Below the pieces are notes generated by a model. That model was not told the origin of the DNA and searched no databases. It was given only the letters and a program-made list of their open reading frames with translations. Made by a program: the position numbers and the translations under genes. 64,000 nt of DNA. It comes from Parcubacteria group bacterium Greene0416_39. GTDB lineage: Bacteria > Patescibacteriota > Minisyncoccia > Minisyncoccales > UBA10102. The DNA lies in NCBI GenBank assembly GCA_007375675.1, contig VMEU01000003.1, forward strand, positions 8,692 through 72,691, written 5' to 3'. Positions 1 through 64,000 of the stretch are shown here, piece after piece; positions within the stretch are counted from its first letter, which is position 1; each line of letters begins with the position of its first letter.

Positions 1-969
1 TTTGGCGTTGGCATTCCACCCAGGGTTATTGGCAAAAAAATAGGGGAAACCATATATTCTTTGAATCTTTTGCCCATTGGAGCTTTTGTGAAGCTTTTAG
101 GGGAAGAAAAAAGCATGAAAGACCCCAGGAGCTTTAGCGAGAAATCCCTATTTCAGAAGGTTGTTATTGTGGCAGCAGGAGTTGTTGCCTTTTGGCTGTT
201 TTCTATCGTGACGTTTATGATCTTGGCAGCAAGTTCTGGCATTCCAATGGCAGTTGAAGATGAAACGACACAAAGAATATCAAATTCTCATGTTCAAGTT
301 GTGGGAATAGCTCCTGATTCTCCCGCAAAAGAGGCAGGTCTTAAACTTGGAGACAGGATTGTAGAAGTTGTCTCGCGAGAGGTAGACAAAGTAAGCGAGG
401 TGCAAGAGGCAACAGAAAAACTAAAAGGCAAGGAAGCAACTTTTACTATTCAAAGAGGAAAAGAAACATTACAAGTAAACCTTGTGCCAAGAGCAGATCC
501 TCCTGAAGGGGAAGGCCCTATGGGAGTGGCTTTGTCTCGGCAAGCTTTTGTGCACTATAGCTGGTATGAGGCGCCTGTTCAGGGTGTTGTAATAACAGCA
601 AGGGTGACCTGGGAGATAATTCAACAGCTTGGAGGCACGCTTGCAAGGGTGTTTGCAGGTAAGGGTCTTCCAGGAGGCATTGACGTTGCAGGGCCCATTG
701 GTATTGTGCAGATTCTTTCAGGTTCTCTTGCTTTGGGCCTGCCTTCTTATCTTTCGTTTCTTGCAACTCTTTCTATTTACCTTGCTTTGTTTAACATTCT
801 TCCCATTCCCGCAGTAGACGGCGGGAGATTGTTCTTTTTGGGTTTGGAGTTTTTGAGAAAGAAACCTCTTTCTGAAAAGTTTGAAGGCCGCGTAAACGCA
901 GTTTCTTTTGGCATTCTCATTTTCATCTTGCTCGCCGTCACCTTCCGCGACCTCACCAAACTCTTTTAG
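1..969 (+). CDS. rseP: RIP/site-2 metalloprotease RseP, C-terminal part (5' end outside window)
   Basis: Frame 1 is open from base 1 (FGVGIPPRVIGKKIGETIYSLNLLPIGAFVKLLGEE). PDZ-like GIAPDSPAKEAGLKLGDRIVEV. C-terminal TM helices with NILPIPAVDGGRL. Confidence 0.85.
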   Translation, partial: FGVGIPPRVIGKKIGETIYSLNLLPIGAFVKLLGEEKSMKDPRSFSEKSLFQKVVIVAAGVVAFWLFSIVTFMILAASSGIPMAVEDETTQRISNSHVQVVGIAPDSPAKEAGLKLGDRIVEVVSREVDKVSEVQEATEKLKGKEATFTIQRGKETLQVNLVPRADPPEGEGPMGVALSRQAFVHYSWYEAPVQGVVITARVTWEIIQQLGGTLARVFAGKGLPGGIDVAGPIGIVQILSGSLALGLPSYLSFLATLSIYLALFNILPIPAVDGGRLFFLGLEFLRKKPLSEKFEGRVNAVSFGILIFILLAVTFRDLTKLF

Positions 970-1073
970 TGCGTCATTCATTATACATACGTTTATCTAA
1001 GTAAGCAGCGTTTTTGCGCAAGAGTGGGTATGCCAGGCGTTGCGCTTACTTATTGAACTCGCACCACAAATTC

Positions 1074-1102
1074 TTGACATCTAAGACCGCATATGCTATA
1101 CT
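1074..1102 (+). promoter_or_regulatory. sigma70-type promoter TTGACA-17-TATACT
   Basis: TTGACA at 1074-1079, 17-nt spacer, TATACT at 1097-1102, upstream of the GC-rich ORF 1212..1586. Confidence 0.6.
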
Positions 1103-1211
1103 ATAATCGTTAATCAAAGATTAACCCCGCTAAGGGATGCGCAAGCATCCCAGTGCGCCTCTTCCAGGGCGCAAGTCTACTGACAGAGCGGGAAAGCACA
1201 AGGAGGACACC

Positions 1212-1586
1212 ATGGAAGAACGCAGGTACATTCGTAACCTTGCCCGAAGCATGATAGGTCAGCTCCGCATCAAACCCTTGGACCTCGGTCAGTCCGGGGC
1301 TCACGGCCTGTATGCGAATAGGAACGAAGAGATTAAGGCCCTGCTTTGCCAGATGCGTCCGGAGAAGTTGGGGCAGATCGCCTCGTTCGGGAGGGCCTGG
1401 GGGGGAGACGTGTACGGCACCTCGCTGTATGGGGCGCACAACGCGACCTGGCTGTCCAAGCATGCGGATGGAATGACACTTCTCCGTGAGATCGCCTGTA
1501 CGGCGATCGTGGCGGAGATGGCGGACATCCTACGGCTCCGCATGGAGCTTGACGCACGCGTCAACACATCCGTATCTAGGGCCTGA
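1212..1586 (+). CDS. hypothetical protein (GC-rich ORFan, 124 aa)
   Basis: ATG at 1212 lies 5 nt after AAGGAGGA. It has its own promoter and terminator. No family recognised. The track ORF 1137..1586 starts further upstream without an RBS. Confidence 0.55.
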   Translation: MEERRYIRNLARSMIGQLRIKPLDLGQSGAHGLYANRNEEIKALLCQMRPEKLGQIASFGRAWGGDVYGTSLYGAHNATWLSKHADGMTLLREIACTAIVAEMADILRLRMELDARVNTSVSRA

Positions 1587-1608
1587 CCCTCCGTTCCGCG
1601 TCCAAGAC

Positions 1609-1661
1609 CCCCAGCACGAAGTTCTTCACCCGAAGTTCTTAGTGCTGGGGCTCTTCATTTT
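1609..1661 (+). terminator. hairpin terminator
   Basis: CCCCAGCAC (1609-1617) pairs with GTGCTGGGG (1642-1650), followed by a T-rich tract. Confidence 0.55.
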
Positions 1662-1722
1662 GGGTGGGGTTTTGCGCCCCGGCTCTTTTGTTTTTGGGAA
1701 ATTTCATGTATAGTTGAGGAAC

Positions 1723-2970
1723 ATGAGGCAGTTTCAATTATTCACAAAGACTTCTCGGAATGCTCCCAAAGACGAGGAGAGCAAAAACGCAAAGCTGCTG
1801 ATCCAGGCAGGTTTTATTCGCAAGGAAATGGCAGGCGTGTATTCGTTTTTGCCTTTTGGCCTTCGGGTGCTGAACAAAATCATTGGCATTATTCGAGAGG
1901 AGATGAACGCAATTGGAGGTCAAGAGCTTTTGCTGACTACGCTTCAGGATCCGGAAGTATGGAAAAAGACCGGAAGGTGGGTGGAGGAAGAAGCAGATCC
2001 CCAGCATGGCCTTCCTTGGTTTAAAACAAAACTCGTGAACAAGGGAGAGCTTGGCCTTGCCAATACCCATGAGGAACCTTTGACCAATCTCATGCGAGAG
2101 CACGTTGCCTCATACCGTGACCTCCCCCGGTATGTGTACCAGTTTCAAACAAAGTTCAGAAACGAACTGCGAGCAAAGAGCGGGATTATGAGAACGAGAG
2201 AGTTTATTATGAAAGACCTATACTCGTTCAGCCGCAATGAAGAGGAATTCCGCGCGTTTTACGAGCAGTGCGCAGAGGCATACATGAAGATTTTTACTAG
2301 GGCGGGCATTGGGGAGCGCACATATCGCACATTTGCAAGCGGGGGTTCATTCAGCAAGTTTTCAGACGAGTTCCAAACTATATGCCAGGCCGGCGAAGAC
2401 ACCATTTACGTTGACAAGAAAAAGAATATTGCAGTGAACAAAGAAGTCTACAATGACGAAATTCTTATGGAGCTTGGCCTCAAGAAAAACGAAATGTCTG
2501 AAGAACGCGCCATAGAAGTTGGAAACATTTTCCCTTTGGGCACTAAGTTTTCTGTGCCGCTCGGCCTTACTTTTAAGACAGCGGAAGGAAGCGAAAAACC
2601 TGTCATTATGGGTTCTTACGGCATTGGGCCAGCCCGTCTCATGGGAACCGTAGTTGAGATGTTATCGGATGAGAAAGGAATTGTATGGCCTGAATCTATT
2701 GCGCCATTTTCTGTTCACCTTCTTGCACTTGAAGGAGGAGAGAAGGAAGCTAAAGCTCTCTACGAGAGGCTTGAAAAGCAAGGAATGGAAGTGTTATACG
2801 ATGACAGAACTGACAAAAGCTCAGGAGAAAAGCTTGTAGACGCAGACTTGTTGGGAATTCCAACAAGAATTGTTGTGAGCGCGAGAACCCTTGAACAGGG
2901 AAGCGTTGAAGTAAAAAAAAGAAATGAAGAAAAACACGAACTTGTAAAACTTGATGCGCTCACTCTTTAG
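1723..2970 (+). CDS. proS: prolyl-tRNA synthetase (short form without INS domain)
   Basis: MRQFQLFTKTSRNAPKDEESKNAKLLIQAGFIRKEMAGVYSFLPFGLRVL is a typical ProRS N-terminus. Class II core. TATAGT at 1709-1714 lies 8 nt before the ATG. Confidence 0.92.
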   Translation: MRQFQLFTKTSRNAPKDEESKNAKLLIQAGFIRKEMAGVYSFLPFGLRVLNKIIGIIREEMNAIGGQELLLTTLQDPEVWKKTGRWVEEEADPQHGLPWFKTKLVNKGELGLANTHEEPLTNLMREHVASYRDLPRYVYQFQTKFRNELRAKSGIMRTREFIMKDLYSFSRNEEEFRAFYEQCAEAYMKIFTRAGIGERTYRTFASGGSFSKFSDEFQTICQAGEDTIYVDKKKNIAVNKEVYNDEILMELGLKKNEMSEERAIEVGNIFPLGTKFSVPLGLTFKTAEGSEKPVIMGSYGIGPARLMGTVVEMLSDEKGIVWPESIAPFSVHLLALEGGEKEAKALYERLEKQGMEVLYDDRTDKSSGEKLVDADLLGIPTRIVVSARTLEQGSVEVKKRNEEKHELVKLDALTL

Positions 2971-4015
2971 CAAAATTCTTTCGTATCTTGGCCAAGACAT
3001 TGCAATTGACCTTGGCACTGCAAACTCTCTTGTATACCTAAGAGGCCGCGGCATTGTCATTCAAGAGCCCTCGGTTGTTGCGGTGAATCAAAAAACCGGC
3101 CAGATTTTAGCTATTGGCCAGGAAGCAAAGAAAATGGTAGGCAGAACCCCTGCCCATATTGTGGCTACACGCCCCTTGAGAAAAGGAGTCATCTCTGACT
3201 TTGAAGTAACCGAGCAAATGCTCCGCTATTTCATACACAAGGTACAAAAGAAAAAGCTGCCTGTGAGCCCTGGGCCCAGAGTAATTGTTGGCATTCCCTT
3301 TGGAGTTACCGAAGTTGAGAAAAAAGCAGTGCGTGACGCGTCGCTCAACGCAGGAGCGCGGGAAGTCTATCTTATTGAGGAACCCATGGCAGCTGCCATT
3401 GGGGCGCGGCTTGCAGTGCAAGAGGCAGGAGGCAACTTTATTGTTGACATCGGAGGAGGAACCACCGAGGTTGCGGTGATATCTCTAGGAGGAATTGTGT
3501 TTGCAAAATCTTTGCGCATTGCAGGAGACAAGCTCAACGAAGATATCATTCACTACGCCCAAGAGCAGTTTAAGCTTCTCATTGGCGAGCGCACGGCAGA
3601 AGCAGTCAAGATAGGCATTGGGTCTGCGTTTCCCCTGAAAGAGAAAAAAGAAATGCCGCTGCGCGGGAGAAACGTGGTGACAGGCCTGCCTGAAGAAATC
3701 ATGGTGTCAGATGAAGACATCAGAAGAGCAATGGAACGTTCGGTGCGCCAGATTGTCAACGAAGTGAAGGCGGCTGTGGAAGCAACTCCGCCTGAGCTTT
3801 TGGCAGACATTATGGCAAGTGGTTTATATCTTTCAGGAGGAGGAGCACTGCTCCGCGGGCTTGATACCCTTATAGCAAAAGAAACAAAGATTCCCACGAA
3901 AGTGGTAGAAGACCCGCTCACTGCTGTGGCTCGCGGCGCAGGCCTTGTGTTGGAGAATTTAGATGAACTGGAAGAAGTATTGGTCGAGACAGAAGAACTA
4001 GAGCCACCTAGGTAA
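2954..4015 (+). CDS. mreB: rod shape-determining protein MreB
   Basis: DIAIDLGTANSLVYLRGRGIVIQEPSVVAV and DIGGGTTEVAVISLGG actin-like motifs. Confidence 0.93.
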   Translation: MRSLFSKILSYLGQDIAIDLGTANSLVYLRGRGIVIQEPSVVAVNQKTGQILAIGQEAKKMVGRTPAHIVATRPLRKGVISDFEVTEQMLRYFIHKVQKKKLPVSPGPRVIVGIPFGVTEVEKKAVRDASLNAGAREVYLIEEPMAAAIGARLAVQEAGGNFIVDIGGGTTEVAVISLGGIVFAKSLRIAGDKLNEDIIHYAQEQFKLLIGERTAEAVKIGIGSAFPLKEKKEMPLRGRNVVTGLPEEIMVSDEDIRRAMERSVRQIVNEVKAAVEATPPELLADIMASGLYLSGGGALLRGLDTLIAKETKIPTKVVEDPLTAVARGAGLVLENLDELEEVLVETEELEPPR

Positions 4016-4017
4016 AG

Positions 4018-4085
4018 CTACGAAATACGAAAAAATACGAATATACGAAAATTTCGTACATTCGTACAAAATTCGTAATTCGTAG
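4018..4085. repeat. AT-rich imperfect palindrome (TTCGTA variant of the intergenic cassette family)
   Basis: CTACGAAATACGAAAAAATACGAATATACGAAAAT / ATTTCGTACATTCGTACAAAATTCGTAATTCGTAG. It fills the mreB-gatC spacer. Confidence 0.7.
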
Positions 4086-4092
4086 AGAATTC

Positions 4093-4380
4093 ATGATTAC
4101 CAAAGAAGAGGTACAACATATTGCAAAACTTGCGAGGATAGAGCTTGCCGACGAAGAACTGAAGAAATTCCAAAAAGATTTCTCTCAGATTCTGGAGTTT
4201 TTTGAGACGCTCAAGGACGTTGACGTGTCAGACGAGAAATCCACGGCCTATTCCATCGCTCTTAACAACGTGACCAGAGATGACATATCAAGAAGAGAAA
4301 AACCGGAAGTAGTTGAAAAACTTATTCGTATGACGCCTCAAATAGAAGGAAATTATGTGAAAGTGCCCAAAGTATTATGA
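4093..4380 (+). CDS. gatC: Asp/Glu-tRNA amidotransferase subunit C
   Basis: MITKEEVQHIAKLARIELADEELKKFQKDFSQILEFFETLKDVDV. Overlaps gatA by 4 nt. Confidence 0.9.
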   Translation: MITKEEVQHIAKLARIELADEELKKFQKDFSQILEFFETLKDVDVSDEKSTAYSIALNNVTRDDISRREKPEVVEKLIRMTPQIEGNYVKVPKVL

Positions 4381-5804
4381 CCATAGAAGAAATCAGAACA
4401 GGTCTTTTGAAAAAAGAATTTTCCGCCGTGGAGCTTGCAGAGCAGTATTTGGCGCGCATTCGGGAGAAAGACCAGGAACTCCACGCGTTTCTCAACGTGA
4501 CAGAAAAACTTGCCCTTGCACAAGCGCGTGAAATTGATGAGAAAATAGCCCGCCTGCCGGCGAGGCAGGCAACGGGAGAGGAATTACCTCCTTTAGCTGG
4601 AGTTCCGTGTTCTGTGAAAGATGCAATTTTAGTAGAGGGAGTTTTGTGCACGGCAGGTTCTCGTATGCTTGAAAACTATATTGCTCCGTATGACGCAACC
4701 GTGGTACAAAAGATAAAGAAGGCAGGAGCTCTTATTGTAGGCAAGACCAATATGGATGAGTTTGGCATGGGAAGTTCCACAGAGAATTCTGCGTTTGGGC
4801 CAACCAAGAATCCCTATGACCCAACTCGAGTGGCAGGCGGAAGTTCAGGAGGGTCTGCAGCGAGCGTAGCAACGGGGGAGTGCGCTGTTTCCCTGGGAGA
4901 GGATACCGGAGGGTCTATTCGTCTTCCCGCCTCTTTTTGCGGAGTTGTGGGGTTAAAACCTACCTACGGAGCAGTTTCTCGTTACGGGATTATTGCAATT
5001 GCTTCTTCTTTGGATCAGGTAGGGCCCATGGCAAAGACGGTAGAGGACTGCGAAACATTGTTCCATGTGATTCGCGGGAAAGACCCGATGGATTCTACGT
5101 CAGTGGAATCAAAAATTTCTAATGACGAATTTCTAATTTCTAAACTTCGGATCGGGGTTCCAAAAGAATACTTTGGAGAGGGATTAGATCCGCAGGTTGA
5201 GAAGGTTATCCGAGGAGCTATTGAAAAACTTGAACATGCTGGAGCAAAGATTATAGAAGTGAGCCTGCCGCATTGCTCGTACGCGTTGGCTGACTACTAT
5301 ATTATAAATATGTCTGAGATTTCTGCAAACCTTGCGCGGTATGACGGCATACGATACGGAGCCTCTGTTTCTGGGGGAAATCTTTTGGCAACGTATATGC
5401 GCTCGCGTGGAGAAAAACTTGGAGCTGAAGTGAAAAGGAGAATCATGCTGGGCACATATGCCTTGTCTGCAGGTTACTATGAGCAGTACTATGTAAAGGC
5501 TCAAAAGGTGCGAGCACTTTTACGAAAGGACTTTGACCAAGTATTTGAAAAAGTTGATGTGATCGCAGGTCCGGTGAGCCCGTTTCTTCCCTTCAAAATC
5601 GGGGAAAAGGTGGGAAACCCGCTCGCAATGTACCTTGTTGATATGTACACAGTAACCCTTAACTTGGCAGGCCTTCCAGGGTTATCTGTGCCCGCTGGAT
5701 CGGTACAAGGTCTCCCGGTAGGGCTTCAACTGATTGCCCCTGCATTTCAAGAGCAGACTCTTTTTGAAACAGGAAAAGCGTTTGAAAAAATTCGAACATT
5801 CTAA
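4377..5804 (+). CDS. gatA: Asp/Glu-tRNA amidotransferase subunit A
   Basis: Amidase signature GGSSGGSAASVA. Full-length GatA-like. Confidence 0.95.
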   Translation: MTIEEIRTGLLKKEFSAVELAEQYLARIREKDQELHAFLNVTEKLALAQAREIDEKIARLPARQATGEELPPLAGVPCSVKDAILVEGVLCTAGSRMLENYIAPYDATVVQKIKKAGALIVGKTNMDEFGMGSSTENSAFGPTKNPYDPTRVAGGSSGGSAASVATGECAVSLGEDTGGSIRLPASFCGVVGLKPTYGAVSRYGIIAIASSLDQVGPMAKTVEDCETLFHVIRGKDPMDSTSVESKISNDEFLISKLRIGVPKEYFGEGLDPQVEKVIRGAIEKLEHAGAKIIEVSLPHCSYALADYYIINMSEISANLARYDGIRYGASVSGGNLLATYMRSRGEKLGAEVKRRIMLGTYALSAGYYEQYYVKAQKVRALLRKDFDQVFEKVDVIAGPVSPFLPFKIGEKVGNPLAMYLVDMYTVTLNLAGLPGLSVPAGSVQGLPVGLQLIAPAFQEQTLFETGKAFEKIRTF

Positions 5805-5821
5805 CATTCAAACATTATTAC

Positions 5822-6340
5822 ATGCCAGACATTTTTTACCTTTTTTCTCTGCTCGTATCTCCTGCCGTGCAAGATCACCTTTTAATCCCAAAGATCACCC
5901 TCGGCGCGCTAAGCGCAGTGCTTCTTGGGTTTATCGTATGGGCATTCTTTAATACGTCGTGGTTTCAGTATGCGTTTTTTACTGATCTGCGGGAGTTTCT
6001 TACGTTTCGTTCCTATGGGCTTCGCAAAATGATCGATAGGTGGCAGAAGACACTTGCAAGGTTGGAAACCGCCCAGGAAGCTGAATACAAACTCGCGGTT
6101 ATTGAAGCAGACGCCATGCTTGACGACGCCTTAAAAAGAATGGCCTTCCCCGGAGCAACGGTGGACGAGCGCTTGCAGAATCTTAGCGCAGCCATTGTTG
6201 CTAATGTGGAGGAAGTACAAAAAGCGCATGCCTTGCGAAATAACGTTGTGCATGACCCAAACTTTCGTTTGTCTTTAGACGAGGCAAGAAAAACCCTCTC
6301 TACATTTGAGAAAGCATTCCAGAGCCTTGATTTGATTTAG
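5822..6340 (+). CDS. hypothetical membrane protein
   Basis: 172-aa ORF with two N-terminal hydrophobic helices. No family recognised. Confidence 0.55.
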   Translation: MPDIFYLFSLLVSPAVQDHLLIPKITLGALSAVLLGFIVWAFFNTSWFQYAFFTDLREFLTFRSYGLRKMIDRWQKTLARLETAQEAEYKLAVIEADAMLDDALKRMAFPGATVDERLQNLSAAIVANVEEVQKAHALRNNVVHDPNFRLSLDEARKTLSTFEKAFQSLDLI

Positions 6341-6344
6341 TTTG

Positions 6345-6416
6345 TTGCGGGGGCCGGATTTGCACCGGCGATCTCAAGGTTATGGGCCTCGTATGCTACT
6401 GCTGCACCACCCCGCA
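6345..6416 (-). tRNA. tRNA with CAU anticodon (Met or Ile2), non-canonical loops
   Basis: Reverse complement folds as TGCGGGG TG GTGC AGCAGTA GCAT A CGAGG CCCATAA CCTTG AGATC GCCGG TGCAAAT CCGGC CCCCGCA A. It has C33 instead of U33 and a TGC instead of TTC T-loop. Confidence 0.65.
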
Positions 6417-6493
6417 TGAGTATTCTATCTCAAGCATAAAGGATTGTAAAGTCCTTGATGTAAGACTTATTTTCCTGTATATTCAACCTGTGT

Positions 6494-6570
6494 GCCGGCG
6501 TAGCTCAGTGGTTTAGAGCAGGGCCTTCATAAGGCCAAGGTCGGAGGTTCGATCCCTCCCGTCGGCACCA
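6494..6570 (+). tRNA. tRNA with CAU anticodon (Met elongator or Ile2), CCA encoded
   Basis: GCCGGCG TA GCTC AGTGGTTTA GAGC A GGGCC TTCATAA GGCCA AGGTC GGAGG TTCGATC CCTCC CGTCGGC A CCA. Confidence 0.85.
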
Positions 6571-6581
6571 AGAGAAATGAT

Positions 6582-7252
6582 ATGCCAATCCCTCGAACAA
6601 AAGATGAGACTTTCTTTAAGAGATGGACGCCAGAAATGGCTTACGTTCTGGGATTTATTACTGCGGATGGAGCTCTAATCAAAAATAAAAGAGGCGCAAA
6701 GTTTATAGAAATCCAATCGATAGATAAAGAATTGTTTATAAGATCCGAGAGGCACTACGATCAAATCTGGCGGTTGGAGAGTATCAACCAAAGCATCCGA
6801 ATCAAAATAAAAGATACCGACTCCAGATTGGTTCTAAACGGATGTATGCAGATTTATTGAAGCTTGGCCTTGTTGCTAGAAAAGCTTATCGAGTTCGAAT
6901 TCCAACAATTCCTTTTAATTATATAAGAGATTTTCTCCGTGGTTATTTTGATGGAGACGGAGGAGTATCCCTCTACCTATCTCATAAGAAAGATAGAAAA
7001 ACTCCTACAAGGGTACTATTGACCACATTCACAAGTTGTAGTAAGGGAATGCTTGACGATGTTGCTATAGTACTTTCTAAGGGAGGAGGTACTCGTTTGA
7101 AAATTTCTCAGAAGAAATGGGGTGACAATGCGTTTGAATTACGGTATAGTACTGTTGATAGTAGAAAGATCTATTACTTCCTTTATAGGAACCAGGATCA
7201 GTTATTTCTTAGAAGGAAAAAGATAGTTTTTGAGAAATATTTGCGGGCGTAG
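6582..7252 (+). pseudogene. free-standing double-motif LAGLIDADG homing endonuclease, -1 frameshifted
   Basis: Motif 1 is YVLGFITADGAL (ORF 6582..6860). Motif 2 is FLRGYFDGDGGV (ORF 6842..7252). The second frame is already open from 6728 and reads IVYKIREALRSNLAVGEYQ...YRLQIGSKRMYADLLKLGL, so the frames join near 6728-6735. Confidence 0.8.
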
Positions 7253-7317
7253 AGGAGTCTGGAGTCCTCGGATCCCTGTCACGGATCAAATCGTGGGTTC
7301 AAATCCCATCGCCCGCG
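7243..7317 (+). tRNA. tRNA-Asp (GUC)
   Basis: GCGGGCG TA GAGG AGTCTGGAGT CCTC G GATCC CTGTCAC GGATC AAATC GTGGG TTCAAAT CCCAT CGCCCGC G. Its first 10 nt overlap the LAGLIDADG stop codon. Confidence 0.9.
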
Positions 7318-7350
7318 CAGAAGATTTGGAATACAAGAATGAGAGGTGAT

Positions 7351-7545
7351 ATGCAAATTATTCGCTGGTTCTTTCTAGGTATTGTGGTGGATGTAGTGTT
7401 GGTGGAGTATATAGGAGTATATCTCTGCATAAGAATTCCAGTCAGCATTGTCACAAAAAAGGATCCTAGTTCTTTTGAATTCCGATTTGCGCCTTGGATT
7501 GATCGTCTGCTTGGGTATCCAAGACCTCATGGCGGTTTTCGCTAA
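7351..7545 (+). CDS. hypothetical small protein (weak call)
   Basis: 64-aa ORF with a hydrophobic N-terminus, followed by a good terminator. No RBS or family support. Confidence 0.25.
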   Translation: MQIIRWFFLGIVVDVVLVEYIGVYLCIRIPVSIVTKKDPSSFEFRFAPWIDRLLGYPRPHGGFR

Positions 7546-7561
7546 CCATCTTGGGACAAGT

Positions 7562-7593
7562 CCGCTAGCCCCCCGTGCTAGCGGCTTTTATTT
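7562..7593 (+). terminator. rho-independent terminator
   Basis: CCGCTAGC (7562-7569) / GCTAGCGG (7577-7584), then CTTTTATTT. Confidence 0.6.
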
Positions 7594-7620
7594 GACAAAA
7601 CCCAAGAGTTTCGATAAAAG
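7592..7620 (+). promoter_or_regulatory. candidate promoter TTGACA-17-TAAAAG
   Basis: TTGACA at 7592-7597. The -10 is weak. Confidence 0.4.
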
Positions 7621-7674
7621 AGTAGTAGCACCCTAACAACCGAAGGGTGAGTTTATACGAGGAAGGAGAGTGAT

Positions 7675-8397
7675 ATGCTCCAAGTTCCATCGGGCCGTGT
7701 CTTTGATGCATACGACGAACAAATGCTGAGGAAGTTTGTGCAGTATGGCTTTGTTCGCTGGAGCGAGGAACCTATAACTTTGAAGTCCGGAGTGCAAAGC
7801 CATGTCTATGTGTTCGGGAGGGAGGACCTTACCGACCACCCGGACCTGGAATGGCTTGTGGGGCGGAAGATTGCTGTCCTTGTGGCGGAGAATGCCCAGG
7901 AACGGTCAGACCTCAAACAGCAGTGCCTGATCGGCGTGCCGACAGCTGGCACGGCACTTGCCCAAGCAGGAAGCATGGTAAATTATATTCAGAAACGCCA
8001 CCTGGGAGGACCTTCTGCACTACGGGTTATCCATCGCATCATGCGAGAAGACCTGAAGATCCATGGGGCGCATCCTGACTGGGTGAACGGGAAGGCGCAG
8101 CCGGAGCTTCATACCTACTGGACAGTAGATAACGTAGTTACGGATGGCGGGTCCAAGCTGGAGACCCAGAATCGACTGCAGGAAAGCGGTTATCCCGTAG
8201 AGGATATGCCCTCTCTCGTGTTCGTGGACAGGCAGCAAGGCGGCATTGTCAACATGGAAAAAGCCGGATTCCGCAACATCGTTGTCGCCTATAACCTCCT
8301 AGATATCACCTTTGCCCTTGGTAAACTCGAGCTCTGGCCAAGGGACGCGGTGCAGGCCGTAGGGGAGGAAATCGAGGCACATCAGCTCATTTCATAG
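7675..8397 (+). CDS. type I phosphoribosyltransferase, OPRT(PyrE)-like
   Basis: ITLKSGVQSHVYVFG (OPRT-like N-terminal motif) and PRPP loop TVDNVVTDGGSKLE. SD GGAAGGAG. GC-richer than its neighbours. Confidence 0.6.
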   Translation: MLQVPSGRVFDAYDEQMLRKFVQYGFVRWSEEPITLKSGVQSHVYVFGREDLTDHPDLEWLVGRKIAVLVAENAQERSDLKQQCLIGVPTAGTALAQAGSMVNYIQKRHLGGPSALRVIHRIMREDLKIHGAHPDWVNGKAQPELHTYWTVDNVVTDGGSKLETQNRLQESGYPVEDMPSLVFVDRQQGGIVNMEKAGFRNIVVAYNLLDITFALGKLELWPRDAVQAVGEEIEAHQLIS

Positions 8398-8426
8398 AGC
8401 AATAGAGTATGGGGAATCGTGCTCAG

Positions 8427-8460
8427 GCCGCCAGACACCTGTCCTGGCGGCTTTTTGTTT
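8427..8460 (+). terminator. rho-independent terminator
   Basis: GCCGCCAG / CTGGCGGC followed by TTTTTGTTTT. Confidence 0.7.
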
Positions 8461-8623
8461 TCGTAAACTATCTTGTTATCATTGCCATAGCAGAATTAAC
8501 AAGATATCTCACAATTGTTGCTCGAGCATAAATAAAGAGAATTGGGGATATTTACCCCTGTGGAAAAGATGTCTCCAAAGGAGTTGATTTCCCCTTTATT
8601 TTAAGGTAAAATAGATAGGGCGT

Positions 8624-9751
8624 ATGAACATTGAGATCAGCTTAAAAGAAGAGCAGGAACTAAGAAAATTGCTCCAAAAAAGAGATGATCCGGAAGCCAA
8701 AAGAATGCTTCGGTTTTTGAATATGCCGGATTTATCGCGTACGCAAGGCAGTCCGATTGCGGCAATCATAGAACGGGTGAAAAAAGTGCCTGTGTTGAAA
8801 AACTTTGACGATATTACTATCCCCGAGATTGTTTCAACCCATGTTCTTTTCGATCTCTTCAATATGCCTCCCGGTCATCCGGCTCGCAGCACATCAGACT
8901 CTTATTATGTAGATGAGGGGCACATCCTGATAACCCACGACACCGTGATGTGGTATTTCTATCTGAACCACCCTGATATAAAGAAAAAGATCGAGCAGGG
9001 TGAAGACCTGGGGGTCATCTGCTACGCCAAAGTCTACCGCAAAGACGAAATAGACAGAGAGCACATGAACGTTTTCCATCAGTTTGGCGGACTGTATTTG
9101 GTGCGCGACGATAAAAAAACCTTGACCATTGAGGATTTGAAGAACGCCCTTACCGAGATAGCGCAGAGCATTTTTAACAAAGGCATAAAGATCCGCTTCA
9201 ACCCGGACAATTTTCCCTACACAGATCCCAGTTTAGAAATGGAGATTGAGATAAACGGTCAGTGGATCGAGATGCTAGGTTGTGGTATGGCCCGTAAAAG
9301 CGTTTTGGCCAATTTTGGTCTTACCGGATACCACGGCTGGGCGTTCGGCTTCGGGCTTGAACGCATGGCCATTGTCAGCATGCAGTTGCCTGATATTCGG
9401 CTGTTGTGGTCAGAGGATCCTCGGGTAAAAAAGCAGCTTACGCTAGACAATGTCTATATTCCAGTGAGCAAGTACCCTGCGATCACCCGGGACATATCTT
9501 TTGTCGTGGACAAAGATTTCGTGCCCAACAACTACTTTGACCTGATACGTGATATCGCAGGCGACCTGGCTGAGGAGGTTCAACTCATTGATACGTATGA
9601 AGACGCAGAGAAGTTTGGGTCTGGGGTAAGTTATACGTATCGAATAATATACCAAAGTACTGAAAAAACATTAACGAGTGCAGAGATTGACCTGCTCCAA
9701 GACCAACTATATAAACAGACAGCCAAACAATTTAGTGCTGTGTTTCGTTAA
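8624..9751 (+). CDS. pheS: phenylalanyl-tRNA synthetase, single-chain form (alpha-type catalytic core fused to FDX-ACB/B8-like anticodon-binding domain)
   Basis: GHPARSTSDSYY, VYRKDEIDREHMNVFHQFGG, FPYTDPSLEMEI, GWAFGFGLERMA. C-terminal SKYPAITRDISFVVDKD...YRIIYQSTEKTLTSAEID resembles the PheT C-terminal domain. gyrB starts 2 nt after the stop. Confidence 0.85.
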   Translation: MNIEISLKEEQELRKLLQKRDDPEAKRMLRFLNMPDLSRTQGSPIAAIIERVKKVPVLKNFDDITIPEIVSTHVLFDLFNMPPGHPARSTSDSYYVDEGHILITHDTVMWYFYLNHPDIKKKIEQGEDLGVICYAKVYRKDEIDREHMNVFHQFGGLYLVRDDKKTLTIEDLKNALTEIAQSIFNKGIKIRFNPDNFPYTDPSLEMEIEINGQWIEMLGCGMARKSVLANFGLTGYHGWAFGFGLERMAIVSMQLPDIRLLWSEDPRVKKQLTLDNVYIPVSKYPAITRDISFVVDKDFVPNNYFDLIRDIAGDLAEEVQLIDTYEDAEKFGSGVSYTYRIIYQSTEKTLTSAEIDLLQDQLYKQTAKQFSAVFR

Positions 9752-9752
9752 A

Positions 9753-11684
9753 ATGAAAGAAAAACCTACAAATAAATACACGGCTAAGGACATTGACGTT
9801 CTGCAAGGGTTAGAGCCAGTGCGGAAAAGACCTGCCATGTATATTGGTTCCACAGGCCCTGACGGCTTGCACCATTTGATTTGGGAAATTCTAGATAATG
9901 CCATTGACGAAGCAATGGCAGGATATGCAAAAAACATTGATATTACCTTGCTGCCTGAAGATAAGGTTTTTGTGAAAGATGACGGCCGAGGAATTCCCAT
10001 AGACATACATCGCCAAACAAAGAAATCTGCCCTAGAAACCGTTTTGACAACCTTGCACGCCGGAGCAAAGTTTGGAGGCAAAGCATACCAGGTTTCAGGA
10101 GGTTTGCATGGGGTGGGAGCTTCAGTGGTGAACGCGCTCTCGCTTCACATGAAGGCCCAGGTATGCCGGGAAGGAACAAGGTATGAACAAGAGTATGCAA
10201 AAGGGAAAGCCATAACAAAACTTAAAAAAGTGGGGCCGTGCAGGGACCGCGGCACGACAATTGAGTTTGAGCCAGATAGAAGTATTTTTGGACAAGTTAT
10301 CAAGTTTGAGGATAAACGCATTCTCAACCACCTTCGCCAGCAAGCGTATCTCACTTCAGGGGTGCGAATAACGTTTCTTGACGCAAGAGAAAAAGGTAAA
10401 CTGCCATACACCTTCTATTTTGAAGGAGGAGTGGCTTCCTACGTGAAATACCTTACGAGAGGAGTTTCTCCTCATCACGAGAATTTGTTCTATATAAAAG
10501 GAGAGAAAGAAGAAATTCTCGTGGAAGTTGCATTCCGATACACGGAGGAATTTGAGATTTACGAGGAGAGCTTTGCCAATAACATTCCTACTAAAGAAGG
10601 AGGAACGCACCTTACAGGATTCAAAGCAGCTCTAACCCGCGGCATCAACGATTACGCAAAGAAAAATAATGTGTTTAAAAACGGCGACGAAGGGCTTACC
10701 GGAGATGATGTGAGAGAAGGGTTGACCGCAGTGGTCTCGGTAAAAATTAAGGAGCCGCAGTTTGAGGGCCAGACAAAGGCAAAACTTGGAAACCCTGAAG
10801 CAAAAAATGCCGTGGAGTCAGTAGTGGCAGAAGGGCTTGCGGATTTCTTTGAAAGAAATCCGCAAGACGCAAAGCTCATCATTGAGAAATGTTTGCTGTC
10901 TTCTAAGGCTCGCAAAGCCGCCAAGGCGGCCCGCCAAACCATTTTAAGAAAAGGGATTTTAGAAGGCCTCGCTCTGCCAGGCAAGCTCGCAGACTGCGCG
11001 TCCAAAGACCCAGAAGAATCAGAACTATACCTGGTGGAAGGAGAGTCTGCGGGCGGCTCGGGCAAGCAGGCGCGAGACAGAAGGTTCCAGGCGATTTTGC
11101 CCCTACGAGGAAAAATTCTTAACGTGGAGCGGGCTCGTTTGGATAAGATGCTTGAGTCAAAAGAGATCAAAAACCTTATCATCGCGTTGGGTACTGCCAT
11201 AGCAGAAGATTTTGACATTGAAAAACTCCGCTACCATAGAGTTATAATCATGTGCGACGCAGATTCAGACGGAAACCATATTCGCACCCTTATCCTTACA
11301 CTGTTTTATCGGTACTTCCGTGTTTTGGTTGAACGAGGATATATCTATATTGCCCAGCCGCCCTTATATAAAATCCAAACGGGAAAACGCCTTGAATACG
11401 CCTATTCAGAAGAGGGGAAAGACAAGATTGTAGCAGCACTCAAAAAAGAAGGGAACGTCTCCCAAAAGCCAAATCTCCAGCGCTACAAAGGGTTGGGAGA
11501 AATGAACCCAATGGAACTTTGGGAAACCACCATGAACCCTGAAAAGCGCACACTCTTGCAGGTGACCATTGAAGACACAAAAGAAGCAGACCGCATCTTT
11601 GACATTTTAATGGGCGACGAGGTACTACCCAGGAAAAAGTTTATACAGACGTATGCCAAATCAGTGAGAAACCTTGACATTTAG
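9753..11684 (+). CDS. gyrB: DNA gyrase subunit B
   Basis: LEPVRKRPAMYIGSTG, GHKL ATPase and TOPRIM (EGESAGGS), PLRGKILNVE. Start chosen at MKEKPTNKY (ATG 9753). Confidence 0.95.
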   Translation: MKEKPTNKYTAKDIDVLQGLEPVRKRPAMYIGSTGPDGLHHLIWEILDNAIDEAMAGYAKNIDITLLPEDKVFVKDDGRGIPIDIHRQTKKSALETVLTTLHAGAKFGGKAYQVSGGLHGVGASVVNALSLHMKAQVCREGTRYEQEYAKGKAITKLKKVGPCRDRGTTIEFEPDRSIFGQVIKFEDKRILNHLRQQAYLTSGVRITFLDAREKGKLPYTFYFEGGVASYVKYLTRGVSPHHENLFYIKGEKEEILVEVAFRYTEEFEIYEESFANNIPTKEGGTHLTGFKAALTRGINDYAKKNNVFKNGDEGLTGDDVREGLTAVVSVKIKEPQFEGQTKAKLGNPEAKNAVESVVAEGLADFFERNPQDAKLIIEKCLLSSKARKAAKAARQTILRKGILEGLALPGKLADCASKDPEESELYLVEGESAGGSGKQARDRRFQAILPLRGKILNVERARLDKMLESKEIKNLIIALGTAIAEDFDIEKLRYHRVIIMCDADSDGNHIRTLILTLFYRYFRVLVERGYIYIAQPPLYKIQTGKRLEYAYSEEGKDKIVAALKKEGNVSQKPNLQRYKGLGEMNPMELWETTMNPEKRTLLQVTIEDTKEADRIFDILMGDEVLPRKKFIQTYAKSVRNLDI

Positions 11685-11742
11685 GAAGAACTGATCTACA
11701 ATGGGGGTATAATGGCCCTTAGGGCCGTTTTAACAAAGACGT

Positions 11743-11934
11743 ATGAATGCTTTTTCTCGCATTGTTGAATTTTTAAAGGAGGCAAGGGTTGAAGCGAAGA
11801 AAGTGGCTTGGCCGTCTAAAAAACAAGTGGTGCGCCATACTATAGTAGTGGTTGCGTTATCTTTGTTTGTTGCAGTTATCCTCGGGGCCTTTGATTTCAT
11901 TTTTGCAACCATTCTTGAAAGATTTATCTTGTAA
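11743..11934 (+). CDS. secE: preprotein translocase subunit SecE
   Basis: 63 aa, EARVEAKKVAWPSKKQ plus a single TM helix. Located upstream of nusG. Confidence 0.85.
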   Translation: MNAFSRIVEFLKEARVEAKKVAWPSKKQVVRHTIVVVALSLFVAVILGAFDFIFATILERFIL

Positions 11935-11946
11935 GGAAAAGCGAAC

Positions 11947-12492
11947 ATGGCTAAACAACAGCTTGCCCAAGAAAGAAACTGGTACGTCATTCATACCTAT
12001 TCAGGGTATGAAGACGCGGTAGCAAGAAACCTCAAGCAGAGAATTGAGTCTTTGGGCATGCAAGACAAAATCTTTTCTGTTTTGGTTCCCAAAGAAAAGA
12101 AAATCAAAATCAAGAATGGGAAGAGAAAGCTCGTGGAAGAGAAAATTTATCCAGGATACGTGTTAGTTGAGATGATTGTTACCGATGATTCTTGGTATGT
12201 GGTGCGCAACACGCCAAACGTGACAGGATTTGTGGGTTCTGGCACCACGCCAATTCCTGTGGAGACGGCAGAGATTGAATCTTTGAAGAAACGCATGGGC
12301 GTGGATGAACCTCTCTACCTAATTGAAGTGGAGCCAGGAGATGTGGTAAAGATAACAGACGGGCCCTTTCGCGACTTTGAAGGCAAGGTTTCCAATGTGG
12401 ATCAGGAACGGGGCAAGGTAAAGGTGCTGGTGAATATGTTTGGCCGAGATACCCCTGTTGAGTTAGATTCCCTGCAAATTAAGAAGTTATAA
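11947..12492 (+). CDS. nusG: transcription termination/antitermination factor NusG
   Basis: WYVIHTYSGYEDAV NGN domain and KOW (GDVVKITDGPFRDFEGKV). Confidence 0.93.
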   Translation: MAKQQLAQERNWYVIHTYSGYEDAVARNLKQRIESLGMQDKIFSVLVPKEKKIKIKNGKRKLVEEKIYPGYVLVEMIVTDDSWYVVRNTPNVTGFVGSGTTPIPVETAEIESLKKRMGVDEPLYLIEVEPGDVVKITDGPFRDFEGKVSNVDQERGKVKVLVNMFGRDTPVELDSLQIKKL

Positions 12493-12568
12493 TGCAAATC
12501 CACGAATGATATGCGAATGCCGCAAATATATATTCGCATCATTCGCATAGATTTGTAGATTAGCATTA
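12490..12568. repeat. AT-rich palindromic intergenic cassette (copy B)
   Basis: TAATGCAAATCC...ATGCGAATGCCGCAAATA...TTCGCATAGATTTGTAGATTAGCATTA. Its TAA is the nusG stop. TTCGCA-16-CATTAT lies 6 nt before the rplK ATG. Confidence 0.75.
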
Positions 12569-12575
12569 TATTTTT

Positions 12576-12998
12576 ATGGCAAAAAAAATCAAAAAACTTG
12601 TAAGATTGCACATTGCTGCGGGGGCCGCAACGCCTGCCCCTCCTGTTGGCCCGAGCCTAGCTCAGCACGGCGTGAATATTGGGGAGTTTTGCAAAAAATT
12701 CAATGACCTTACGAAAGATAAGGCAGGCTTTAAGATTCCCGTTGATATTACAATTTATGAAGATCGGAGCTATGATATGAAACTCCACGAGCCGCCAGCT
12801 TCCTCGTTGCTCAAAAAGGCTGCTGGGGTTGAAAAGGGCTCTGGAACTCCAAACAAAACAAAGGTAGGCAAAATCTCAAAAAGTCAGCTTGAAGACATTG
12901 CCCGCCAAAAAATGGTTGACTTGAATACAGAAGACCTTCAGAGTGCAATAAGAATTATTGAGGGCACAGCGAAGAACATGGGTATTACAATAGAATAA
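12576..12998 (+). CDS. rplK: 50S ribosomal protein L11
   Basis: [34 protein letters not shown]. Confidence 0.95.
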
Positions 12999-13001
12999 AG
13001 T

Positions 13002-13583
13002 ATGATACTTTCTGACCAAGACATTAAAAAATATATTGCAGAAGGCAAGATACAAGTGTACCCTGCGCCGGATTTTGAAGCTCAGCTTGGGCCTTGTTCT
13101 CTTGACCTTCACTTGGGCAGCAGCTTTAAGGTTTTTAGGCAATCTCAATACCCCTACATTGATCTCAAACGTAAGATTAACCTTGAAGAAGTGATGGAAG
13201 AAATTCAGGTTGCAGAAGACGGCGGCCCGTTTATACTTCAGCCAAAAGATTTTGTGTTGGCAATCACAAAAGAATCTTTTACGCTTCCAAATGATCTGAT
13301 GGGGCGTCTCGACGGAAGGAGTTCACTTGGCCGCCTTGGCATGGTGGTACATTCCACTGCTGCTCGTTTTGACCCTGGTTGGTCAGGAAAGGCAGTGATG
13401 GAACTCGGAAACCTTGGAATTATGCCCGTGGTTCTGTATTCTGGGATGAGAGTGTGTGCCCTCACATTTGAGACGCTCTCGAGCCCCTGTGAAACCCCCT
13501 ATGGCACAAAATCAACACATAAATACGCTTCCCAAGAGTCTCCCCAAGCAAGCAAAATCAACAAGGAGTTTGAAGGAAAATAG
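13002..13583 (+). CDS. dcd: dCTP deaminase
   Basis: MILSDQDIKKYI...GPCSLDLHLG, GRSSLGRLG, DPGWSG motifs. Confidence 0.85.
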   Translation: MILSDQDIKKYIAEGKIQVYPAPDFEAQLGPCSLDLHLGSSFKVFRQSQYPYIDLKRKINLEEVMEEIQVAEDGGPFILQPKDFVLAITKESFTLPNDLMGRLDGRSSLGRLGMVVHSTAARFDPGWSGKAVMELGNLGIMPVVLYSGMRVCALTFETLSSPCETPYGTKSTHKYASQESPQASKINKEFEGK

Positions 13584-13584
13584 A

Positions 13585-14538
13585 TTAGAAGCCGCCAACG
13601 ACGGTGATTTCGCCTTTGATTGGGGGGTGGGGGTCGTAGCCTTCGATGGTAATATCGTCGAACGTAAACTCGTCGATATTTTTTATTTGAGGATTCAGCT
13701 TGAGCGTGGGGAATGGGCGTGGGTCTCTTAAAAGCTGTTCTTTCACCTGGTCGAAGTGGTTGTTGTATATATGCACGTCGCCGAATGTGTGCACAAACTC
13801 GCCAGGTTCGTATCCCGTCACGTGAGCTATCATATGGGTCAACAAGGCATAGCTTGCGATATTAAAAGGCACTCCAAGAAACATATCTGCGGAGCGTTGA
13901 TACAGCTGGAGCGATAGTTTTCCGTTCGCTATATAAAACTGGAACATGGTGTGGCAAGGAGGCAAGGCCATTGCCTGTTCTGGGGTTGCTGCCATTTCAT
14001 AGACATATTCCGGGTTCCAGGCCGAAACAATATAATGTTTGCGGTCAGGGTGTGACTTGAGTTTTGGAACTACCCAAGCTAATTGATCAATTTCTCTGCC
14101 ATCGGATGTTTTCCACCTCCGCCACTGTTTTCCATAGACTGGTCCAAGCTCGCCCCATTGTTTGGCAAATTCATTATCTTCTTTAATCTTCGTGGTAAAG
14201 TCGTCTTGGCTCATTTTGGGAACTGCGCCGGTTTCCATCGCTTTCTTGTAATTTTTATATGCCCATTCGTCCCAAATGTGCACATTATTATCTACAAGAT
14301 ATTTAATATTCGAATCGCCCTTCAAAAACCACAAAAGCTCGTGAACAATCCCTCTCCAAAAAACCTTTTTTGTAGTTAAGAGAGGGAATCCCTGTGAAAG
14401 ATCAAATCGGATTTGCCTGCCAAACACCGATTTTATCTCAGCATCGGTATTGTGTACTCCTTTTGTTACCCCACTTCCTAAAATATCTCTGAGTAGATTG
14501 AGATATTGGTACTCGGGATGTTGAGAATTGGAAATCAT
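13585..14538 (-). CDS. thyA: thymidylate synthase ThyA (long, L. casei-type with small-domain insert)
   Basis: [27 protein letters not shown], catalytic [29 protein letters not shown] at 14538. The track's upstream TTG is at 14556. Confidence 0.92.
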
Positions 14539-14555
14539 TATGATACTATACCACA

Positions 14556-15047
14556 ATGAAAGCGTTTATCATAGCAGCCCTCACCGCAGACGGGTTTATC
14601 GCAAAAAGTTCCCAGCATCTTACAGATTGGACAAGCAAGGAAGACAAACATTTTTTTGTGGAGAAAACCAAGCAGGCAGGGGTAGTCGTATTTGGCCAGA
14701 ATACCTTTGAAACCATTAGGAAACCGTTGAAAGATCGTTTGACCATTGTCTATTCCAAAGATAAGCAGTATGAGGGCGTAGAGGTGACACAAAAAGATCC
14801 TCGAGAGCTTTTGGAAGATTTGGAAAAAAGGGGATACAAAGAGGTTGCAATCTGCGGGGGAGCGACTATTTACACCATGTTTATGCAAGCAGGAGTGGTA
14901 GACAAACTATACTTGAGCGTTGAACCAGTGTTTTTTGGCCAGGGTCTTACGCTTTTTACTAAAGAGCTCGACAAGAAATTAGAGCTTGTATCTGTACAAA
15001 AACTTGGCGACCACACCGTTCTTTTGGAATACATCGTAACAAACTAA
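14556..15047 (+). CDS. folA: dihydrofolate reductase family protein (RibD_C-like)
   Basis: 163 aa, [16 protein letters not shown]...[12 protein letters not shown]...AICGGATIY. Located next to thyA. Confidence 0.7.
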
Positions 15048-15048
15048 T

Positions 15049-15603
15049 ATGGTTCTGGGAATTAAGGAATTGCAAATACTTGTAAAAGAAAAGGGTCTTG
15101 TGCAAGGACTTTCTGAACGCGAACTCACCAACCCAGAGGGCGCGGGATTTGATTTGAGGATAGGGGAGTTGTATGAGGTTTCAGGCCAGGGATTTCTTGG
15201 GATAGAGCAGAGAGAAACTCCTGAAATGAAATTGATAGAGAAATATGAAGCGAGCACGTCCGCCGACGAGGCGGAAAAAATAGTACTACTTAAGCCCCAT
15301 ACCTATTACGTAATGAAAACCGTGGAAGAGGTGAATATGCCAGAAAATTTGCTGGCAATTATGACTCCACGTTCTACGTTATTTCGTTCTGGCGTGTATG
15401 TCTTTGGAGGCCAGGTTCCTCCAGGGTACAAAGGAGGGCTCAGTATGGGTATCTATAATTATCGAGACACCGATTTTCGCCTAGAGATGGGCGCACGAGT
15501 GGTGCACATTATGTTTTTTGAGGTTAAGGGAGAAGGAAATCTGTACCGCGGCCAGTGGCAAGGCGGCAGAGTAACCACAGACCAAAAAGAAACCCAAGTA
15601 TAA
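15049..15603 (+). CDS. dCTP deaminase/dUTPase-superfamily protein (second paralog)
   Basis: PEGAGFDLRIG, TPRSTLFRSG, PPGYKGGL. These are Dcd/Dut-fold motifs. Confidence 0.7.
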   Translation: MVLGIKELQILVKEKGLVQGLSERELTNPEGAGFDLRIGELYEVSGQGFLGIEQRETPEMKLIEKYEASTSADEAEKIVLLKPHTYYVMKTVEEVNMPENLLAIMTPRSTLFRSGVYVFGGQVPPGYKGGLSMGIYNYRDTDFRLEMGARVVHIMFFEVKGEGNLYRGQWQGGRVTTDQKETQV

Positions 15604-16286
15604 TGCAAAAGAATACGTATCCGGGGAAATTTATTGTGTTTGAGGGGATTGATGGTTCGGGGAAATCTATACAGTTAAAATTATTGCTTAATCGTCTGAA
15701 AAAAGAAGGGTACAATACTGCGTTTTTTGATTTTCCTCAATACGGGAAAAAATCTGCTGGTCTAGCAGAGGAATATCTATCTGGTGCATATGGGTCTGCC
15801 AGAGAGGTGGGGCCTTTTCGTTCTTCCATTTTTTATGCTTGCGATAGGTATGACGCGAGTTTTCAGTTGAAGAAATATCTTAAAGAAGGAAGAATTGTTG
15901 TGAGTGACCGCTATGTTGGATCAAATATGGCCCATCAAGGAGGGAAGATAAAATCTCAAAAAGAAAGAGAGAAATTCTTCGCTTGGCTCCATGAACTGGA
16001 ATATGAGATATTTGGAATTCCAAAACCAACAAAGTCTTTCTTTTTGCATGTACCCCTAGAGATAGCAGGCAAACTTCGGGAAAATCCTGAGCGCCGAAAG
16101 AAAAAGAAAAAAGATATTCACGAAACAGACTTTGAACATCTCAAAAATGCCCAGCACGCGTATCTTCATGCAATGAAGGTATTTCCAAAAGATTTCACCG
16201 CCATTGAATGCGCGCCCAAAGGAATATTGCTTGCGCCTAAAATAATCCATGAAAAAATCTGGAAAGAAGTAAAAAAGCTTCTATGA
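15603..16286 (+). CDS. tmk: thymidylate kinase
   Basis: FIVFEGIDGSGKS P-loop. ATG overlaps the preceding stop (TAATG). Confidence 0.9.
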   Translation: MQKNTYPGKFIVFEGIDGSGKSIQLKLLLNRLKKEGYNTAFFDFPQYGKKSAGLAEEYLSGAYGSAREVGPFRSSIFYACDRYDASFQLKKYLKEGRIVVSDRYVGSNMAHQGGKIKSQKEREKFFAWLHELEYEIFGIPKPTKSFFLHVPLEIAGKLRENPERRKKKKKDIHETDFEHLKNAQHAYLHAMKVFPKDFTAIECAPKGILLAPKIIHEKIWKEVKKLL

Positions 16287-17731
16287 AATATATTCCTACT
16301 ATTGGCCTTGAAATTCATGCAGAGCTCAAAACAAAAAGCAAGATGTTTTGCTCTTGTTTAAACGATCCTTTGGAAAAGCACCCGAACGTGAACATTTGCC
16401 CCATTTGTATGGGGCACCCCGGAACGCTTCCTACAGCGAATGGAGAAGCGATCAATAAGGTGATTAAGGTTGGGCTTGCCTTGGGCTGCGCCATCCCTGA
16501 AAAATCAAAATTTGACCGAAAAAGTTATTTCTACCCAGACCTTCCCAAAGGGTACCAGATAAGCCAGTATGATATGCCATTCTGCGCTAAGGGCATTTTG
16601 AAGGTGGGGGAGCGAGATATACATATCACGAGGGTGCATCTTGAAGAAGATACCGGGCGGCTCATTCATCCCGCAGGAGCAGACTATTCTTTGGTTGATT
16701 TTAATAGGGCAGGCGTTCCGCTCATGGAACTTGTTACCGAACCAGATATCACTTCTGCAAAAGAGGCCTCTGCTTTTGCTCAAGAACTCCAAGTTATCTT
16801 GCGATATCTTGGTGCTTCTGATGCGGATATGGAACGGGGGCAGATGAGAGTGGAAGCTAATATTTCGGTAAGACCGGAGGGGCAGAAGACATTAGGAACA
16901 AAAGTAGAGGTTAAGAACCTCAACTCATTCCGATCTGTTCACGACGCCATTGAATTTGAGATTAAGAGACAGATAGAGGTTCTTGAGTCAGGAACCAAGG
17001 TTGTACAAGTAACCATGGGGTGGAATTCAACTACTGGGACTACGTTTGTCCAAAGAGAAAAAGAGTCTGCGCATGACTATAGGTATTTCCCAGAACCAGA
17101 CCTCCCTCCGTTTCACTTTACCAAAGAATACATTACTTCTCTCAAGGCAAAGCTTCCCGAGCTTCCTCAGGCAAGGAAACAGCGATTTTTAACAGAATAT
17201 AAGCTTTCACCCAATGAAGTTGAGATTTTGGTACAGGAAAAGGATCTTGGCGAATACTTTGAGAAAGTGTTGAGCGAGCTTGGAGAGAATATTCCCAAGG
17301 ATTTGCTTTATCGCAAGATAAAACTTTCTGCAAACTATATTCTTTCTGACCTTTTGGGACTTTTACAGGGAGCTTCTGTAAAAGAAGAAGATTTTCTTAT
17401 TACCCCAGAAAACTTTGCAGAACTCGTCAACCTCATTGATGAAAATAAAATCTCAAGCGCAATTGCAAAGCAAGTGTTGAAAGAAATGTTTGCCAAAGGC
17501 GGCGACCCGTCTCATATCATTGAAGAAAGGGGATTGGCCCAAGTGACCAATGAAAAAGAAATAGAAACCATCGCAAAAGAAGTTATTGCTCAAAATCCCA
17601 AAGCCGTAGAGGATTTCAAAAAAGGTAAATCAAACGCCTTGCAGTTTTTGGTAGGTCAGCTCATGTCCAAAACCAAAGGAACGGCAAATCCACAGATTAT
17701 CCAGGGGGTCTTGACAAAATTACTCGGGTAG
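16283..17731 (+). CDS. gatB: Asp/Glu-tRNA amidotransferase subunit B
   Basis: MKYIPTIGLEIHAELKTKSKMFCSC..., C-terminal GatB/YqeY domain. Confidence 0.95.
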   Translation: MKYIPTIGLEIHAELKTKSKMFCSCLNDPLEKHPNVNICPICMGHPGTLPTANGEAINKVIKVGLALGCAIPEKSKFDRKSYFYPDLPKGYQISQYDMPFCAKGILKVGERDIHITRVHLEEDTGRLIHPAGADYSLVDFNRAGVPLMELVTEPDITSAKEASAFAQELQVILRYLGASDADMERGQMRVEANISVRPEGQKTLGTKVEVKNLNSFRSVHDAIEFEIKRQIEVLESGTKVVQVTMGWNSTTGTTFVQREKESAHDYRYFPEPDLPPFHFTKEYITSLKAKLPELPQARKQRFLTEYKLSPNEVEILVQEKDLGEYFEKVLSELGENIPKDLLYRKIKLSANYILSDLLGLLQGASVKEEDFLITPENFAELVNLIDENKISSAIAKQVLKEMFAKGGDPSHIIEERGLAQVTNEKEIETIAKEVIAQNPKAVEDFKKGKSNALQFLVGQLMSKTKGTANPQIIQGVLTKLLG

Positions 17732-17739
17732 TGTATAAT
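17711..17739 (+). promoter_or_regulatory. consensus sigma70 promoter TTGACA-17-TATAAT (inside the gatB 3' end)
   Basis: TTGACA at 17711-17716, TATAAT at 17734-17739. Confidence 0.65.
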
Positions 17740-17778
17740 AGGGATTAGTCAGGTTATTGTCGGAAGGGGGAAAGATCT

Positions 17779-18129
17779 ATGGAGACCAAGTTTGCAGTTC
17801 TGCGGAAGGTAAGTGGGAGGAACTTCCAATCCCTAATCAGTGTCAAGGAGAGGCAGAATGCCCAGTTCTTTTACTACTCAATTGTCAGTATGCTGCAAGC
17901 ATCGGACAAGGGTCGAGCAGGTCTCTACGAGAATTACCAGTCAGGCGTAGAGATAAGCGCAATCACCCAGGAAGAAGGGAAAGAATTGGAGCAGAAAGTG
18001 ACCGAGATGATGCTCCAAGCTCTCGCCTGGGAGGCAGGGACCGGGACCCTTACGATCACCGCCGTTGCCTACCAGCCAGCCCTACCTGCGGTTGGGACCA
18101 CCATTGAGCCCGTGGCTCTACGTTCGTAG
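17779..18129 (+). CDS. hypothetical protein (GC-rich ORFan, 116 aa)
   Basis: ATG preceded by GGAAGGGGG. Own promoter and terminator. No family recognised. Confidence 0.55.
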   Translation: METKFAVLRKVSGRNFQSLISVKERQNAQFFYYSIVSMLQASDKGRAGLYENYQSGVEISAITQEEGKELEQKVTEMMLQALAWEAGTGTLTITAVAYQPALPAVGTTIEPVALRS

Positions 18130-18187
18130 GTTCCAAGCCTCAAAGGGCTCACAGGAACAAGAGGTATGCCCGCCAGGTCAACTAAGG

Positions 18188-18229
18188 CCCCCGATGAGTT
18201 ACTTGCATCCTGCAAGAACTTATCGGGGG
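18188..18229. terminator. long imperfect hairpin, bidirectional terminator between the ORFan and miaA
   Basis: CCCCCGATGAGTTACTTGCA / TGCAAGAACTTATCGGGGG, T-rich on the + side. Confidence 0.6.
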
Positions 18230-18239
18230 TTATATGTTT

Positions 18240-19160
18240 TTATAAAAGAAATTGGCGAACTAAGATTTCTGCTTCTTGAGAACTTTTTATCCAGTGGATG
18301 CGGGGATCTTTTTTGAACCAGGTCATCTGGCGGCGGGCGAAATCTTTGATTGCTTTTTGAAGTTTTGATTTCATTTCTTCCAAGGAAAGTTTTTCCTGGA
18401 GATATTGCGCAATAAATCGATATTCAAGGCCTAATTCTTCCAAGCGTTTCCACGACAAACCTTGTTTGTGGAGGTTTGCGACTTCCTCGATCATGCCCTG
18501 CTTGAAGCGTTTTGTGAGGCGTTGAGTAATAAGTTTTTGGATTTCGGATTTTGACTTTTTGATTCCAATAAATAAGACATCACTAGCATACCATGGTGCT
18601 GTAGTGAGTATGGATTTTTGAAGTGGGGGAACAGGTTTTCCAGTGGAAAGGACAATCTCGAGGGCGCGGATAAGGCGTCTTTTATTCCTGCCTTGTCCTG
18701 AGCTTTGTTGAAGGGTTCTTGCCCTTTCAGGGTCGAGCTTTTTCAGCTTGAGAAAGAGTTCCTGGACTGATAGTTTTTCCAGTTTTTTGCGCAAGAGGGG
18801 ATTGGGTTTCACCGCAGGAATAGTCCAGCCGTCAACAACCGAGTAGATGTAAAAAGGGCTTCCGCCAACAAGAATGGGAAGTTTCCCTTGCCGTGCAATT
18901 GAAGCCATGGCTTCAATTGCACGTGAACGATACTGCGATACGGTAAATCTTTTCTTTGGAGAAGCAACATCCAAAAGATGATGGGGGATTCCCATCATTT
19001 CTTTTTGAGTGATTTTTCCTGTTCCAATAGTAAGCCCCTTGTATACCTGTCTTGAATCGGCAGATATAATTTCTCCATTGAATTTCTTTGCCAACTGTAC
19101 GCCAAGAGCGCTCTTCCCGGATGCAGTTGGACCCAAGAGAACAACAAGTTTTTTCATCAT
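18240..19160 (-). CDS. miaA: tRNA dimethylallyltransferase
   Basis: GPTASGKSALGVQLAKKFNGEIISADSRQVYKGLTIGTGK. Confidence 0.93.
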   Translation of the reverse strand: MMKKLVVLLGPTASGKSALGVQLAKKFNGEIISADSRQVYKGLTIGTGKITQKEMMGIPHHLLDVASPKKRFTVSQYRSRAIEAMASIARQGKLPILVGGSPFYIYSVVDGWTIPAVKPNPLLRKKLEKLSVQELFLKLKKLDPERARTLQQSSGQGRNKRRLIRALEIVLSTGKPVPPLQKSILTTAPWYASDVLFIGIKKSKSEIQKLITQRLTKRFKQGMIEEVANLHKQGLSWKRLEELGLEYRFIAQYLQEKLSLEEMKSKLQKAIKDFARRQMTWFKKDPRIHWIKSSQEAEILVRQFLL

Positions 19161-19193
19161 TCGTATATTCGTACGAAATTCGTAATTCGTAGA
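19160..19193. repeat. short TTCGTA-type palindromic spacer element
   Basis: ATTCGTATATTCGTACGAAATTCGTAATTCGTAG between the 517-aa gene and miaA. Confidence 0.5.
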
Positions 19194-19196
19194 TTT

Positions 19197-20750
19197 CTAA
19201 TGGATTTCTTCCTTTTTCTCCTTCCAGAAGTTTCTCAACTGCTCAATGAACTCCACAAACACCTGAAACGGAGCTTCAATAAGCACGTTGAGCATTACTA
19301 CGAGAACGTTGTAGCGAGCGAGCTTCCCTGAAAACCATTTTCCGGTTTGAACAATAGGAAGAGTAAAGAAATCAAAGAGTCCAGATAAGAATCCTTCTTT
19401 TTGTTCTAAAATCATGAGCTCTCTTGAACGCTGACGTATTTTTGTTCCCGCAAAGGCAACGAGAGAAAAGAAGAAAAGAAAAATGAGAATAGAGGGTAGG
19501 GTAAACTGGAGCTTGATAAGCCCCCAGGCAACAGCTCCAAATGAAACAAAGAATGTTGCCAGATACACGGTTTTTACAATAAAACTCACGAGGCCCTTCT
19601 TTTTTCTTTTGGGGAACGCAACTTCATGTCTATCTTTTCGTTCAGTTTCATAGGTAATCTTCATTATTTCTAAAAGAACTTTCTGAAGATTTTCTTCAGA
19701 AGAAGACGTCACGGTTAAAACCAAAAAGAGCAAAAACAGCGGGGGAATGGCAATGCTTAAAGCAGTTGCTTTTAGATTAAACTCATGGACTACATATTTG
19801 TCAAAAGGAACCTCCAGGGAAAGCGCAATCAAGACTTTTGAGAGGAATACCGAGACGGTACTGAAGAACGCGGCGCGGCCCATTCTTCCCTCAAGTTTTT
19901 TTAGGCGCGCATAGTATGCTTTCTTTAGGGTTTCCTCAAACTCTGCAGATACGAGAGCAAGACGAGAAAAGTCATTGGGATTTAAAGTCATGAGATCTCC
20001 AAGGAGCAAATAGGGAGTATCCAACCGTTCTATTACTTGATAAAACCTTTCTCCAACAGCATCGTGCAGGAGTTTTTCAATGCGTTTTCTTGCTTCAATG
20101 GGTTGCTCATGCCATTGAGGATAAAACTTTTCTAAAAGATGCAAAGAAATGGTTGCTTCGTCAAGCTTAAACAAAGCTCTTTGAACCGCGATTTCTATGT
20201 GAAGTTTTCGGTCTTCGTCTGAAAGTTCAGCTTCGTCTTTTTTTCTCAAGAATACCCGGGTCGCCATGTCTTGGCTCATGCACTCAATGAGGGCCCGTTC
20301 TCTTCTCGGATTGGAAAAAATTTCCTCAATTTTGCACGCTCCAATGGTAAGAATCCAGTCTTTTATGTCTTTTTGGTCTTTTGATTCAACGTGGTCGTGC
20401 AAAAAGACATATTTGTTCACAATAACCTGCACGGTCTCTACCATAGAAACAGGAACGCGCTTGTTGGGAAGATGGCCTCCCCGGATGAGTTCTTGTAAAA
20501 AGGCTTCGGCAAAATCTTTTTGGTCTCCTGCGAAGAGCACGCGACGCTTAAAGATTCTTTCAATCGCAGTTTTCCTTAAGAGATGCTCTTCTCTCCAATC
20601 AACAACCCCGCGAATCTTCTCGTAAAATGAAGCTACAGATGCCGCTACTTCATCAACGCTCAACACGGCTTCAGCTTCTTTTGGCTGGAGTTCTTGGTAC
20701 CACAACTGATATTGTTCAAGCAATTTTTTTGTTCCCTGTGACAATTCCAT
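19197..20750 (-). CDS. hypothetical multi-pass membrane protein (517 aa)
   Basis: Long ORF with a soluble N-terminal half and several C-terminal TM helices. No family recognised. Confidence 0.65.
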   Translation of the reverse strand: MELSQGTKKLLEQYQLWYQELQPKEAEAVLSVDEVAASVASFYEKIRGVVDWREEHLLRKTAIERIFKRRVLFAGDQKDFAEAFLQELIRGGHLPNKRVPVSMVETVQVIVNKYVFLHDHVESKDQKDIKDWILTIGACKIEEIFSNPRRERALIECMSQDMATRVFLRKKDEAELSDEDRKLHIEIAVQRALFKLDEATISLHLLEKFYPQWHEQPIEARKRIEKLLHDAVGERFYQVIERLDTPYLLLGDLMTLNPNDFSRLALVSAEFEETLKKAYYARLKKLEGRMGRAAFFSTVSVFLSKVLIALSLEVPFDKYVVHEFNLKATALSIAIPPLFLLFLVLTVTSSSEENLQKVLLEIMKITYETERKDRHEVAFPKRKKKGLVSFIVKTVYLATFFVSFGAVAWGLIKLQFTLPSILIFLFFFSLVAFAGTKIRQRSRELMILEQKEGFLSGLFDFFTLPIVQTGKWFSGKLARYNVLVVMLNVLIEAPFQVFVEFIEQLRNFWKEKKEEIH

Positions 20751-20754
20751 AAAA

Positions 20755-20833
20755 ATAATGCGAATTTACGAATAATATGCGAATGCCGCGAATATACTTA
20801 TTTGTACATTCGCAATCATTTGTTGATTTGCAT
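20755..20833. repeat. AT-rich palindromic intergenic cassette (copy D)
   Basis: ATAATGCGAATTTACGAATAATATGCGAATGCCGCGAATA...TTTGTACATTCGCAATCATTTGTTGATTTGCAT. It contains the thrS stop and last codons. Confidence 0.75.
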
Positions 20834-22576
20834 TTTAATTTCGTCTTCGACCTTCTTCAAGAATTCAGCAATGTTCATTTGCCCGAGATCTCCTTTTCCC
20901 CGAGCCCTGACACTCACGGTGTTGCTTTGGGTTTCGCGTTCTCCAACAATAAGCAAATAAGGAATTTTTTGCAGCTCTCCTTCCCGGATTTTCTTCCCCA
21001 ATGTTTCGTTTTCTTCCCTAACCACAACTCGCAGCGCAGTCCCCACTAATGCTTGAGCGATTTCACGGGCATAGGCGGCAAACTTATCTGATAAAGGAAG
21101 AATCCAAATTTGCTCTGGGGCCAGCCACAGAGGAAAGGCGCCGGCATAGTGTTCAATCAAAATTCCAAGAAAACGCTCGGTAGAACCCAATATGGCTCGA
21201 TGCAATACGATGGGTTGTTGTTTTTCTCCCTTCTCATCAGTATATTCCAGTTTAAATCTTCCGGGAAGATTCATATCCAGCTGTATGGTAGAGAGCTGCC
21301 ATTCACGGCCTAAGGCGTCTTTTAAAAGAAAATCAAGTTTTGGGCCGTAAAACGCAGCCTCGCCCTCGCCAATTTGATGCTTCCATCCGCGCTTTTCGAT
21401 AAGGCGTGAAAGCGCTTTCTCAGATTCATTCCAAATCTTTTCATCTCCAATGTATTTTTTCTTGATTTTTGGGTCTCGCGTTGAAACCCTCACCCAGAAA
21501 TCCTTAAAACCAAACTTTGCGTATGTTTCTTGAATCATGTCCAGCATAAGATTTATCTCTTGAGCGATCTGGTCTTGGCGTAAGAACACGTGGCAGTCGT
21601 CTTGTGTGAGCGCGCGAACCCTTGTGAGCCCAAACAACTCTCCAGATTTTTCATAGCGGTAATTTGTCGTAGTAGAAGTCCAGCGCACTGGCAAATCCCG
21701 ATACGAATGCCCAATCGTTTTATATAGCACCATAAAATGAGGGCAGTTCATTGGTTTTAGATAATAATTTGTCTCGCTCTCCAACTTCATAGGAGGATAC
21801 AAAGCGTCGAATTTGTCTAGATGGCCAGATGTTTTATACAGTTCTCCTTTTGTAATATGCGGGATCCAAATGGGTTTGTACCCTTTCCGTTCTTGGAGCT
21901 CAACAATATAATCTTCTACTATTCGGCGCAGTATGGCGCCTTTTGGGTAGAACATGGGAAGTCCCGGACCCACATCTTCTGCAATTGCAAACAATTCGAG
22001 CTCCTTTCCGAGTTTTCGGTGATCGCGCTTCTCTGCTTCTTTGAGTATTGCAATATGGCTCTCTAATTCCTTCCTAGTTGAAAACGCCAGACCGTACACC
22101 CTTGTGAGCATAGGGTTTTTTTCACTTCCTCTCCAATAGGCACCCGCAACTCTCGTGAGTTTGAAAGCGTCCAAGGGCAGCTCTCTAGTGTTCTTCACGT
22201 GGCCGCCTCGGCACAAATCCAAAAACACCTTGCCCATTGCAACCATTCCAACTTTTTTAGTGCCTTCTTTCTTAAGATCTTTGACGAGTTCTCTTTTGTA
22301 AGGTTGGGGGTCTTTCTTGGTAAAGTAAGCTGTTGCTTTTAAGGGCGTCCAAAGCTCTTTCTGAAACACGTTGTTTTCTTGCCCGATCTTTCGCATTTCT
22401 TCTTCAATCTTTGGCAGATCTTCGTCGGTAAGTCTTATATTCCCGAAGTCATAGTAAAACCCGTTTTCAATAACAGGTCCAATGCCAAGCTTTGCCTTTG
22501 GGTAAAGCTTTTTGACTGCAGCAGCCAAAAGATGCGCAAACGAATGCCGTATATGTTCAATATTCGTTGGTTGCAT
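20816..22576 (-). CDS. thrS: threonyl-tRNA synthetase (no N-terminal TGS domain)
   Basis: HSFAHLLAAAV editing-domain motif, class II core, C-terminal anticodon-binding domain. Confidence 0.95.
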   Translation of the reverse strand: MQPTNIEHIRHSFAHLLAAAVKKLYPKAKLGIGPVIENGFYYDFGNIRLTDEDLPKIEEEMRKIGQENNVFQKELWTPLKATAYFTKKDPQPYKRELVKDLKKEGTKKVGMVAMGKVFLDLCRGGHVKNTRELPLDAFKLTRVAGAYWRGSEKNPMLTRVYGLAFSTRKELESHIAILKEAEKRDHRKLGKELELFAIAEDVGPGLPMFYPKGAILRRIVEDYIVELQERKGYKPIWIPHITKGELYKTSGHLDKFDALYPPMKLESETNYYLKPMNCPHFMVLYKTIGHSYRDLPVRWTSTTTNYRYEKSGELFGLTRVRALTQDDCHVFLRQDQIAQEINLMLDMIQETYAKFGFKDFWVRVSTRDPKIKKKYIGDEKIWNESEKALSRLIEKRGWKHQIGEGEAAFYGPKLDFLLKDALGREWQLSTIQLDMNLPGRFKLEYTDEKGEKQQPIVLHRAILGSTERFLGILIEHYAGAFPLWLAPEQIWILPLSDKFAAYAREIAQALVGTALRVVVREENETLGKKIREGELQKIPYLLIVGERETQSNTVSVRARGKGDLGQMNIAEFLKKVEDEIKMQINK

Positions 22577-22584
22577 ACGTTTTC

Positions 22585-23229
22585 TTATCCTAGCACAATT
22601 TGAGGAAAGTGGAAACGGAGAAACTGTTCAATGGGAATTCGTACGGCAGGGTCGTCCCAGACATAGTCGTGCCCTTTCATGTGCCAAACGTCTAAAATGG
22701 AGCGGCCTTGGAACGTTCCTATGTTTGCTGCAACCACAAGGCAGGCCTTGAGCAGAACAATTAGGAATGCAAAAAAGGGGCCTGACGTAAAGGCATCATC
22801 TTTTCTTTGGAGCTGAAGAATGCGTTCCTGCGCAGGAGAATGAATAAAAAAAGGAGGTCCTATTTGAATAGAATACAGGCGCGACTCGTAAGGGAGCCTC
22901 TTCATTGTGGAAATATTGACAATTGCTCCAAGAGAGTAGCCAACAAGAACAATGCAACGCCCAGGAAACGCTTTAAGAGTTGTTTGTAGTTCTTGCGCAA
23001 GGTTTTGAGAAGCTTGCTTGTAGCCAAGAAGAAGATCCCAAGCGGCTTTGGCGTGCTTTCCAAACGTAAGAAAGCGCAGTCTGTCAAAAACTTGCACTCG
23101 GCACTTCCAACCTTGGGAAACGAGAACCCGGGAGATTCCTTCAAGAACGCCTCTTTCTTCGTGCGCTCGTTCTAACCCCCCGTCTCCCCATCCTCCCCGG
23201 TTTAAAATAATGAGAACTTCCTTTGCCAT
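22585..23229 (-). CDS. hypothetical protein, possible alpha/beta hydrolase
   Basis: Nucleophile-elbow-like VLVGYSLGA. Otherwise unrecognised. Confidence 0.45.
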   Translation of the reverse strand: MAKEVLIILNRGGWGDGGLERAHEERGVLEGISRVLVSQGWKCRVQVFDRLRFLTFGKHAKAAWDLLLGYKQASQNLAQELQTTLKAFPGRCIVLVGYSLGAIVNISTMKRLPYESRLYSIQIGPPFFIHSPAQERILQLQRKDDAFTSGPFFAFLIVLLKACLVVAANIGTFQGRSILDVWHMKGHDYVWDDPAVRIPIEQFLRFHFPQIVLG

Positions 23230-23235
23230 AGAAAT

Positions 23236-23316
23236 ATAATGCGAATTTACAAATAATATGCGAATGCCGCGAATACTCGTATTTGTACATTCGCAGTCAT
23301 TTGTGGATTTGCATTA
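23236..23316. repeat. AT-rich palindromic intergenic cassette (copy E)
   Basis: Near-identical to copy D and the reverse complement of copy F. The dnaE stop TAA lies in its TAATGCA end. On the minus strand, CATTAT lies 6 nt before the ATG at 23229. Confidence 0.75.
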
Positions 23317-26300
23317 CTCTACGATTTCTTCAACTGCGTCTGCAATAAACTTACGTTCGCCGTTTCTGGTATCTACCCTTCCTTCCACAAACACAATCTT
23401 GTTTTCTTGGAACGCCCCGGGATTCTTTTCCATAACCGTGGGAAACGCAACCACCTCAATATTGTCGGTTAAATCCTCAAGGCGAATAAACAGCATAGGT
23501 TTTCCAACTCTCGTGAGGATCTTTTTCATAGAAGAAATAATGCCTCCAATTCTCATCCGTTTTTGCAGTCCAGGAGATTCGGGAGATGCGTTCAACACCT
23601 TCGTGATGGAAATGGTTTTTTGCTCAAGAAAGTTTTTCATGTGCGCCAAAGGATGAGAACTCACGTAGAGGCCCAAGAGTTCTTTTTCCCAAAGAAGAAG
23701 CTCTTTTTCTTTTGCAGGCGGCGCAGGTTCAAGTTTTATTCCGTTGTTTAAACCTTCTTGAGAACCAAAAAGGGATTTTTGCGAACCGGCGTTGATTTTG
23801 TTGTTTTCCCTCGCAATTTCTAAAAGCTTTTCCATATTTTTCAAAAACTGATTCCTCTCTCCAAATCGGTCGAACACGCCTGCCTTAACCAAACTTTCAA
23901 ATGATTTTTTGTTCAAGTCTTTTGAATGAACGCGTGATACAACGTCTGAAATGGAAGTGTATGGCCCTTGCTCTTTGCGTTCCTTAATAAGAACCTCTAC
24001 GATTCCTTCTCCCACATTTTTTATTGCAAGCAATCCAAAGCGTATCTTTGAGTCCTTGAGCACTACAGAAAAGTAGCTGAAACTTTCGTTAATGTCCGGG
24101 GGCAAGACCTCAATGCCCATTTTTCTTGTTTCATCAATGAGAAAGGCAATGCGTTCAATATCATTTCTCTCTGAAGTCAGCAGAGCTGACATAAACTCGA
24201 GCGGGTAGTACGTTTTGAGCCACGCAGTCTGGTAGGTGATCATGGCGTATGAGGCGCTATGGCTTTTATTAAACCCATAGTGCGCAAATGGAAGAATCCA
24301 TTCCCAGAGTTTTTCTGCAATGTTCTTGGCAATCTGATTTTTTACGGCTCCTTGGATGAACTTTTCTTTTTGCTCCAAAAGCAGTTTTTCAATTTTCTTT
24401 CCCACGGCCTTTCTTAAGACGTCTGCTTCACCCATGGTAAACCCGGCAATATCTCTTGCTATTTGCATGAGTTCTTCTTGGTAAATGCAGATCCCCTGGG
24501 TTTTTTCTAAGATCGGCTTGAGTTTTGGGTGGAGATATTCAACTTTTTTCTTTCCGTGTTTACGCGCAATGTACTCAGGAATAAGCTCCATGGGGCCTGG
24601 ACGATACAAGGCAATCATTGCCACAATGTCTTCAAACTCGGTAGGTTTTAACTCTTTTAAATAGCGGCGCATACCCTCTGATTCAACCTGGAATACGCCT
24701 ACCGTATTTGCGACGCGAAACAGCTCGTAGACCTTGTCGTCATCAAACGGGATAGAATCTAAATTTATATTCTTTCCGTGAATTGCGTAGATTCTTTTTA
24801 GGGTGTCTTCAATAATGGTAAGGTTTTTTAAACCCAAAAAATCCATTTTCAAAAGGCCCAGGTCCTCAATAGAGTGCATCTCATACTGCGTTACAATGTG
24901 TTCTTCTCCCTGGGTTGGATGCTGTACGGGAACAAGGTTTTCAAGGGGCTCGGGAGCTATCACCACTCCACATGCATGGGTTGAGGCATGGCGCACAACT
25001 CCTTCAAGTTTTTTGGCGAGATCAATAAGGCGTTTGGCGCGTTCGTCAGAGTTATACAATTCTTTGAACTCTTCAACTACTGTAAGGCTTTCTTCAAGAG
25101 TCATGCCAAAAGGAATCATTTTTGCAAGCCGGTCGCAATAGAGGTACTCGTATGCTAAGGCTCGCCCTACGTCACGCACCACGGCACGCGAGGCCATGGT
25201 TCCAAACGTGATTATTTGAGCTACTTTGTCATGCCCGTATTTTTCTCCCACGTATGTGATCACCTCGTCTCTCCGGTAATCAGCAAAGTCAAGATCAATA
25301 TCTGGAAGCGAAATGCGTTCAGGATTCAAGAATCTTTCAAACAAAAGATTGTACTTCAAAGGATTAATGTTTGTAATTCCCAATAGGTACGCGGCGAGCG
25401 AACCTCCTACAGAACCACGCCCTGGCCCCACAACAATACGGTGTTCTTTTGCCCAGTTCACAAAGTCTTGCACAATGAGAAAGTAAGCGGCAAAGCCTGT
25501 TTTTTGAATCACGTCAAGCTCATATTCCAGCCGTTCCTTTGCTTCTTTAGAATCTTTAAGCTCCAAGCGCTTTTCAAGGCCCAGGAGGCAAAGTTCTCTC
25601 AAATACTCTTCAGCGGTTTTCCCTGGAGGCAGGGGATACACAGGTAATTTATTCACGCCCAAGGCAATGGTGAAATTGCACATCTCACTAATTTTTTGAG
25701 TGTTCTCAAGAGCTTCTGGAACATCCTGGAAAAGTTTCTCCATATCCGCGGGGCTTTTTAAAGAAAAATCGTCTGATTTGAGGGTAATCCTTTCGGGGTC
25801 ATCTGGCCTTGCTCCTGTGTTGATGAGCATTAAAATGTCTTGGGCGTCTGCGTCTTCAGGCCGCAGGTAGTGGGAATCTGCTGTGGCAACAAGCGGGATG
25901 CCGGTTTTTTTTGCCAGAGCAATGAGTCCTTCATTCACAACTTTTTGCTCCCTAATATTCGGGTGATCCTGCAGTTCAAGATAAAAATTATCTTTCCCAA
26001 AGATTTCTTGGTAACGCAGCGCGGCATTTTCTGCCTCTTGCAACTTTTTCGCAAGAATCAATCTTGGAATTTTGCCTGTAAGGCATGAAGAAAGCGCAAT
26101 AAGGCCTGATGAATATTCTTGAAGCCACGTCTCGTCAATGCGAGGTTTGTAGTAAAATCCTTCAAGGTATGCCTTGGTGAGGAGTTTTACTAAGTTGCGA
26201 TACCCCTGCTCGTTCTTTACCAAAAGAATGAGGTGATGAGATGTGTCATCAATACCAGGGCGTTTTTGGGAAGCCGCATCTAAAGCAATATACATTTCAC

Positions 26301-26499
26301 CTCCCAGAATGGGCTTGATGCCCCGTTCTTTTGCTGCCTTGTAAAACTCAATTGCGCCGTACATGTTGCCGTGGTCTGTTAAAGCAACAGAATCCATTCC
26401 GAGTTCTTTCACCCTATCCAAAAGCAGGTCTATTTTGGGAAGACCGTCGAGCAAAGAGTAGTGAGAGTGAACGTGGAGATGAGTAAACTTTTGAGACAT
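23314..26499 (-). CDS. dnaE: DNA polymerase III alpha subunit
   Basis: PHP domain FTHLHVHSHYSLLDG, palm/fingers, OB fold. Start at MSQKF (26499). Confidence 0.95.
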   Translation of the reverse strand: MSQKFTHLHVHSHYSLLDGLPKIDLLLDRVKELGMDSVALTDHGNMYGAIEFYKAAKERGIKPILGGEMYIALDAASQKRPGIDDTSHHLILLVKNEQGYRNLVKLLTKAYLEGFYYKPRIDETWLQEYSSGLIALSSCLTGKIPRLILAKKLQEAENAALRYQEIFGKDNFYLELQDHPNIREQKVVNEGLIALAKKTGIPLVATADSHYLRPEDADAQDILMLINTGARPDDPERITLKSDDFSLKSPADMEKLFQDVPEALENTQKISEMCNFTIALGVNKLPVYPLPPGKTAEEYLRELCLLGLEKRLELKDSKEAKERLEYELDVIQKTGFAAYFLIVQDFVNWAKEHRIVVGPGRGSVGGSLAAYLLGITNINPLKYNLLFERFLNPERISLPDIDLDFADYRRDEVITYVGEKYGHDKVAQIITFGTMASRAVVRDVGRALAYEYLYCDRLAKMIPFGMTLEESLTVVEEFKELYNSDERAKRLIDLAKKLEGVVRHASTHACGVVIAPEPLENLVPVQHPTQGEEHIVTQYEMHSIEDLGLLKMDFLGLKNLTIIEDTLKRIYAIHGKNINLDSIPFDDDKVYELFRVANTVGVFQVESEGMRRYLKELKPTEFEDIVAMIALYRPGPMELIPEYIARKHGKKKVEYLHPKLKPILEKTQGICIYQEELMQIARDIAGFTMGEADVLRKAVGKKIEKLLLEQKEKFIQGAVKNQIAKNIAEKLWEWILPFAHYGFNKSHSASYAMITYQTAWLKTYYPLEFMSALLTSERNDIERIAFLIDETRKMGIEVLPPDINESFSYFSVVLKDSKIRFGLLAIKNVGEGIVEVLIKERKEQGPYTSISDVVSRVHSKDLNKKSFESLVKAGVFDRFGERNQFLKNMEKLLEIARENNKINAGSQKSLFGSQEGLNNGIKLEPAPPAKEKELLLWEKELLGLYVSSHPLAHMKNFLEQKTISITKVLNASPESPGLQKRMRIGGIISSMKKILTRVGKPMLFIRLEDLTDNIEVVAFPTVMEKNPGAFQENKIVFVEGRVDTRNGERKFIADAVEEIVE

Positions 26500-26684
26500 T
26501 AGAATATTATAGAAGATTTTTACATACAAGAGAATACCTCAAGGAGCTGTGCACATCGGATGCGCACAAGATCACAACTATTAACCGAAAGAAATCTATG
26601 TTATCATATCTTTACTCCTCAATATCGCGAGAAACTTGCGTGCAGAGCTATATGCTCGAAGGTGAAGGAGAAAGGAAGGAAAAG

Positions 26685-27008
26685 ATGGGGTCCTATAATC
26701 TTCACATAGAAGGATCTCCGAATAAAAGGCTGGTAATACTGACGCCAGCGGGCGAAAATGAGCAGTGGTATTCCTCTGCCAGACACGAGAAGGTCCTGAG
26801 GCTTAGGCGGATCGCAACCCAGACTGATGCTGAAGCCAAGGTCACGGCGATACATGTAGGAGAGCATCCGAGGGTAGAGATACTCTTCTCAAGAGAGGAG
26901 GCGATAGGAGACTTCTTCGTGACCCTTGTGCGCTCGGAGGACTCGGAGGAAGTCCAGGAAGATGCCCCAATCCAGGATTCTGTTTTGGTTAGACTTCCAG
27001 TCCACTAG
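26685..27008 (+). CDS. hypothetical protein (GC-rich ORFan, 107 aa)
   Basis: ATG at 26685 follows GAAGGAGAAAGGAAGG. No family recognised. Confidence 0.5.
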   Translation: MGSYNLHIEGSPNKRLVILTPAGENEQWYSSARHEKVLRLRRIATQTDAEAKVTAIHVGEHPRVEILFSREEAIGDFFVTLVRSEDSEEVQEDAPIQDSVLVRLPVH

Positions 27009-27053
27009 CATCCTCCTGCTGAAGCGTAAAATCACGCTGAAGAGGACGTTCCA

Positions 27054-27105
27054 AAAACCCTGGTTTTCACTACGAAAGCGGTGAGCCAGGGTTTTAAATT
27101 TTTCT
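27054..27105 (+). terminator. rho-independent terminator
   Basis: AAAACCCTGG (27054-27063) / CCAGGGTTTT (27086-27095), then a T-run. Confidence 0.6.
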
Positions 27106-27123
27106 TTTTGGTATAATATGTAA

Positions 27124-27744
27124 ATGAAATATCCAACCCTGAACGAAGAAAAGAAACTTTGGAAAAGGGGATATAAGGTTGTTGCGTGCATTGACGAGGT
27201 AGGCAGGGGGCCGTTGGCAGGACCAGTGGTCGCGTGCGCAGTATGTGTAGACCCCCAAATACTAAATACTAAATACAAGATACAAAAACTTCGTGATTCC
27301 AAACAACTCTCTGCAAAACAGCGAGAATATTGGTATAACATCTTCTCTTTCCATCCAACTGTCCAGTGGGGGATTGGGAGCGTGTCTCCTCAAGTGATTG
27401 ATCAGATCAATATCTACCAAGCAACAAAGCTTGCAATGAAAAGAGCACTTATGAATTTGCACCACAAAATTGATTTTGTAATGCTCGACGGGAATATGAG
27501 TATTGACGTGCCCATACCTCAAGAATCTATTATAAAAGGAGATGAAAAAGTATTTTCCTGCGCCATTGCTTCTATTATTGCGAAGGTGAGAAGAGACAGG
27601 ATGATGGTAAAGTATCACAGAAAATACCCGCACTTTCGCTTTGACAAACACAAGGGTTATGGAACCCGACTTCATTTCCAAGAACTCCAAGAACACGGCC
27701 CATGCAAAATCCATAGGAAAAGCTTCGCGCCTTGCAATCTGTAA
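27124..27744 (+). CDS. rnhB: ribonuclease HII
   Basis: CIDEVGRGPLAGPVVACAV. TATAAT at 27112-27117 lies 6 nt before the ATG. Confidence 0.92.
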   Translation: MKYPTLNEEKKLWKRGYKVVACIDEVGRGPLAGPVVACAVCVDPQILNTKYKIQKLRDSKQLSAKQREYWYNIFSFHPTVQWGIGSVSPQVIDQINIYQATKLAMKRALMNLHHKIDFVMLDGNMSIDVPIPQESIIKGDEKVFSCAIASIIAKVRRDRMMVKYHRKYPHFRFDKHKGYGTRLHFQELQEHGPCKIHRKSFAPCNL

Positions 27745-27768
27745 TATTCCTTGCTATACTTTTGAATC

Positions 27769-27990
27769 ATGGCAGTTCCAAAGCAACATCGATCAAGCTC
27801 TAGGCGAGACCAGAGGAGAATGCACCTCTTTTTAAAGAGCCCCGGGTTGGTTTTGTGCAAAAAGTGTACAAAAAAGATTCTTCCTCATACCGTATGCCCT
27901 TATTGCGGCATGTACCGGGGACGACAGGTTGTAGATGTGCTTGGCCAGCTTGCCAAGAAAGAGAAGAAAGCAAAAGAAAAAGTAAAATAA
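27769..27990 (+). CDS. rpmF: 50S ribosomal protein L32
   Basis: MAVPKQHRSSSRRDQRRMH plus C-x2-C...C-x2-C. Confidence 0.9.
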   Translation: MAVPKQHRSSSRRDQRRMHLFLKSPGLVLCKKCTKKILPHTVCPYCGMYRGRQVVDVLGQLAKKEKKAKEKVK

Positions 27991-28070
27991 TAATGCAAAT
28001 CTGCAAATGACGGCGAATGTACAAATACGAGTATTCGCGGCATTCGCATATTATTCGTAGATTCGCATTA
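27991..28070. repeat. AT-rich palindromic intergenic cassette (copy F)
   Basis: TAATGCAAATCTGCAAATGACGGCGAATGTACAAATACGAGTATTCGCGGCATTCGCATATTATTCGTAGATTCGCATTA. TTCGCA-17-CATTAT lies 6 nt before the nusB ATG. Confidence 0.75.
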
Positions 28071-28077
28071 TACATAT

Positions 28078-28518
28078 ATGGCTTCACGACACCTCGCACG
28101 ATCTATTTGTATGCAATCCTTGTACGAATGGGATTTTTTTGGGAAAAAGCAAGGCGGATTAGACTCTATTATAGAAAGAAACATCAAAGAGTTTGGCCCA
28201 GGGCTGGACGAATCAAATCAGCAGTTTGTGCGCAATCTTGCAGAAGGCGTGTTAGAACACCTCCCCCAGCTTAATGCCATTATTGAAAAAGCTGCTCCCG
28301 AATGGCCTCTTAACCAAATTACCATTGTAGACAGAAACGTTCTCCGCCTGGGGCTATACGAGCTTCTCTTTGGAGATAAAGAGGCGGTTCCTCCTAAGGT
28401 TGCCATCAACGAGGCCATTGAACTCGGCAAAAACTTTAGCGGTGAGAGTTCGGGCAAGTTTGTGAACGGAGTGTTGGGCACGGTATTCCGGGAAACGCAA
28501 GAACAAACAAATCTATGA
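28078..28518 (+). CDS. nusB: transcription antitermination factor NusB
   Basis: [18 protein letters not shown]...NGVLG. Confidence 0.9.
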
Positions 28519-29210
28519 AGGATCTTTCATTATTAGAAAAAAAACTAAAGGTAGAGTTTTCAGATAAGTCGCTTTTGAGAAATGCGTTCACACACCGATC
28601 GTACCTAAACGAAAACAAAGATTTTGATGGGAAGCACAACGAACGCCTGGAATTCCTTGGAGACGCAGTGCTGGAGCTTGTGGTGACAGAGTACCTGTAT
28701 AAGAACTACCCCGATAAACCAGAGGGTGAGTTAACCACCTGGCGGGCAGCGCTTGTTAATGCAAAAATATTGTCTGCAACCGCAAAAGAGCTTGAATTCA
28801 ACGACTATCTGTTGCTCTCAAAGGGCGAGGAAAAAGAAACTGGCAAGGCAAGAGACTATATTTTGGCAAACTCGTTTGAATCCTTTCTGGGCGCCCTGTA
28901 TCTTGACCAAGGCTTTAAAGTATGCGAAAAGTTTATAGCGAGGCACCTTTCCCCCAAGCTCCCCCATATTCTTGAAACAAAGGGGTTTGAAGACGCAAAG
29001 TCCCGCTTCCAGGAAATGGCCCAGGAAAAGGAAAGCACTACCCCAAACTACAAAACCTTGGAAGAGTGGGGGCCAGACCATGCAAAGCATTTTAAGATAG
29101 GCGCGTTTCTCAATACAGAATTAGTGGCAGAAGGGGAGGGATCTTCAAAACAGGAAGCAGAGGAAGACGCGGCAAGTAATGCCTTGAGAGTAAAGAAGTG
29201 GGCATTTTAG
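28515..29210 (+). CDS. rnc: ribonuclease III
   Basis: [21 protein letters not shown] signature and a C-terminal dsRBD. Confidence 0.93.
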
Positions 29211-29238
29211 CGAACCCTTACAATATAATTATACGAAT

Positions 29239-29601
29239 ATGCTAGTCATACGCTTACATCGCACGGGAAGGAAGAATTATCCTTCATATAAAATCGTTGT
29301 GACGGAAAAACAAAAATCCTCAACCAGAGGCCGTTTTGTGGAGCAAGTTGGATTTTACAATCCCGCAAACAAAGAAAAAATACTGAAAGGGGACAGGATA
29401 AAATACTGGATTTCAGTGGGAGCCCAGCCCTCCGCAACCATTCACAACCTATTAATACAGGAGAAAGTGATTGAGGGCAAAAAAATCCCCAAGCACAAAA
29501 AATCCAAGAAACCCGCCCCCACTCCTGTTGCGTCTCCTTCCTCACAAACACCTCCTGCCGTTCCCACTCCTCCCACGCCACCCCCTACGGTGGCTGCTTG
29601 A
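29239..29601 (+). CDS. rpsP: 30S ribosomal protein S16 with Pro-rich C-terminal tail
   Basis: MLVIRLHRTGRKNYPSYKIVV...GFYNP. Confidence 0.93.
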   Translation: MLVIRLHRTGRKNYPSYKIVVTEKQKSSTRGRFVEQVGFYNPANKEKILKGDRIKYWISVGAQPSATIHNLLIQEKVIEGKKIPKHKKSKKPAPTPVASPSSQTPPAVPTPPTPPPTVAA

Positions 29602-29626
29602 CAATTCCCAAAGTCCATGCTATACT
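29598..29626 (+). promoter_or_regulatory. sigma70 promoter TTGACA-17-TATACT
   Basis: TTGACA at 29598-29603 overlaps the rpsP stop. TATACT at 29621-29626. Confidence 0.65.
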
Positions 29627-29673
29627 GTTGGTATAGCTGAATTTAAGGTTTTTAGAGGGAAGAAGAATAAACC

Positions 29674-29955
29674 ATGGATGATTACAATACCATGGAGGGA
29701 CTGATCACCAAACTGACTGGCTCTTGGATGACTGGCTCGGAACAGGGGACAGTCTCTCCGGTGGCGTTCATGGAAGCGCTAGAAATCCTCGGGAGGTTGC
29801 AGACCTCAGTAAGGAGTCGGCACTCCGAGTTGGAGGAATTCGTTGCTGCTCCAACGCCGGATAAAGCCACCGTCCTTCTTGCGTCAATAGAAGAGGCTCG
29901 GAAAGAAGGACGGACTCGTATGGCCCGGCTGGAGGAACTGGGACCTCCGATCTAG
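29674..29955 (+). CDS. hypothetical protein (93 aa)
   Basis: GC-rich ORF after a consensus promoter. No family recognised. Confidence 0.5.
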   Translation: MDDYNTMEGLITKLTGSWMTGSEQGTVSPVAFMEALEILGRLQTSVRSRHSELEEFVAAPTPDKATVLLASIEEARKEGRTRMARLEELGPPI

Positions 29956-30146
29956 CAAACAGGGCGAGGGAAGAGAGTCTAAACAAAAAAAGACTCGCTA
30001 GTACCTCGCCTACACACTTGAGTCTCGAACAGAAGTTGGAGCTTCAAGTGTGTGGAAAGTTCTTTGAGAATATTGTGTAATGAGTGACCTGCTGTTCGTG
30101 AACCATTCGTGACCAGCAGGGCGCTCATTCAAATATAAAGGGGGTC

Positions 30147-30383
30147 ATGACAGTGGCACAACAAAAGAAGCGGTCACTAAGGGAACTCAGGGAACGGGCA
30201 AAGCCTGCGATCAAGGAGAAAAAACTGGTGATGATTGCGCAATACTCTACTCCAAGCGCAGCATACGATCTTACCATCCTCAACAACGCCAATGAGGAGT
30301 TGGCACAGGCCTGTCGATGGCTCGCCATGATCCGGCGAGACTACGGCGCAGAGGCGTTTAAGGAGGCTACCCAAGCAGAGTAA
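30147..30383 (+). CDS. hypothetical protein (78 aa)
   Basis: ATG after AAAGGGGG. No family recognised. Confidence 0.5.
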   Translation: MTVAQQKKRSLRELRERAKPAIKEKKLVMIAQYSTPSAAYDLTILNNANEELAQACRWLAMIRRDYGAEAFKEATQAE

Positions 30384-30443
30384 CCTGGATCCTATAGCAC
30401 GCCACGGCACAAAACTTAGTGCCACGGCACGTAAAGGAGCTCC

Positions 30444-30575
30444 ATGTTCACGACTCTTCAGTGCACGAAATGCCGGGTATACTTTAATGCCAACACCTAT
30501 AATGGACTCCATTGTCCTTGCTGCAGAGGATTGCTCAAAATCGTTACCGTTTTCCTCTGCTGCTGCCACTACTGA
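30444..30575 (+). CDS. 43-aa Cys-rich mini-protein (zinc-ribbon-like CxxC...CxCC, C-terminal LCCCHY)
   Basis: Not in the track (under 60 aa). ATG follows AAAGGAG. MFTTLQCTKCRVYFNANTYNGLHCPCCRGLLKIVTVFLCCCHY. Confidence 0.4.
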   Translation: MFTTLQCTKCRVYFNANTYNGLHCPCCRGLLKIVTVFLCCCHY

Positions 30576-30742
30576 TTGACCACCACCTAACCACAAGGTT
30601 GCATAAACCATCCAGGGGGAATCTTCTGAGGGTCCGAGCGCCAATCTTCAGGAATTCCCCCCGATCCCTTAAGCCCAAGGCTAGGCCTTGTGCCAATGCC
30701 GTGGGTTTAAGAGATTGGAAGTTCTTTCAAAAGTCTTCACAA

Positions 30743-30822
30743 CGGCGAAATGGACATTAGCTAGAAACACTCAAGAATATGACTGATTGGAGTGAAAGAC
30801 AGAGTTAGTGTTCATCTCGCCG
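30743..30822. repeat. long-hairpin repeat B, copy 1
   Basis: CGGCGAAATGGACATTAG (30743-30760) pairs over 18 positions (1 mismatch) with TTAGTGTTCATCTCGCCG (30805-30822). Same arms as copy 2, different interior. Confidence 0.6.
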
Positions 30823-30857
30823 CTCTGGAGAAAATCTGGCGTGAAAGGAGGTGTCGC

Positions 30858-30932
30858 ATGGCAGACCGCGGCATTTGCGACCAATGCGGGAAGGTCCGCA
30901 TATTAATTCACAAAGATGGGAAGGAAAAGTGA
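30858..30932 (+). CDS. 24-aa CxxC mini-ORF
   Basis: AAAGGAGG then ATG. MADRGICDQCGKVRILIHKDGKEK. Directly follows repeat B1. Confidence 0.3.
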   Translation: MADRGICDQCGKVRILIHKDGKEK

Positions 30933-31031
30933 AGCAAGAGGAGAGTTGATAAGCGTAAGTTTCTCAATTCTACCCTCGCTTCAGAAATGTTCTTTCTCTG
31001 AAATTTATAGCGAGGAAAGGAGGTGAGGACC

Positions 31032-31307
31032 ATGGGCTTGGACCTAGGTCTCTACCTCAGGAAGGAGGAAGGGAGCTTCTTCGTAGGTTCCACGAACTTA
31101 TCAAGTGGGGGCAAAACCCCCATGCGAGAGTTCACGAACCTCGAGGAGGCCCTAGCGTTTGTGCAGCTTGAGCGAATCAGGCTGCCCTACGAGGACTTTG
31201 ACGTGGCAGGCTTTGCCACGTACAAGAAAGTTCTCCACGCAAGGATCAACTCGGAAGTCAGCGAAGAGCTGGCAGAAGAGTTGTCGGCTGCCCTTGAGAA
31301 CGAGTAG
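31032..31307 (+). CDS. hypothetical protein (91 aa)
   Basis: AAAGGAGG 8 nt before the ATG. No family recognised. Confidence 0.5.
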   Translation: MGLDLGLYLRKEEGSFFVGSTNLSSGGKTPMREFTNLEEALAFVQLERIRLPYEDFDVAGFATYKKVLHARINSEVSEELAEELSAALENE

Positions 31308-31377
31308 CCGTCCTTTCCAAAGGGGGGAGAGTTACCGGTTCGCAAAAGCATTACGCCAAGCGAATCCTCCCCCCTCT

Positions 31378-31413
31378 CCATCAAAGTTCACAAACATTTG
31401 CGGATTCTGATGG
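31378..31413. repeat. hairpin repeat A, copy 1 (diverged)
   Basis: CCATCAAAGTTCACAAACATTTGCGGATTCTGATGG, preceded by the GGGGGGAG...CTCCCCCC stem. Confidence 0.55.
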
Positions 31414-31446
31414 GGGAAAATAAATCTGTAAGTGGAGAAAGAAACA

Positions 31447-31779
31447 ATGCCCCTAGCAGAACTTTTGGAAAAAAGATACGGCAATAAGTATACGTACCTT
31501 CACATCGGCAGAACATCCAACCTCACGTTTTTGAAGCCAAATAGGTTTCACATACAAGGTCGTCTTCCTACCTTTTGGGTCTTTGTGACAACTGTGGAAT
31601 TCGTCTGCGAGTGGGCGATCTTTATAGGCGAGCTTGGCCCAGCCTACCTCTATGGGATCCGCGAACAAGATCTTCCTCCTAACTACGCGCTCGAGGAAGG
31701 AATCAATGGCTGGGATCGTGGCGATATACGGATTGTCACAGAACACCTAATTCCCGTTACATACCTAAGAGAAGTTTAG
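31447..31779 (+). CDS. hypothetical protein (110 aa)
   Basis: ATG at 31447 after GTGGAGAAAG. No family recognised. Confidence 0.5.
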   Translation: MPLAELLEKRYGNKYTYLHIGRTSNLTFLKPNRFHIQGRLPTFWVFVTTVEFVCEWAIFIGELGPAYLYGIREQDLPPNYALEEGINGWDRGDIRIVTEHLIPVTYLREV

Positions 31780-31843
31780 TTTTCTCTAAAGGAAGACTTT
31801 ATGGGGCGTGAAGATATGCACTTCAATTACTGCACGCCCCTCT

Positions 31844-31884
31844 CCATCAAAGTTCAAGAAACTATTTCGTGGATTTTGATGGGG
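31844..31884. repeat. hairpin repeat A, copy 2
   Basis: CCATCAAAGTTCAAGAAACTATTTCGTGGATTTTGATGGGG, identical over 41 nt to copy 3. Preceded by the GGGGCGTG...CACGCCCC stem. Confidence 0.7.
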
Positions 31885-32000
31885 TTAGAATCAAAGTCTT
31901 GATTCTAACGGGCAAATTAGTGAGCTTTAACGAACGTTAAAATTTGCCCTGGGGTTTGCGAAAGCAAACTACCTTACATCCCAGAGCACTTTTACACAAA
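31885..32000 (+). ncRNA. candidate structured RNA segment (unclassified)
   Basis: Back-to-back perfect hairpins: TTAGAATCAA/TTGATTCTAA. GGGCAAATT/AATTTGCCC enclosing TTTAACG/CGTTAAA. CTGGG...CCCAG enclosing GTTTGC-GAAA-GCAAAC (GNRA loop). No ORF. Confidence 0.35.
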
Positions 32001-32008
32001 CTTCATAG

Positions 32009-32093
32009 CGGCGAAATGAACATTAGTTAATTCAGGACCACAAGTTATTGATTCGTTACAGAGATCCAAAGAGAATTAGTGTTCAGCTTGCCG
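32009..32093. repeat. long-hairpin repeat B, copy 2
   Basis: CGGCGAAATGAACATTAG (32009-32026) / TTAGTGTTCAGCTTGCCG (32076-32093). Confidence 0.6.
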
Positions 32094-32114
32094 CGGTGGA
32101 GTGCTTCAAAAGAA

Positions 32115-32207
32115 TTACTGCTTGCGGGGTTTGGGATTGTAGAGGAAAGCCACCGTAATCATTAGTATACCCACGAGAACCCCGACGATTGTAAGAAGAG
32201 TAGTCAT
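32115..32207 (-). CDS. 30-aa single-TM micro-protein
   Basis: MTTLLTIVGVLVGILMITVAFLYNPKPRKQ. Third ORF of a tight tandem. Confidence 0.4.
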   Translation of the reverse strand: MTTLLTIVGVLVGILMITVAFLYNPKPRKQ

Positions 32208-32212
32208 GTTAT

Positions 32213-32311
32213 TTATTGTTTAGCATTTTTTGCGATGATAAAAATACCAAGACTTACAAGTCCGATAATAATATATGCAAGAAGAAGTTGATCAGTAATA
32301 GTAAAGTTCAT
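32213..32311 (-). CDS. 32-aa single-TM micro-protein
   Basis: MNFTITDQLLLAYIIIGLVSLGIFIIAKNAKQ. Lies 4 nt after the 63-aa ORF. Confidence 0.4.
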   Translation of the reverse strand: MNFTITDQLLLAYIIIGLVSLGIFIIAKNAKQ

Positions 32312-32315
32312 ACGA

Positions 32316-32507
32316 TTATTTTTGTAGGTAAATACTTATTACAAGCGTACCCATCGCAACAGTTGCCCCAACCATAAATACAGAAAAGGGAACCGATCCG
32401 ATGGCCGTAGGCACGAAGAACCCAATCACGGTAGAAGCAACTAAGATTTTGGAAATATCAGAGAAATACTTTGAGAGAGCATCAACCTGTTGATTGTTCA
32501 ATATCAT
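32316..32507 (-). CDS. 63-aa two-TM membrane protein
   Basis: MILNNQQVDALSKYFSDISKILVASTVIGFFVPTAIGSVPFSVFMVGATVAMGTLVISIYLQK. Confidence 0.5.
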   Translation of the reverse strand: MILNNQQVDALSKYFSDISKILVASTVIGFFVPTAIGSVPFSVFMVGATVAMGTLVISIYLQK

Positions 32508-32516
32508 GATACTTTG

Positions 32517-32546
32517 AGTATAGAAGTTTTATATCAATGATGTCAA
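32517..32546 (-). promoter_or_regulatory. promoter TTGACA-18-TATACT, 9 nt before the ATG (near-leaderless)
   Basis: Reverse complement of 32541-32546 is TTGACA and of 32517-32522 is TATACT. Confidence 0.6.
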
Positions 32547-32664
32547 GCAAATATCTAATCTCTCAAGCTCACCACCGAAGTGATGGGTTTAAGAGATCGT
32601 TCAGATTCTGAAGAATCTTCAGATTCGATGAATTGGACAGCACCTTAAAGTAAGAGGAGGAGTA

Positions 32665-32907
32665 ATGCCAGAAGAAATCGACTTGGATCAAGTTAGTGTT
32701 TCTCCTAATATGCACAGCACATGGGAAGCGATCACCACATCTATGGCAGAACTCTTGCATCGACATGGAATCTTGCTGAGCGAAGTAGACGAGAAGGCAC
32801 GAGTTGAGGGAGACGGAAGCTTGACGATTTTCGCTAAGCTGCCCATGGGAGAGGTTTCGCTTCGCGTACCTCCTAGAGAGTGGGCATATCGCTTTCCCAG
32901 AAATTAA
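32665..32907 (+). CDS. hypothetical protein (80 aa)
   Basis: TAAGAGGAGG before the ATG. No family recognised. Confidence 0.5.
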   Translation: MPEEIDLDQVSVSPNMHSTWEAITTSMAELLHRHGILLSEVDEKARVEGDGSLTIFAKLPMGEVSLRVPPREWAYRFPRN

Positions 32908-32951
32908 AGAAGGGTTCCGCTGGAGACCAGAAAGGAGAATCCATCCAGCAC

Positions 32952-32992
32952 CCATCAAAGTTCAAGAAACTATTTCGTGGATTTTGATGGGG
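32952..32992. repeat. hairpin repeat A, copy 3
   Basis: 41 nt identical to 31844-31884. Preceded by the GCTGGA...TCCAGC stem. Confidence 0.7.
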
Positions 32993-32993
32993 C

Positions 32994-33023
32994 TTGACAC
33001 TTCTCTTGAATCTACGATACGAT
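32994..33023 (+). promoter_or_regulatory. candidate promoter TTGACA-18-TACGAT for the KH gene
   Basis: TTGACA at 32994-32999 immediately after repeat A3. Confidence 0.45.
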
Positions 33024-33091
33024 ATTTGCAGAACACCGATAAACAGAATGGCAAAGGTCGAAGCATTGAATTGAACACACGAATTGCATAT

Positions 33092-33397
33092 ATGGCAGAA
33101 GAAACACCAGAATACCAGAATCTTCTAGACTATGTGGTGAAGGCATTGGTAGACCACCCAACAGACGTTGTAGTAGACCGCAGGGTAGACGAAATGGGTG
33201 TTCTCCTTCTCTTGAAAGTGCACCCCGAAGACATGGGCCAAATAATTGGCCGCGAGGGTTCCACTGCAAGAGCAATACGAACCATTATTCGTATTTCAGG
33301 GCTCAAGAACCACGCTCGCGTGAACCTCAAAATTGAGGAGCCCGAGGGCGGAAGAGGCCCAAGAGCAAAAGAACCTCTGGAAGATCTGAAGATTTAA
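33092..33397 (+). CDS. KH-domain RNA-binding protein (YlqC/UPF0109 family)
   Basis: LLDYVVKALVDHPTDVVVD...HPEDMGQIIGREGSTARAIRTII. This is the usual partner of rpsP. Confidence 0.85.
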   Translation: MAEETPEYQNLLDYVVKALVDHPTDVVVDRRVDEMGVLLLLKVHPEDMGQIIGREGSTARAIRTIIRISGLKNHARVNLKIEEPEGGRGPRAKEPLEDLKI

Positions 33398-33420
33398 CTT
33401 TGTAATTGTGAGCGAATTGT

Positions 33421-33456
33421 GAGCGAAAAAGCGGGGTCTGTCCCCGCTTTTTCGCT
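33421..33456 (+). terminator. rho-independent terminator
   Basis: GAGCGAAAAAGCGGGG tctgt CCCCGCTTTTTCGCT. Confidence 0.7.
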
Positions 33457-33460
33457 ACAT

Positions 33461-33691
33461 ATGGAGATCGTCGAGGAGCAGGTCTCGCCGACCTGCACCG
33501 CCTGCCTCCCGGCTGACCAGGCGGGTCCGCCCGCAACCCAGGCCACCTTCCAGTGCCCAAACGGACACTTCAGTTACACCACCAAGTGCGGGATCTGTGG
33601 ACAGGAGTCCGCGGGGCTCTACACCTGGCACGGAGGTCCGTGCCAGTACTGCCCAAAGGAGGAAGGATTAGTGGCTGTAGAAAGCTACTAA
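33461..33691 (+). CDS. Cys-rich zinc-ribbon-like protein (76 aa)
   Basis: CTAC, CPNGH, CGIC, CQYC. No obvious RBS. Confidence 0.4.
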   Translation: MEIVEEQVSPTCTACLPADQAGPPATQATFQCPNGHFSYTTKCGICGQESAGLYTWHGGPCQYCPKEEGLVAVESY

Positions 33692-33745
33692 TTCTCCTGC
33701 TAACCGCCAAATGATCTGGCGGGATATAAAAAAGGTCTATAGAGA

Positions 33746-33777
33746 AACCCCAGGGCTGCATCGCGCAACCTGGGGTT
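33746..33777. terminator. bidirectional hairpin terminator
   Basis: AACCCCAGG / CCTGGGGTT between convergent genes. Confidence 0.6.
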
Positions 33778-33792
33778 TTAACTTTGGCAACT

Positions 33793-34146
33793 TCAGGACA
33801 GGTCAACGCCGAGCTTGTCGCGGATCACTGTTTTGAGACGGTTGAGGTCATGTTTCATAATGGTGAATTCATCTTCCATGTCGGTCATACGCTTAAGGAA
33901 TTTATCAAGAGTTGTGATAAGACGATCCATTTTCTGATTAAAACGCTCCTCCAGCTGTCCCATTCTTCGATCGAGCATTTCTACTTTTGAATCAACGAGT
34001 TCAATGCGTTTTTCAAGCAAAAGAAACTTTCCGTCTTGTCGTGTAAACTTCTCATCAACCGCATCCAGAATGGTACGCGTTTGACCATCTAAGAGTTTCT
34101 CGATGTGTGCCACTGTAGGCACTTGGACAGCTTGTTTTTTTAACAT
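33793..34146 (-). CDS. coiled-coil protein (117 aa)
   Basis: Heptad-rich LLEKRIELVDSKVEMLDRRMGQLEERF. TACAAT lies 6 nt before the ATG. Confidence 0.6.
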   Translation of the reverse strand: MLKKQAVQVPTVAHIEKLLDGQTRTILDAVDEKFTRQDGKFLLLEKRIELVDSKVEMLDRRMGQLEERFNQKMDRLITTLDKFLKRMTDMEDEFTIMKHDLNRLKTVIRDKLGVDLS

Positions 34147-34191
34147 AGATTCATTGTAAGTCTTCAGGAGGAGGAAAGAGTACCTTAAACT

Positions 34192-34512
34192 TTAGACAAC
34201 TGGATGAAGCTTTGTTTCGAGGTTGCCGACGCGGTGTTTAACCGCAGCAAATTCATCACGATCCACTTTGTCCTTAAGGCCGTGTTTGATAGTTTGCACT
34301 GTAACCTTGATTACTTCAACGTCATCTCTAAGCGCATCAACTTTTTCGGGCAATTCTTCAAGCCGATCCAAACGCTGGTTGGCGACTTCTACTCCCTCCA
34401 ACACTTGTTTTACGTCTGACTGAACAGCCTCAACCGTGACTCCGACTTCCCTGATATCTTTCCGCAAACCTTCAGTGGCTTCTTCGATAATTTTCTTGAT
34501 GTCGTCTGCCAT
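34192..34512 (-). CDS. coiled-coil protein (106 aa from MADDIKK)
   Basis: TTGACA-16-TATAAT lies 7 nt upstream of the ATG at 34512. The track ORF extends to a TTG at 34581. Confidence 0.6.
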   Translation of the reverse strand: MADDIKKIIEEATEGLRKDIREVGVTVEAVQSDVKQVLEGVEVANQRLDRLEELPEKVDALRDDVEVIKVTVQTIKHGLKDKVDRDEFAAVKHRVGNLETKLHPVV

Positions 34513-34620
34513 ATAGTTCATTATAGAAGCCGTATCTATGATGTCAATGTCTCCATCGAAGTCTGAAAAAAGATTCCGCAAGGATCCTGGAATTGAAAAT
34601 TTACGAGAGATAATGCTACA

Positions 34621-35364
34621 ATGCAGCGGAAACGCTGTTTTCTGTTTACTATGATAACCTTTGACGTCATCACAATCTTTCCAGAACTTGTTGAGGCCTT
34701 TGGGAAAGAGTCGTTGTTAAAACGCGCGCAAAAAAAGAAGTTACTGAAAATCCAAGCCCACGATCTCAGGAAATGGGCAAAAGATAAACACAAGACTGTG
34801 GACGATAAGCCTTTCGGCGGAGGATTGGGAATGGTTTTGCGAATTGAACCGATATACAAAGCGGTCACCGCTTTGAAATCCGAAGCACGAAATTCGAAAT
34901 CCGAAACAAATTCGAAATTCAAAAGCTCACAATCTAAAACGATACTATTCACTCCTCGGGGAAAAAAGTTCACGCAGAAAATGGCGTATGAGTTTTCAAA
35001 GTTCAACCAGCTCATTTTTATCTGCGGAAGATATGAGGGAGTAGACGAAAGAGTGGCAAAGCACATTGCAGACGAGGAGCTTTCAATTGGAGACTATGTT
35101 CTTATGGGAGGGGAGATCCCTGCAATGACGGTTATTGAGGCTGTAGCCCGCCTTATTCCAGGAGTGGTAGGCAAGCCAGCCTTCCTCAAAGAAAGGCTCA
35201 TAAAGGGCTCTGGGGGGCCTAAAAACGGGTTTATAGAGTATCCCCAGTATACCCGCCCTGAAACGTTTAAAGAGTGGAGGGTGCCAAGAGTTCTGGTTTC
35301 TGGAAACCATCAAAAAATAGGGGAGTGGAAAGCAAAACATGGACAAATTGTTGGCAAACAGTAA
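34621..35364 (+). CDS. trmD: tRNA (guanine37-N1)-methyltransferase TrmD
   Basis: MITFDVITIFPELV, GRYEGVDERV, GDYVLMGGE. GATAAT lies 6 nt before the ATG at 34621. An alternative start is the ATG at 34651. Confidence 0.9.
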   Translation: MQRKRCFLFTMITFDVITIFPELVEAFGKESLLKRAQKKKLLKIQAHDLRKWAKDKHKTVDDKPFGGGLGMVLRIEPIYKAVTALKSEARNSKSETNSKFKSSQSKTILFTPRGKKFTQKMAYEFSKFNQLIFICGRYEGVDERVAKHIADEELSIGDYVLMGGEIPAMTVIEAVARLIPGVVGKPAFLKERLIKGSGGPKNGFIEYPQYTRPETFKEWRVPRVLVSGNHQKIGEWKAKHGQIVGKQ

Positions 35365-35389
35365 AATCTATGCTACATATTTATGATAG

Positions 35390-35471
35390 GGGCGGTTCGT
35401 ATAGCGGCAATTACGCCACGCTGTAGACGTGGTGCCTTCGGGCTTCAGGGGTTCGAGTCCTCTACCGCCCA
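35390..35471 (+). tRNA. tRNA-Tyr (GUA), long variable arm
   Basis: GGGCGGT...CCACG CTGTAGA CGTGG TGCCTTCGGGCTTC AGGGG TTCGAGT CCTCT ACCGCCC A. Confidence 0.85.
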
Positions 35472-35489
35472 CAGTCGGGGTGATTTGAT

Positions 35490-35560
35490 GCCGAGGTAGC
35501 TCAATGGTAGAGCACGTCATTGGTAATGACGCGACAAGAGTTCAATTCTCTTTCTCGGCT
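35490..35560 (+). tRNA. tRNA-Thr (GGU)
   Basis: GCCGAGG TA GCTC AATGGTA GAGC A CGTCA TTGGTAA TGACG CGAC AAGAG TTCAATT CTCTT TCTCGGC T. Confidence 0.85.
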
Positions 35561-35572
35561 CATAATCAATAA

Positions 35573-35649
35573 TAATGCAAATTTACGTATGACTACGAAT
35601 GCCGCAAATAATATTTGTACATTCGCATATCATTTGTAGATTGGCATCA
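35573..35649. repeat. AT-rich palindromic intergenic cassette (copy G)
   Basis: TAATGCAAATTTACGTATGACTACGAATGCCGCAAATA...ACATTCGCATATCATTTGTAGATTGGCATCA. TTCGCA-17-CATCAT lies 6 nt before the rpmG ATG. Confidence 0.7.
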
Positions 35650-35656
35650 TAATTGT

Positions 35657-35833
35657 ATGGCAACAAAAAGAAAAGCGTATACAAGATTGCAGTGCACGGT
35701 GTGCAAGAATCTAAACTATTCCGCGCACAAGTCCAAGATGTCGAAGATGAAAGAAGGAGAAGGCAAATTGGCATTTAAAAAGTTCTGCAGGCACTGCAGA
35801 AAGCATACAAGCCACAAGGAGACAAAGAAGTAA
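35657..35833 (+). CDS. rpmG: 50S ribosomal protein L33
   Basis: MATKRKAYTRLQCTVCKNLNY...CRHCRKHTSHKETKK. Confidence 0.9.
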   Translation: MATKRKAYTRLQCTVCKNLNYSAHKSKMSKMKEGEGKLAFKKFCRHCRKHTSHKETKK

Positions 35834-35887
35834 GATCAAAAGGAATGTGTGAGGAATGTGTGAAGACCAGCTTCACACATTCAAGTT

Positions 35888-35961
35888 AGGGGTGTGGTGA
35901 AGTGGTATCACGAAGGTCTCCAAAACCTTCGTCGGAGGTTCGATTCCTCCCGCCCCTGCCA
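35888..35961 (+). tRNA. tRNA-Trp (CCA), CCA encoded
   Basis: AGGGGTG TG GTGA AGTGGTA TCAC G AAGGT CTCCAAA ACCTT CGTC GGAGG TTCGATT CCTCC CGCCCCT G CCA. Confidence 0.9.
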
Positions 35962-36100
35962 GGCACCATACGGCACCTGGCCAGATGCAAGACTGTATCT
36001 GGCCAGGCACAATTCTGCGCCTGGCTACGCCAATTGGCTTAGCCAGAAGCAGAATTGGGACTGTGGGAGGTGCCGACTGGTACCTCCCCAGTTTTTAGTT
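35962..36100. repeat. GC-rich hairpin array (left flank of the GIY-YIG gene)
   Basis: GGCACCATACGGCACCTGG. CTGGCCAGAT/ATCTGGCCAG. CAATTCTGC/GCAGAATTG enclosing CTGGCTA/TAGCCAG. GGGAGGT/ACCTCCC. Confidence 0.55.
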
Positions 36101-36112
36101 GATAATAAGGGA

Positions 36113-36373
36113 ATGAAATTCTACTACGTTTACGTTCTACGTAATAAACTTAAGAATTTTACTTATATTGGATACTCCGAGAATCTTCAGCAAAGGTTCC
36201 GCGAACATAATGAAGGTAAATCGAAATCTACAAAACATTACGTTCCTCTAGAACTTATTCACTATGAAGCATACAGAAACAGTAGAGACGCAAAGCGGCG
36301 AGAGGAGTATCTCAAAACAAATCGCGGCAGAACAACTTTGATGACAATGCTTAAGGAGTATTTTGCCAATTAA
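36113..36373 (+). CDS. GIY-YIG nuclease-family protein (86 aa)
   Basis: FYYVYVLRNKLKNFTYIGYSENLQQRFREHNEGKSKSTK...YLKT. The track ORF 35894.. reads through tRNA-Trp and is not accepted upstream of the ATG at 36113. Confidence 0.8.
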   Translation: MKFYYVYVLRNKLKNFTYIGYSENLQQRFREHNEGKSKSTKHYVPLELIHYEAYRNSRDAKRREEYLKTNRGRTTLMTMLKEYFAN

Positions 36374-36408
36374 AGAATCGCCAACAAGGCGAGTTTTTGA
36401 CAGGGATC

Positions 36409-36437
36409 TTGCAATTACGCAGGATTTTTGCTATCAT
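36409..36437 (+). promoter_or_regulatory. candidate promoter TTGCAA-17-TATCAT
   Basis: Upstream of ORF 36482. Confidence 0.5.
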
Positions 36438-36481
36438 AGTCCGGTGGGAGAGCAAAATTAGAGAAAGGAGGATCTAGTTCA

Positions 36482-36688
36482 ATGGGGGCAATTCTTCAGC
36501 CAGGTGATATTGTCGCCTCGCACATAACAATCCGGAATGGTCGCAATGGCAATGTAATTCGGGCAGGCACTTATGGTATCGTTGTCGACAGGCTGTCGCA
36601 GAAGATCGCAGTGCAATTCGAAAAGGGCGATAACGAGACCACCGAACCCCTCCTCTGTTTGCGTTCAAACCTCCGCCTTCTGTCCTAA
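36482..36688 (+). CDS. hypothetical protein (68 aa)
   Basis: AAAGGAGG before the ATG. Terminator GCACCG/CGGTGC followed by TTTTTT downstream. Confidence 0.5.
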   Translation: MGAILQPGDIVASHITIRNGRNGNVIRAGTYGIVVDRLSQKIAVQFEKGDNETTEPLLCLRSNLRLLS

Positions 36689-36699
36689 CCTATCCTAGT

Positions 36700-36921
36700 T
36701 CATAGGGTCTGGCACCGTACCCGACAACGGTGCTTTTTTATTCCACGTCTTTTCGGCAAAATAGAAAACGCCCTTCGACTTCGCTCAGGGCGTTTTCTTT
36801 CAATGAAATAAGGCGCAGCCAGGCACCATACGGCGCCTGGTCGGGTACAGAATTGTACCCGAAACTGTGCCTTACACAAGGTACCAGTCGGCACCTTGTA
36901 GTAGGGCACCGACTGGTGCCC
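36700..36921. repeat. GC-rich hairpin array (right flank of the GIY-YIG region)
   Basis: GAAAACGCCC/GGGCGTTTTC, CCAGGCACCATACGGCGCCTGG (same motif as 35962), CGGGTACA/TGTACCCG, TAGGGCACC/GGTGCCCTA. Confidence 0.5.
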
Positions 36922-37241
36922 TACACCATGTTGGAACCTGGAAGCGGCAAGCCGAGCTTTCCAAGGTTGCGCAAAATGGATCCTGCCAGGGCTACAACCA
37001 CAAGTATAAAGGCAACCGGCGCAAGGAAGGAAAGGGAAGGTTGAGCAGCAGCAGCCATTTGGACCACTGCAAATCCCAAAACATACCCTACCACCATTTT
37101 CTTCATAAAGTCTGCGGCTCTGCTCAAACGGAAGTCCTTTTTCATAAGCGCTCCAAGAACGCCGAGAATCACGTCAACTCCAACAAGAATCAAGATAATC
37201 TGTACTTGGGAGCTTGCAAAAAGTTCAGAAGATAGCGGCAT
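36921..37241 (-). CDS. small 3-TM membrane protein, holin-family-like
   Basis: ILILVGVDVILGVLGALMKKDFRLSRAADFMKKMVVGYVLGF resembles the phage holin family 4 pattern. Recalled similarity only. Confidence 0.45.
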   Translation of the reverse strand: MPLSSELFASSQVQIILILVGVDVILGVLGALMKKDFRLSRAADFMKKMVVGYVLGFAVVQMAAAAQPSLSFLAPVAFILVVVALAGSILRNLGKLGLPLPGSNMV

Positions 37242-37361
37242 TTGAAAGTATGATATAGTAAAGAAGTTATAAAAGAATGAATCTCCGACCTTTCAACCAG
37301 TATACCAAGAGCAAGCAAGAGAGGGAAGGAAGTTATCCACACCCCAAAATCACCCCGCCTT

Positions 37362-37829
37362 ATGCTTAAAATTTTTACCTATCCATTGCCAATACTGCAA
37401 TCCCGCGCACAAGAGATTGAACGTATTGACGAGGAAACTCTATCGTTGATTCTGCAAATGAAACAAACCATGGATGCAAACAATGGAATTGGCCTTGCCG
37501 CTCCTCAAATTGGGGTTTCAAAACGCATTATTATTGTGAAAGACAAGAAGGAAAACCACGCATTTTTGAACCCCCAGATTCTCAAACAAAGCAGGAAAAA
37601 AGAAGAAGACGAAGAAGGATGTTTGAGTCTCCCCGGACTTTTTATGCAAGTAAAAAGAGCCAAACGGGTTGAAGTGCTTGCTTTAACGCCAGAAGGCAAA
37701 GAGGTAAAGATAGAAGCTGAAGGGTTGACGAGCCGCATTTTTCAGCACGAGATTGACCACCTCAATGGAAAACTCATTATTCATCGCGTAAGCTTATGGA
37801 CTCGATTGTTAAGGCATTTCAAAAAGTGA
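37362..37829 (+). CDS. def: peptide deformylase
   Basis: GIGLAAPQIG, EGCLSLPG, QHEIDHLNG. Confidence 0.93.
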   Translation: MLKIFTYPLPILQSRAQEIERIDEETLSLILQMKQTMDANNGIGLAAPQIGVSKRIIIVKDKKENHAFLNPQILKQSRKKEEDEEGCLSLPGLFMQVKRAKRVEVLALTPEGKEVKIEAEGLTSRIFQHEIDHLNGKLIIHRVSLWTRLLRHFKK

Positions 37830-37830
37830 A

Positions 37831-38745
37831 ATGAAGCGGACATGGCTCAACCTTGCAGGAGTTCTCGGGCTGATGATTCTCGCCCTTTGGCTTTCCGTAC
37901 AAATATCAGCTCCTCTTCGCTTTACTGCTAAAACAGGGATTGTTGTTATAATTGAAAAGGGGCAGGGGACTAAAGATATTGCAAAATATCTTGAACGACA
38001 GAAATTTATCCGTTCCTCTTTCTTTTTTCAGGCCTACAGTTTCCTTACTGGAGCTTCACACAAACTTCAGGCGGGAGAATATCTTTTAAGTCCTTCGCTT
38101 TCTTTGTCTCAGATCGTACGCAAACTTGCTACGGGAGATGTTCATAAAGAAGCCGTGACCTTTGTGGAAGGCTGGAGTGTAAAAGACTATCCAATCCTTC
38201 TTGAGTTCCTCAATTTTGAGGGGTACCTATTTCCTGATACCTATTTTGTGAGAACCGACGAAACTCCAGAATCCATTGTGCGAAGAATGCTCCAGAACTT
38301 TGACAAACATTTTACCCCGCAACTCAGAACAGAAACACAAAGACAGAAGAAAACAATCTTTCAAGTGGTCACCATGGCCTCTCTTCTTGAGAAAGAGGTA
38401 CCCGGGCTTCAAGACCGCAAAATAGTTGCCGGAGTTCTCTGGAAAAGACTCAAGGCCGGAGTAGCCCTCCAAGTAGATGCAACAGTTTTATATGTAAAAG
38501 GGGAACACACGGTAAAGATATCCAAAGAAGACACGCAAATTGACTCGCCCTACAATACCTACAAGTATCCGGGGCTCCCTGTGGGCCCTATTGGAAACCC
38601 TGGGATGGAAAGCATTCTCGCCGCCTTGTACCCAACAGAAAGCCCTTACTGGTACTATCTCTCTACGCTCACAGGAGAAACCATTTTCAGCAAAACCTTA
38701 GAAGACCACAACCTTGCCAAGGCAAAATACCTCAAGGGGTATTGA
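37831..38745 (+). CDS. mltG: endolytic transglycosylase MltG (YceG-like)
   Basis: N-terminal TM helix. PYNTYKYPGLPVGPIGNPG motif. Confidence 0.88.
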   Translation: MKRTWLNLAGVLGLMILALWLSVQISAPLRFTAKTGIVVIIEKGQGTKDIAKYLERQKFIRSSFFFQAYSFLTGASHKLQAGEYLLSPSLSLSQIVRKLATGDVHKEAVTFVEGWSVKDYPILLEFLNFEGYLFPDTYFVRTDETPESIVRRMLQNFDKHFTPQLRTETQRQKKTIFQVVTMASLLEKEVPGLQDRKIVAGVLWKRLKAGVALQVDATVLYVKGEHTVKISKEDTQIDSPYNTYKYPGLPVGPIGNPGMESILAALYPTESPYWYYLSTLTGETIFSKTLEDHNLAKAKYLKGY

Positions 38746-38770
38746 CAAGAATATGCGCATTTGCTAAAAA
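38742..38770 (+). promoter_or_regulatory. candidate promoter TTGACA-17-TAAAAA
   Basis: TTGACA overlaps the mltG stop. Confidence 0.45.
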
Positions 38771-38776
38771 GCAGGT

Positions 38777-39027
38777 AGGTTCGTTCAATGCTCATGCATG
38801 GGGGCAGGGAACGCGCTGAAAGAGGGGGGCGTGGGCAGCTCTGCTGCCGTCGCGACGTGTTTACACGTTGGAGCCCGCAACACGCCTCTCTCCAACTTCC
38901 ACAGACCGTAGGTCTCCGAAGGAGACACTGAGCCGTAAGGCGAAGTGCTACCAAAAGAGTAAATCCTACGCAGGAAATAACAGTAAGACTGTGTTCTTGT
39001 GTCTGTGGAAACAGGCATTTTCTTTTT
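38777..39027 (+). ncRNA. candidate ~250-nt structured RNA or rplJ (L10) leader with attenuator
   Basis: 12-bp helix GAGGGGGGCGTG (38822-33) / CACGCCTCTCTC (38881-92) enclosing GGCAGC-tct-GCTGCC and CGACGTG-ttta-CACGTTG. GTCTCC-gaa-GGAGAC. GCC-GTAA-GGC. Terminator TGTCTGT-ggaa-ACAGGCA followed by TTTTCTTTTT. Track ORFs here are short, overlapping and on both strands, with no RBS. Confidence 0.4.
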
Positions 39028-39083
39028 AGTATCAGCATAAATCAGCTATAATCCGCATAAATCCGCGGTGAGCAGCAGCGAAC

Positions 39084-39596
39084 ATGGCAAAAACAAAAGC
39101 ACAAAAGCAGACAATAATAGATAAGCTTGAACAGCAAGTTGAAAAAACGCCGTCCATGGTGTTTGTTGACGTTGCAGGATTAAAGATTAAAGACTTGGGG
39201 GTGTTGAGAGCAAGCCTCAAAAAAACAGGAGCGAAGCTCCAGGTTGTGAAAAAAACCTTGCTTGCCAAAACTCTCGATAAGAAGGGGATTAAGGCTGAAT
39301 TGAAAACCATGACAGGAGAGATTGCGGCAATCTTTTCGCAAGATCCGTTTGCAGTTTTAAAGCTTGCGTACGCCTTTTCAAAGAAAAACGAACATTTCAA
39401 GTTAAGAGGAGGGAATCTAGATGGAGCAGTGCAAAACGAAACAGCAGTAATCCTGCTTGCCCAGCTTCCAGCAAGAGAAGAATTGCTTAGCCAACTGATG
39501 AGAACGCTCACTGGTCCAGTATCTGGATTTATGAACGTACTGCAAGGCAATACCAAAGGTCTGATACGAGTTTTGGCACAGGCCAAAACATCGTAA
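39084..39596 (+). CDS. rplJ: 50S ribosomal protein L10
   Basis: 170 aa, typical L10. Located upstream of rplL. Confidence 0.93.
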   Translation: MAKTKAQKQTIIDKLEQQVEKTPSMVFVDVAGLKIKDLGVLRASLKKTGAKLQVVKKTLLAKTLDKKGIKAELKTMTGEIAAIFSQDPFAVLKLAYAFSKKNEHFKLRGGNLDGAVQNETAVILLAQLPAREELLSQLMRTLTGPVSGFMNVLQGNTKGLIRVLAQAKTS

Positions 39597-39630
39597 ATAA
39601 CAAATTACAAAATCCAAATTCCAAATACTT

Positions 39631-40047
39631 ATGGAAGAACAAAAAGAGATAATAGAAATTCCCGAGAAGTTCAAAGCGCTCGTCGCAAGCATTGAAAAAC
39701 TCACGGTGCTTGATCTTGCCGAATTGGTAAAGATCCTTGAAAAGAAGTTTGGAGTTTCGGCGGCTGCTCCAATAGCAGTTGCAGCAGCACCCGAGGCAGC
39801 TTCAGCGGAGGCGGGCGACGACGAAAAAACCTCCTTTAACGTCGTGCTTACAGGAGTAGGGGACAAGAAAATTGAGGTCATCAAGGTGGTGCGCGACGCA
39901 ACAACCAAAGGATTGAAAGAAGCAAAAGATCTTGTGGATGCCACAGCTTCAGGGCCGCAAGTTGTTGCAGAAAATCTGAAAAAAGAAGACGCCCAAGAAC
40001 TCAAGAAAAAGTTTGACGCTGCCGGAGCAAAAGTTGAGCTCAAGTAG
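39631..40047 (+). CDS. rplL: 50S ribosomal protein L7/L12
   Basis: Ala-rich hinge, KIEVIKVVRDATTKGLKEAKDLVD. Confidence 0.93.
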   Translation: MEEQKEIIEIPEKFKALVASIEKLTVLDLAELVKILEKKFGVSAAAPIAVAAAPEAASAEAGDDEKTSFNVVLTGVGDKKIEVIKVVRDATTKGLKEAKDLVDATASGPQVVAENLKKEDAQELKKKFDAAGAKVELK

Positions 40048-40050
40048 TTT

Positions 40051-40890
40051 TCACTTAAACAGGAGGGAACCTAGCATCAAGACGGCGTAGAGCAACACAA
40101 CAAGAACGATTTTCTTTTTTGCAGAAAGCGGAAGAGAACGGAAAAAAGAAACCTGGAGAAACGCCTCCGGGTTTCTTTTTGGTTGCGTGAGAAGGGGAAG
40201 TTCTTCAATAACCCCAACAAACAAAACCCCAGCTACTTTATGAAGCTCTTTTTCTTTTTGCTTGAGAAGTTCTTGGTACTGCTTTTGTTCTTTGAGAAAC
40301 GCAAAATCTCGCAGAAGATCGCGCGACTCCAAAAATGAGGAGAGTTCATGGGTTGCTACTATGAGCTTATCTTGAGCAAAAAGCTTTCCCACAACTGCGC
40401 TTTCAAGAGTTTTATCCTTTGCAATGTTTACAAGCTGGTTTTTCCTAGCCAAAAACACTTGCGTATTGCCAGATTTTGCAAGAGAGAACGTAACCTTGTG
40501 AGCCCTCGGGAAAAAAGAGAACGCAACAAGAACAAGATGAAGGTTGCCGAGCCAGTCAACATTACCTTGTTTTTTTTCTTTTAGCAAGAAGCTATCAACT
40601 TCTCTAAGCGCTTTTTTAAAGACGATTTCTGGGGTCACAACACTTTTCCCTTGGGTTCGCCCCGTCATTCGACGGGGCGGGGAGTCGGATGACTCCCCGT
40701 ATTCCTCGCTCACAACATGCGCAATTGTATCAAGAAAGCTGGAGTTCTGGGGAAGGACATTGGAAAGCTCCCCAATGCCATACACATTGGTTGTAAAATC
40801 TTTTCCAACAAGAACTTTTTCAAATGAAAACGTTTTGAAAAACCGGTCTTTCTTTGCTTTGGGATTAAAATGAAACTCAAAGATTCGCAT
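40051..40890 (-). CDS. hypothetical protein with C-terminal TM anchor (279 aa)
   Basis: Long ORF. No family recognised. Confidence 0.55.
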   Translation of the reverse strand: MRIFEFHFNPKAKKDRFFKTFSFEKVLVGKDFTTNVYGIGELSNVLPQNSSFLDTIAHVVSEEYGESSDSPPRRMTGRTQGKSVVTPEIVFKKALREVDSFLLKEKKQGNVDWLGNLHLVLVAFSFFPRAHKVTFSLAKSGNTQVFLARKNQLVNIAKDKTLESAVVGKLFAQDKLIVATHELSSFLESRDLLRDFAFLKEQKQYQELLKQKEKELHKVAGVLFVGVIEELPLLTQPKRNPEAFLQVSFFRSLPLSAKKKIVLVVLLYAVLMLGSLLFK

Positions 40891-40930
40891 GTTCTCATTA
40901 TATCAGATTCGTGGTATACGCAAACCTAAA

Positions 40931-41002
40931 GGGCGGTTAGTTTAATGGTAAAACAGTGCATTCACATTGCACAGAGCATAGGTTCGATTCCTATACCGCC
41001 CA
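40931..41002 (+). tRNA. tRNA-Val (CAC)
   Basis: GGGCGGT TA GTTT AATGGTA AAAC A GTGCA TTCACAT TGCAC AGAGC ATAGG TTCGATT CCTAT ACCGCCC A. Confidence 0.88.
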
Positions 41003-41004
41003 CT

Positions 41005-41352
41005 ATGTTTGCTACTGACAAAAAGAGTTTGGATAAGGATACAAAGGTTTGGTTCTTCCGAAGTTCTTCAGGGCCTGGAGGACAAAACGTGAACAAGGTT
41101 GCGAGCGCGGTAAGGATATGGCACGTTCCAAGCGGCGTAGTCATTGTGGTGAGAAGCGAGCGAACCCAAGCGCAGAACAAAAGGGTTGCCTTCGAACGCC
41201 TGAAGAAGCGCCTGGAGGCATTAAACAGACCGCGCAAACCAAGAAAACTGCGTACGAAACCTTCACCAGCCGCGCAACGAAAACGCTTGGAAGAAAAACG
41301 CAAGCAATCCCAAAAGAAAGAATCAAGGCAACCTCCTCGCCTTGAATCCTAG
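41005..41352 (+). CDS. arfB: ArfB/YaeJ-like peptidyl-tRNA hydrolase (class I RF GGQ domain plus basic tail)
   Basis: [12 protein letters not shown] and a Lys/Arg-rich C-terminus. The N-terminal part of the track ORF overlaps tRNA-Val and is rejected. Confidence 0.8.
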
Positions 41353-41371
41353 GATATGATAGAATACGGAA

Positions 41372-41752
41372 ATGATTTTTAGCATTGCTTTTGAATATGT
41401 CGTATGGCATTTTGCGCAAATGCCTTTGGAAATTGCCAAGGCCTGGAGAAATATTCTCCTGTTTAACCTGGAATACTTTTCGCTCCCTGTGCTTTTGAAA
41501 ACGCTTTTTGCTCCCTGGAGAAAAATCCAGTTTGCAGCAGGAAAAGGATTTAATATTGCAAAGTTGCTTGAAGCAGCAGCTTCCAACCTCATCTCAAGAA
41601 TTTTGGGAGCTTTGATACGAAGCGTTCTCATTATTGCGGGCCTTGCAACAGAAGCAGCGCTTCTTGCAACTGCCTTGGCAACCCTTATTGCATGGTTCCT
41701 TTTGCCCATTGCCATTGTACTTGGATTTTCTTATGGATTTTCCACCCTCTAA
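41372..41752 (+). CDS. hypothetical membrane protein (126 aa)
   Basis: Hydrophobic ORF overlapping the Clp-like gene start by 20 nt. Confidence 0.45.
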   Translation: MIFSIAFEYVVWHFAQMPLEIAKAWRNILLFNLEYFSLPVLLKTLFAPWRKIQFAAGKGFNIAKLLEAAASNLISRILGALIRSVLIIAGLATEAALLATALATLIAWFLLPIAIVLGFSYGFSTL

Positions 41753-44171
41753 AGCAGTCGCATTTTATCGGTTTTTTTACCTTGGACTTCTCAAAAAAGT
41801 AAGGGTTTTGGCCTACTGGCTCTTCTGGATCTTTCTTGGCATTTTTCTCTATGGATTTTTAGGCAATCGCTATGAAGAAACACTTCTTACCAAGCTCTCT
41901 GGTTTCACAGTTCTTTCCCTTTCTTTATTTGGCGCCATCTTAGTTTTGGAACTGTTTCAAGAAAAATTGAAATCTGCAAAGGGACAAGATCTTTCTTTTG
42001 AGCTTGCGCTCGCCTTGAACTTGTCGAAGGGCTCTGCTTCCCGCCTTCTTGTTTTGCTCCTTAAACAAGACAAACTTTTTGAAAACCTGCTCAACCGCGC
42101 CCTTCTTGACACAGCAACTCTTCTCAAGTTGTTGCAGAATTCAAAAGAACCCTTAGGCATTGATGAAGTGATTAAGAAAGGAATCGTCAACACAGGAGAC
42201 GCGTTGGTGGCGCTTGCGGAACACCACCCCGTGTTCCAAAAAACTCTGGTGCAGGCAAACCTATTTACAAAGGACATACGCAACCTTGCAGATTGGGCAG
42301 AATCTCTTGAAACACAAAGAAAAGAACGAAAAAAATTCTGGGGAATGAAGAACCTTCGCAGAAGAGGAACTCTTGCGCGGAACTGGACCGCAGGCTACAC
42401 CCCAACCTTAGACGCTTTTTCTTCAGACCTTTCAGAGATTGCAAGAAAACAAGGCGTTCCTCTTACCATAGGCCACGAAGACGAACGCTCCTCGTTGGAG
42501 AGAATTCTCAGCCAGCAGCAAACCAATAATGCCTTGCTCGTGGGAGAACCAGGTTCAGGCCGCAGGAACCTTGTGCTCAACCTTGCGTATGAGGCCGCTC
42601 TTGGAGAAACCTTGAACGAGATAAACTACAAACGGTTTGTGGAGCTGGATATCCAGGCGCTTGTTGCAAGAATAACCCAACCAGAAGAACTTGAGAAAAC
42701 CTTAGATAAAATCTTCAGGGAAGTTGCGGGGGCAGGAAACGTAGTGCTTATTATTGACGAGTTGCATAACTTTGTTGGCGGCTCAGGTCGATCTGGCGCA
42801 GATCGACCTGGCGCAATAGATATTACCGGAGTTTTGGCTCCGTATCTTCGTGTTACAAACTTTCCTTTTATTGGCATCACCACGTTTCAAGGGCTCCACA
42901 AATATCTTGAGCAGAACGCTTCTCTGATGGCGCTTTTGGCGCCAGTGGAACTTGGCGAAATCACCGATGAACAAACCCTTCCTGTGCTGGAACAATTTGT
43001 TGGGGGGCTTGAACAAAAACACAAAAGAATCATTTCGTATCCTGCTCTCCGCGACGCGATTGCGCTTTCCTCAAAGTATGTGCAGGGAGTGCCCCAGCCC
43101 AGAAAATCTATTGAGCTATTAGAAGAAGCAATGGCATACCTTAGCTCATCGAGTCTGAAGACTCATCAGAGTCTGAACGACCAAACAAAAGAAAAAGTTC
43201 TTTTGCCAAGGCATATTGCATACGTGCTCTCTGAAAAAACCCAGATTCCCATAGGGGAAATTGAAACAAAAGAAAGGGAAGTACTCTTGAGCCTTGAAGA
43301 CCTTCTCCACAAAAGAATCATTAACCAGGAAGAAGCAATAGGAGAAGTGTCTTCGGCTTTGAGGAGAGCGCGTTCTGAAGTGTCTAAACGGTCAGGGCCT
43401 ATGGGAAGCTTTCTCTTTTTAGGGCCTACTGGAGTAGGCAAAACAGAAACCGCAAAAGCATTGGCCGCAGTGTACTTTGGTTCAGAAAACCGAATGATTC
43501 GCCTTGACATGTCTGAATTTCAAAACCCAAAAGACGTGGAGCGTTTGCTGGGTTCAGCCGAACAACAGGGATTGCTCACCACGCAAGTGAGAGAGAATCC
43601 ATTTTCTTTGGTGCTTTTAGACGAGCTGGAAAAAGCGCACCCAAACATTCTCAACCTATTCCTTCAAGTGCTTGACGAAGGCCATATCACAGACGGCCTT
43701 GGAAGAAAAGTGAGCTTCCAGCACACCATTATTATTGCTACGTCTAACGCAGGGTACCAGCTCATTCTTGAGGCAATAAAAGAAAACAAAGATTTTAATC
43801 TGTTAAAGCGGGAAATGATTGACTATCTTTTCAAACAAGGAATATACCGGCCTGAATTTCTCAACAGGTTTGACGGCGTCATGCTCTTTAAACCCTTAAC
43901 AAAAGAGCATCTCCTTTCTATTGCAGAGTTAATGCTTTCTAAGGTAAAGAAAGGATTGGCAGAAAAGGGGATTGAGTTTGTCATCACTGGGCAGCTCAAA
44001 GAAAAAATGGTAGAATTAGGGTATGATCCAATCTTTGGAGCCAGGCCTATGAAACGAGTGATTCAAGACAAGGTAGAAGACGCCTTGGCTGTTGGCCTTT
44101 TGAAAAGGGAGTTGATACGGGGAACAAAGGTTGAAGTTGACCCTTCTGACTTTAGCCTTAAAATCTCATAA
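41733..44171 (+). CDS. membrane-anchored double-AAA+ Clp/Hsp100-type ATPase
   Basis: N-terminal TM helices replace Clp_N. D1 is GEPGSGRRNLV (degenerate Walker A) plus VLIIDELHNFVG. D2 is GPTGVGKTETAKAL, LLDELEKAHPNILNLFLQVLDEG. Confidence 0.85.
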   Translation: MDFPPSKAVAFYRFFYLGLLKKVRVLAYWLFWIFLGIFLYGFLGNRYEETLLTKLSGFTVLSLSLFGAILVLELFQEKLKSAKGQDLSFELALALNLSKGSASRLLVLLLKQDKLFENLLNRALLDTATLLKLLQNSKEPLGIDEVIKKGIVNTGDALVALAEHHPVFQKTLVQANLFTKDIRNLADWAESLETQRKERKKFWGMKNLRRRGTLARNWTAGYTPTLDAFSSDLSEIARKQGVPLTIGHEDERSSLERILSQQQTNNALLVGEPGSGRRNLVLNLAYEAALGETLNEINYKRFVELDIQALVARITQPEELEKTLDKIFREVAGAGNVVLIIDELHNFVGGSGRSGADRPGAIDITGVLAPYLRVTNFPFIGITTFQGLHKYLEQNASLMALLAPVELGEITDEQTLPVLEQFVGGLEQKHKRIISYPALRDAIALSSKYVQGVPQPRKSIELLEEAMAYLSSSSLKTHQSLNDQTKEKVLLPRHIAYVLSEKTQIPIGEIETKEREVLLSLEDLLHKRIINQEEAIGEVSSALRRARSEVSKRSGPMGSFLFLGPTGVGKTETAKALAAVYFGSENRMIRLDMSEFQNPKDVERLLGSAEQQGLLTTQVRENPFSLVLLDELEKAHPNILNLFLQVLDEGHITDGLGRKVSFQHTIIIATSNAGYQLILEAIKENKDFNLLKREMIDYLFKQGIYRPEFLNRFDGVMLFKPLTKEHLLSIAELMLSKVKKGLAEKGIEFVITGQLKEKMVELGYDPIFGARPMKRVIQDKVEDALAVGLLKRELIRGTKVEVDPSDFSLKIS

Positions 44172-44174
44172 CGT

Positions 44175-44567
44175 ATGGATTCTTCATATTTTGCAAACGG
44201 AAAAGTGTATGCTTGGGAGGGAACGTTTGCTGTAGTAAAAGCAAAACAGCCGATTGCTGGCGCTTTTGCCGTGCTTCAAGACAAGAATGAGATCACGGTT
44301 GTAATAGAACAAAGTAGAATAGGGGAGCATCAAAACGATATTTTAGAATCGAGCAACGACTGGAACATCATTACCTTTGACATGTTATTGTCCTTGAACA
44401 TGGTAGGGTTTATTGCGCACGTTACTTCAGCTCTTGCAAAAAAAGGGGTAGACGTTCTCACGTTTTCTGCATATTCTACCGAACACGTGCTCGTGCAGAG
44501 CAAAGACCTTGCAAAAGCGCTCACAGTACTGGAACACCTCGGATGCAAAATCTCAAGTAACTCTTAA
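44175..44567 (+). CDS. ACT-domain-like small protein
   Basis: 130 aa. VGFIAHVTSALAKKGVDVLTFSAYSTEHVLV pattern. Confidence 0.45.
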   Translation: MDSSYFANGKVYAWEGTFAVVKAKQPIAGAFAVLQDKNEITVVIEQSRIGEHQNDILESSNDWNIITFDMLLSLNMVGFIAHVTSALAKKGVDVLTFSAYSTEHVLVQSKDLAKALTVLEHLGCKISSNS

Positions 44568-44636
44568 AGTGGTATACTGAATAAAGGCATTAAAAGGTCG
44601 AGGCAGTTACAAACTAACTAAAGAAAACATTTTCAT

Positions 44637-44846
44637 ATGAAACTTCTTGGTCCAGTCGCATCATTGCTCACCGTCATTGGAGGATTAAACTGGGGGCTCG
44701 TAGCCCTTGCCAACTTCAATTTGGTAGACACAATCTTTGGCAGCGTTCCCGCAGTTGGAAAGATTGTCTACGTTTTGATAGGCCTTTCGGCATTATACGT
44801 GGCAATCACCATGCTTCCAAAGCAATTTAGTACGCCAAAGCCGTAG
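44637..44846 (+). CDS. DUF378-like small membrane protein
   Basis: GGLNWGLVALANFNLV motif. Confidence 0.6.
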   Translation: MKLLGPVASLLTVIGGLNWGLVALANFNLVDTIFGSVPAVGKIVYVLIGLSALYVAITMLPKQFSTPKP

Positions 44847-44937
44847 CAATACATTGAAATAAAAGCCGCCCAAGCGAAAGCAAAGGCGGCTTTTATTTCA
44901 GATTTCCTCGATTTTTTGATAAAGTGAAGTATTATAT

Positions 44938-45696
44938 ATGAAAGTTGGTACTCGAGGGTTTACCTTAATTGAGCTTTTGATTGTTATTGCCATTATTGGA
45001 ATTTTGGCTGGTATTGTGCTTGTTTCGTTTGGGGGCATACGAGAACGCGCAGAAATCGCAAAGGGGCAGAACTTCAACAGACAGCTCACCCAAAGCATTG
45101 GATTATTTTTGCTTTCTTCTTGGAGTTTTTACAACGGCACAGCAAACGACCAAGCTCAAGGGCAGAATAACGCCACGCTCCTCGGAGGCGTGGAAAGCAC
45201 AGAGGGCATGACAAACAATGCTCTCCAATTCAACGGCACAAACGCGTTCGCGCAGTTTCCTTATGCATTTTTTAACTCTGCTCCTTCTGAATTCACCGTT
45301 TCTTTATGGGCAAGGCCTTCTGCCATGCCCCAAAGCGAGGATGCAGTTTTATTTTACAGCACGCGAAACGTTGAATTTATGGTGGGATATTCCACCCAAG
45401 GAAAGTTTTTCACTTCCTATAAACTTGATCCTTCCGGATGGGAAGGAGTGACCGCACAAAAAACAAGTTCTCCTAACACATGGTATCATATTGCTGCTTC
45501 GTGGAGTTCAAACGAAGTCGTTCTGTATGTTAACGGTTCGGTTGCCGGCAGAAGGGTGCCGACGGGAAGCGCGTTTGCCACCACCCCAAGCGGGTACCCC
45601 GCCTTTGCGGCTTTTGTTCGGCCTACTGGCACACGAAACTATTTTGCCGGCATTCTAGACGAAATCTACCTGTACACAAAAGCCGTGCCCCAGTAA
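44938..45696 (+). CDS. type IV pilin-like protein with LamG/concanavalin-like C-terminal domain
   Basis: Prepilin signal GFTLIELLIVIAIIGILAGIVL. LamG pattern WYHIAASW...LYVNG...FAGILDEIYLY. Confidence 0.8.
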   Translation: MKVGTRGFTLIELLIVIAIIGILAGIVLVSFGGIRERAEIAKGQNFNRQLTQSIGLFLLSSWSFYNGTANDQAQGQNNATLLGGVESTEGMTNNALQFNGTNAFAQFPYAFFNSAPSEFTVSLWARPSAMPQSEDAVLFYSTRNVEFMVGYSTQGKFFTSYKLDPSGWEGVTAQKTSSPNTWYHIAASWSSNEVVLYVNGSVAGRRVPTGSAFATTPSGYPAFAAFVRPTGTRNYFAGILDEIYLYTKAVPQ

Positions 45697-45757
45697 CATC
45701 TTTCTAATGGACAAAAGAAAAGAAGTGTTGTAGAATCTTTTTCAGAAAGGAGGAACT

Positions 45758-45868
45758 ATGCCAACTTGGCAAGGCAAAAAATCAGGGGGAGGCCATACAA
45801 CCTTAATTGAAGCGGCAGTGCCTTTGGTAAAGGCAGCAGAAAAGCTTCCCGAGGTTACAAAGCCTTAA
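45758..45868 (+). pseudogene. truncated paralog of ORF 53106..53390
   Basis: MPTWQGKKSGGGHTTLIEAAVPLVKAAEKLPEVTKP* versus MPNWQGKKSGGTHTTLIDAAEPLVKAAEKLPEVTKIVLG... Homology (also in the upstream region) stops at about 45866. Confidence 0.5.
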
Positions 45869-45925
45869 CTTGCATAGTTTTGGGTCGTACTTGCATAGTT
45901 TCTATGACTATGGTAAGATAGCGAC

Positions 45926-46513
45926 ATGAATGAAAAGCTTTTAAATATACGAGAAGCTGCCCAATTTCTTGGAGTTTCTGTTGACACGCTTAGACGCTGG
46001 GATAAAAGCGGTAAGTTAGTTGCGCTTAGAAAACCTGGGGGGACCCACCGCTATTACGCAGTAAGGGATTTAGAGATATTTTCCAGTGACTTAATAAAAC
46101 TTGCGAGTGAATGGGCGCTTTCCAGAAAAGAAATATCGCCAGATTTGTATTGTTCCAATAGTGCGGTTTTTCAGGCAAGGTTAATGAGGATGCAAGATGA
46201 GATGCTAGCCTCTGCAAAAGAGCAAGGATTCGTTTCTCTTGTGACAGCTGTTGCCGGTGAGATTGGCAATAACTCCTACGACCACAACTTGGGGAATTGG
46301 CCTGTAGCATTCACAGAAATGCTCTCTGGTCGCGCACCGGAGGAACGAGGGAATGGTTTGAAATTTGTCCGCAAGGTTATTTCGCAAAACCCCATCAGCC
46401 TGTGTTTTCAGACTGGAGATGCAGAGTTGGGTTTAGAGAGAGGAAATGGAGATCTACGCATCAGAAAGACAAAAAACGAGATTCAAGGATGTCTCGCAGT
46501 GATCAGGTTCTAA
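45926..46513 (+). CDS. MerR/excisionase-type HTH fused to a GHKL-ATPase-like remnant
   Basis: LLNIREAAQFLGVSVDTLRRWDKSGKL. N-box-like EIGNNSYDHNLGNW. G-box-like ERGNGLKFV. The segment between the boxes seems shortened. Confidence 0.55.
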   Translation: MNEKLLNIREAAQFLGVSVDTLRRWDKSGKLVALRKPGGTHRYYAVRDLEIFSSDLIKLASEWALSRKEISPDLYCSNSAVFQARLMRMQDEMLASAKEQGFVSLVTAVAGEIGNNSYDHNLGNWPVAFTEMLSGRAPEERGNGLKFVRKVISQNPISLCFQTGDAELGLERGNGDLRIRKTKNEIQGCLAVIRF

Positions 46514-46519
46514 GACTTC

Positions 46520-46783
46520 ATGATTATTGAACTCAACAAGTTCGGAACTACTCTTGTATCCCGTCAAGCCGGTCGAGAAGCTTGGGCTGCTTTCCAACCG
46601 ACTCTTCGAACCATAACCTCCCAAGAAAATATCGAAGTTAGCTTTGATGGCGTTTTAACATTCTCGCCTTCTTGGGCAGACGAGTTTATCACAACGCTCA
46701 AAAAGCAGTTTGGCGACCGGGTTATTTTGTCCGCGAGCGATAATCCTTCTGTAAAAGCGACATTGGATATTCTTGGGATATAG
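46520..46783 (+). CDS. STAS-like (DUF4325-type) small protein
   Basis: 87 aa, GTTLVSRQAGRE...VSFDGVLTFSPSWADEF pattern recalled for DUF4325. Lies 6 nt after the HTH-ATPase gene. Confidence 0.5.
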   Translation: MIIELNKFGTTLVSRQAGREAWAAFQPTLRTITSQENIEVSFDGVLTFSPSWADEFITTLKKQFGDRVILSASDNPSVKATLDILGI

Positions 46784-46886
46784 AAAAGCCTGCCCCGAAC
46801 CGCACTGGTTCTGTGGGTGATTTTTTGCTTACACTGAGTTTATCGAAGGGCTTGCCCAGAGCTCGTCGAAAGGATACTATAAATGT

Positions 46887-47354
46887 ATGCCACACATTCA
46901 TGAATCCATTGACTGGACTGTAGTAGCCTACGTTGTGTATCAAAACAAAGTACTCTTCGTATTTCACAAAGAGCTCCAAAAATGGTTGCCTTTGGGCGGA
47001 CATATTGAACTAAGCGAAGATCCAGATCAAGCTCTTGTGCGAGAGGTCGAAGAGGAAAGCGGTATTCAAGAATTGGAGGTGCTGGCAACGAAACCCGACA
47101 TTAAAGTGGATGCTGTAGAGCGAAAATTTCTGTACACCCCAGCATATGTGGATATCCACACTATCAATGAGAAGCACAGACACATCGGACTTGTTTACTT
47201 TCTTCGGGCTAAAACCAATGTGATCCGTCTTGCAGAACAAGAACACACCGAAATCCGTTGGCTCACAGAGGAGGAGCTTGATAATCCGGAGTTCCGTTTG
47301 GAGCACAGTATAAAGTTCTATGCAAAAGAAGCTCTGCAGCGAGCTGCACAATAA
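46887..47354 (+). CDS. NUDIX hydrolase
   Basis: Nudix box GGHIELSEDPDQALVREVEEESG. TACTAT lies 6 nt before the ATG. Confidence 0.85.
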   Translation: MPHIHESIDWTVVAYVVYQNKVLFVFHKELQKWLPLGGHIELSEDPDQALVREVEEESGIQELEVLATKPDIKVDAVERKFLYTPAYVDIHTINEKHRHIGLVYFLRAKTNVIRLAEQEHTEIRWLTEEELDNPEFRLEHSIKFYAKEALQRAAQ

Positions 47355-47566
47355 AACTTAAGTCGATTAAGTTATCCAAGGGTTTTAGTGTAACAAAAAG
47401 AAACGGCATAGCTGCAAATTGTGTAAACCGCATTAGCAAGAAACTGCGCAGGAGAGAAGCGAAAGAAGCCTCAGCCCATCCTTAGCTCGGTTAAGGTTAA
47501 AGCAGACGATCGCCAAACTGGCGATTTTTTGATACAGTAGTTAGGTGGAAAATGCGAATAAAGCAT

Positions 47567-47597
47567 CTATGATACATAATTTACTGAAACAACATTA
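47567..47597 (+). repeat. 31-bp perfect direct repeat, left copy
   Basis: CTATGATACATAATTTACTGAAACAACATTA. Includes the recQ start codon. Confidence 0.9.
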
Positions 47598-48828
47598 CGG
47601 ATTCACTGAATTTAGGCCCGGCCAAGAAGAAGTTATACAGAGTATTTTAGAGGGGCATGACACCTTGGCGGTAATGCCCACGGGCGGAGGCAAATCGCTT
47701 TGCTACCAACTGCCAGCCCTAGCTCTTGGTGGCACAACCCTGGTGGTATCTCCTTTAATTGCCCTTATGAAAGACCAGGTTGATGTATTGCAAAAAAGAG
47801 GAGTGGCAGCTTCGTTTATTAATTCATCTCTCACAGAAAAAGAAGTTACAAAGAGAACCAAAGAGGCATTGGCAGGCAAAATAAAAATTCTCTATATCGC
47901 TCCCGAGCGTTTAAACAGCGACTTTAGCCAGGTTTTGCAAAATATTCCCATAGAACTGGTTGCAATTGATGAGGCGCATTGCGTTTCAACCTGGGGACAT
48001 GACTTTAGGCCAGACTATCGATTAATTAAAGAACGCATTGATTCTTTGCCAAAGCGCCCTGTTGTTTCTGCGTTTACCGCCACCGCCACGCCCGAGGTAA
48101 GAGAAGATATTGCGGAGCGTTTGGGTTTAAAAAAGCCTCATATTTTTGTTCGCGGATTTGACCGGCCCAACCTGCGGTTTTTCACCCGCGGCTGGCTAAA
48201 CGAGTTTCTACGAGACGAAGAAGTATTACGCCTTGCAAAATCTCTGCCCAAACCCGGCATTATATATGCTGGCAAGCGCAGTAAATCAGAGGAGCTTGCA
48301 ACGTATTTAACACAAAATGGAGTTTCTGCCTTGCCGTATCACGCAGGGCTCAAAACAGAAACGAGAATAGAAACTCAAGAAGCATTCATGAAAGATAAAG
48401 TACCGGTGATAGTAGCCACCATTGCCTTTGGCATGGGCGTTGATAAGGCTGATGTCCGTTTTGTTATTCATGCAGGCATGCCAAGTACCTTAGAAGGATA
48501 TTACCAAGAAGCAGGCCGCGCCGGCAGAGACGCAAAACCCGCCACCTGCGTTTTGTTGCACAGCGGAGAAGACAGCGCCCTGCAAAACTACTTTATTCAA
48601 AAGGCATATGAGGATTCCATAGATCGGGGCAAACCAGAGGCGGAGGCCGAGGCGGTGCGCGATGTAAAATATCAAAAGTTAAAAACAATGGAGCAATATG
48701 TTATGGCAAATGCATGCCGCAGAAAGATGATTCTTAATTACTTTGGCGACGAAGCCTCCAGCAAAACCGCCAACTGTGGCGCCTGCGACCATTGCCTTTC
48801 TGTGCATATCCGATGTGCACAGAGTTGA
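47569..48828 (+). CDS. recQ: RecQ-family DNA helicase (short, no HRDC)
   Basis: FGFTEFRPGQEEVI, MPTGGGKSLCYQLPAL, DEAHCVSTWGHDFRPDY, Zn-binding CRRK...CGACDHC. Confidence 0.88.
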   Translation: MIHNLLKQHYGFTEFRPGQEEVIQSILEGHDTLAVMPTGGGKSLCYQLPALALGGTTLVVSPLIALMKDQVDVLQKRGVAASFINSSLTEKEVTKRTKEALAGKIKILYIAPERLNSDFSQVLQNIPIELVAIDEAHCVSTWGHDFRPDYRLIKERIDSLPKRPVVSAFTATATPEVREDIAERLGLKKPHIFVRGFDRPNLRFFTRGWLNEFLRDEEVLRLAKSLPKPGIIYAGKRSKSEELATYLTQNGVSALPYHAGLKTETRIETQEAFMKDKVPVIVATIAFGMGVDKADVRFVIHAGMPSTLEGYYQEAGRAGRDAKPATCVLLHSGEDSALQNYFIQKAYEDSIDRGKPEAEAEAVRDVKYQKLKTMEQYVMANACRRKMILNYFGDEASSKTANCGACDHCLSVHIRCAQS

Positions 48829-48897
48829 AGGCCCGAGCTTTGCCGAACGGCGGATTTTTGGTAGGATTACAACTAGCATTAAGAAGGGAGGAAAAAG

Positions 48898-49476
48898 ATG
48901 GCAAAAGCCGCACCGTGGACTCCTAAACAGGATGCACTTCTTCGGAGGTACCACGGGGTACTTTCCAGAGAAGAAATCGCAAGATTGGCTGGGCGACGAA
49001 CTGTAATGGCATACGGCGTGCGTGCCTCAAGGTTGGGCATTCGGAGTTTGCGTACCGGGGACATTGCCCCGGAACTTGGAGTAAGTATTGTGACTGTTGT
49101 GCGGTGGATTAAAAAAGGATTCCTGCAGGCGAGAAGGACAGTAACAATAACCTACAAGGGTAAGCAGAATCCGCAGTGGTACGAGATCCAGGAGGAAGCA
49201 ATTATTCAATTCCTCCAAACTCACTACCTAAGGTATGATCCCTCCCGGCTCGTGGAACGCTGGCAGAAATATGTGCCGTGGAAAGAACGGGCGAAATGGA
49301 TTTCTATCTCCGAAGCCTCCAAGCAACATAGCTACGGTTACCAGTGGTTTTATCAGCGCATTTGGAGAGGAGAGATTCGCGTCACAAAAGGACGGAACCC
49401 CACACGAGCAGGAGAGATAACCTATCTGTTCCGTGAAGATATTGAATCGGTAATGAAGCGAATACAGACCATGTAG
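48898..49476 (+). CDS. multi-HTH DNA-binding protein (Myb/SANT-like plus excisionase-like HTH)
   Basis: WTPKQDALLRRYHGVLSREEIARLAG, IAPELGVSIVTVVRWIKKGFL. AAGGGAGG RBS. Confidence 0.5.
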   Translation: MAKAAPWTPKQDALLRRYHGVLSREEIARLAGRRTVMAYGVRASRLGIRSLRTGDIAPELGVSIVTVVRWIKKGFLQARRTVTITYKGKQNPQWYEIQEEAIIQFLQTHYLRYDPSRLVERWQKYVPWKERAKWISISEASKQHSYGYQWFYQRIWRGEIRVTKGRNPTRAGEITYLFREDIESVMKRIQTM

Positions 49477-49481
49477 CAGGT

Positions 49482-49527
49482 AAGAGGAGGTTATCTGGCA
49501 AGGTAACCCTCCTCTTTTTCTTTTTTT
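49482..49527 (+). terminator. rho-independent terminator
   Basis: AAGAGGAGG / CCTCCTCTT followed by a T-run. Confidence 0.7.
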
Positions 49528-49650
49528 CAGATTTCTTTAAAACTTAACCGAGCTAAGTTTGAACGTACAAGCTTGCTCTGAACCGTACTGGTTCTTGGGA
49601 CGATTTTTTGTTAAGTAAGACCTGGTCTTCCTTGAATTAAAGTAAAGGGC

Positions 49651-49680
49651 TTGACAGGTATGTTTGATGTACGCTATAAT
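49651..49680 (+). promoter_or_regulatory. promoter TTGACA-18-TATAAT with ATGTACGC direct repeats flanking the -10
   Basis: TATAAT at 49675-49680 lies 8 nt before the ATG at 49689. Confidence 0.65.
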
Positions 49681-49688
49681 GTACGCAT

Positions 49689-50069
49689 ATGGATTCAAGA
49701 CGCACCCTCTCTATTACGGAAGCCAGAAAACGCATCTTTGAAATTATAGACGAGGTGCAGAAACCAGACACCTACTACACGCTCACGGAAAATGGCAAAC
49801 CAAAAGCCGTGATTTTGTCTGTGGAAGAGTTTGAATCCTTGTGGGAGACTATTGGAACCTTGGAAGATATTCCTGACTTGGCAAAGGATATTGAAGAGTA
49901 CAAACGAGATAAGAAAACAGGGGCCGATAAATCTTACGCTACCCTTGAACAGATCCTTGAAAAGGAGGGATTTGTGGTTGCAGATAAAGGGAAAGAAAAG
50001 TATGGAGTACACTATACGGCTCACGCCGTCAGCAGAAAAGGAAAAAGAAAAGCTTCCGGAAAAAGATAG
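49689..50069 (+). CDS. Phd/YefM-family antitoxin
   Basis: LSITEARKRIFEIIDEVQKPDTYYTLTENGKPKAVILSVEEFESLWET. The 3' end overlaps the toxin ORF by 68 nt. Confidence 0.75.
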   Translation: MDSRRTLSITEARKRIFEIIDEVQKPDTYYTLTENGKPKAVILSVEEFESLWETIGTLEDIPDLAKDIEEYKRDKKTGADKSYATLEQILEKEGFVVADKGKEKYGVHYTAHAVSRKGKRKASGKR

Positions 50070-50256
50070 ACTAAGGCTCTCGGTTGTTTTTGCGGTACTG
50101 AGGTCAAATCCGTATCTGGGTAAAAAGCTACGGTGGAAATTTGCCGGTTTTTACGCTTTGCGTTCGTGGCCATACCGAATAGTCTACGAAGTAGACGATA
50201 CGCAGAAAATGGTAACGATTATTCGCATAAGACATAGAAAAGATTCTTACGCATGA
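50002..50256 (+). CDS. RelE/ParE-family toxin
   Basis: MEYTIRLTPSAEKEKEKLPEKDRLRL...YRIVYEVDDTQKMVTIIRIRHRKDSY. Confidence 0.8.
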   Translation: MEYTIRLTPSAEKEKEKLPEKDRLRLSVVFAVLRSNPYLGKKLRWKFAGFYALRSWPYRIVYEVDDTQKMVTIIRIRHRKDSYA

Positions 50257-50963
50257 AAAATTCTTTTACCGTGCGCGATCTTCCTATAGAAGAACGCCCC
50301 AGAGAACGGCTTGCGCAGTTTGGAGCTGAATCCTTGTCTGCTCAAGAGCTTCTTGCGCTTATCTTGGGCAGGGGAGTCAGGGAAGAATCCGTCATGATGA
50401 CAGCTCAAAAGCTTCTTTCTACGTTTGGTTCGCTTCAAGGAGTTACGGAAGCTTCCCTTGAAGAGTTACAACAGGTACACGGTATTGGAATAGCAAAGGC
50501 AGCGCAGATTAAGGCCTGCCTGGAGATTGGAAAACGGGCAAAAACCCAGAACATCAGCGTTCAAGATAAGACAGCAAAGAAACAAGACAAGAGGGTTACT
50601 TCTCCTCAAAAGGTGCACGAGCTCGTAAAAGGCAGGCTTCGCAATTATTCCAAGGAGCATTTCTTTGTGCTTTCTTTTGACGTTCGCAACAAACTTCTGG
50701 GCATGGACATGGTTTCTGTGGGTACGCTCAACGCAAGTTTGGTGCATCCCAGGGAAGTATTTGAGGCCGCAATACGCCGCCATGCAGACCATATTATTGT
50801 GGTACACAACCATCCTTCAGGGGAGTTAGAACCCTCACAAGAAGACAAGGAAATTACAAAGCTGCTTACAGAGTCTGGAAGAGTGCTTGGCATTACACTG
50901 GTTGACCATTGTATTGTGGGAACAGACTCGTATCTAAGTTTTAAAGAACAGGGCCTTCTATGA
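50253..50963 (+). CDS. radC: RadC-like JAB/MPN domain protein
   Basis: RPRERL...ELLALILG HhH region and the HNHPSGELEPSQEDKEIT JAMM motif. ATGA overlap with relE. Confidence 0.88.
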   Translation: MKNSFTVRDLPIEERPRERLAQFGAESLSAQELLALILGRGVREESVMMTAQKLLSTFGSLQGVTEASLEELQQVHGIGIAKAAQIKACLEIGKRAKTQNISVQDKTAKKQDKRVTSPQKVHELVKGRLRNYSKEHFFVLSFDVRNKLLGMDMVSVGTLNASLVHPREVFEAAIRRHADHIIVVHNHPSGELEPSQEDKEITKLLTESGRVLGITLVDHCIVGTDSYLSFKEQGLL

Positions 50964-51472
50964 CAGTAGAATTCCTTCTTTTGCGAATTTTGAGGCGCCA
51001 AAATTTTCAGGTCCACGAAGCGCTTGGAGTCGCATACGGTGGTGTAGAAGAAGAGTTCCCTAAAGAAAAGGATCTTATCAAGGCGCATTTGGTGGTGGCG
51101 TTGCTGGAGCAGTGTAAATATCCGACGAACGCTATTCAAGTGAACAAGTTTGTGGGTACTGCGCAAGGATTAAGGGAAACAGATGTTCTCGCGTTCAACA
51201 GAGCAAAAGAGCCGTTTCTACTCGCAGCAGTTGAAGTACCCCAACTGTATGAAGAACGTATGGAAGCTGCAATGCGTGATCTTTACATGCAGGCCGCCCC
51301 GCAAGATCAATCAAAAAGCGTACGCTGGCTCCTTTATTACACCAGGTGGTACGCAACAAAAGGCGTATTGCATAAGAAACACATTGCGGTGGACTACCAA
51401 GGGTTTCCCACGTTTGACTCTTGGCATGCAGCCGGCAGCCCCGCCAGATCCTTTATTCCTCCTTATGCTTAA
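50960..51472 (+). CDS. hypothetical protein, possible PD-(D/E)xK / HsdR-N-like fold
   Basis: 170 aa. ETDVLAFNR...LLAAVEVP pattern is only suggestive. Confidence 0.4.
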   Translation: MTVEFLLLRILRRQNFQVHEALGVAYGGVEEEFPKEKDLIKAHLVVALLEQCKYPTNAIQVNKFVGTAQGLRETDVLAFNRAKEPFLLAAVEVPQLYEERMEAAMRDLYMQAAPQDQSKSVRWLLYYTRWYATKGVLHKKHIAVDYQGFPTFDSWHAAGSPARSFIPPYA

Positions 51473-51473
51473 A

Positions 51474-51504
51474 CTATGATACATAATTTACTGAAACAAC
51501 ATTA
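51474..51504 (+). repeat. 31-bp perfect direct repeat, right copy
   Basis: Identical to 47567-47597. Here it is followed immediately by a stop (..CAACATTAA). Confidence 0.9.
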
Positions 51505-51536
51505 AAGAGAAGGGGATTAATATTGTGCGGCGTTTC

Positions 51537-51565
51537 TTGACTTTTTAGAGTCTTGCTAGTATCTT
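51537..51565 (+). promoter_or_regulatory. candidate promoter TTGACT-17-TATCTT (repeated module)
   Basis: Same module (GTTTGTTGACTTTTTAGAGT) recurs near 53620. Confidence 0.45.
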
Positions 51566-51611
51566 TGGGGTAGCATGGAATGATACGAGACGAGAGGACG
51601 AGGAAATTTCT

Positions 51612-51794
51612 ATGGAGAAATTACCGTGGTGGTATTACATACTATTGGTGATTACCGCAACCGCCATAGTAGCGGTGACCGATGGCGTGTTGGGTCTTCC
51701 TGTCATAGTAAGTTTTCCAAGTACGCTTGCCGGTGCACTGCTCGTGGCAGTACTAACCCGCAAGGCCATAAACAGAAGGAGACGGATCTCATAA
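51612..51794 (+). CDS. small 2-TM membrane protein (60 aa)
   Basis: MEKLPWWYYILLVITATAIVAV... Paralog of 53708..53878. Confidence 0.55.
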   Translation: MEKLPWWYYILLVITATAIVAVTDGVLGLPVIVSFPSTLAGALLVAVLTRKAINRRRRIS

Positions 51795-51845
51795 GATCTG
51801 CCTCTTTTTATTTCAGATTTTTCCGGTTTTTTGGTAGGATACGGT

Positions 51846-53003
51846 ATGGAACCTCTGGCTTCAAAAATTAGGCCCAAGAGCTTGAAAGAATTTGTGGGCC
51901 AAGAACATTTAGTAGGGGAAGGAAAACCTTTGAACATTGCGATTGCTCAAAAGCATCTGTTCTCATTTATCTTGTGGGGGCCGCCTGGTTCTGGGAAAAC
52001 AACTCTGGCAAGAATATATGCCAATAGTCTCAATGCAAAGCTCTATGCGCTTTCTGCTGTATCTGCCGGCAAGGCCGACATTAAGGCAATATTAGAAGAC
52101 AAGACAGAAGGCCAGCCAAAGGAGGGTGCAGTCCTGTACCCTCCAAAGCTTTTATTTCTTGACGAGATTCACAGGTTTAACAAGGCACAGCAAGATTTTC
52201 TTTTGCCGTATGTGGAAACCGGAGAAATTACTCTTGTAGGAGCTACAACCGAAAACCCAAGTTTTGAGGTTATTTCACCCCTGCTTTCAAGGTGCCGTGT
52301 TTTTGTGCTCAACGAACTCTCTGGCCAAGAGATGACAACAATCATTAAACATACAGGATTTAAGTTAGACAAAAAGGCAAACGACTGGCTTGTTGCAATG
52401 GCGAATGGAGACGCCAGGCAGGCTATTTCAATGCTTGAAAATACCAAAGAGCTGTATGGCACTATTACCCTCGCAACACTCAAAGATACGCTACAGGCAA
52501 AGTTTCTTCGCTATGACAAGAAAGGGGAGGAGCACTACAATACCATTTCGGCTTTTATTAAGAGCATGAGAGCTTCACAGCCCAATGCCGCCCTGTACTA
52601 CTTGGCGAGAATGATTGACGCAGGAGAAGATCCCAAGTTTATTGCAAGAAGAATGGTTATTTTTGCTTCAGAAGATATTGGACTTGCCCATCCCACAGCT
52701 CTTGTTGTTGCAAATGGGGTATTTCGAGCAGTGGAGATTATTGGACTCCCGGAGTGTGCCATAAACCTTGCGCATGGCGTGGCATATTTATGCGAATGCA
52801 AAAAAGACAGGAGTGCATATGACGCATATTTTAAGGCCGTAGATGATGTGAAAGAACATGGAAACCTGCCGGTTCCTTTAAAATTGAGAAATGCTCCCAC
52901 CAAGCTCATGGAAGAATTGGAGTACGGAAAGGATTACGAAAAATATACAGAAGAAGATTTATTGCCAGAAAAGTTAAAAGGAAAAAAGTATCTTTTTAAG
53001 TAA
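51846..53003 (+). CDS. rarA: replication-associated recombination protein RarA/MgsA
   Basis: [33 protein letters not shown], MgsA C-terminal domain. Confidence 0.92.
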
Positions 53004-53105
53004 CGAGGGTCTGACCCTTGTAATAGAGGATTAATACTGTGCGAGATTTCTGGACAAAAGAAAGAAAATATGGAATAATTTGAGTTAGAAAGGAGGGCTA
53101 TAACT

Positions 53106-53390
53106 ATGCCAAACTGGCAGGGCAAGAAATCGGGAGGAACTCACACAACCCTTATCGATGCGGCAGAACCCCTCGTAAAGGCAGCAGAAAAGCTGCCAGA
53201 GGTCACCAAGATAGTCCTTGGTTTTATCAAGGCAACTCCTGGTAAGAAGGGGAAAAGGAGGGTAAAGTTTACTATAACCAGGAGCGGGTTCTTGATGATC
53301 GTGCGCGGGAACACGTCTGTTCAGGAAATCCGTATCTATACGGATTCTCCCAAAGAAGTAAAACAAAACTTGGAAAAGGTTCGTCTATAG
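53106..53390 (+). CDS. hypothetical protein (94 aa)
   Basis: AAAGGAGGG RBS. Full-length paralog of the fragment at 45758. Terminator GGCCTCAG/CTGAGGCC. Confidence 0.55.
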   Translation: MPNWQGKKSGGTHTTLIDAAEPLVKAAEKLPEVTKIVLGFIKATPGKKGKRRVKFTITRSGFLMIVRGNTSVQEIRIYTDSPKEVKQNLEKVRL

Positions 53391-53707
53391 GCCTCAGCGG
53401 GAAACTCTGAGGCCTTGAACTTTAGTTAATTTTGATTGATAGCAGCGCAGAGGAGTGGTATACATACCTCAGAGCATCTTGCAAAAGAAATTCTTGAAGC
53501 GTGGTTTTCAACCAAATTCGACGAAGAAGGCCTTAACGAAGCCCATAAACTCGACGAATAAAAAAGGTTGAAATCTATTTTGTAAAAAGGTGTTAACCTC
53601 ACCGTTGTGCGATGTTTGTTGACTTTTTAGAGTTTTTCTATCATCTTTAAACTAGCATTTGAGCTAGCAAGAAAGGAAAACGTGATAAAGACATACGAGG
53701 ACGGGGA

Positions 53708-53878
53708 ATGAGACAATTGCCGTTGTGGTACTACGCAATCCTGATTGTTACCGTACTCACCGTAGGGGTGGTGACAAATAAGCTCGGTTTTTCTCCAGTG
53801 AGAAGCTTGGTAATTACGGTGGGGGCATTGTTTATTGCGGTAGGGATACTCCGAGCAATACTAAAGAAGGCACCCTAG
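53708..53878 (+). CDS. small 2-TM membrane protein (56 aa)
   Basis: MRQLPLWYYAILIVTVLTVGVV... Not in the track. Terminator AAGGCAC/GTGCCTT. Confidence 0.5.
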   Translation: MRQLPLWYYAILIVTVLTVGVVTNKLGFSPVRSLVITVGALFIAVGILRAILKKAP

Positions 53879-53894
53879 TGCCTTCTTTCTTTGA

Positions 53895-53923
53895 TTGACA
53901 GCAGCGCAGGGGAGGGGAATAAT
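53895..53923 (+). promoter_or_regulatory. promoter TTGACA-17-AATAAT, 5 nt before the ATG
   Basis: The module TTGATTGAYAGCAGCGCAGRGGAG also occurs at 53433. Confidence 0.5.
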
Positions 53924-53928
53924 GGAGT

Positions 53929-54165
53929 ATGAACAAAAAGACCCCAAAAAATGAGAACAAGCGTGACCGATTTCGCCGCTTAGCTCAACGCAGGACGAAT
54001 ATAGTTATTAACCGGCTGCGAATTCTTGGAAATTGCGCAGACAAGGGAAGGTACGAATACGCAAAAGAAGACATGGAGCGCATCTTTTCTGCCATTGATA
54101 GACGGCTCAACAAAATAAAAGCAAAGTTTGATCTTCCCACCGATAGGGAAGAGTTCAAGCTTTAA
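53929..54165 (+). CDS. hypothetical basic protein (78 aa)
   Basis: ORF convergent with and abutting the recombinase stop. Confidence 0.5.
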   Translation: MNKKTPKNENKRDRFRRLAQRRTNIVINRLRILGNCADKGRYEYAKEDMERIFSAIDRRLNKIKAKFDLPTDREEFKL

Positions 54166-56382
54166 CTACTTCAGGTTTTTGCCGCTGTGGAACTGGCGGT
54201 GGACATCACGAAGCTGTTTTGAAGTCACGTGAGCGTATATTTGGGTTGTAGCTGGATTTTTATGCCCCAGGAATTCTTGGATTAACCGAAGGTCTACCCC
54301 CTGCGAGAGAAGGTCGGTGGCAAAGGAGTTATGGCTTATAAACCCATCAGTGATAAGGTTGCCATGCCATCTACTAATGCCAAAGTCATATACCGAATAA
54401 CGAGGCGAAGAAGAAACTTTCGTTTTTTCATGGAGCTTCAACCATTGAATGGTATCTGCATACGCAATCTTTTTTAACTGGGCCAAGTACTGGGAATTGT
54501 AGCCAGCGTCTTCTAGTTGCTGTACAATATGTTGCACAGTTTTGCGGCTTGGGTTGAGTTTTTCTATGTATCTGCCTATATCGTTGATGCTGTAGTTTCT
54601 CCGCAAGGCCTGGATCCACTGAATCTTTTTTCGTGTTGTATCCTTTCGTATGACTTCAAGGAGCGGTCCCACTGGTAGTTTCTGGCCCTGGAAATGTTTT
54701 TCTACGTTCAGAAAACGTCTTTTGAATGTTTTTATGTGTTCCAAAAATAGCTCCTGATCCGGTTTGTGGAGGATATGGAGCGTATAAAATTTGTGGGAGA
54801 ATAAACGCTTTTGAGGCAATATTACTGTTCTATTGCGCCAGTTGAGATGGGAGTCTATTCCAAACCTCAAGAGTCCCATTTGAACGTCTTTAAGGAGTTC
54901 TACGCTTGAAGAAAATATCCTTATATTGCCCGAGTTTCCTTCGGCATCGTAGAATCCTGCGAGAAACTCGGCTAGTTCGTTCAGTGGCGCAGAAAGCATT
55001 TCCTTGGGCATTCGTCGGCCATTAGCGCCTGGTTCAAAACCAATCTGGAGTAGAAACTCCACAAGCTCGGCGTTATAAACAGTAAGCTGCCAAGAGTTGC
55101 TGACTTTACTTTTTTTTAGGGTTGGGACGACATAGAACAATTCATTAATCCAATTCATATAACTCTTGAGCATCTCTTTGTTTTTGTCTGTAAGAAGAAC
55201 CGCGCGCCTAGCTCTACTTACCGTACCGTCTCCGTAGATATACCCAAGGATTCTTGCAAAACGGGGATGTACGAATGGCTTTCCTTGGATTGTTATCTTT
55301 TTCACTCCCATGACGTAGTCACCAATCTTTAGCTCCCTTGCTTGTTTTTCTTCTATGCCTTTTTTCCCTATCGTGAAAAGTCTGTGATTGGGGGAACAAA
55401 GAAGGTTATAGCCACCAGCCCATAAAGAAAGGAGAGGAGTAATATGGTAGCTTCGCTCTTTCAGAGTAAGATTTTGGAATTGAAAACCTGCCCATTCGAG
55501 TGCCTGAACTTCTGCGGACGTTTTAAAATATAAATCCCGTGCCGATACAATACCATCACGTAAAACTATTCGCGTGGTAGGGGAGAGGCAGTGGCGCAAC
55601 GTATGAGGAGTGGTAAAAGAGGGGACACCCGCACGGAGTGCGTATTGCTTCACGATATTCTCAATAGAACGGGCGGAGAGTCGTTTTGAGGCGTTTTTTG
55701 GCCCCCTGTAATTGATGAATAAGGGTTTTTCATCGTCTCTCCGGGTCTTAAGATATTCCTTGAGAGCGTTTACGGCACGCTCCGAAAAGTAGACTGGGCG
55801 AACTCGCCCACCCTTTCCGGTGATTACCACTTCAAGCTGCGTAGTATCGGAAGATATCTTGATCTGTTCTCGGTCAAGACTCACAAGTTCCGCCACCCGC
55901 AGGCCCGTAGAGAAGAAACTTTCGAGGATCGCACGATCCCGCAGTCCTGCATTTGTGGAAGAATTGGGTGCCGCGAGAAGTTTCTTGAGCTGTTCGAGAT
56001 TTAAAAACTTTACTTTGCGTTCTTCTTTTTCCCGGATAAGTTTTATTTTATCTGCTGGGAGAGAAAGAATGTTTCGTTCGGTAAAGAATGACAGCAGGGA
56101 TCTTACAGCTATAAGATAATAGTTCTGCGTAGAACGCTTCAGAGGTTCTTTAGTAGTCTTGTGGAGGGTTTGAGAAAGAAAGAGGCGATAGTCCCAGATG
56201 TGCTGGTCGTCAAGCTCGTGAGGTTTTAGGGATTGGAGGTTTTGTGAGGAAAACCAATCAGAAAATTTTTTTAAGAATCTTGCGTATGTTTCCTGGCTTT
56301 TGTATCCCAAACCTTTCTCAACGTCACAATATTCAAGAAAATCTTTTATATGTTCAGTAATGGTTTTTTTGCTTTTTTGCAT
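54166..56382 (-). CDS. Xer/phage-integrase-family tyrosine recombinase containing an intein
   Basis: Exteins are residues 1-264 and 686-738: SAM-like N-domain, STGLRVAELVSL, TPHTLRH | SFATDLLSQGVDLRLIQEFLGHKNPATTQIYAHV. Confidence 0.88.
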   Translation of the reverse strand: MQKSKKTITEHIKDFLEYCDVEKGLGYKSQETYARFLKKFSDWFSSQNLQSLKPHELDDQHIWDYRLFLSQTLHKTTKEPLKRSTQNYYLIAVRSLLSFFTERNILSLPADKIKLIREKEERKVKFLNLEQLKKLLAAPNSSTNAGLRDRAILESFFSTGLRVAELVSLDREQIKISSDTTQLEVVITGKGGRVRPVYFSERAVNALKEYLKTRRDDEKPLFINYRGPKNASKRLSARSIENIVKQYALRAGVPSFTTPHTLRHCLSPTTRIVLRDGIVSARDLYFKTSAEVQALEWAGFQFQNLTLKERSYHITPLLSLWAGGYNLLCSPNHRLFTIGKKGIEEKQARELKIGDYVMGVKKITIQGKPFVHPRFARILGYIYGDGTVSRARRAVLLTDKNKEMLKSYMNWINELFYVVPTLKKSKVSNSWQLTVYNAELVEFLLQIGFEPGANGRRMPKEMLSAPLNELAEFLAGFYDAEGNSGNIRIFSSSVELLKDVQMGLLRFGIDSHLNWRNRTVILPQKRLFSHKFYTLHILHKPDQELFLEHIKTFKRRFLNVEKHFQGQKLPVGPLLEVIRKDTTRKKIQWIQALRRNYSINDIGRYIEKLNPSRKTVQHIVQQLEDAGYNSQYLAQLKKIAYADTIQWLKLHEKTKVSSSPRYSVYDFGISRWHGNLITDGFISHNSFATDLLSQGVDLRLIQEFLGHKNPATTQIYAHVTSKQLRDVHRQFHSGKNLK
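54328..55590 (-). mobile_element. 421-aa intein with LAGLIDADG homing-endonuclease domain
   Basis: Cys1 codon TGC at 55590-55588 (CLSPTTRIVLRDG). CSPNHRLF block B. ILGYIYGDGTV and FLAGFYDAEGN. Terminal ..GFISHN (AAC at 54330-54328) followed by Ser+1. Confidence 0.85.
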
Positions 56383-56530
56383 GGGGAGTGTGATACTGGT
56401 ATGTCAAGCTTCGCTAAAGGTACATTATGCGAAGTATACTATACTTATACCATATCCCTCCCCTTAGGGGTATGTCAACCCTCCTGTTAGAGATACCAAA
56501 GAAGGCCTTATTTTAGGCCTCTAGGATGGC

Positions 56531-56782
56531 CTAGGGCACGAGATTCTCGGTTCCTGCAGGTAGATTGCCCTTGATAAGGTCTATGATCTTAGAAAGCCAG
56601 GGCGTAAAGAGTCCCTTGTAGAAGTTCCAGTCGTCCTGAAACACCTGGCTGAATGCGGTTTTGAAGGCATCCCAGGAAGGATTCTGGAAAAAGTCGGCAA
56701 AGGGCGCCAACTGCACCTTTCCAAACACTACTGGAACGAGGAAGAATATAAGAAACAGAACGATTGCTTTTTTGAGGGTCAT
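56531..56782 (-). CDS. small secreted/membrane-anchored hypothetical protein (83 aa)
   Basis: N-terminal signal/TM helix LFLIFFLVPVVFG. Overlaps the gltX stop by 4 nt. Confidence 0.5.
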   Translation of the reverse strand: MTLKKAIVLFLIFFLVPVVFGKVQLAPFADFFQNPSWDAFKTAFSQVFQDDWNFYKGLFTPWLSKIIDLIKGNLPAGTENLVP

Positions 56783-58194
56783 GAAAGGAGTTGTATTGCT
56801 TCTTGTATGCGCTCGACCGTTTTTTCTTTTCCTAAGACTGAAGCGATTTCAAATGGCCCTGCTGACGCCTCTTTTCCTGAAAGCGCAACTCTCAATGGCC
56901 AGAGTAAGTATCCCCTGTCCCCCATTGTAGCTTTGGCAAGAAATACCTGTTCAAGTTTTTCTTTTGTCCATTCATCTGCTTTCAAAGACGCGGCAATGTT
57001 TTCGCACTGCTCAAGAGCGTCTTTTGCATCCTTTTCAGTATACTTCTTCCAGCGCAACATGTCTTTTGGATAACTTAGCTTGTCTTTAAAGAAAAAATCC
57101 GCGAATCCCACAATTTCTGAAAGTTTTTTCAGGCGTTCCTGGTATAGAGAAACAACTTTCTCAAGAAGTGGGAGGTCAACGTCAAATCCTGCGGATTCCA
57201 GGTACGGCTTGCAGAATTCTGCCAATTCTTTCAAAGATTTTTTGCGGATGTACGAACCGTTGATCCAGTCTAAACGCTTGGGGTTAAAGACTGCTCCTCC
57301 TTTATGAACCCTTTCTAGTGAAAACTCTTTCACGAGTTCTTCTAGGGTGAAGAGTTCGCGGTTGTCTCCAGGGTTCCAGCCAAGCAACACAAGAAAATTC
57401 ACAATTGCCTCAGGAAGATACCCCTGTATTCTGAACTGCGTCACGGAATTATCCCCGTGGCGTTTGCTCAACTTTGTACGATCTCCTCCTAAAACCAAAG
57501 GAAGATGCGCGTATGCAGGCCTCGTGAAACCAAGGGCTTCCTGGAGAAGAATCTGCTTTGGGGTGTTGGAAATATGGTCTTCTCCTCGGATCACGTGGGT
57601 GATAGTCATCTCAAAATCATCAACAACCACCGAAAAGTTATACAGAGGCGTTGTCAGGTCTTTTGCAATTACTATATCCCCCATTAACCCGGCATCAAAC
57701 TTCACCTGGCCCCGAATAAGGTCATGGAACGAAACAATTTTTGCTGGAACAAGAAAACGAATCACGCAAGGTTTTTTTTCTTGGAGATTTTTTTCAAGTT
57801 CTTTTGGAGTAAGAGTTCTGCACGTTCCTTTGTAAGAAGGCGCTACTCCCCTGCTCAACTGGTCTTGGCGTTGCGCTTCCAGGTCTTCTTCTTTGCAAAA
57901 GCAGTAATATGCCTTTCCCTGCGTTAAAAGCTGCGTGAGATATTTTGCGTAAATTTCTGTTCGTTCGCTCTGGCGATAGAATTCATCCCATTCAAGGCCA
58001 AGCCATGTGAGATTGTCTACAATATCCTGTTCCCATTCTGGTTTGGAACGTTCCTTATCAGTATCTTCAATACGCAAGACAAAAGTTCCTTCTGTATGTT
58101 TTGCAAAAAGATAGTTGAACAACGCAGCCCTTACATTCCCCATATGCAAAGCACCCGTAGGAGAAGGCGCAAACCGTGTGCGAACCTTTTTCAT
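56779..58194 (-). CDS. gltX: glutamyl-tRNA synthetase
   Basis: RFAPSPTGALHMGNVRAA (HIGH-type) and KLSKRHG (KMSKS). Confidence 0.95.
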   Translation of the reverse strand: MKKVRTRFAPSPTGALHMGNVRAALFNYLFAKHTEGTFVLRIEDTDKERSKPEWEQDIVDNLTWLGLEWDEFYRQSERTEIYAKYLTQLLTQGKAYYCFCKEEDLEAQRQDQLSRGVAPSYKGTCRTLTPKELEKNLQEKKPCVIRFLVPAKIVSFHDLIRGQVKFDAGLMGDIVIAKDLTTPLYNFSVVVDDFEMTITHVIRGEDHISNTPKQILLQEALGFTRPAYAHLPLVLGGDRTKLSKRHGDNSVTQFRIQGYLPEAIVNFLVLLGWNPGDNRELFTLEELVKEFSLERVHKGGAVFNPKRLDWINGSYIRKKSLKELAEFCKPYLESAGFDVDLPLLEKVVSLYQERLKKLSEIVGFADFFFKDKLSYPKDMLRWKKYTEKDAKDALEQCENIAASLKADEWTKEKLEQVFLAKATMGDRGYLLWPLRVALSGKEASAGPFEIASVLGKEKTVERIQEAIQLLS

Positions 58195-58209
58195 ACCTCA
58201 ACCGTACCA

Positions 58210-59361
58210 CTAACTTTTGAGATACTCAAGGATGTACTGTGCAAGAGTTTTGGCGGCGGCGGGTTTTGCGAAACTTAAAGCGGCTTGAGACATCTTCTGG
58301 AGCTCTTGGGGATTGTGAAGCAGATACCTAAGTTTCTCCAGAAAAAAATGCGGGGTGAGGTTTGATTCCTCAAGCACAATTGCTGCTCCGGTTCTTGCAT
58401 ACTCATAGGCGTTCTCAAGTTGATGGCCTTGAGCGGATTCTGGAAGCGGAATCAAAATAGAGGGCTTTCCCAAAGCTGCAACTTCAAAAATGATTCCAGA
58501 CCCTGCCCTGCTCACAACAAAATCTGAAACTGCGTAGGCGTGCTTGAGTTCGTTTTCAGGAAGAAACGGCCTTGGATGATACAAAGCATCTTTTGGAGAT
58601 TTCATCACTACCTTTGCTTCGGCCACAACTTGGTCAAAGTTTTTCTCCCCTGTTTGGTGGATGATTTCGCATACATCCAAAGCATCGTTCAGAGCAAGCA
58701 AAAGCATATCGTTTATTCTTTGAGCTCCTTGAGACCCCCCAAGAACCAATAGAACGGGCTTGTCTCCTTTGGAGGGTACAGTACTGTACCCTCCTTTGAG
58801 CTTGAAAATTTCAGCAGCCTCTGCTTTTGAGCCTGCAAGTATTTCCTTGCGTATAGGGTTTCCTATCGCCATTGCCTTTTCTAAAGAAAGATTCTTTGTA
58901 CGAGGAAAAGAGGTAAAAAGTTTCAAGGCAAACGTTGCCCCAATTCTGTTGGCAAGGCCGGCAACCGAATCTGACTCATGCAAGAATATGGGTATTCGCA
59001 AAAGCCAGCCTGCAATGGTTGCGGGAAGCGCGCCGTATCCCCCTTTGGAAACGATAACGTCGGGAGCAAGGACAAAGAGTTTCCAGAACGCCTGCATAAT
59101 GCCAAAGGGCACAAAAAAGAAAAGATCAACAATATTTTGAAGAATTGCTTTTACTCCGCCGTATCTTCTCAGCTTTCCTGCCAGCACTTTTGACACCTTA
59201 ATCCCCTCTTGAGAAAGGAACATTGTTCCAAAGTCATCTTGCGGGCCAAGGTAAAAAAATTCCACGTCTTTACTCCCGGAGATTTTACGTATCTCCCTTG
59301 CAATTGCGACAATGGGCAAAATGTGCCCGCCTGTTCCGCCCCCTGTAAACAAAATCTTCAT
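58210..59361 (-). CDS. murG: UDP-GlcNAc:lipid I GlcNAc transferase MurG
   Basis: MKILFTGGGTGGHILP... Confidence 0.93.
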   Translation of the reverse strand: MKILFTGGGTGGHILPIVAIAREIRKISGSKDVEFFYLGPQDDFGTMFLSQEGIKVSKVLAGKLRRYGGVKAILQNIVDLFFFVPFGIMQAFWKLFVLAPDVIVSKGGYGALPATIAGWLLRIPIFLHESDSVAGLANRIGATFALKLFTSFPRTKNLSLEKAMAIGNPIRKEILAGSKAEAAEIFKLKGGYSTVPSKGDKPVLLVLGGSQGAQRINDMLLLALNDALDVCEIIHQTGEKNFDQVVAEAKVVMKSPKDALYHPRPFLPENELKHAYAVSDFVVSRAGSGIIFEVAALGKPSILIPLPESAQGHQLENAYEYARTGAAIVLEESNLTPHFFLEKLRYLLHNPQELQKMSQAALSFAKPAAAKTLAQYILEYLKS

Positions 59362-59396
59362 GGTAAGTTATCCCATCATACCTTGGTTTTTCGAAT

Positions 59397-59427
59397 AAAA
59401 AAAGCCCGGCGAGTAGCAGTTGCCGGG
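59397..59427 (-). terminator. rho-independent terminator after rpoD
   Basis: Minus strand reads CCCGGC aactgctactc GCCGGG CTTTTTTTA. Confidence 0.65.
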
Positions 59428-59468
59428 TCTTTGGAAGAAGGGCTGACGAGACAGGTCAGCCCCTCTCC

Positions 59469-60896
59469 TTATTCGTTGTAGGATTGCAGCTTCTCTGCAG
59501 CGCTGGGGTGCCGGAGTTTGCGCAGCGCCTTGGCCTCAAGCTGGCGGATGCGTTCCCTCGTTATCCCATATTCTCGTCCCACCTGTTCTAAAGTCCATGG
59601 ACGTCCGTCCACGAATCCGAACCGCAGCTGCAGTATTCGCTTTTCCCTCGCAGTAAGGGTTTTTTCAAGCACTTCTTGCATCGTATTTTGCAGGTCTGTG
59701 CGTTCTGCTGCGTCCCCAGGGGTTGGTGCGCCGCGGTCTACGATGAAATCTTCCAGGTCCTTTTCGTTGTTTTCTTCTCGGTTGTATATGGGGGTTTGCA
59801 GAGACACGGGTTCTTGGGAGATTGCCAGGATTTCTTCTACCCTTTCTGAAGGCAGATTCACGGCCTGCCCTATTTCTTCTGTTGTGGGCTCATGGCCATA
59901 TTGCTGGGCCAGCCGACTCTGCTGACGCATGAGCTTGCTGATAGTTTCCACCATGTGCACGGGGACGCGTATGGTCCTTGCCTGGTCTGCAATGGCCCGG
60001 GTTACAGCTTGACGAATCCACCACGTGGCGTAGGTTGAGAACTTGTAGCCTTTGCGGTAATTAAACTTTCCTACCGCACGAATGAGGCCAATGTTGCCCT
60101 CCTGAATCATGTCCAGAAGAGCCAGGCCCCGGTCCTGATGTCTCTTTGCAATGCTCACCACCAAGCGCAGATTTGCCTCAGTCAGCTTGGCCCGAGCTTG
60201 CTCGCCCTCTGCCAGGATGCGGTTAAAGTGGTTCTGAAATAGGAGGTTCAAGCGTTCCCAGTCAACACCTTCTTGGCCTTCAGTAAGTTTTGCGTCCAGC
60301 TGATCCAGGTTCTGGTTGCCCAAAACCTCAACTGCTTCTTTTGGGAGCAGGAGGGTAGCCAAAGACAAGTCTATCACTTCTTGGAGCGCCTCTTGAGGGG
60401 CTATGCCCAAGGATTCAGCCGCCCTCACAACCATGTCCTCATCTGGCTTCCAGTCAATGGATGCCCTCAATTCCGGGATCGTGATTATCTGCTTGAGGGT
60501 TAGGCAGGTTTCTGGGAGCTCCAAGTCTTTGGCTATGGCAACCAGCACAGGAGCTTTCCCAACCACCTGGTGCAGCAATGCAACCACGGTTTCCCACGCT
60601 TCCGGGGCCCGCGTCATTACTAAGGTAAACTGTGCCTCCAACTCTTTGAGATGCCATGCGACGTCTCTCTGGCGGGCCAATACAGGTTCTTCAGTTGGTT
60701 TCAGTAGCTTTACCTTGCCAATCTCCCAAAGATACATGCGTACCGGGTCTTCGAATACCTCCTCGGTGCTGTCGTTTGGCGTCTCCGGCTGTAGATCATC
60801 CAATTCTTCCTTCTTAGCCTCGAGCTCGACTTGAATAGACGCTTCTTCCTCTTCTCCTAGAGGAAAAACTCCTAGGACATGACTATTCTCTTCCAT
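59469..60896 (-). CDS. rpoD: primary-type sigma-70 factor
   Basis: Regions 1.2-4 ([71 protein letters not shown]). GGGAGG RBS before the ATG at 60896. Confidence 0.92.
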
Positions 60897-60957
60897 GCTT
60901 TTCCTCCCGTCTGCGTTCCAGATGTATAGATAGCGATAAGAACTTCTGCTGTGTTTA

Positions 60958-62067
60958 CTATACCCGTTTTGAGATGTTAAGCAATATTCCCAAAGCAATC
61001 AATTCGGTGAGAAGCGCGGAACCGCCGTAGCTGATGAAAGGCAAAGGAATCCCGGCTAAAGGAAAGATGCCTGTCATAGAACCAATGTTCACCAATGCCT
61101 GCAAGGTTATCCAAAAGGCAATGCCCAAGGCAGTCAACCGTGCAAAAAAGTCTTGCGCCCGTTGAGCAATGACAAAACTTCTCCAGGCAAATGCCAAGAA
61201 CACAAGAAGAAGGAACGCGCTTCCCACAAAGCCCATTTCTTCCGCAAAAATTGCAAAAATGGAATCTGAAATGGGCTCTGGCAAGGTGCCAAATTTCTGA
61301 AAACTCAAGCCAAGCCCCACCCCTGTTAATCCTCCAGATCCTATTCCAATCAACGCCTGTTTTATCTGATACCCTTGTCCCAAAGGATCAAGACCTGGGT
61401 TCAAAAACACCGCAAGCCTGCTAAAACGATAGGGAGCTACGTGGACAAGAAAAAAAAGAAGTCCTGCTCCTAAAACAAGCATTGCCCCGGTGTGCCATAA
61501 GGGAGTAGAAGCCAAGAAATACATCGCAACTCCTGTAAGAGCTAAAATCCCTAATGTGCTGATATCGGGTTGAAGAACCAAAAATACGCTCAGCAGGCCA
61601 AGGATGATTCCAAAAAACAACAACGTGCTACTTGAGCCGCCCCGAGAACGCAATGCCTTCTTTTCTGTTCTGGAGCTTAACCAAGCAGCAGTGTATAAGA
61701 TAAAAGCAAGTTTCAAAAACTCAGAGGGCTGGAAGGAAATTGCGCCAAGAGAAACCCATCGGTATGCTCCTCTTATTTCTCCCCCGACTCCTGGGGCAAA
61801 GGTAAGAGCTAAAAAAAATACGCAAAAAAGAAGCAGAGGGAAGGCAAGTTTTTTCAGCGTCTGCAACGGAAGGAAAAATGCGACAATCCCAAAAAGAATG
61901 CCAGGCAACATACCATACAGCAACTGATGGGAGAAAAAGTAAAACGTGGTGCCGAATTTCTGCATGGAAAACGATGCAGAAACGCTCGCCAAAATCAAAA
62001 TGCCAAAAAATACTAAAGCACAACTTATGGCGAACAATATAATATCTGGGCTATGCGTTCTTTTCAT
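60958..62067 (-). CDS. ftsW: lipid II flippase/peptidoglycan polymerase FtsW/RodA family
   Basis: 10-TM SEDS protein. [13 protein letters not shown]. Confidence 0.9.
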
Positions 62068-63304
62068 TCCCTAACTTCTTTACCCATTTTATAAACTGCT
62101 CTCCCCTATCTTTATAATCTTTGAACATGTTAAATGATGAGGCGGCCGGAGACAAAATGCAGATTTTCCCTTTTGCGGTATGAAGATAAGCAAACCATAC
62201 CGCTTCTTGCATATTTTTTGCAAAGAAGTGTTTGGGAGGATTTTTTATACTCGCTAAAATCTTCTTTCCTGTCGTAGGAAAAAGAACGAGAACTCTCACA
62301 GAACTCTTCCCTATGTCTTTCCCTAACTTTTCAAAAGAGATTCCTCGGTCATAGCCGCCAGCAATAAGCGTATACACCTTGGGACCCAAAGCTTCAATTG
62401 CAGCAATCGTTGCCTCGGGAATGGTTGCCAAAGAATCGTTATAGAAAGTAACTCCCTTGAACTCCCCTACTTTTTCTAGCCGGTGAGGAAGCGGCTTGAA
62501 GTTACGAATAGCTTGCTGGATTTTCTTTTCGGGAATTCCGAAAAGTTTCCCAATGAGTATCGCGGGCTCTGTCGATGCAATCCATGAGTAGAGAAGCTCA
62601 GCTTCTTTCTGAGAAGGTGAGCTTCTTAAGTTTTTTCCAAACGGAAGTTTCTGCGCTTTTGAACTTTTTGCAATCTTGCAAACATCTGGATCTTTGGAGT
62701 TGTAGATAAGGAAATCTTCTTCGCTTTGGTGCTTCGTAATGTTTGCTTTTGCGTTGGCATAAGAACGAAAGTTTCCTCCATAGTAATCAAGATGTTCTGG
62801 ATAGAGATTGAGAAATACTGCAATATGCGGGCTCAATGAAAGATTGGTTAGTTGAAAGCTTGAGAGTTCGTATACAAACACATCTTCTGGCGTTGCTGTA
62901 TGAAGAAATTGCAGTACCGGAACCTCAATATTCCCAATGAGATGCGTTTTAATGCCCCCCTGTTTAAGAACGGCGTGCACGAGCGAAGCCGTCGTACTTT
63001 TTCCCTTTGTTCCTGTGATGCCAATAATTGTTCCAGGGCAGTTTTCAAAGAAAATTTCAGTTTGTGAAGTAATCTTTTGATTTTTGGTTATGAACGGAGC
63101 AATAACATAGGGAGGCACTCCAGGAGATTTGATGATAATGTCGTAGTTTTTTAGGGTTTTAAGATAATCTTTGTCAAATTTTTGATCAGCAATCCCAATG
63201 GTTTTTTTAGGGAATTTCTTTTTCAAAAATAAAAGCGTATCTCTCCCCTCTCGTCCAAACCCCAAAATGAGGATCTTTTTCTTTTTGAGCTCATCTAACA
63301 GCAT
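62051..63304 (-). CDS. murD: UDP-N-acetylmuramoylalanine--D-glutamate ligase
   Basis: GITGTKGKSTT P-loop. Mur ligase domains. Confidence 0.93.
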   Translation of the reverse strand: MLLDELKKKKILILGFGREGRDTLLFLKKKFPKKTIGIADQKFDKDYLKTLKNYDIIIKSPGVPPYVIAPFITKNQKITSQTEIFFENCPGTIIGITGTKGKSTTASLVHAVLKQGGIKTHLIGNIEVPVLQFLHTATPEDVFVYELSSFQLTNLSLSPHIAVFLNLYPEHLDYYGGNFRSYANAKANITKHQSEEDFLIYNSKDPDVCKIAKSSKAQKLPFGKNLRSSPSQKEAELLYSWIASTEPAILIGKLFGIPEKKIQQAIRNFKPLPHRLEKVGEFKGVTFYNDSLATIPEATIAAIEALGPKVYTLIAGGYDRGISFEKLGKDIGKSSVRVLVLFPTTGKKILASIKNPPKHFFAKNMQEAVWFAYLHTAKGKICILSPAASSFNMFKDYKDRGEQFIKWVKKLGNEKNA

Positions 63305-63322
63305 TGTATCCTCAACGTATCA

Positions 63323-63367
63323 CAAAATAAAAAAATGAGGGAGAGCTTGGTTCCTTTTGCTCTCCCT
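63323..63367 (-). terminator. rho-independent terminator
   Basis: GAGGGAGAGC / GCTCTCCCTC with a T-run on the minus strand. Confidence 0.7.
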
Positions 63368-63435
63368 CTTGGCACGTTGCCCCCAGTGGGCTACATGCCT
63401 TTGCCACGCTTTGGCCTTCTTAGAACTTGCCATGG

Positions 63436-63720
63436 CTACTCTTCTTTTTCCCGCAACTTCGCCTCACAGGTTGCGCAGCCGCATCCTATTCTTTTCTCAT
63501 CCCGATAGTTTTTAAGGATCAGGCAAGTAAGCTCTTTCTCGGTTAGACCGAAAGAAATCCCTATTGCAAAAAACTCTTTCATGCGCTTGAGCAAATCTTC
63601 CCGTCCTCGAGGGGAAAGTCCATCAAGATCTATAGATCTGCTGATCATTTGGAAGGCGTACCCTTGCAGTACCTCAAGATCCTCTCGCATCACTGCTTTT
63701 GGATCCGCTACAGTAAGCAC
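63436..63720 (-). CDS. hypothetical protein (94 aa, C-terminal CGCATC)
   Basis: GTG start 6 nt after AGGAGG. Promoter-like TAGACA-17-TATTAT upstream. GC-richer than neighbours. Confidence 0.5.
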   Translation of the reverse strand: MLTVADPKAVMREDLEVLQGYAFQMISRSIDLDGLSPRGREDLLKRMKEFFAIGISFGLTEKELTCLILKNYRDEKRIGCGCATCEAKLREKEE

Positions 63721-64000
63721 TTCTTTCCTCCTTTCACCTTTTCAGGTTTGGGTTAGTGGATAATAACTCTAGCAACAATACCTGTCTAGTGGAAAACTAA
63801 ACTCGCAGGCCTTCTTTCTTGTACGTGTCAATGGCTATTTTTGAGAATACTTTCAAATCGAGGTGGGAGGAAATGTTTTGCATTCCAAGAGCGAAGTAGA
63901 GGGTGTGTCTTTAGTTTCCTTTGAGAAAGCGAGAGCGCTGCCCTGCTTTCTGCAACAGTACCAACGCACTCAAACGGCTTGAGGCGTTTTTTGCCCGTGA

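Follow-up and report, generated by a model that had tools for sequence, protein, structure and literature searches.

Inverted pairs of a four-heptad arm in intergenic spacers of Patescibacteria as candidate promoters for leaderless genes

Related promoters and intergenic repeats

In leaderless promoters of Actinobacteria and Deinococcus the start codon follows a -10 TANNNT at a distance of about 6-7 nt (PMC3898074, PMC4007540, PMC3160421). The cassettes described here, found in the window (the whole 64-kb stretch of DNA that was analysed), resemble them in having a -10-like hexamer 4-7 nt before the ATG and no Shine-Dalgarno sequence, and the same leaderless habit is seen with canonical TATAAT boxes in other genes of the window. 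Unlike these promoters, the cassette is conserved from -45 to -7 as four heptads across many lineages, usually as an inverted pair.

In Bacteroidetes the promoter consensus is -33 TTTG / -7 TAnnTTTG and the primary sigma factor is itself altered. The cassette would likewise be a group-wide promoter sequence departing from TTGACA/TATAAT, but the sigma-A gene of the window (59469-60998, minus strand) has canonical residues in regions 2.4, 3.0 and 4.2 and canonical TTGACA-N17-TATAAT promoters are present elsewhere in the window, so that the cassette would constitute a second promoter class. Activator sites in which short direct repeats take the place of the -35 box are known from the pho boxes of PhoB, the TT(A/T/C)ACA repeats of B. 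subtilis PhoP and the repeats of ArcA, which have an 11-bp period, lie on one helix face and serve narrow regulons. The cassette also presents 3-4 short direct repeats over about -45 to -15 that overlap the -35 position, but its last repeat enters the -10, the genes concerned are general housekeeping genes and the heptads are spaced by 9, 10-11 and 8 nt, so that they do not all lie on one helix face, a spacing not easily reconciled with a simple head-to-tail oligomer.

Among repeated intergenic elements, the Correia elements of Neisseria (~100-150 bp) have inverted ends, outward -35/-10 boxes and a hairpin in read-through RNA; they occur in a single genus, are mobile, generating TA duplications, and decay neutrally. 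The cassette is similar in being a short element between genes with these same three features, and differs in spanning distant CPR lineages, in being under purifying selection in place, and in its heptad array and constant spacing from the ATG. Putative mobile promoters, reportedly described by Matus-Garcia et al. in 2012 as promoter propagation in prokaryotes, are said to form genome- or species-specific families; near-identical promoter-bearing spacers upstream of unrelated genes in one genome are a common feature, whereas the cassette holds its 46-nt consensus across distant CPR lineages. Enterobacterial REP/BIME sequences are also imperfect palindromes that directly follow stop codons and are often paired in inverted orientation, but REPs are 20-40 nt, species-specific, tied to RAYT transposases and not positioned in any constant way relative to the next start codon.

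Five cassettes and their common arm

The first-pass annotation had described ~80-nt palindromic spacers in five near-full copies, and these proved to be real, all five lying where it had placed them. A profile built from the five matched exactly those five in the 64 kb (E 1e-20 to 1e-27), their pairwise identity is 74-93%, and each occupies its whole spacer in a single orientation relative to its own genes. The element as a whole is a palindrome of two outward-facing inverted copies of the same arm motif. TTCGCA is followed by a spacer of 16 nt (C1) or 17 nt (C2-C5) and then by CATTAT, or CATCAT in C5. The gap between this hexamer and the ATG measures 6 nt, except at the 517-aa gene (C2), where it is 4 nt; all of this is as first described.

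On the plus strand, which is also that of the flanking genes, C1 (12489-12569) fills the nusG/rplK spacer with a distal arm at ~12489-12529 and a proximal arm, the putative promoter, at ~12530-12569; TTCGCA is at 12542-12547, CATTAT at 12564-12569 and the rplK ATG at 12576. C4 (27990-28071; distal arm ~27990-28030, proximal ~28031-28071) lies between rpmF and nusB, with TTCGCA at 28043-28048, CATTAT at 28066-28071 and the nusB ATG at 28078. C5 (35572-35650; distal arm ~35572-35611, proximal ~35612-35650) separates tRNA-Thr, which ends at 35561, from rpmG, with TTCGCA at 35622-35627 and CATCAT at 35645-35650; we place the rpmG ATG at 35657, a correction to the earlier annotation. The other two copies are on the minus strand together with their flanking genes, and their boxes and codons are the reverse complements of the positions given. 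C2 (20755-20836; proximal arm ~20755-20796, distal ~20797-20836) lies between thrS and the 517-aa gene, with CATTAT at 20755-20760, TTCGCA at 20778-20783 and the ATG at 20748-20750. C3 (23236-23317; proximal arm ~23236-23277, distal ~23278-23317) lies between dnaE and a 214-aa gene, with CATTAT at 23236-23241, TTCGCA at 23259-23264 and the ATG at 23227-23229. As had been noticed earlier, C4 is the reverse complement of C3 (86% identity over 107 nt, or 91% over 92 nt).

The upstream stop codons had been assigned to a terminal TAATGC for nusG, rpmF and dnaE and to the interior of the element for thrS. This is correct for nusG (TAA 12490-12492) and dnaE (TAA, reverse complement of 23314-23316), which stop within the cassette, and for thrS, whose TGA (reverse complement of 20816-20818) is 22 nt inside; the rpmF TAA (27988-27990) is located directly before TAATGC and shares only its last base with the cassette.

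The repeat unit is a single ~46-nt arm and not the palindrome: ATTYGYRG-CATTCGCATA-N1-2-ATTYGTAGATT-nGCATYAT. Each arm consists of four ATTnGYA heptads, with TTCGCA 16-17 nt upstream of CATYAT, and its consensus can be divided into two double-heptad units of ~20 nt, offset by two helical turns. The flanks that were unconstrained in the search are also conserved (ATTYGYRG upstream, nGCATYAT downstream), the spacer between the -35-like and -10-like hexamers and the -45 region are conserved as strongly as the hexamers, and conservation ends directly after CATYAT. In a second scan, constrained to the -35-like and -10-like parts, heptad 3 was present in the spacer of 51/53 matches that had heptad 1, compared with 5/42 background matches.

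Two further spacers had been listed as TTCGTA-type variants and turned out to be only distant relatives of the cassettes. V1 (4018-4085, plus strand; nhmmer E 0.06), in the mreB/gatC spacer, is a heptad palindrome of four TACGAA heptads followed by four TTCGTA heptads; its -10-like GAGAAT ends 2 nt short of the gatC ATG (4093), and it is atypical for the family. V2 (19161-19196, minus strand; nhmmer E 0.98) is a single heptad arm in the 36-nt spacer that separates miaA from the 517-aa gene, in which no forward promoter arm was seen; on the plus strand it looks like an arm directed back toward the upstream gene, and the miaA ATG overlaps the final TACGAAT heptad.

Distribution and conservation across Patescibacteria

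When genomes were scanned with the exact pattern, one genome per species, more than 113 loci were obtained, compared with ~2 expected by chance according to our own estimate from ~40 bits of information. The full motif was present in 111 of the matches listed, and those that are named belong to Parcubacteria, Microgenomates and ABY1-type CPR lineages; nearly all loci are from Patescibacteria, and the two non-CPR matches among those listed lack the motif parts that the search left unconstrained. Within the ultrasmall Patescibacteria (CPR), many lineages have the motif. Given that the search patterns were derived from the 64-kb window, locus frequencies and taxonomic range are biased samples, and several MAG titles are unreliable. 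No description of a ~46-nt four-heptad motif or cassette was found in the literature searched.

The genes downstream are diverse housekeeping genes, encoding NusG, NusB, ribosomal proteins L11, L2, L22, S10, L14 and L1, EF-Tu, RpoC, SecA, DnaE and others. Cassette positions vary from lineage to lineage: tuf and the nusG-rplK cluster have a cassette in some lineages and a canonical TTGACA promoter with a leader in others. Similarity among cassettes is higher within one genome (0.84) than between genomes (0.71).

Among neighbouring arm pairs, 45 were back-to-back, 17 tandem and 3 face-to-face, and solo and tandem arms lacking a dyad partner are common. The distal arm is conserved as well as the proximal one, its -10-like end included, which would not be predicted for a purely directional promoter. 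At one pair of orthologous loci (L195/L235), arranged as in the window, the cassettes are identical at 98/101 positions (97%), compared with 74.3% for the flanks (p = 7×10−10), and the changes are scattered across both arms; as judged from this single orthologous site, both arms are under purifying selection. In pairs from Moranbacteria the arms are conserved and indels are found in the central loop.

The promoter reading and its alternatives

Judged from sequence, the cassette most likely serves as a compact promoter of genes with an mRNA that begins at the ATG. That the element might serve leaderless genes had been suggested in the first-pass annotation, and the comparison supports this through a proximal arm found across Patescibacteria, conservation bounded by the hexamer, enrichment of ORF starts and spacing like that of TATAAT boxes. 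ORF starts were located 3-7 nt past the hexamer for 29% of 190 arms and for 4% of random positions (7-fold), and 32% of the 53 motif-bearing metagenome matches had an ATG 3-6 nt after it. In the window, a TAnnnT box lies upstream of eight non-cassette genes at precisely the 6-nt distance from the start codon that is found in 4/5 cassettes, and this identity of spacing with canonical leaderless promoters supports the same reading. About half of the arms have no ORF start within 60 nt, and 59/99 of those face the 3' end of a gene.

The cassette hexamers match the sigma-70 consensus at 8/12 positions and do not pass a simple promoter scan. The conserved heptads in the spacer and upstream of the -35-like hexamer argue for DNA contact beyond sigma-A and, given these hexamers and a canonical sigma-A, an additional factor is probably required for initiation or controls it. 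In the full account, to which we assign a probability of roughly 0.6, the cassette is a dyad of two outward-facing ~46-nt promoter modules that is copied within the genome. Heptad 2 of the proximal arm would provide the -35-like TTCGCA and the 3' flank of heptad 4 the -10-like CATYAT, and transcription would begin at the ATG or a few nucleotides away, so that the mRNA would have no leader or a very short one and no Shine-Dalgarno sequence. We infer promoter activity, this start site and a putative sequence-specific factor that would read the ATTnGYA heptads and might be an alternative sigma factor or an activator/repressor that these lineages have conserved. The distal arm, the same motif in inverted orientation, abuts or overlaps the upstream gene's stop codon; it could act as an antisense promoter or belong to a symmetric protein platform that insulates the two transcription units from each other. 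Cassettes may have been copied as oriented units, replacing canonical promoter-plus-SD leaders before housekeeping genes at sites that differ among lineages.

It is possible, if considerably less probable, that the heptad arrays are primarily operators for a global repressor or nucleoid-type protein conserved in these lineages, the promoter hexamers being incidental or embedded; operators of a global regulator had also been suggested in the first-pass annotation. Covering the entire dyad, such a protein would switch many housekeeping operons jointly, e.g. between a host-attached and a free state. In line with this are the dyad of eight heptads, the double-heptad units, the conserved spacer and -45 region, the equal conservation and constraint of both arms and the broad target set, but the limit of conservation is the -10-like hexamer, 6 nt from the ATG like canonical -10 boxes, and arms often lack a dyad partner. 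An operator array is also compatible with the promoter reading and differs solely in the purpose of the heptads.

A miniature non-autonomous mobile element (MITE- or Correia-like), with terminal inverted and subterminal transposase-binding repeats and outward promoters by chance, is improbable. Dyad symmetry with conserved ends facing outward, the greater likeness within genomes, the differing cassette positions at the same gene and the location of some loci (e.g. L006, L014 and L031) within ~150 nt of a contig end, which is common for multi-copy repeats, would fit such an element, and some copying mechanism is needed because de novo origin of a motif of at least ~50 bits at many sites is implausible. 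Against this, the orthologous copies are maintained in place by selection and not decaying, the motif is almost unchanged across very distant CPR lineages, arms are often solo or tandem, no target-site duplication is separable from the palindrome, the motif was not found in the viral contigs, phage records and plasmids searched, and no transposase was linked to the cassette in an unsystematic look.

We give equally little credence to a cassette acting as RNA, whose hairpin would terminate transcription ('I-shaped', no U-tract) or be cut by RNase III, leaving the downstream mRNA with a near-leaderless 5' end, although sense-strand hairpins of -22 to -32 kcal/mol are predicted (z-scores -2.2 to -5.4), the hairpin occupies the spacer of co-directional genes and an RNase III gene is present in the nusB operon after C4. 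The terminator-like hairpin proposed earlier was not supported: no U-tract preceded by a G+C-rich stem was found in the cassettes, no Rfam family matched, and predicted folding is stronger for the antisense than for the sense RNA of every one of the five cassettes and of V1. Covariation was not detected in 21 cassettes (paired cells 87.1% vs 86.7% in shuffles, the score being reached in 64/500 shuffles), RNAalifold retains just 8 central pairs, arms of the same cassette are no more similar than arms of different cassettes, sequence identity across distant CPR lineages would not be required by a hairpin, and arms often occur solo. With 87% of positions pairable, read-through RNA could still form one.

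The supply of a stop codon, also proposed earlier, is real and largely a by-product of reading frame. CATTAT reads TAA on the opposite strand, and 18/59 nearby upstream genes across CPR stop exactly at that TAA, close to the ~1 in 3 expected from frame.

Position and polarity of the cassettes

The five palindromic spacers of about 80 nt reported in the first-pass annotation were found where it had placed them (C1, 12489-12569; C2, 20755-20836; C3, 23236-23317; C4, 27990-28071; C5, 35572-35650), and within the window a repeat finder connected them through direct and inverted matches 42-107 nt long (81-92% identity). A nucleotide profile built from the copies recovered exactly these five in the 64-kb window (E-values of 1e-20 to 1e-27). 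The two "TTCGTA variants" that had been grouped with them did not hold up as copies, V1 (4018-4085) and V2 (19161-19196) reaching E-values of only 0.06 and 0.98; V1 is built as a palindrome of heptads and has a -10 region unlike that of the cassettes, and V2 is a single arm oriented back toward the upstream gene. When read along the flanking genes (nusG/rplK for C1, thrS/517-aa gene for C2, dnaE/214-aa gene for C3, rpmF/nusB for C4 and tRNA-Thr/rpmG for C5) all five cassettes have a common polarity, the distal arm (TAATGCAAAT...) adjoining the upstream gene and the proximal arm (...CATTCGCATA..ATTYGTAGATTnGCATTAT) adjoining the downstream start codon. The described geometry, in which TTCGCA is followed after 16-17 nt by CATTAT or CATCAT and then after 6 nt (4 nt in one copy) by ATG, was reproduced, and the start of rpmG was corrected to 35657.

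It had also been claimed that the repeat supplies the stop codon of the upstream gene. On the opposite strand CATTAT reads TAA, and among 59 arms facing a gene end within 60 nt the stop lies exactly at the hexamer in 18, about the one in three expected from the reading frame, and within 5-10 nt in 26 more. The supply of stop codons is therefore real, mostly as a consequence of tight packing, and for rpmF the TAA stands directly before TAATGC and not inside it. In C2, thrS runs 22 nt into the cassette (20816-20840, minus strand); its last 7 codons and TGA stop are cassette sequence, and the TAA of the cassette end is replaced by AAA where thrS reads in. In the 36-nt spacer V2 (19158-19196, minus strand) the start codon (ATG) of miaA overlaps the final TACGAAT heptad, both an SD sequence and a forward promoter arm are absent from this start, and miaA probably shares a transcript with the 517-aa gene that begins at C2. 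Over about 20 kb the window is identical to contig VMGR01000001.1 (Patescibacteria MAG GCA_007376645.1), the one difference being 39 nt inserted in that contig at window position 29686/29687.

A four-heptad motif across Patescibacteria

The proximal arm is a motif of about 46 nt, made of four heptads and common to many lineages of Patescibacteria (CPR). When a 596-Gb collection with a single genome for each species was scanned for the proximal arm, with 21 bases specified (CATTCGCATA-N1-2-ATTYGTARATT), at least 113 stretches matched, where about 2 would be expected by chance according to our own estimate (approximately 40 bits), so that copies beyond the window, for which a genome-wide scan had been proposed, are present across CPR genomes. 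The matches in Lachnospiraceae and Tamlana have nothing conserved outside the pattern and represent the chance background; all other listed matches carry the full motif. Named carriers among the matches listed include Liptonbacteria, Yanofskybacteria, Moranbacteria, Tagabacteria, Harrisonbacteria, Wolfebacteria, Sungbacteria and Zambryskibacteria, as well as Buchananbacteria, Falkowbacteria, Woesebacteria, Roizmanbacteria, Microgenomatus and Paceibacteria / Minisyncoccia. No match was obtained in IMG/VR viral contigs, phage records or plasmids, and a phage or plasmid origin was rejected on these grounds.

The full motif was also present in MAGs titled Gammaproteobacteria (matched stretches L006, L024, L032, L052, L061, L062, L068, L071, L095, L108 and L109), Bdellovibrionales (L012, L019) and Pacearchaeota (L009). 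Given that the NusG encoded in L071 is 65% identical to that of the window (L11 is 55% identical), these labels are doubtful, and the assemblies look like cases of wrong taxonomic labels or mis-binned contigs.

Each arm contains four ATTnGYA heptads whose starts are about 9, 10-11 and 8 nt apart, which places them near -45, -36, -25 and -17 (ATG = +1, 6-nt gap). The TTCGCA at -35 is supplied by heptad 2 and the -10-like hexamer by the flank of heptad 4, and the variable N1-2 gap holds the spacer between TTCGCA and the hexamer at 16-17 nt across CPR. Among 118 listed matches the flanks that were not constrained by the search are conserved as well (ATTYGYRG just upstream and nG(C/T)AT(T/C)AT just downstream), and information content falls to background directly after the -10-like hexamer. 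Since heptad 3 was constrained by the first pattern, a second scan, of metagenomes, was designed without it, with only CATTCGCATA, 14-15 free bases and GCATTAT fixed. It gave 95 distinct matches, 53 of them with heptad 1 upstream; in 51/53 of these the spacer began with a heptad, compared with 5/42 of the remainder, and in 53/53 the ATT of heptad 4 was present, which indicated that the spacer is conserved in its own right. A conserved spacer is not usually demanded by RNA polymerase contacts alone. As in an operator array for a transcription factor, the arm consists of short repeated units with conserved spacing that are kept even where the search left them unconstrained, and an operator function may explain the extra conservation.

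The metagenome pattern also drew an unrelated conserved family at a human-gut locus (AATTATTAAGGGGTGCGAAAATAC...) and an unrelated marine family (GTAGTACATTCGCATATTTGGGCGAATGTTTGCATTAT) that looks like a small hairpin; stretches belonging to unrelated families are L130, L135, L139, L150, L168, L179, L180, L185, L188, L189, L200, L202 and others, and L118, L126, L149, L155-L157, L161, L163, L190 and L234. A G+C-rich palindrome (CCCGCCTGC...GCGGGCAGG) was found inside heptad 3 three times on one contig (L019, near 3272, 4050 and 4633) and also in L081 (3556-3580). It could represent another small repeat, with the cassette as its target.

Genes downstream of the arms had a housekeeping flavour and spanned 101 Pfam families among the matches listed (with products such as NusG, NusB, L11, L1, L2, L22, S10, L14, EF-Tu, RpoC, SecA, DnaE, TrmD and response regulators), which led us to reject a narrow regulon; a promoter for tRNA genes was likewise rejected because tRNAs are seldom downstream of arms, a few lying upstream. 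The nusG-rplK-rplA cluster was present in 9/113 listed loci with a cassette junction that differs by lineage, and tuf is preceded by a cassette in certain lineages and elsewhere by a canonical promoter and leader. These findings suggest that the module is interchangeable with ordinary promoters and argue against positional orthology, as the cassette is not fixed at nusG/rplK, at rpmF/nusB or before tuf across lineages.

The proximal arm as a probable leaderless promoter

Comparative evidence, from the clustering of gene starts and the spacing of the hexamers, supports the interpretation of the arm as a leaderless-mRNA promoter. An arm profile gave 220 arms in 868 kb of CPR DNA, 190 of them full-length. 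In 29% of these 190, an ORF of 60 aa or more started 3-7 nt past the hexamer, compared with 4% at random positions; in the second, independent sample from the metagenome scan the start lay just past the hexamer in 32%. In the window, the hexamers of all five copies have a sigma-70-type arrangement (a spacing of 16-17 nt, and a -10 whose second base is A and whose sixth is T), no SD-like motif was found upstream of the five cassette genes, and the start codon is where transcription would be expected to start (a 6-nt gap in four copies, a 4-nt gap in C2). Among 45 other gene starts of the window, 8 are preceded, at a distance of exactly 6 nt, by a canonical TAnnnT box (e.g. TATAAT-GAGAAC-ATG and TAGAAT-ACGGAA-ATG) and a further 14 have a Shine-Dalgarno sequence. 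The former indicated that leaderless initiation is a habit of this genome, and CATTAT of the cassettes has the same distance to ATG as these canonical -10 boxes. The stable GCGAAGC mini-hairpin motif was observed in the first 30 nt of the short leader after 7/190 arms compared with 0.34 expected (L020, L070, L068, L071, L017, L027 and L072; typical leader TTAAGCGAAGCGnnnATG) and may be a 5'-end stabiliser in this short-leader subset.

The cassette hexamers have 8/12 matches to consensus, under the 9/12 threshold of a simple promoter scan. An altered primary sigma factor was rejected as the cause of these odd hexamers, since the sigma factor encoded in the window (59469-60998, minus strand; 509 aa) has canonical residues in the DNA-reading regions 2.4, 3.0 and 4.2. 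About 160 non-conserved residues lie between its regions 1.2 and 2. Textbook TTGACA-N17-TATAAT promoters are present in the same window, and the coexistence of these promoters and a canonical sigma factor with cassettes of only 8/12 consensus argues for the cassette as a second promoter class. Such a promoter probably needs, or is governed by, an additional factor that reads the heptads.

Paired arms, copying and a proposed second promoter class

Neighbouring arms were found back-to-back in 45 cases, in tandem in 17 and face-to-face in 3, and in 30/44 back-to-back pairs one arm points toward a gene start and the other toward the 3' end of a co-directional gene, as in the window. Backward and forward arms have similar mean scores (28.7 and 28.1) and the same -10-like end. 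Three or more inverted heptads stand beside 61% of forward arms with a co-directional upstream gene and beside 55% of those with a divergent one, so that termination of a co-directional upstream gene was rejected as the sole function of the inverted arm. At one orthologous site with the layout of the window (L195/L235; two co-directional genes with a 91-nt spacer) the cassette is identical at 98/101 positions compared with 74.3% over 3 kb of flanks (p = 7e-10), in a second pair (L035/L098) the values are 98% and 91% (p = 0.002), and in Moranbacteria pairs the arms are kept and indels fall in the central loop. As judged from these alignments, both arms are under purifying selection.

The first-pass annotation had described the palindrome as a terminator-like hairpin. 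Stable RNA hairpins are predicted (-22 to -32 kcal/mol), with the sense strand weaker than the antisense in every copy. A G+C-rich stem-loop with a U-tract was absent and no cassette was listed by a terminator scan; the stem is A+U-rich at its base, with a tail of UAUUUUUAU in C1 but UACAUAUAU in C4. In 21 cassettes, 87.1% of cells could pair compared with 86.7% after shuffling (144/500 shuffles at least as high) and the covariation score was 0.096 compared with 0.085 (reached in 64/500 shuffles). RNAalifold kept just 8 central pairs with a covariation term of -0.54 kcal/mol, no Rfam match was obtained at gathering thresholds or at E <= 10, and at variable positions arms of the same cassette were no more alike than other arms (864 vs 882 +/- 17, p = 0.87). 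The cassettes thus have neither the compensatory changes nor the curated-family match of a structured RNA family, and a selected RNA hairpin or terminator was rejected as the main constraint. Conservation of the arms without covariation instead indicated that the palindrome consists of two inverted copies of a sequence-constrained motif, which could form a hairpin in read-through RNA. Tandem arrays of two or three arms resembling stacked promoters were observed in L055 (7839-7936) and L062 (5680-5775), with periods of 43 nt and 56 nt, and a rare face-to-face pair with an 18-nt separation (GCCAGGTTGCTCCAGAA) is kept in two contigs of one MAG (L105, 146-245; L011, 1206-1305).

Cassettes resemble each other more within a genome (0.84) than between genomes (0.71) or than they resemble their own reverse complement (0.69-0.82), which suggests that they are oriented units, copied or homogenised within genomes. 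Their conserved ends TAATGC...GCATTA face outward like the terminal inverted repeats of MITEs and Correia elements, and in C1-C5 a flanking TA is not distinguishable from the palindrome itself. The only close relatives (L001 and L002) are identical in the cassette region, and in distant lineages the same gene occurs with or without a cassette. A strain-specific MITE that decays neutrally after insertion was rejected, given that the motif spans distant CPR lineages and orthologous copies are more conserved than their flanks (97% vs 74% and 98% vs 91% for the two pairs). The five copies (74-93% identity, before rplK, nusB, rpmG and two unrelated genes) are similar to putative mobile promoters described under promoter propagation, in which homologous promoter-bearing intergenic sequences likewise precede non-homologous genes in one genome.

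Among known elements, partial resemblances are found to the streptococcal ComX box (TACGAATA), the Spo0A 0A box (TGNCGAA), the sporulation sigma F/G promoters (GCATA ... CATnnTA), SlyA (TTAGCAAGCTAA) and CIRCE (TTAGCACTC). To our knowledge none of these fits the cassette in both sequence and spacing. Full-text literature searches on the motif itself, on promoters and sigma factors of CPR bacteria and on leaderless genes gave no description of the motif, which appears undescribed within the limits of the literature searched. A cross-phylum promoter study that includes 188 RNA-seq-derived start sites of Nanosynbacter lyticus noted only a more variable distance from the -10 to the start, and promoters are not discussed in the transcriptome paper on this organism.

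Tentatively, with a probability of roughly one in three, we propose that many lineages of Patescibacteria share a second, undescribed promoter class, a four-heptad module of about 46 nt that would be recognised by a lineage-specific initiation factor (either an alternative sigma factor or an RNAP-associated activator or repressor), drive leaderless housekeeping genes, be deployed as an oriented dyad that insulates transcription units and be copied within genomes. Patescibacteria make up a large share of bacterial diversity and have tiny genomes with few regulators, and the organisation of their transcription is almost unknown. The presence of a near-invariant 46-nt sequence before ribosomal, transcription and replication genes in Parcubacteria, Microgenomates and ABY1-type lineages suggests that these share a trans-acting factor and a regulatory logic. 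If the proposal is true, the module would amount to a cis-regulatory code common to the whole group, with which the factor could be traced and expression tools developed for the largely uncultivated CPR. The arm can serve directly as bait in DNA pull-downs, and the cassette is a ready candidate for a strong promoter in new genetic systems of cultivated members. The motif could also serve as a sequence marker for CPR contigs, including apparently mislabelled MAGs, help gene callers to set start codons in leaderless-rich genomes and offer a case study of promoters that are copied, and swapped for canonical promoter-plus-SD leaders, in streamlined genomes.

Several other features were observed in the window. 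A 738-aa tyrosine recombinase of the Phage_integrase family (54166-56382, minus strand) is split by an intein that contains a LAGLIDADG homing-endonuclease domain, and the region at approximately 29900-34600, between the nusB-rnc-rpsP operon and trmD, has low coding density with short ORFs only. The repeat finder further detected a 46-nt hairpin repeat with 96% identity (31844-31889 / 32952-32997), a 31-nt exact repeat (47567-47597 and 51474-51504), two duplicated canonical promoter regions (45708-45862 / 53051-53210 and 51523-51576 / 53605-53658), an inverted GGAGGGT..ACCCTCC pair (52117-52148 / 58767-58798) and GCCAGG..CCTGGC repeats past tRNA-Trp (35958-36063 and 36818-36857).

What the first reader, a model, noticed from the sequence alone, without database searches (positions are those of the whole stretch)
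6345..7317. Free-standing, frameshifted LAGLIDADG homing-endonuclease gene wedged between two tRNA genes and overlapping tRNA-Asp
A double-motif LAGLIDADG gene starts 12 nt after the CCA end of a tRNA(CAU) gene. Its TAG stop (7250-7252) lies inside the acceptor stem of tRNA-Asp (7243-7317). Both flanking tRNAs are intact, so this is not an intron-encoded gene. LAGLIDADG genes in bacteria are usually inside introns or inteins.

The reading frame is broken. ORF 6582-6860 carries motif 1. The downstream frame is open from 6728 and reads IVYKIREALRS...YRLQIGSKRMYADLLKLGL...FLRGYFDGDGGV. That requires a -1 shift near GATAAAGAATTG (6723-6734).

The break could reflect recent decay, a sequencing error at the A-run, or programmed frameshifting.
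Basis: partly seen in the sequence, partly recalled or inferred. Interest (0 to 1): 0.6.

Follow-up and report, generated by a model that had tools for sequence, protein, structure and literature searches.

The report
Decaying homing endonuclease beside tRNA-Asp
A broken copy of a selfish DNA-cutting-enzyme gene sits between two tRNA genes. It belongs to a large, apparently undescribed family that in ultra-small (CPR/Patescibacteria) bacteria always sits directly in front of the tRNA-Asp gene, moves between lineages together with that tRNA, and is often paired with a self-splicing intron inside it.

Summary
A two-motif LAGLIDADG_3 gene (6582-7252) fills the gap between tRNA(CAU) 6494-6570 and tRNA-Asp(GUC) 7243-7318. 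Its TAG stop is tRNA-Asp nucleotides 8-10. The frame is broken by a 1-nt deletion (GAA[A]TT, about 6729-6733).

The same broken sequence is in six assemblies. Three close homologues have the missing base. One of them carries a different 2-nt deletion. dN/dS is 0.16. The break is therefore recent decay, not an assembly error or programmed frameshifting.

The arrangement is the rule for this clade. In 79 of 79 evaluable Patescibacteria relatives the gene lies directly 5' of tRNA-Asp, and in 57 of 71 it overlaps it. None of 80 phage relatives lies near a tRNA.

Syntenic empty sites exist, with tRNA-Met and tRNA-Asp 10-75 nt apart. One mosaic locus, and several pairs whose similarity ends at the tRNA-Asp 3' end, point to lateral transfer of a HEG + tRNA-Asp cassette.

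In 29 of 79 loci the adjacent tRNA-Asp carries the 35/36 group I intron that a 2026 paper described as lacking a homing endonuclease.

Best reading: a degenerating free-standing homing endonuclease that works like phage T4 SegB or mobE. It is a new variant of a known kind. The cleavage target is untested.

The parts
6344..6416 (-). tRNA(CAU) number 1. It is probably the initiator type, because relatives have the C1xA72 mismatch. It is inverted relative to L001, L003, L211 and L212.
   Evidence: ARAGORN. Rfam tRNA 56.7 bits. Comparison with relatives.
6455..6483 (+). Promoter-like site TTGATG-17-TATATT, 10 nt upstream of tRNA(CAU) number 2. It is the likely start of a tRNA-HEG-tRNA transcript. 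A mirror-image site at 6450-6422 (-) faces the minus-strand tRNA.
   Evidence: Consensus scan. The count is not significant on its own: 4 sites found against 2.5 expected. Function is inferred.
6494..6570 (+). tRNA(CAU) number 2, elongator type (G1-C72 pair), with CCA encoded. Whether it is Met or Ile2 is not resolved. It forms the left boundary of the insertion.
   Evidence: ARAGORN. Rfam 65.4 bits. 93% identical to the tRNA-Met at the empty site L212.
6582..6731 (+). HEG 5' segment in frame 0, residues 1-50. LAGLIDADG motif 1 lies at 6636-6677 and includes the catalytic Asp (ADG).
   Evidence: D29 is invariant in the 15-sequence alignment.
6726..6734 (+). Site of the 1-nt deletion (ancestral AAAGAAATT became AAAGAATT). 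It shifts reading from frame 0 to frame 2.
   Evidence: DNA alignment with L001, L002 and L003. The pairwise alignment has a single gap at column 148.
6731..7252 (+). HEG 3' segment in frame 2, residues 51-223. LAGLIDADG motif 2 lies at 6932-6967 (FDGDG). The annotated 136-aa ORF 6842-7252 is its tail.
   Evidence: P0002 is 100% identical. D126 is invariant.
7243..7252 (+). 10-nt overlap between the HEG and tRNA-Asp. The stop codon TAG is tRNA U8-A9-G10.
   Evidence: The same 10-nt overlap occurs in L002, L003 and 37 of 71 family loci; 15 more overlap by 15 nt.
7243..7318 (+). tRNA-Asp(GUC), intronless, with an unusual D-arm (GAGGAGTCTGGAGTCCTC). It is the constant partner of this HEG family and is co-transferred with the HEG.
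   Evidence: ARAGORN. Rfam 54.7 bits. 100% identical to the L001 tRNA-Asp but only 76% identical to the tRNA-Asp of the syntenic empty site L212.
7562..7593 (+). Terminator-like hairpin followed by a T-run. It may mark the end of the tRNA-HEG-tRNA transcription unit.
   Evidence: Consensus scan. Function is inferred.

Best explanation
The feature is a recently inactivated copy of a free-standing, monomeric two-motif LAGLIDADG (LAGLIDADG_3, I-DmoI-like) homing-endonuclease gene. It is inserted between tRNA(CAU) and tRNA-Asp(GUC).

It belongs to a Patescibacteria-wide lineage of such genes that is always lodged directly 5' of the tRNA-Asp gene. The ORF usually runs into the tRNA and stops at the tRNA's own U8-A9-G10.

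Shown:
- The gene family, the catalytic Asp residues, and a fixed position next to tRNA-Asp.
- Presence/absence polymorphism at a syntenic site.
- A 1-nt deletion that is reproducible across assemblies.
- Purifying selection until recently.
- Sequence similarity between distant hosts that is confined to HEG + tRNA-Asp.

Inferred mechanism:
- An intact enzyme cuts HEG-less chromosomes in or next to the tRNA-Asp gene.
- Repair from a HEG-bearing donor copies the HEG and co-converts the neighbouring tRNA-Asp allele, including its 35/36 group I intron when present. This is intronless or 'trans' homing, as with phage T4 SegB and mobE.
- The gene has no promoter or leader of its own. It is probably transcribed as part of the tRNA precursor from the promoter-like site at 6455-6483.
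- RNase P cleavage at the tRNA-Asp 5' end would remove the stop codon, so tRNA processing and HEG translation compete. That would keep expression low.

In this genome the element has passed from the fixed stage to the degeneration stage of the homing cycle.
For: Family.
- Pfam PF14528 E=5.5e-14, two stretches.
- PDB profile hits to 2DCH ('putative homing endonuclease') at E=3e-6 and to an I-DmoI chimera.
- Both catalytic Asp residues are invariant.

The break is real and recent.
- The identical sequence 6344-7318 is in L004-L008, and L009 is an exact substring from 6587. These are two NCBI MAGs, one ENA assembly and three Logan runs.
- L001, L002 and L003 have the extra base. L001 has a separate 2-nt deletion.
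- Window versus L001: dN/dS = 0.16, dS = 0.34.

Fixed position.
- Of the 80 best genome relatives, all 79 evaluable have tRNA-Asp(GTC) immediately downstream: 50 intronless and 29 with an intron. 44 have tRNA(CAU) within 400 nt upstream, and at least 10 of these lie 2-12 nt from the ATG.
- The stop is TAG in 61 of 71 loci, and 57 of 71 ORFs overlap the tRNA.
- Control: none of 80 phage-contig relatives has a tRNA within 300 nt.

Insertion polymorphism.
- Syntenic empty sites: L212 (172-aa gene, tRNA-fMet, tRNA-Met, 10 nt, tRNA-Asp, pyrE-like gene, PheRS, GyrB) and L211 (75-nt spacer).
- About 12 further tRNA-Met / tRNA-Asp pairs 31-157 nt apart with no HEG.

Lateral transfer.
- The left flank of L001 matches the empty L212 (172-aa protein 85% aa, tRNA-fMet 97%). 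Its HEG (86% aa, 89% nt) and tRNA-Asp (75/75 nt) match the window.
- The window's 172-aa protein is only 46% identical to L001's, and the GatA C-terminus only 71%.
- L016 (Nomurabacteria) and L020 (Daviesbacteria) are 84% nt / 87% aa identical over HEG + intron-bearing tRNA-Asp. The similarity stops at the tRNA 3' end, and the flanks are unrelated.
- L048/L084, L078/L085 and L039/L042 show the same pattern.

Other decayed copies.
- L103 is split over three frames, and L024 has an internal stop.

Precedents.
- SegB sits in the T4 tRNA cluster, recognises a tRNA TpsiC motif and co-converts tRNA genes (PMC2330249).
- mobE mobilises a neighbouring intron in trans (PMC2790892).
Against: - No cleavage activity or target site has been shown for any member. 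The target could be the inter-tRNA spacer, the tRNA-Asp body or the intron insertion site. That remains inference.
- The L001 mosaic rests on one 1.9-kb single-sample Logan contig. A metagenomic assembly chimera cannot be excluded.
- Taxon labels of the MAGs used for 'distant hosts' are the submitters' own.
- The 80 genome loci were chosen as the most similar to the query, so 79/79 describes this clade, not all LAGLIDADG_3 genes.
- Almost all relatives have intact ORFs (about 76 of 80). dN/dS is low, and the gene is widespread across the phylum. Those facts would also fit a host-beneficial, domesticated function.
- Window versus L003: the HEG (63% aa) is less conserved than GyrB (77%). Within part of the clade, inheritance may therefore be vertical.
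- The transcription and RNase P arguments are deductions from layout alone. The promoter-like count is not above chance.
Confidence: 0.8

Rival explanations
1. This is a domesticated host gene rather than a selfish element. On this view the tRNA-Asp-linked LAGLIDADG protein serves the cell, for example as a maturase for the many CPR group I introns or as a tRNA-operon-associated nuclease or regulator. It would be inherited vertically, and this lineage is simply losing it.
For: - It is present across many Patescibacteria classes at one conserved position.
- ORFs are intact in about 76 of 80 relatives.
- dN/dS is 0.16.
- It is enriched next to intron-containing tRNA-Asp, 29 of 79.
- Window versus L003: the HEG is less conserved than GyrB.
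Against: - Both catalytic Asp residues are strictly kept, unlike the domesticated WhiA.
- Syntenic relatives lack the gene altogether (L211, L212 and about 12 metagenome loci).
- Independent frameshifts occur in the window, L001, L024 and L103.
- HEG + tRNA-Asp similarity greatly exceeds flank similarity in the window/L001 comparison, and flank similarity is undetectable for the L016/L020 pair.
- Intron-positive loci are scattered over the HEG tree.
Confidence: 0.1
2. The frameshift is a sequencing or assembly error, and the gene is intact in the organism.
For: The missing base lies in an A-rich stretch (AAAGAA[A]TT). The rest of the ORF looks fully functional.
Against: - The same sequence occurs in six assemblies made by different pipelines from at least three sequencing runs.
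- The run is only 2-3 A's long and so is not error-prone. That the underlying reads are Illumina is my assumption.
- The closest relative also carries an independent frameshift.
Confidence: 0.04
3. Programmed -1 ribosomal frameshifting produces the full-length enzyme from the broken gene.
For: A -1 shift near 6728-6734 would restore the full protein. Frame 0 stays open for 43 more codons, so a shift is not forced by a nearby stop.
Against: - There is no X XXY YYZ slippery heptamer at the site.
- No homologue among L001-L003 or the 80 genome loci needs a shift there.
- A single-base deletion relative to all relatives is the simpler explanation.
Confidence: 0.02
4. The ORF is really intron- or intein-encoded and an exon was mis-called.
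For: LAGLIDADG genes are classically found in introns and inteins. In 29 of 79 relatives a group I intron lies only about 25 nt downstream, inside tRNA-Asp.
Against: - Both flanking tRNAs are complete and score well.
- Rfam finds no group I or group II intron in 5500-8500, even at E<=1.
- Pfam reports no intein-splicing (Intein_splicing) domain and there is no host protein.
- In relatives with an intron, the ORF lies wholly upstream of the 5' exon, outside the intron.
- The empty site L212 shows two intact tRNAs 10 nt apart.
Confidence: 0.01

Closest known systems
Phage T4 SegB (free-standing GIY-YIG homing endonuclease in the T4 tRNA gene cluster; PMC2330249)
   Same: - It is a free-standing endonuclease gene embedded among tRNA genes.
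- It is absent from related genomes that keep the tRNA region.
- It spreads together with the flanking tRNA genes by co-conversion.
- SegB recognises a conserved tRNA-gene motif.
   Different: - SegB belongs to a different nuclease family (GIY-YIG, not LAGLIDADG).
- Its host is a phage, not a cellular genome.
- Here the partner is one specific tRNA (Asp), and the ORF physically overlaps it.
- Activity and target are untested here.
Trans or collaborative homing: T4 mobE with the I-TevIII intron (PMC2790892), and cyanophage F-CphI with the psbA intron (PMC6083498)
   Same: - A free-standing HEG lies next to a gene that carries a group I intron without a working HEG of its own.
- In 29 of 79 relatives the adjacent tRNA-Asp has an intron too short (about 200-270 nt) to encode one.
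- The intron is strongly enriched next to the HEG.
   Different: - The window's own tRNA-Asp is intronless.
- 50 of 79 family loci are intronless, so the HEG does not depend on the intron.
- The nuclease families differ (HNH, EndoVII-like).
- Cleavage at the intron insertion site is untested.
Group I introns at position 35/36 of Patescibacteria tRNA-Asp and tRNA-Asn (Nakagawa et al. 2026, PMC13011429)
   Same: Same phylum, same tRNA and same insertion point: the 5' exon ends ...CCUGU, after U35. RF00028 hits for 12 of the introns checked.
   Different: That study looked for HEGs only inside introns. It concluded that most tRNA introns lack HEGs and are poorly mobile. The LAGLIDADG gene described here lies just outside, 5' of the tRNA, and is not mentioned there.
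LAGLIDADG endonucleases in CPR rRNA insertion sequences (PMC11270868), and the archaeal rRNA-intron enzymes I-DmoI and 2DCH ('putative homing endonuclease'; I believe I-Tsp061I)
   Same: LAGLIDADG fold and catalytic motifs. Same phylum for the rRNA insertion-sequence enzymes. The nearest solved structures are 2DCH and an I-DmoI chimera.
   Different: - Those enzymes are encoded inside rRNA introns or insertions.
- In CPR they are mostly single-domain LAGLIDADG_1 or _2, and LAGLIDADG_3 was reported only within 16S insertions.
- This gene has two motifs, is free-standing and is tRNA-linked.
WhiA (domesticated bacterial LAGLIDADG protein)
   Same: A LAGLIDADG scaffold encoded as an ordinary chromosomal gene. 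One relative is auto-annotated as WhiA, and some carry weak PF14527 hits.
   Different: From my own knowledge, WhiA has lost the catalytic acidic residues and has a C-terminal HTH domain. This family keeps both Asp residues, has no HTH and is about 220 aa long.

Membership tests
LAGLIDADG endonuclease (Pfam LAGLIDADG_3, monomeric two-motif type) | Two LAGLIDADG motifs or domains in one chain, with a significant profile match | tested here: met
   PF14528 at E=5.5e-14 with two stretches on the reconstructed 223-aa protein. PDB profile hits to 2DCH and an I-DmoI chimera.
LAGLIDADG endonuclease (Pfam LAGLIDADG_3, monomeric two-motif type) | A catalytic acidic residue at the end of each motif | tested here: met
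   D29 (ITADG) and D126 (FDGDG) are present in the window and invariant in the 15-sequence alignment.
LAGLIDADG endonuclease (Pfam LAGLIDADG_3, monomeric two-motif type) | An uninterrupted ORF able to make the enzyme | tested here: not met
   A 1-nt deletion splits the gene into frame 0 (6582-6860) and frame 2 (6728-7252). The window copy is a pseudogene.
Homing endonuclease gene (mobile by homing) | Presence/absence polymorphism at the same site in otherwise syntenic genomes | tested here: met
   L211 and L212 keep the 172-aa gene, tRNA-fMet, tRNA-Met, tRNA-Asp and the pyrE-like gene but have no HEG. About 12 further empty tRNA-Met / tRNA-Asp pairs were found.
Homing endonuclease gene (mobile by homing) | Lateral transfer with co-conversion of flanking markers | tested here: met
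   L001 mosaic. In L016/L020, L048/L084 and L078/L085 the similarity is confined to HEG + tRNA-Asp. Caveats: L001 is a single short contig, and the hosts are MAGs.
Homing endonuclease gene (mobile by homing) | Site-specific cleavage of the HEG-less allele | not testable with these tools
   This needs protein expression and in-vitro cleavage of L212-type DNA.
Intron-encoded or intein-encoded HEG | The ORF lies inside a group I or II intron, or between intein splicing domains | tested here: not met
   No intron model hit in 5500-8500 at E<=1. Both tRNAs are intact. Pfam reports no Intein_splicing domain.
Programmed -1 ribosomal frameshift | A slippery heptamer, and conservation of the shift among homologues | tested here: not met
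   No X XXY YYZ motif at 6720-6740. All 3 close homologues, and the 80 distant ones at this point, read through in one frame.
Collaborative or trans homing (free-standing HEG plus an intron without its own HEG) | The HEG lies next to a gene carrying a group I intron that has no HEG of its own | tested here: not met
   The window's tRNA-Asp is intronless. The feature is met in 29 of 79 relatives. So the family shows it but this locus does not.
Collaborative or trans homing (free-standing HEG plus an intron without its own HEG) | Statistical linkage of the intron to the HEG | tested here: met
   In a tRNA-Asp sample not selected for the HEG, HEG x intron = [[3,2],[1,71]], Fisher p=5e-4. The CPR-like subset gives p=0.03. 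Comparing 29/79 with 3/95 in PMC13011429 gives p=6e-9, but the sampling frames differ.
Collaborative or trans homing (free-standing HEG plus an intron without its own HEG) | The enzyme cuts the intron-less allele at or near the intron insertion site | not testable with these tools
   This needs biochemistry. The fact that 50 of 79 HEG-positive loci are intronless argues that the intron is not the only route to immunity.

The most novel reading that the evidence does not exclude
The tRNA-Asp-linked LAGLIDADG genes form a phylum-wide, two-part mobile system in cellular organisms.

- The free-standing enzyme targets the body of the tRNA-Asp gene, somewhere between the D-arm and the anticodon loop.
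- Carriers are protected either by variant tRNA-Asp alleles or by the group I intron at 35/36. Candidate immunity alleles are the window's odd D-arm, the GGTTAGTAGC D-arm seen only in HEG-positive intronless loci, and the UUGUCAA loop of L002.
- The HEG would then be the missing motor that spreads the Patescibacteria tRNA-Asp introns that have no HEG of their own.
- It would also be a natural snapshot of the step just before an endonuclease gene moves into an intron.
- The stop codon borrowed from tRNA U8-A9-G10 would tie endonuclease expression to tRNA-precursor processing.
Probability: 0.3. Interest if true: 0.75.

Novelty: new variant of a known kind. Interest (0 to 1): 0.6.

Why it matters
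- It turns an odd-looking pseudogene into an entry point to a large, apparently unreported family. At least 559 loci were found among species-representative genomes and about 1,900 protein clusters. In every case examined the family is locked to a single tRNA gene.
- It gives a concrete, testable explanation for how the tRNA-Asp group I introns of Patescibacteria could be mobile. A 2026 survey judged them poorly mobile because they lack internal endonuclease genes.
- It suggests that an essential single-copy tRNA gene is repeatedly overwritten by lateral gene conversion in bacteria with minimal genomes.
- It offers naturally diverse monomeric LAGLIDADG enzymes whose target candidates can be guessed from empty-site sequences.
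- The layout also raises a question about expression: the ATG lies 2-12 nt after one tRNA, and the stop lies inside the next. How is a protein made from a tRNA precursor?

Tried and rejected
- Looked up the 92-aa frame-0 ORF by exact sequence to test reproducibility. It is not on record, because gene callers used an internal start (74 aa). I used P0002 and direct string matching instead.
- I expected the roughly 50%-identical relatives to sit in rRNA introns, as published for CPR. None of the 80 does; all are at tRNA-Asp.
- Plain ARAGORN missed about 30 tRNA-Asp genes. The intron option and manual 5'-exon inspection recovered them. My regular expression for 3' exons failed for most.
- Rfam at gathering threshold detects only 3 of the tRNA-Asp introns. 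The E-value mode recovers 9 more. L020, L042, L063 and L070 stay below E=0.01.
- The single metagenome scan with a tRNA-Asp 5'-exon pattern mostly returned non-CPR tRNA-Asp and tRNA-His. Only about 20 loci were CPR-like, so the unbiased 2x2 table is small.
- Looked for HEG remnants in long tRNA-Met / tRNA-Asp spacers. L105, L158 and L098 have none by HMM or blastn. L105 holds an unrelated small ORF.
- Tried to define exact insertion boundaries from L143 versus L078, which share an identical tRNA-Asp 5' exon. Their tRNA-Met genes differ too much to be a close pair.
- Tested whether exon sequence at the intron site differs between intron-positive and intron-negative HEG loci. No consistent difference was seen by eye.
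- Looked for a pyrF remnant downstream of tRNA-Asp. None found.
- Checked phage contigs as possible vectors of the cassette. Relatives there are only 29-41% identical and never next to a tRNA.
- Literature searches found no description of this arrangement.
- No structure prediction was run, because the fold assignment was not in doubt.
Full report
**1. What is in the window**

ARAGORN and Rfam agree on three tRNA genes: tRNA(CAU) 6344-6416 on the minus strand, tRNA(CAU) 6494-6570 (+) with an encoded CCA, and tRNA-Asp(GTC) 7243-7318 (+). Rfam finds nothing else in 5500-8500, even at E<=1. In particular it finds no group I or II intron.

Between the two plus-strand tRNAs, frame 0 is open from ATG 6582 to 6860. 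It encodes MPIPRTKDETFFKRWTPEMAYVLGFITADGAL..., which contains motif 1. Frame 2 is open from 6728 to TAG 7250-7252 and encodes ...FLRGYFDGDGGV...FEKYLRA, which contains motif 2. The joined 223-aa sequence matches Pfam LAGLIDADG_3 at E=5.5e-14 with two stretches. A family profile hits the solved structure 2DCH ('putative homing endonuclease') and an I-DmoI chimera.

The ATG lies 11 nt after the CCA. The TAG is tRNA-Asp nucleotides 8-10, so the overlap is 10 nt. The stop lies just beyond the acceptor stem rather than inside it. The region has 37.7% GC against 45.1% for the window.

**2. The frameshift**

The nearest relatives are L001 (86% aa), L002 (65%) and L003 (63%, a Wildermuthbacteria MAG). 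They have the same gene in the same place. In the DNA alignment the window lacks exactly one base, reading AAAG-AATT where L001 has AAAGAAATC. L002 and L003 are intact (206 and 205 aa as called; about 223 aa from the conserved MPI start).

L001 is intact at the window's site but lacks two bases further on, where the window reads GTTTGAAAATTTC. So the two closest copies carry independent lesions.

Window versus L001 gives dN/dS = 0.16 (dS 0.34, dN 0.056), with similar values before, between and after the two lesions. The gene was therefore under purifying selection for most of the time since the two copies diverged.

The sequence 6344-7318 is byte-identical in L004-L008, and L009 is an exact substring from 6587. 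These six come from two NCBI MAGs (GCA_007378945.1 'Parcubacteria group bacterium Greene0714_21' and GCA_007376645.1), one ENA assembly and three Logan assemblies of separate runs.

There is no slippery heptamer at the site, and no homologue needs a shift there. Recent decay is the supported reading. Assembly error and programmed frameshifting are not supported.

**3. The arrangement is the rule for a whole clade**

All of the best 80 are Patescibacteria MAGs (Wolfe-, Sungii-, Moran-, Nealson-, Kaiser-, Taylor-, Uhr-, Yonath-, Giovannoni-, Lipton-, Nomura-, Daviesbacteria and others), at 39-52% identity.

- Fifty have an intronless tRNA-Asp(GTC) on the same strand directly after the ORF.
- Twenty-nine have a tRNA-Asp interrupted after U35 by an intron, about 200-270 nt long where ARAGORN could measure it.
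- One locus is cut off by the contig end. That gives 79 of 79 evaluable.
- Of 71 loci with a clean measurement, 57 ORFs overlap the tRNA. Thirty-seven overlap by exactly 10 nt (stop = U8-A9-G10) and 15 by 15 nt. Sixty-one of 71 stops are TAG.
- Forty-four of 80 also have tRNA(CAU) within 400 nt upstream. In at least 10 the ATG lies only 2-12 nt after it.
- As a control, the 80 best relatives in viral contigs (29-41% identity) have no tRNA within 300 nt.

The link to tRNA-Asp is therefore specific to the Patescibacteria clade. It is not a by-product of the search or of the protein family as a whole.

**4. Evidence that it is an insertion and that it moves**

Orthologues of the downstream pyrE-like gene led to syntenic loci without the HEG.

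- L212: 173-aa gene, tRNA-fMet, tRNA-Met, 10 nt (GCAGATCTAT), tRNA-Asp, pyrE-like gene, single-chain PheRS, GyrB.
- L211: GatA, 172-aa gene, tRNA-fMet, tRNA-Met, 75 nt, tRNA-Asp, pyrF, pyrE-like gene, PheS.
- A metagenome sample of tRNA-Asp loci not chosen for the HEG added about 12 more tRNA-Met / tRNA-Asp pairs 31-157 nt apart with no HEG by tblastn or HMM.

By GyrB the window is about equally distant from L003 (HEG-positive, 77%) and L212 (HEG-negative, 76%). The distribution is therefore patchy.

L001 is a mosaic. Its 172-aa gene (85% aa) and tRNA-fMet (97%) match the empty L212. Its HEG (89% nt) and tRNA-Asp (75/75 nt) match the window. Yet the window's 172-aa protein is only 46% identical to L001's, and the GatA C-terminus is only 71%. 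The L212 tRNA-Asp is only 76% identical to L001's.

Independent pairs show the same pattern. L016 (Nomurabacteria) and L020 (Daviesbacteria) share 84% nt / 87% aa over the HEG plus intron-bearing tRNA-Asp. The similarity ends exactly at the tRNA 3' end, and the flanking genes are unrelated even by tblastx. L048/L084, L078/L085 and L039/L042 behave alike.

The mobile unit therefore looks like HEG + tRNA-Asp, with or without the intron, about 0.75-1.0 kb long.

Caveats: L001 is one short single-sample contig and could be chimeric, and the taxon labels are the submitters' own.

**5. The intron connection**

The interrupted tRNA-Asp genes have 5' exons ending ...CCTGT, followed by AGA..TGCAGC... 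That is an insertion between anticodon positions 35 and 36. RF00028 (group I intron) matches 12 of them: L049, L053 and L056 at gathering score, and L016, L022, L032, L039, L040, L051, L054, L057 and L064 at E<=4e-6.

This is the site described by Nakagawa et al. (PMC13011429). They found tRNA-Asp introns in 3 of 95 complete Patescibacteria genomes. They searched for endonuclease genes only inside introns and concluded that most tRNA introns lack them and transfer rarely.

Next to this HEG family the intron frequency is 29 of 79. Against 3 of 95 that gives Fisher p=6e-9, although the sampling frames differ. In my HEG-blind metagenome sample the table is [[3,2],[1,71]] (p=5e-4), or [[3,2],[1,14]] for CPR-like loci (p=0.03).

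Intron-bearing loci are scattered through the HEG tree among intronless sisters. The HEG does not need the intron, since 50 of 79 loci are intronless. The intron is rarely seen without the HEG; the one exception is L105. This asymmetry fits mobilisation of the intron in trans by co-conversion, because the intron lies only about 25 nt from the end of the HEG. It also fits the intron acting as one of several ways to make the tRNA-Asp allele immune. The window's own tRNA-Asp has no intron.

**6. How it most likely works**

Shown:
- The family, the catalytic residues and the position.
- The insertion polymorphism.
- Cassette-limited similarity between distant hosts.
- Recent inactivation in the window.

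Inferred:
- An intact enzyme makes a double-strand break in or beside tRNA-Asp of HEG-less chromosomes. CPR cells could take up donor DNA by natural transformation, but this is my own assumption.
- Repair then copies the HEG and overwrites the resident tRNA-Asp. This is analogous to T4 SegB, which sits in a tRNA cluster, recognises a tRNA TpsiC motif and carries neighbouring tRNA genes with it (PMC2330249). It is also analogous to mobE, which mobilises an adjacent intron (PMC2790892).
- The gene has no room for its own promoter or leader. A promoter-like TTGATG-17-TATATT site lies 10 nt before tRNA(CAU), and a terminator-like hairpin lies at 7562-7584 (counts not above chance). The HEG is therefore probably read from the tRNA precursor.
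- tRNA 3' processing would leave a nearly leaderless mRNA. RNase P cleavage at 7243 would remove the stop codon. tRNA maturation and HEG translation would then compete.

The window copy has passed from the fixed stage to the degeneration stage of the homing cycle. Other decayed copies are L001, L024 (internal stop) and L103 (fragments in three frames).

**7. Rivals**

- A domesticated host function is the only serious rival. Wide distribution, intact ORFs and low dN/dS would fit it. Retained catalytic residues, syntenic absences, repeated pseudogenisation and cassette-limited similarity argue against it.
- Sequencing error, programmed frameshifting and an intron or intein location were each tested and are not supported (sections 1 and 2).

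**8. Comparison with known systems, and novelty**

Free-standing homing endonucleases, their co-conversion of flanking markers and their cooperation with HEG-less introns are established in phages. LAGLIDADG enzymes in CPR rRNA insertions are also established (PMC11270868).

The following appear to be new, as far as five full-text searches show:
- a cellular, phylum-wide LAGLIDADG lineage tied to one tRNA gene;
- an ORF that usually ends in the tRNA's own U8-A9-G10;
- movement together with that tRNA;
- association with the 35/36 intron.

I rate this a new variant of a known kind. The window's copy itself is an ordinary decaying member. Interest is 0.6. Biochemical proof of the target is missing, and part of the transfer evidence rests on MAGs and short contigs.

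Noticed in passing
window 6344-6483: The first tRNA(CAU), probably the initiator, is on the minus strand here. In L001, L003, L211 and L212 it is on the plus strand. The inversion leaves two back-to-back promoter-like sites (6450-6422 minus, 6455-6483 plus) between the two tRNA(CAU) genes.
   Followed up: partly
window 54166-56382 (-): A 738-aa ORF is a tyrosine recombinase (Phage_integrase plus SAM-like N-terminal domain) interrupted by an intein. The intein has an Intein_splicing domain and a LAGLIDADG_3 endonuclease domain (Pfam E=1.4e-16). This is a second, unrelated LAGLIDADG element in the same window.
   Followed up: partly
window 8624-9751 (+): The only Phe-tRNA ligase gene here is a 375-aa single chain: a class II core plus an FDX-ACB anticodon-binding domain. 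Its best NCBIfam hits are pheS_mito and 'PheS-related mystery ligase SrmL', both below cut-off. L212 has the same form. Relatives L003, L210 and L211 have the usual PheS + PheT pair at this position.
   Followed up: partly
window 7319-7674: Relatives L210, L211 and L214 have pyrF (OMP decarboxylase) directly upstream of the pyrE-like gene; in L211 it lies between tRNA-Asp and that gene. The window has only a 68-aa ORF (7339-7545) with no family hit, followed by a terminator-like hairpin. tblastn finds no pyrF remnant anywhere in the window.
   Followed up: partly
L041, L047, L050, L055, L058, L060, L067, L068, L116 (tRNA-Asp D-arm); window 7252-7270; L002 735-745: A D-arm variant ending AGTAGC (typically GGTTAGTAGC), with one extra T compared with the usual GGTTAGAGC, occurs only in tRNA-Asp genes that are HEG-linked and intronless. 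It is seen in 0 of 29 HEG-positive intron-positive loci and in none of about 17 HEG-less CPR-like loci. The window and L001 allele has an unusual D-arm (GAGGAGTCTGGAGTCCTC). L002 has an unusual anticodon loop (TTGTCAA). These may be cleavage-immune alleles. The counts are not corrected for phylogeny.
   Followed up: partly
L105 (about 570 nt between tRNA-Met and tRNA-Asp): This is the only intron-containing tRNA-Asp found without the HEG. The spacer instead holds a roughly 60-aa ORF (MARRKIEDKNVRSL...) and several inverted repeats. No HEG remnant is detectable.
   Followed up: partly
L013 2234-3163, L037 2231-3160, L036 202-1212, L052 2222-3214: Some family members are 309-336 aa long, with an N-terminal extension of about 85 aa (for example MRRLHESPRIEV...) that the 220-aa majority lacks. 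Similar proteins of about 310 aa appear in the homologue list (P0013, P0023, P0029, P0047, P0053).
   Followed up: no
L032 4697-4907, L072 2022-2258, L054 1902-2160 (-), L042 5350-5607: The neighbourhoods of these loci hold further group I introns in other tRNA genes: tRNA(CAU), tRNA-Leu and tRNA-Thr. ARAGORN's intron mode also calls introns in tRNA-Thr, tRNA-Pro and tRNA-Leu in some metagenome loci. tRNA introns seem to cluster around this tRNA array.
   Followed up: no
L216-L295 (IMG/VR contigs): At least 559 relatives of this LAGLIDADG_3 protein occur in viral contigs. The best 80 (29-41% identity) are about 190-225 aa over the matched region. None of those 80 is next to a tRNA.
   Followed up: partly
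L005 (GCA_007378945.1) versus window 3842-6031: The NCBI MAG contig is identical to the window from about 6032 onward. Upstream it is out of register because of an indel, which splits its GatA and 172-aa gene calls (390 aa and 92 aa). Five other assemblies match the window exactly. This is either an assembly difference or strain variation.
   Followed up: no

What the first reader, a model, noticed from the sequence alone, without database searches (positions are those of the whole stretch)
8624..9751. Single-chain, mitochondrial-type phenylalanyl-tRNA synthetase
The 375-aa protein joins a PheS-type class II catalytic core (GHPARSTSDSYY; VYRKDEIDREHMNVFHQFGG; FPYTDPSLEMEI; GWAFGFGLERMA) directly to a ~95-aa C-terminal domain (SKYPAITRDISFVVDKDF...YRIIYQSTEKTLTSAEID). 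That C-terminal domain has the pattern of the FDX-ACB/B8 anticodon-binding domain normally found at the C-terminus of the beta subunit PheT.

No pheT follows, since gyrB starts 2 nt after the stop. This core-plus-B8 architecture is the one known for monomeric mitochondrial PheRS. Several motif stretches resemble it as I recall it: PDIRLLWSEDPRVKKQL here versus PDIRLFW..DERFLKQF. Canonical bacterial PheRS is an (alpha-beta)2 heterotetramer.
Basis: partly seen in the sequence, partly recalled or inferred. Interest (0 to 1): 0.65.

Follow-up and report, generated by a model that had tools for sequence, protein, structure and literature searches.

The report
Single-chain bacterial phenylalanyl-tRNA synthetase
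This Parcubacteria (CPR) bacterium very probably charges tRNA-Phe with a 375-residue one-chain enzyme built like the mitochondrial one, and the gene sits exactly where related bacteria keep the usual two-subunit pheS-pheT genes.

Summary
ORF 8624-9751(+) encodes 375 aa: a PheS-type class II core (Pfam tRNA-synt_2d, 4.7e-53) joined to an FDX-ACB/B8 anticodon-binding domain (1.1e-23). gyrB starts 2 nt after the stop. The closest solved relative is human mitochondrial PheRS, by sequence (4e-55) and by fold (AF2 model pLDDT 90.7, TM 0.77 to 3cmq).

New evidence came from 80 nusG-anchored loci of other Parcubacteria species. The slot just upstream of gyrB-secE-nusG-rplK holds canonical pheS-pheT in 39 loci, a single-chain gene in 13, and never both. 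A fully tabulated Parcubacteria genome (Minisyncoccus, 866 genes) has only pheS-pheT.

The protein evolves more slowly than GyrB or L11 and keeps the catalytic and Phe-pocket residues. It is therefore most likely the cell's only PheRS, without the beta subunit and its editing domain.

In trees, bacterial single-chain enzymes form a clade (100%) sister to mitochondrial and related eukaryote-type PheRS. They are not nested in Parcubacteria PheS. This points to repeated in-situ displacement rather than a local fusion.

Absence of pheST from the whole genome could not be checked. Only 84 kb was seen. No paper describing this was found.

The parts
8427..8460 (+). Terminator-like hairpin that closes the upstream 240-aa ORF (GCCGCCAG, 9-nt loop, CTGGCGGC, then TTTTTGTTTT)
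   Evidence: Read directly from the sequence. The consensus scan missed it because the loop exceeds 8 nt.
8584..8612 (+). Sigma-70-like promoter match TTGATT-17-TAAAAT, 12 nt before the ATG. This is weak evidence.
   Evidence: 9 of 12 matches. The number of such sites in the region equals the shuffle expectation, so this is only a candidate.
8624..9751 (+). Single-chain PheRS gene, 375 aa plus the TAA stop
8624..8737 (+). N-terminal helical hairpin, residues 1-38. It carries the bacterial single-chain signature R..D.EA.R...FL.MPDLSRT.GSP. The long PheS coiled coil (PF02912) is absent.
   Evidence: AF2 helices at 8-19 and 23-33. The motif is shared with P0121, P0126, P0283 and P0243. There is no PF02912 hit.
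8738..9436 (+). Class IIc catalytic core, residues 39-271. Motif 2 Arg is R139 and motif 3 Arg is R247. The Phe pocket is FPYT (197-200) and GWAFG (238-242).
   Evidence: Pfam PF01409. Residue mapping to E. coli gives R195, R301, T251 and A294. The roles of T251 and A294 come from PMC3275996.
9437..9466 (+). Short linker, residues 272-281, between the PheS C-terminal tail and the B8 domain
   Evidence: Domain limits and the alignment.
9467..9748 (+). FDX-ACB (B8) ferredoxin-fold anticodon-binding domain, residues 282-375
   Evidence: Pfam PF03147, 1.1e-23, full length. It matches the C-termini of PheT chains in PDB (1.9e-6) and E. coli PheT residues 700-794.
9753..11684 (+). gyrB, with its ATG 2 nt after the PheRS stop. 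It is the first gene of the conserved block gyrB-secE (11743-11934)-nusG (11947-12492)-rplK (12576-12998) that anchors the PheRS slot across Parcubacteria.

Best explanation
The gene encodes the organism's housekeeping phenylalanyl-tRNA synthetase. It is a single polypeptide of the mitochondrial (PheRS-M/FARS2) design. The PheS-type core activates Phe with ATP and transfers it to tRNA-Phe. The fused B8/FDX-ACB domain reads the GAA anticodon. [quoted passage not shown]

There are no B1-B7 domains, so there is no B3/B4 editing of Tyr-tRNA-Phe. By analogy with human mtPheRS, the anticodon-binding domain should swing from a closed to an open position to accept the tRNA.

In Parcubacteria this gene has displaced the pheS-pheT pair in situ, directly upstream of gyrB-secE-nusG-rplK, and it did so more than once.

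Shown here: the architecture, the fold, conservation of catalytic residues, alternative and non-overlapping occupancy of the slot at the loci seen, slow evolution, and phylogenetic placement. Inferred: enzymatic activity, monomeric state, loss of editing, and absence of pheST from the rest of this genome.
For: 1. Domains and fold. PF01409 plus PF03147. The best PDB sequence match is human mtPheRS at 4e-55, against 2e-36 for bacterial PheS. The AF2 model (pLDDT 90.7) superposes on closed mtPheRS 3cmq over the whole chain with TMq 0.77-0.78.

2. Catalytic residues. Conserved in all 12 window-type sequences aligned (the 26-sequence A1 alignment agrees): H85, R88, R139 (Ec R195), D144, H147, Q153, E216, R247 (Ec R301). 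The Phe-pocket determinants are T200 (Ec T251, hm T235) and A240 (Ec A294).

3. The slot. Of 80 Parcubacteria species loci anchored on nusG, 39 have canonical pheT (36 of them with pheS visible), all but one upstream of gyrB-secE-nusG; in L044 the pheT-gyrB pair lies on the opposite strand, downstream of nusG. Another 14 have a single-chain gene, 13 of them no more than 1.1 kb upstream of gyrB. None has both. A published bin, PMX.50, shows pheS-pheT-gyrB.

4. Single system per genome. The complete gene table of Minisyncoccus PMX_810_sub (866 genes) has exactly one PF01409 and one PF03147/PF03484, all canonical, and no single-chain gene.

5. Slow evolution. Between the same genome pairs the protein is 68-70% identical. 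GyrB is 55-65%, L11 is 51-57%, GatB is 52% and NusG is 71-73%.

6. Local absence. There is no pheS or pheT in the window or its 10-kb flanks, 84 kb in all.
Against: The whole genome could not be scanned, so a canonical pheST elsewhere is not excluded.

The window protein scores below the curated cut-offs of all three relevant NCBIfam models: pheS_mito 225 against 258, pheS 166 against 237, and SrmL 218 against 300.

The acidic residue equivalent to E. coli E210 is Gly155 in the window clade, in 11 of the 12 window-type sequences aligned. Its role in holding the substrate amino group is from memory. It is Asp or Glu in every other single-chain and mitochondrial group and mostly Glu in canonical PheS. 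Y199 also replaces the pocket residue Phe (Ec F250).

No tRNA-Phe gene lies in the window to check identity elements. No biochemical data exist.
Confidence: 0.85

Rival explanations
1. It is an accessory PheS-like paralogue that coexists with a canonical pheST encoded elsewhere in the genome. It would do something other than bulk Phe-tRNA-Phe synthesis, for example act as an analogue-resistant spare or as a 'mystery ligase' like NCBIfam SrmL.
For: NCBIfam NF051887 'PheS-related mystery ligase SrmL' matches residues 65-366 with 217.6 bits, so a bacterial family of the same architecture with unknown function exists. Non-CPR relatives (P0124 from an Oligoflexia MAG, and P0289) lie among metabolic and glycosyltransferase genes, not housekeeping genes. 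The Gly155 and Tyr199 changes sit in the active site. The whole genome was not seen.
Against: The SrmL cut-off of 300 bits is not reached. The gene occupies the very slot where relatives keep pheS-pheT, and the two never occur together at the 53 loci where a PheRS gene was seen. It is among the slowest-evolving genes of the region, in genomes of well under 1 Mb that rarely keep redundant synthetases. The PheT profile search returned no named PheT from the lineages that carry the single-chain gene, but that test had little power.
Confidence: 0.07
2. It is a recent local product. The resident pheS and the 3' end of the resident pheT fused in place by an in-frame deletion of B1-B7, independently of the mitochondrial enzyme, so the likeness to FARS2 would be convergent.
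For: The gene sits exactly where pheS-pheT sits in relatives. The junction motif is simply the normal PheS C-terminal tail followed by the start of B8. Parcubacteria PheT proteins are already reduced and have lost B2 (PMC5370408).
Against: In the catalytic-core tree all 36 Parcubacteria canonical PheS group with E. coli PheS (100% bootstrap), apart from every single-chain sequence. The bacterial single-chain proteins form their own 100% clade next to the mitochondrial type. They are no closer to Parcubacteria PheS (distance 1.42) than to E. coli PheS (1.27). Signature residues are shared with mtPheRS and not with local PheS: YRKDEID, GWAFG, and LWS in the tail. B8 distances agree, 1.25 to mitochondrial against 1.67 to PheT.
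Confidence: 0.05
3. It is an assembly, binning or gene-calling artefact: a truncated or frameshifted pheS-pheT, or eukaryotic contamination.
For: None specific. The source is a metagenome-assembled genome.
Against: The identical protein and neighbourhood appear in independent NCBI, ENA and Logan assemblies. Thousands of intact homologues of about 375-390 aa exist. The reading frame is uninterrupted and flanked by bacterial core genes and tRNAs.
Confidence: 0.01

Closest known systems
Mitochondrial/organellar monomeric PheRS (human FARS2, yeast MSF1; AARS Online family PheRS-M; TIGR00469; PDB 3cmq, 3tup)
   Same: The two-domain order is the same: PheS core, short linker, FDX-ACB. It is the best sequence and fold match over the whole chain. 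Signature residues are shared (YR[KR]DEID, GWAFG, PDIR.[LF]WS). Neither has a beta subunit or an editing domain. In the tree it is the sister group.
   Different: The window protein is bacterial and lies in a core operon, with no targeting peptide. It lacks the roughly 35-residue insertion of the human enzyme (human 166-202 has no counterpart). It has its own N-terminal helical hairpin and motif. It has Gly at the position of the conserved Glu/Asp (G155) and Tyr for Phe in FPFT. It scores 225 bits against the cut-off of 258.35, although the family representative P0121 passes at 264. It forms a separate bacterial clade and is not nested among the eukaryotic sequences.
Canonical bacterial (alpha-beta)2 PheRS, PheS plus PheT (TIGR00468/TIGR00472), including the Parcubacteria versions at the same locus
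   Same: The catalytic core is homologous (E. coli PheS 2.5e-35) and so is the B8 domain. It occupies the same chromosomal slot upstream of gyrB. The function is presumably the same.
   Different: The window enzyme is one chain of 375 aa instead of about 340 plus 680-800 aa. It has no PF02912 coiled coil and no B1-B7 domains (B3/B4 editing, B5, the catalytic-like module). It scores below the pheS cut-off, 166 against 237. It is in a separate clade with 100% support.
NCBIfam NF051887 'PheS-related mystery ligase SrmL'
   Same: The profile (349 positions) aligns across both domains, residues 65-366, at 217.6 bits, so the architecture is the same.
   Different: The score is below the curated cut-off of 300, as it was for all ten representatives tested. 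No paper on SrmL was found, so its context and function could not be compared.
Organelle-like PheRS of giant viruses (Nucleocytoviricota; PMC11304981)
   Same: That paper reports that the viral PheRS group with bacterial and organellar, not cytosolic, PheRS. The roughly 350-aa proteins without a presequence in my representative set pass TIGR00469 and cluster with the mitochondrial sequences. They may be these viral enzymes.
   Different: They belong to the eukaryote-side clade (85%), not the bacterial one. Their viral origin was not verified here.

Membership tests
PheRS-M (mitochondrial-type single-chain PheRS) | One polypeptide with the class IIc PheS catalytic core followed by an FDX-ACB/B8 anticodon-binding domain | tested here: met
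   PF01409 at 39-271 (4.7e-53) and PF03147 at 282-375 (1.1e-23).
PheRS-M (mitochondrial-type single-chain PheRS) | Three-dimensional likeness to solved mtPheRS over the whole chain | tested here: met
   AF2 pLDDT 90.7. Foldseek top hits are 3cmq, 5mgw and 8p8x, E about 1e-33, TMq 0.77-0.78. The open tRNA complex 3tup gives 0.60.
PheRS-M (mitochondrial-type single-chain PheRS) | Score above the curated equivalog cut-off of TIGR00469 (pheS_mito) | tested here: not met
   225 bits against 258.35. The 50%-cluster representative of the same Parcubacteria family, P0121, passes at 264.3. The model was built from eukaryotic sequences.
PheRS-M (mitochondrial-type single-chain PheRS) | Groups with mitochondrial PheRS to the exclusion of canonical PheS | tested here: met
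   The split between canonical PheS and all single-chain sequences has 100% support. The bacterial single-chain clade (100%) is sister to the mitochondrial plus 350-aa clade (85%). The tree is NJ with 200 bootstraps on 198 columns.
PheRS-M (mitochondrial-type single-chain PheRS) | Catalytic and Phe-specificity residues retained | tested here: met
   The motif 2 and motif 3 arginines, H85, Q153, E216, T200 (Ec T251) and A240 (Ec A294) are conserved in all 12 window-type sequences aligned. Exceptions are G155 for Ec E210 and Y199 for Ec F250.
PheRS-M (mitochondrial-type single-chain PheRS) | Works without a beta subunit: no pheT in the genome, active as a monomer | tested here: inconclusive
   No pheS or pheT in 84 kb. 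At the 53 loci of other species where a PheRS gene was seen, it was either the single-chain gene or pheST, never both. The whole genome, the oligomeric state and the activity cannot be tested with these tools.
Canonical bacterial PheS (TIGR00468) | N-terminal coiled-coil domain (PF02912), score above cut-off, adjacent pheT | tested here: not met
   No PF02912 hit. 165.9 bits against 237.45. The next gene is gyrB.
SrmL, PheS-related mystery ligase (NF051887) | Score above the curated cut-off of 300 bits | tested here: not met
   217.6 bits.

The most novel reading that the evidence does not exclude
The single-chain PheRS design is a bacterial invention, not a eukaryotic one. On this reading, mitochondrial FARS2 and the giant-virus PheRS descend from a single-chain enzyme of the kind now widespread in Parcubacteria/CPR. 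It would have been acquired by the eukaryotic stem lineage, rather than arising in early eukaryotes by fusion of an alphaproteobacterial pheS and pheT. The evidence allows this: both domains of the bacterial single-chain proteins are closer to mitochondrial PheRS than to any canonical PheS or PheT, and the bacterial clade is as deep as the eukaryotic one. The two clades are reciprocally monophyletic, so the direction of transfer is undetermined.
Probability: 0.3. Interest if true: 0.8.

Novelty: new member of a known kind. Interest (0 to 1): 0.65.

Why it matters
1. Bacterial PheRS is commonly described as an (alpha-beta)2 heterotetramer, with the one-chain enzyme an organellar oddity (PMC3275996). 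Here a one-chain enzyme appears to be the housekeeping PheRS of many lineages in a very large bacterial radiation. It has displaced pheS-pheT at the same chromosomal position several times.

2. It implies that these bacteria translate without PheRS proofreading of Tyr or m-Tyr, as mitochondria do.

3. NCBI labels every named protein of this kind in the two hit lists 'hypothetical protein'. From memory, pheS (TIGR00468) and pheT (TIGR00472) are markers in the GTDB bac120 set. If so, these genomes would look as if they lack PheRS, which would bias completeness estimates and the phylogenomic data matrices built from such markers.

4. It gives the unexplained origin of mitochondrial FARS2 a bacterial sister group to test against.

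5. A 375-residue, single-gene bacterial PheRS is an attractive minimal part for engineered translation systems.

Tried and rejected
- Literature. Eight full-text searches found no description of a bacterial or CPR single-chain PheRS, and nothing on 'SrmL'. The library is not exhaustive.

- Supplementary gene tables. Two gave nothing. Three gave the Minisyncoccus and PMX.50 data.

- Direct whole-genome check for pheST. This is not possible because the tools return at most 10 kb around a gene. I extended the window by 10 kb on each side only.

- Profile search with 15 Parcubacteria PheT sequences. It found 4216 PheT clusters, but few carry organism names, so it has almost no power to show absence from a given genome. 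It did not contradict the conclusion.

- In-situ fusion of the resident pheS and pheT. I considered this seriously after seeing the synteny, then rejected it on the trees and distances.

- The junction motif as evidence for a single fusion event. Rejected, because it is the normal PheS tail.

- B8-only tree. It is too short to resolve: the split between canonical and single-chain has only 31% support. Only the mean distances are used.

- Co-transfer of gyrB with the single-chain gene. Not supported. In the GyrB+NusG tree the carriers sit in separate, well supported host clades alongside canonical carriers.

- Method limit. No maximum-likelihood software was available, so all trees are neighbour-joining on Kimura-corrected distances.

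Full report
**The observation**

The ORF at 8624-9751(+) is real. Pfam places a PheS-type class II core (PF01409) at residues 39-271 (E 4.7e-53). It places a full-length FDX-ACB domain (PF03147, positions 1-94 of 94) at residues 282-375 (E 1.1e-23, 83.9 bits against a cut-off of 31.1).

The stop TAA is at 9749-9751 and the gyrB ATG at 9753. Upstream, a hairpin with a T-run (8427-8460) closes the preceding gene. A weak sigma-70-like match lies at 8584-8612.

tblastn of E. coli PheS and PheT against the whole window hits only this ORF. Pfam scans of the 20 largest other ORFs show housekeeping genes and no pheT.

**The organism**

The window is contig VMHA01000002.1 (173 kb) of GCA_007378945.1. 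A near-identical assembly, GCA_007376645.1, is named 'Parcubacteria group bacterium Greene0714_21', and there the protein is labelled 'hypothetical protein'. The 10 kb beyond each end of the window also lack pheS and pheT.

**What the protein resembles**

- The best solved relatives are the human mitochondrial PheRS entries (4e-55). Bacterial PheS chains follow at 2e-36. PheT chains match only the last 95 residues, at 1.9e-6.
- An AlphaFold2 model built on 26 homologues has mean pLDDT 90.7.
- The model superposes on closed-state human mtPheRS (3cmq, 5mgw, 8p8x) over the whole chain with TMq 0.77-0.78. The open tRNA complex 3tup gives 0.60. Bacterial PheS chains cover only the core, at about 0.54.
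- NCBIfam gives pheS_mito 225 bits (cut-off 258.35), the 'PheS-related mystery ligase SrmL' 217.6 (cut-off 300) and pheS 165.9 (cut-off 237.45). No curated model claims the protein.
- The 50%-identity cluster representative of the same family (P0121) does pass pheS_mito, at 264.3.

**How common it is**

The word-indexed search returned 5837 proteins at E <= 1e-10. The best 120 were all 299-402 aa; 119 carry both Pfam domains and one, a 299-aa fragment, carries only PF01409. They come from Parcubacteria lineages such as Giovannonibacteria, Doudnabacteria and Minisyncoccia.

In the exhaustive search of 1.84 billion cluster representatives, the Parcubacteria family collapses to essentially one cluster. 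The next hits are a few other bacterial single-chain proteins, for example P0124 from an Oligoflexia MAG. After them comes a long list of eukaryote-type mitochondrial PheRS with targeting peptides, and 350-aa forms without them.

No full-length hit of canonical PheS type was seen among the best 150 (E <= 5e-34). These were screened by length, matched range and termini, not by domain search.

**The central question: is this the only PheRS?**

The tools cannot read a whole genome, so I looked for indirect tests.

Published gene tables show that some Parcubacteria keep the canonical enzyme. Minisyncoccus PMX_810_sub (866 genes, table fully held) has exactly one PF01409 protein (pheS with PF02912). 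It has one PheT (B3/4, CLM, B5, FDX-ACB) and no single-chain gene.

In bin PMX.50 the order is pheS-pheT-gyrB. That is the position of the single-chain gene in the window. It is also its position in three distant relatives: PheRS, then 0-2 inserted genes, then gyrB-secE-nusG-rplK.

It fetched 80 loci from Nealson-, Wildermuth-, Staskawicz-, Sung-, Gribaldo-, Doudna-, Kerfeld-, Uhrbacteria and others. Classifying every ORF with phmmer gave the following:

| State of the locus | Loci |
|---|---|
| Canonical pheT (36 with pheS visible), all but L044 upstream of gyrB-secE-nusG | 39 |
| Single-chain gene (13 within 1.1 kb upstream of gyrB, same strand; L017 has it downstream of nusG) | 14 |
| Both | 0 |
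| At least 5.9 kb visible upstream of gyrB, with neither | 5 |
| Upstream region not informative (cut short at or before gyrB, or no gyrB in the locus) | 22 |

The single-chain genes fall into two types. One is the window type (E 1e-159 to 1e-174 against the window protein). The other is a more distant 'Staskawicz type' (about 1e-105).

**Conservation**

Between the window and three genomes, the single-chain protein is 68-70% identical. GyrB is 55-65%, L11 is 51-57%, GatB is 52% and NusG is 71-73%. It is thus one of the slowest-evolving proteins of the region.

Conserved in all 12 window-type sequences aligned are the motif 2 arginine (R139 = Ec R195) and the motif 3 arginine (R247 = Ec R301), together with H85, R88, D144, H147, Q153 and E216. 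The two residues that set the size of the Phe pocket are also conserved: T200 (= Ec T251 = human T235) and A240 (= Ec A294) (roles from PMC3275996).

Two differences deserve attention.
- The acidic residue at Ec E210 is Gly155 in the window clade. It is Asp in the other bacterial single-chain clades and Glu or Asp in the mitochondrial enzymes.
- Tyr199 replaces the second Phe of FPFT.

**Evolution**

A neighbour-joining tree of the catalytic core used 100 sequences, 198 columns and 200 bootstraps. It gives three groups:
- All canonical PheS, including the 36 Parcubacteria ones and E. coli (100%).
- All bacterial single-chain proteins (100%).
- The mitochondrial plus 350-aa group (85%).

The single-chain proteins are no nearer to Parcubacteria PheS (distance 1.42) than to E. 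coli PheS (1.27). Signature residues are shared with mtPheRS rather than with local PheS. The B8 domain is too short for a supported tree. Its distances agree, however: 1.25 to mitochondrial against 1.67 to PheT B8.

So the gene is not a recent local fusion of the resident pheS and pheT. In a GyrB+NusG host tree, window-type carriers fall in at least three separate host clades. Two of these are well supported (82-99%) and also contain canonical carriers; for example, a 99% clade holds L042 and L065 (single-chain) together with L076 and L077 (canonical). The window and L013 sit elsewhere in the tree, without bootstrap support. The Staskawiczbacteria clade (100%) is uniformly single-chain.

The simplest reading is repeated displacement of pheS-pheT by a horizontally moving single-chain gene, at the same position each time. 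Relatives outside the CPR (P0124, P0289) lie among non-housekeeping genes and may be accessory copies.

**Conclusion**

The gene most likely encodes the cell's sole PheRS. It is a bacterial member of the mitochondrial-type single-chain design, with no beta subunit and so no editing domain.

Still unproven are the absence of pheST from the rest of the genome, the monomeric state, and the activity. The Gly155 substitution is unexplained.

I found no paper reporting a bacterial single-chain PheRS. AARS Online lists PheRS-M only with the human example. One study notes organelle-like PheRS in giant viruses. Whether the mitochondrial enzyme descends from this bacterial clade is open, because the two clades are reciprocally monophyletic in my tree.

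Noticed in passing
window 6582-7252 (+): Two overlapping ORFs (92 and 136 aa) together look like a frameshifted LAGLIDADG homing endonuclease. They are wedged between tRNA-Met (6494-6570) and tRNA-Asp (7243-7318). The same broken arrangement is present in the other assemblies of this organism.
   Followed up: partly
window 54166-56382 (-): A 738-aa Xer-type tyrosine recombinase (Phage_integrase in two pieces) is interrupted by an intein that carries a LAGLIDADG_3 domain.
   Followed up: no
L025 4601-9802, L042 4679-8398, L046, L051, L063, L065, L067, L068, L079, L091: GyrB in many related Parcubacteria is 887-1734 aa. It has large insertions at about residues 52, 436 and 505 of the window GyrB, presumably inteins at up to three sites. 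The window GyrB (643 aa) has none.
   Followed up: no
window 9086-9091 (residues 155-156 of the PheRS): In the window clade the conserved acidic residue of the motif HQ.[ED]G (E. coli E210) is Gly, giving HQFGG. This holds in 11 of the 12 window-type sequences aligned. The other bacterial single-chain clades have Asp, and mitochondrial and canonical enzymes mostly have Glu. How the substrate amino group is held is unexplained.
   Followed up: partly
L078 1022-1483: A stand-alone 154-aa ORF resembles E. coli PheT residues 40-145 (the B2/tRNA-binding OB fold, E 4e-20). It lies immediately upstream of the single-chain PheRS gene in one species (DASUKB010000001.1).
   Followed up: no
L012-L091, canonical pheT genes: Most Parcubacteria PheT proteins (about 665-720 aa) align to E. 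coli PheT only from about residue 154 on, so they lack the B2 domain. This agrees with a remark in PMC5370408. Kerfeldbacteria (L083, 796 aa) keeps it. PheRS thus appears in three sizes within one radiation.
   Followed up: partly
window 13002-16286: A compact thymidylate cluster: dCTP deaminase, ThyA (minus strand), DHFR, a second DCD/dUTPase-like gene and thymidylate kinase. It sits directly after rplK and is partly conserved in relatives.
   Followed up: no
window 7675-8397 (+) and 19197-20750 (-): ORFs of 240 aa and 517 aa have no Pfam match. The 240-aa gene lies directly upstream of the PheRS gene and is seen only in the near-identical assemblies.
   Followed up: no
(database names): Every named NCBI entry for these single-chain proteins in the two hit lists reads 'hypothetical protein', while canonical Parcubacteria PheT proteins are named correctly. 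JGI calls the single-chain proteins 'PheS alpha chain'. Annotated carriers therefore appear to have no PheRS, or only half of one.
   Followed up: partly
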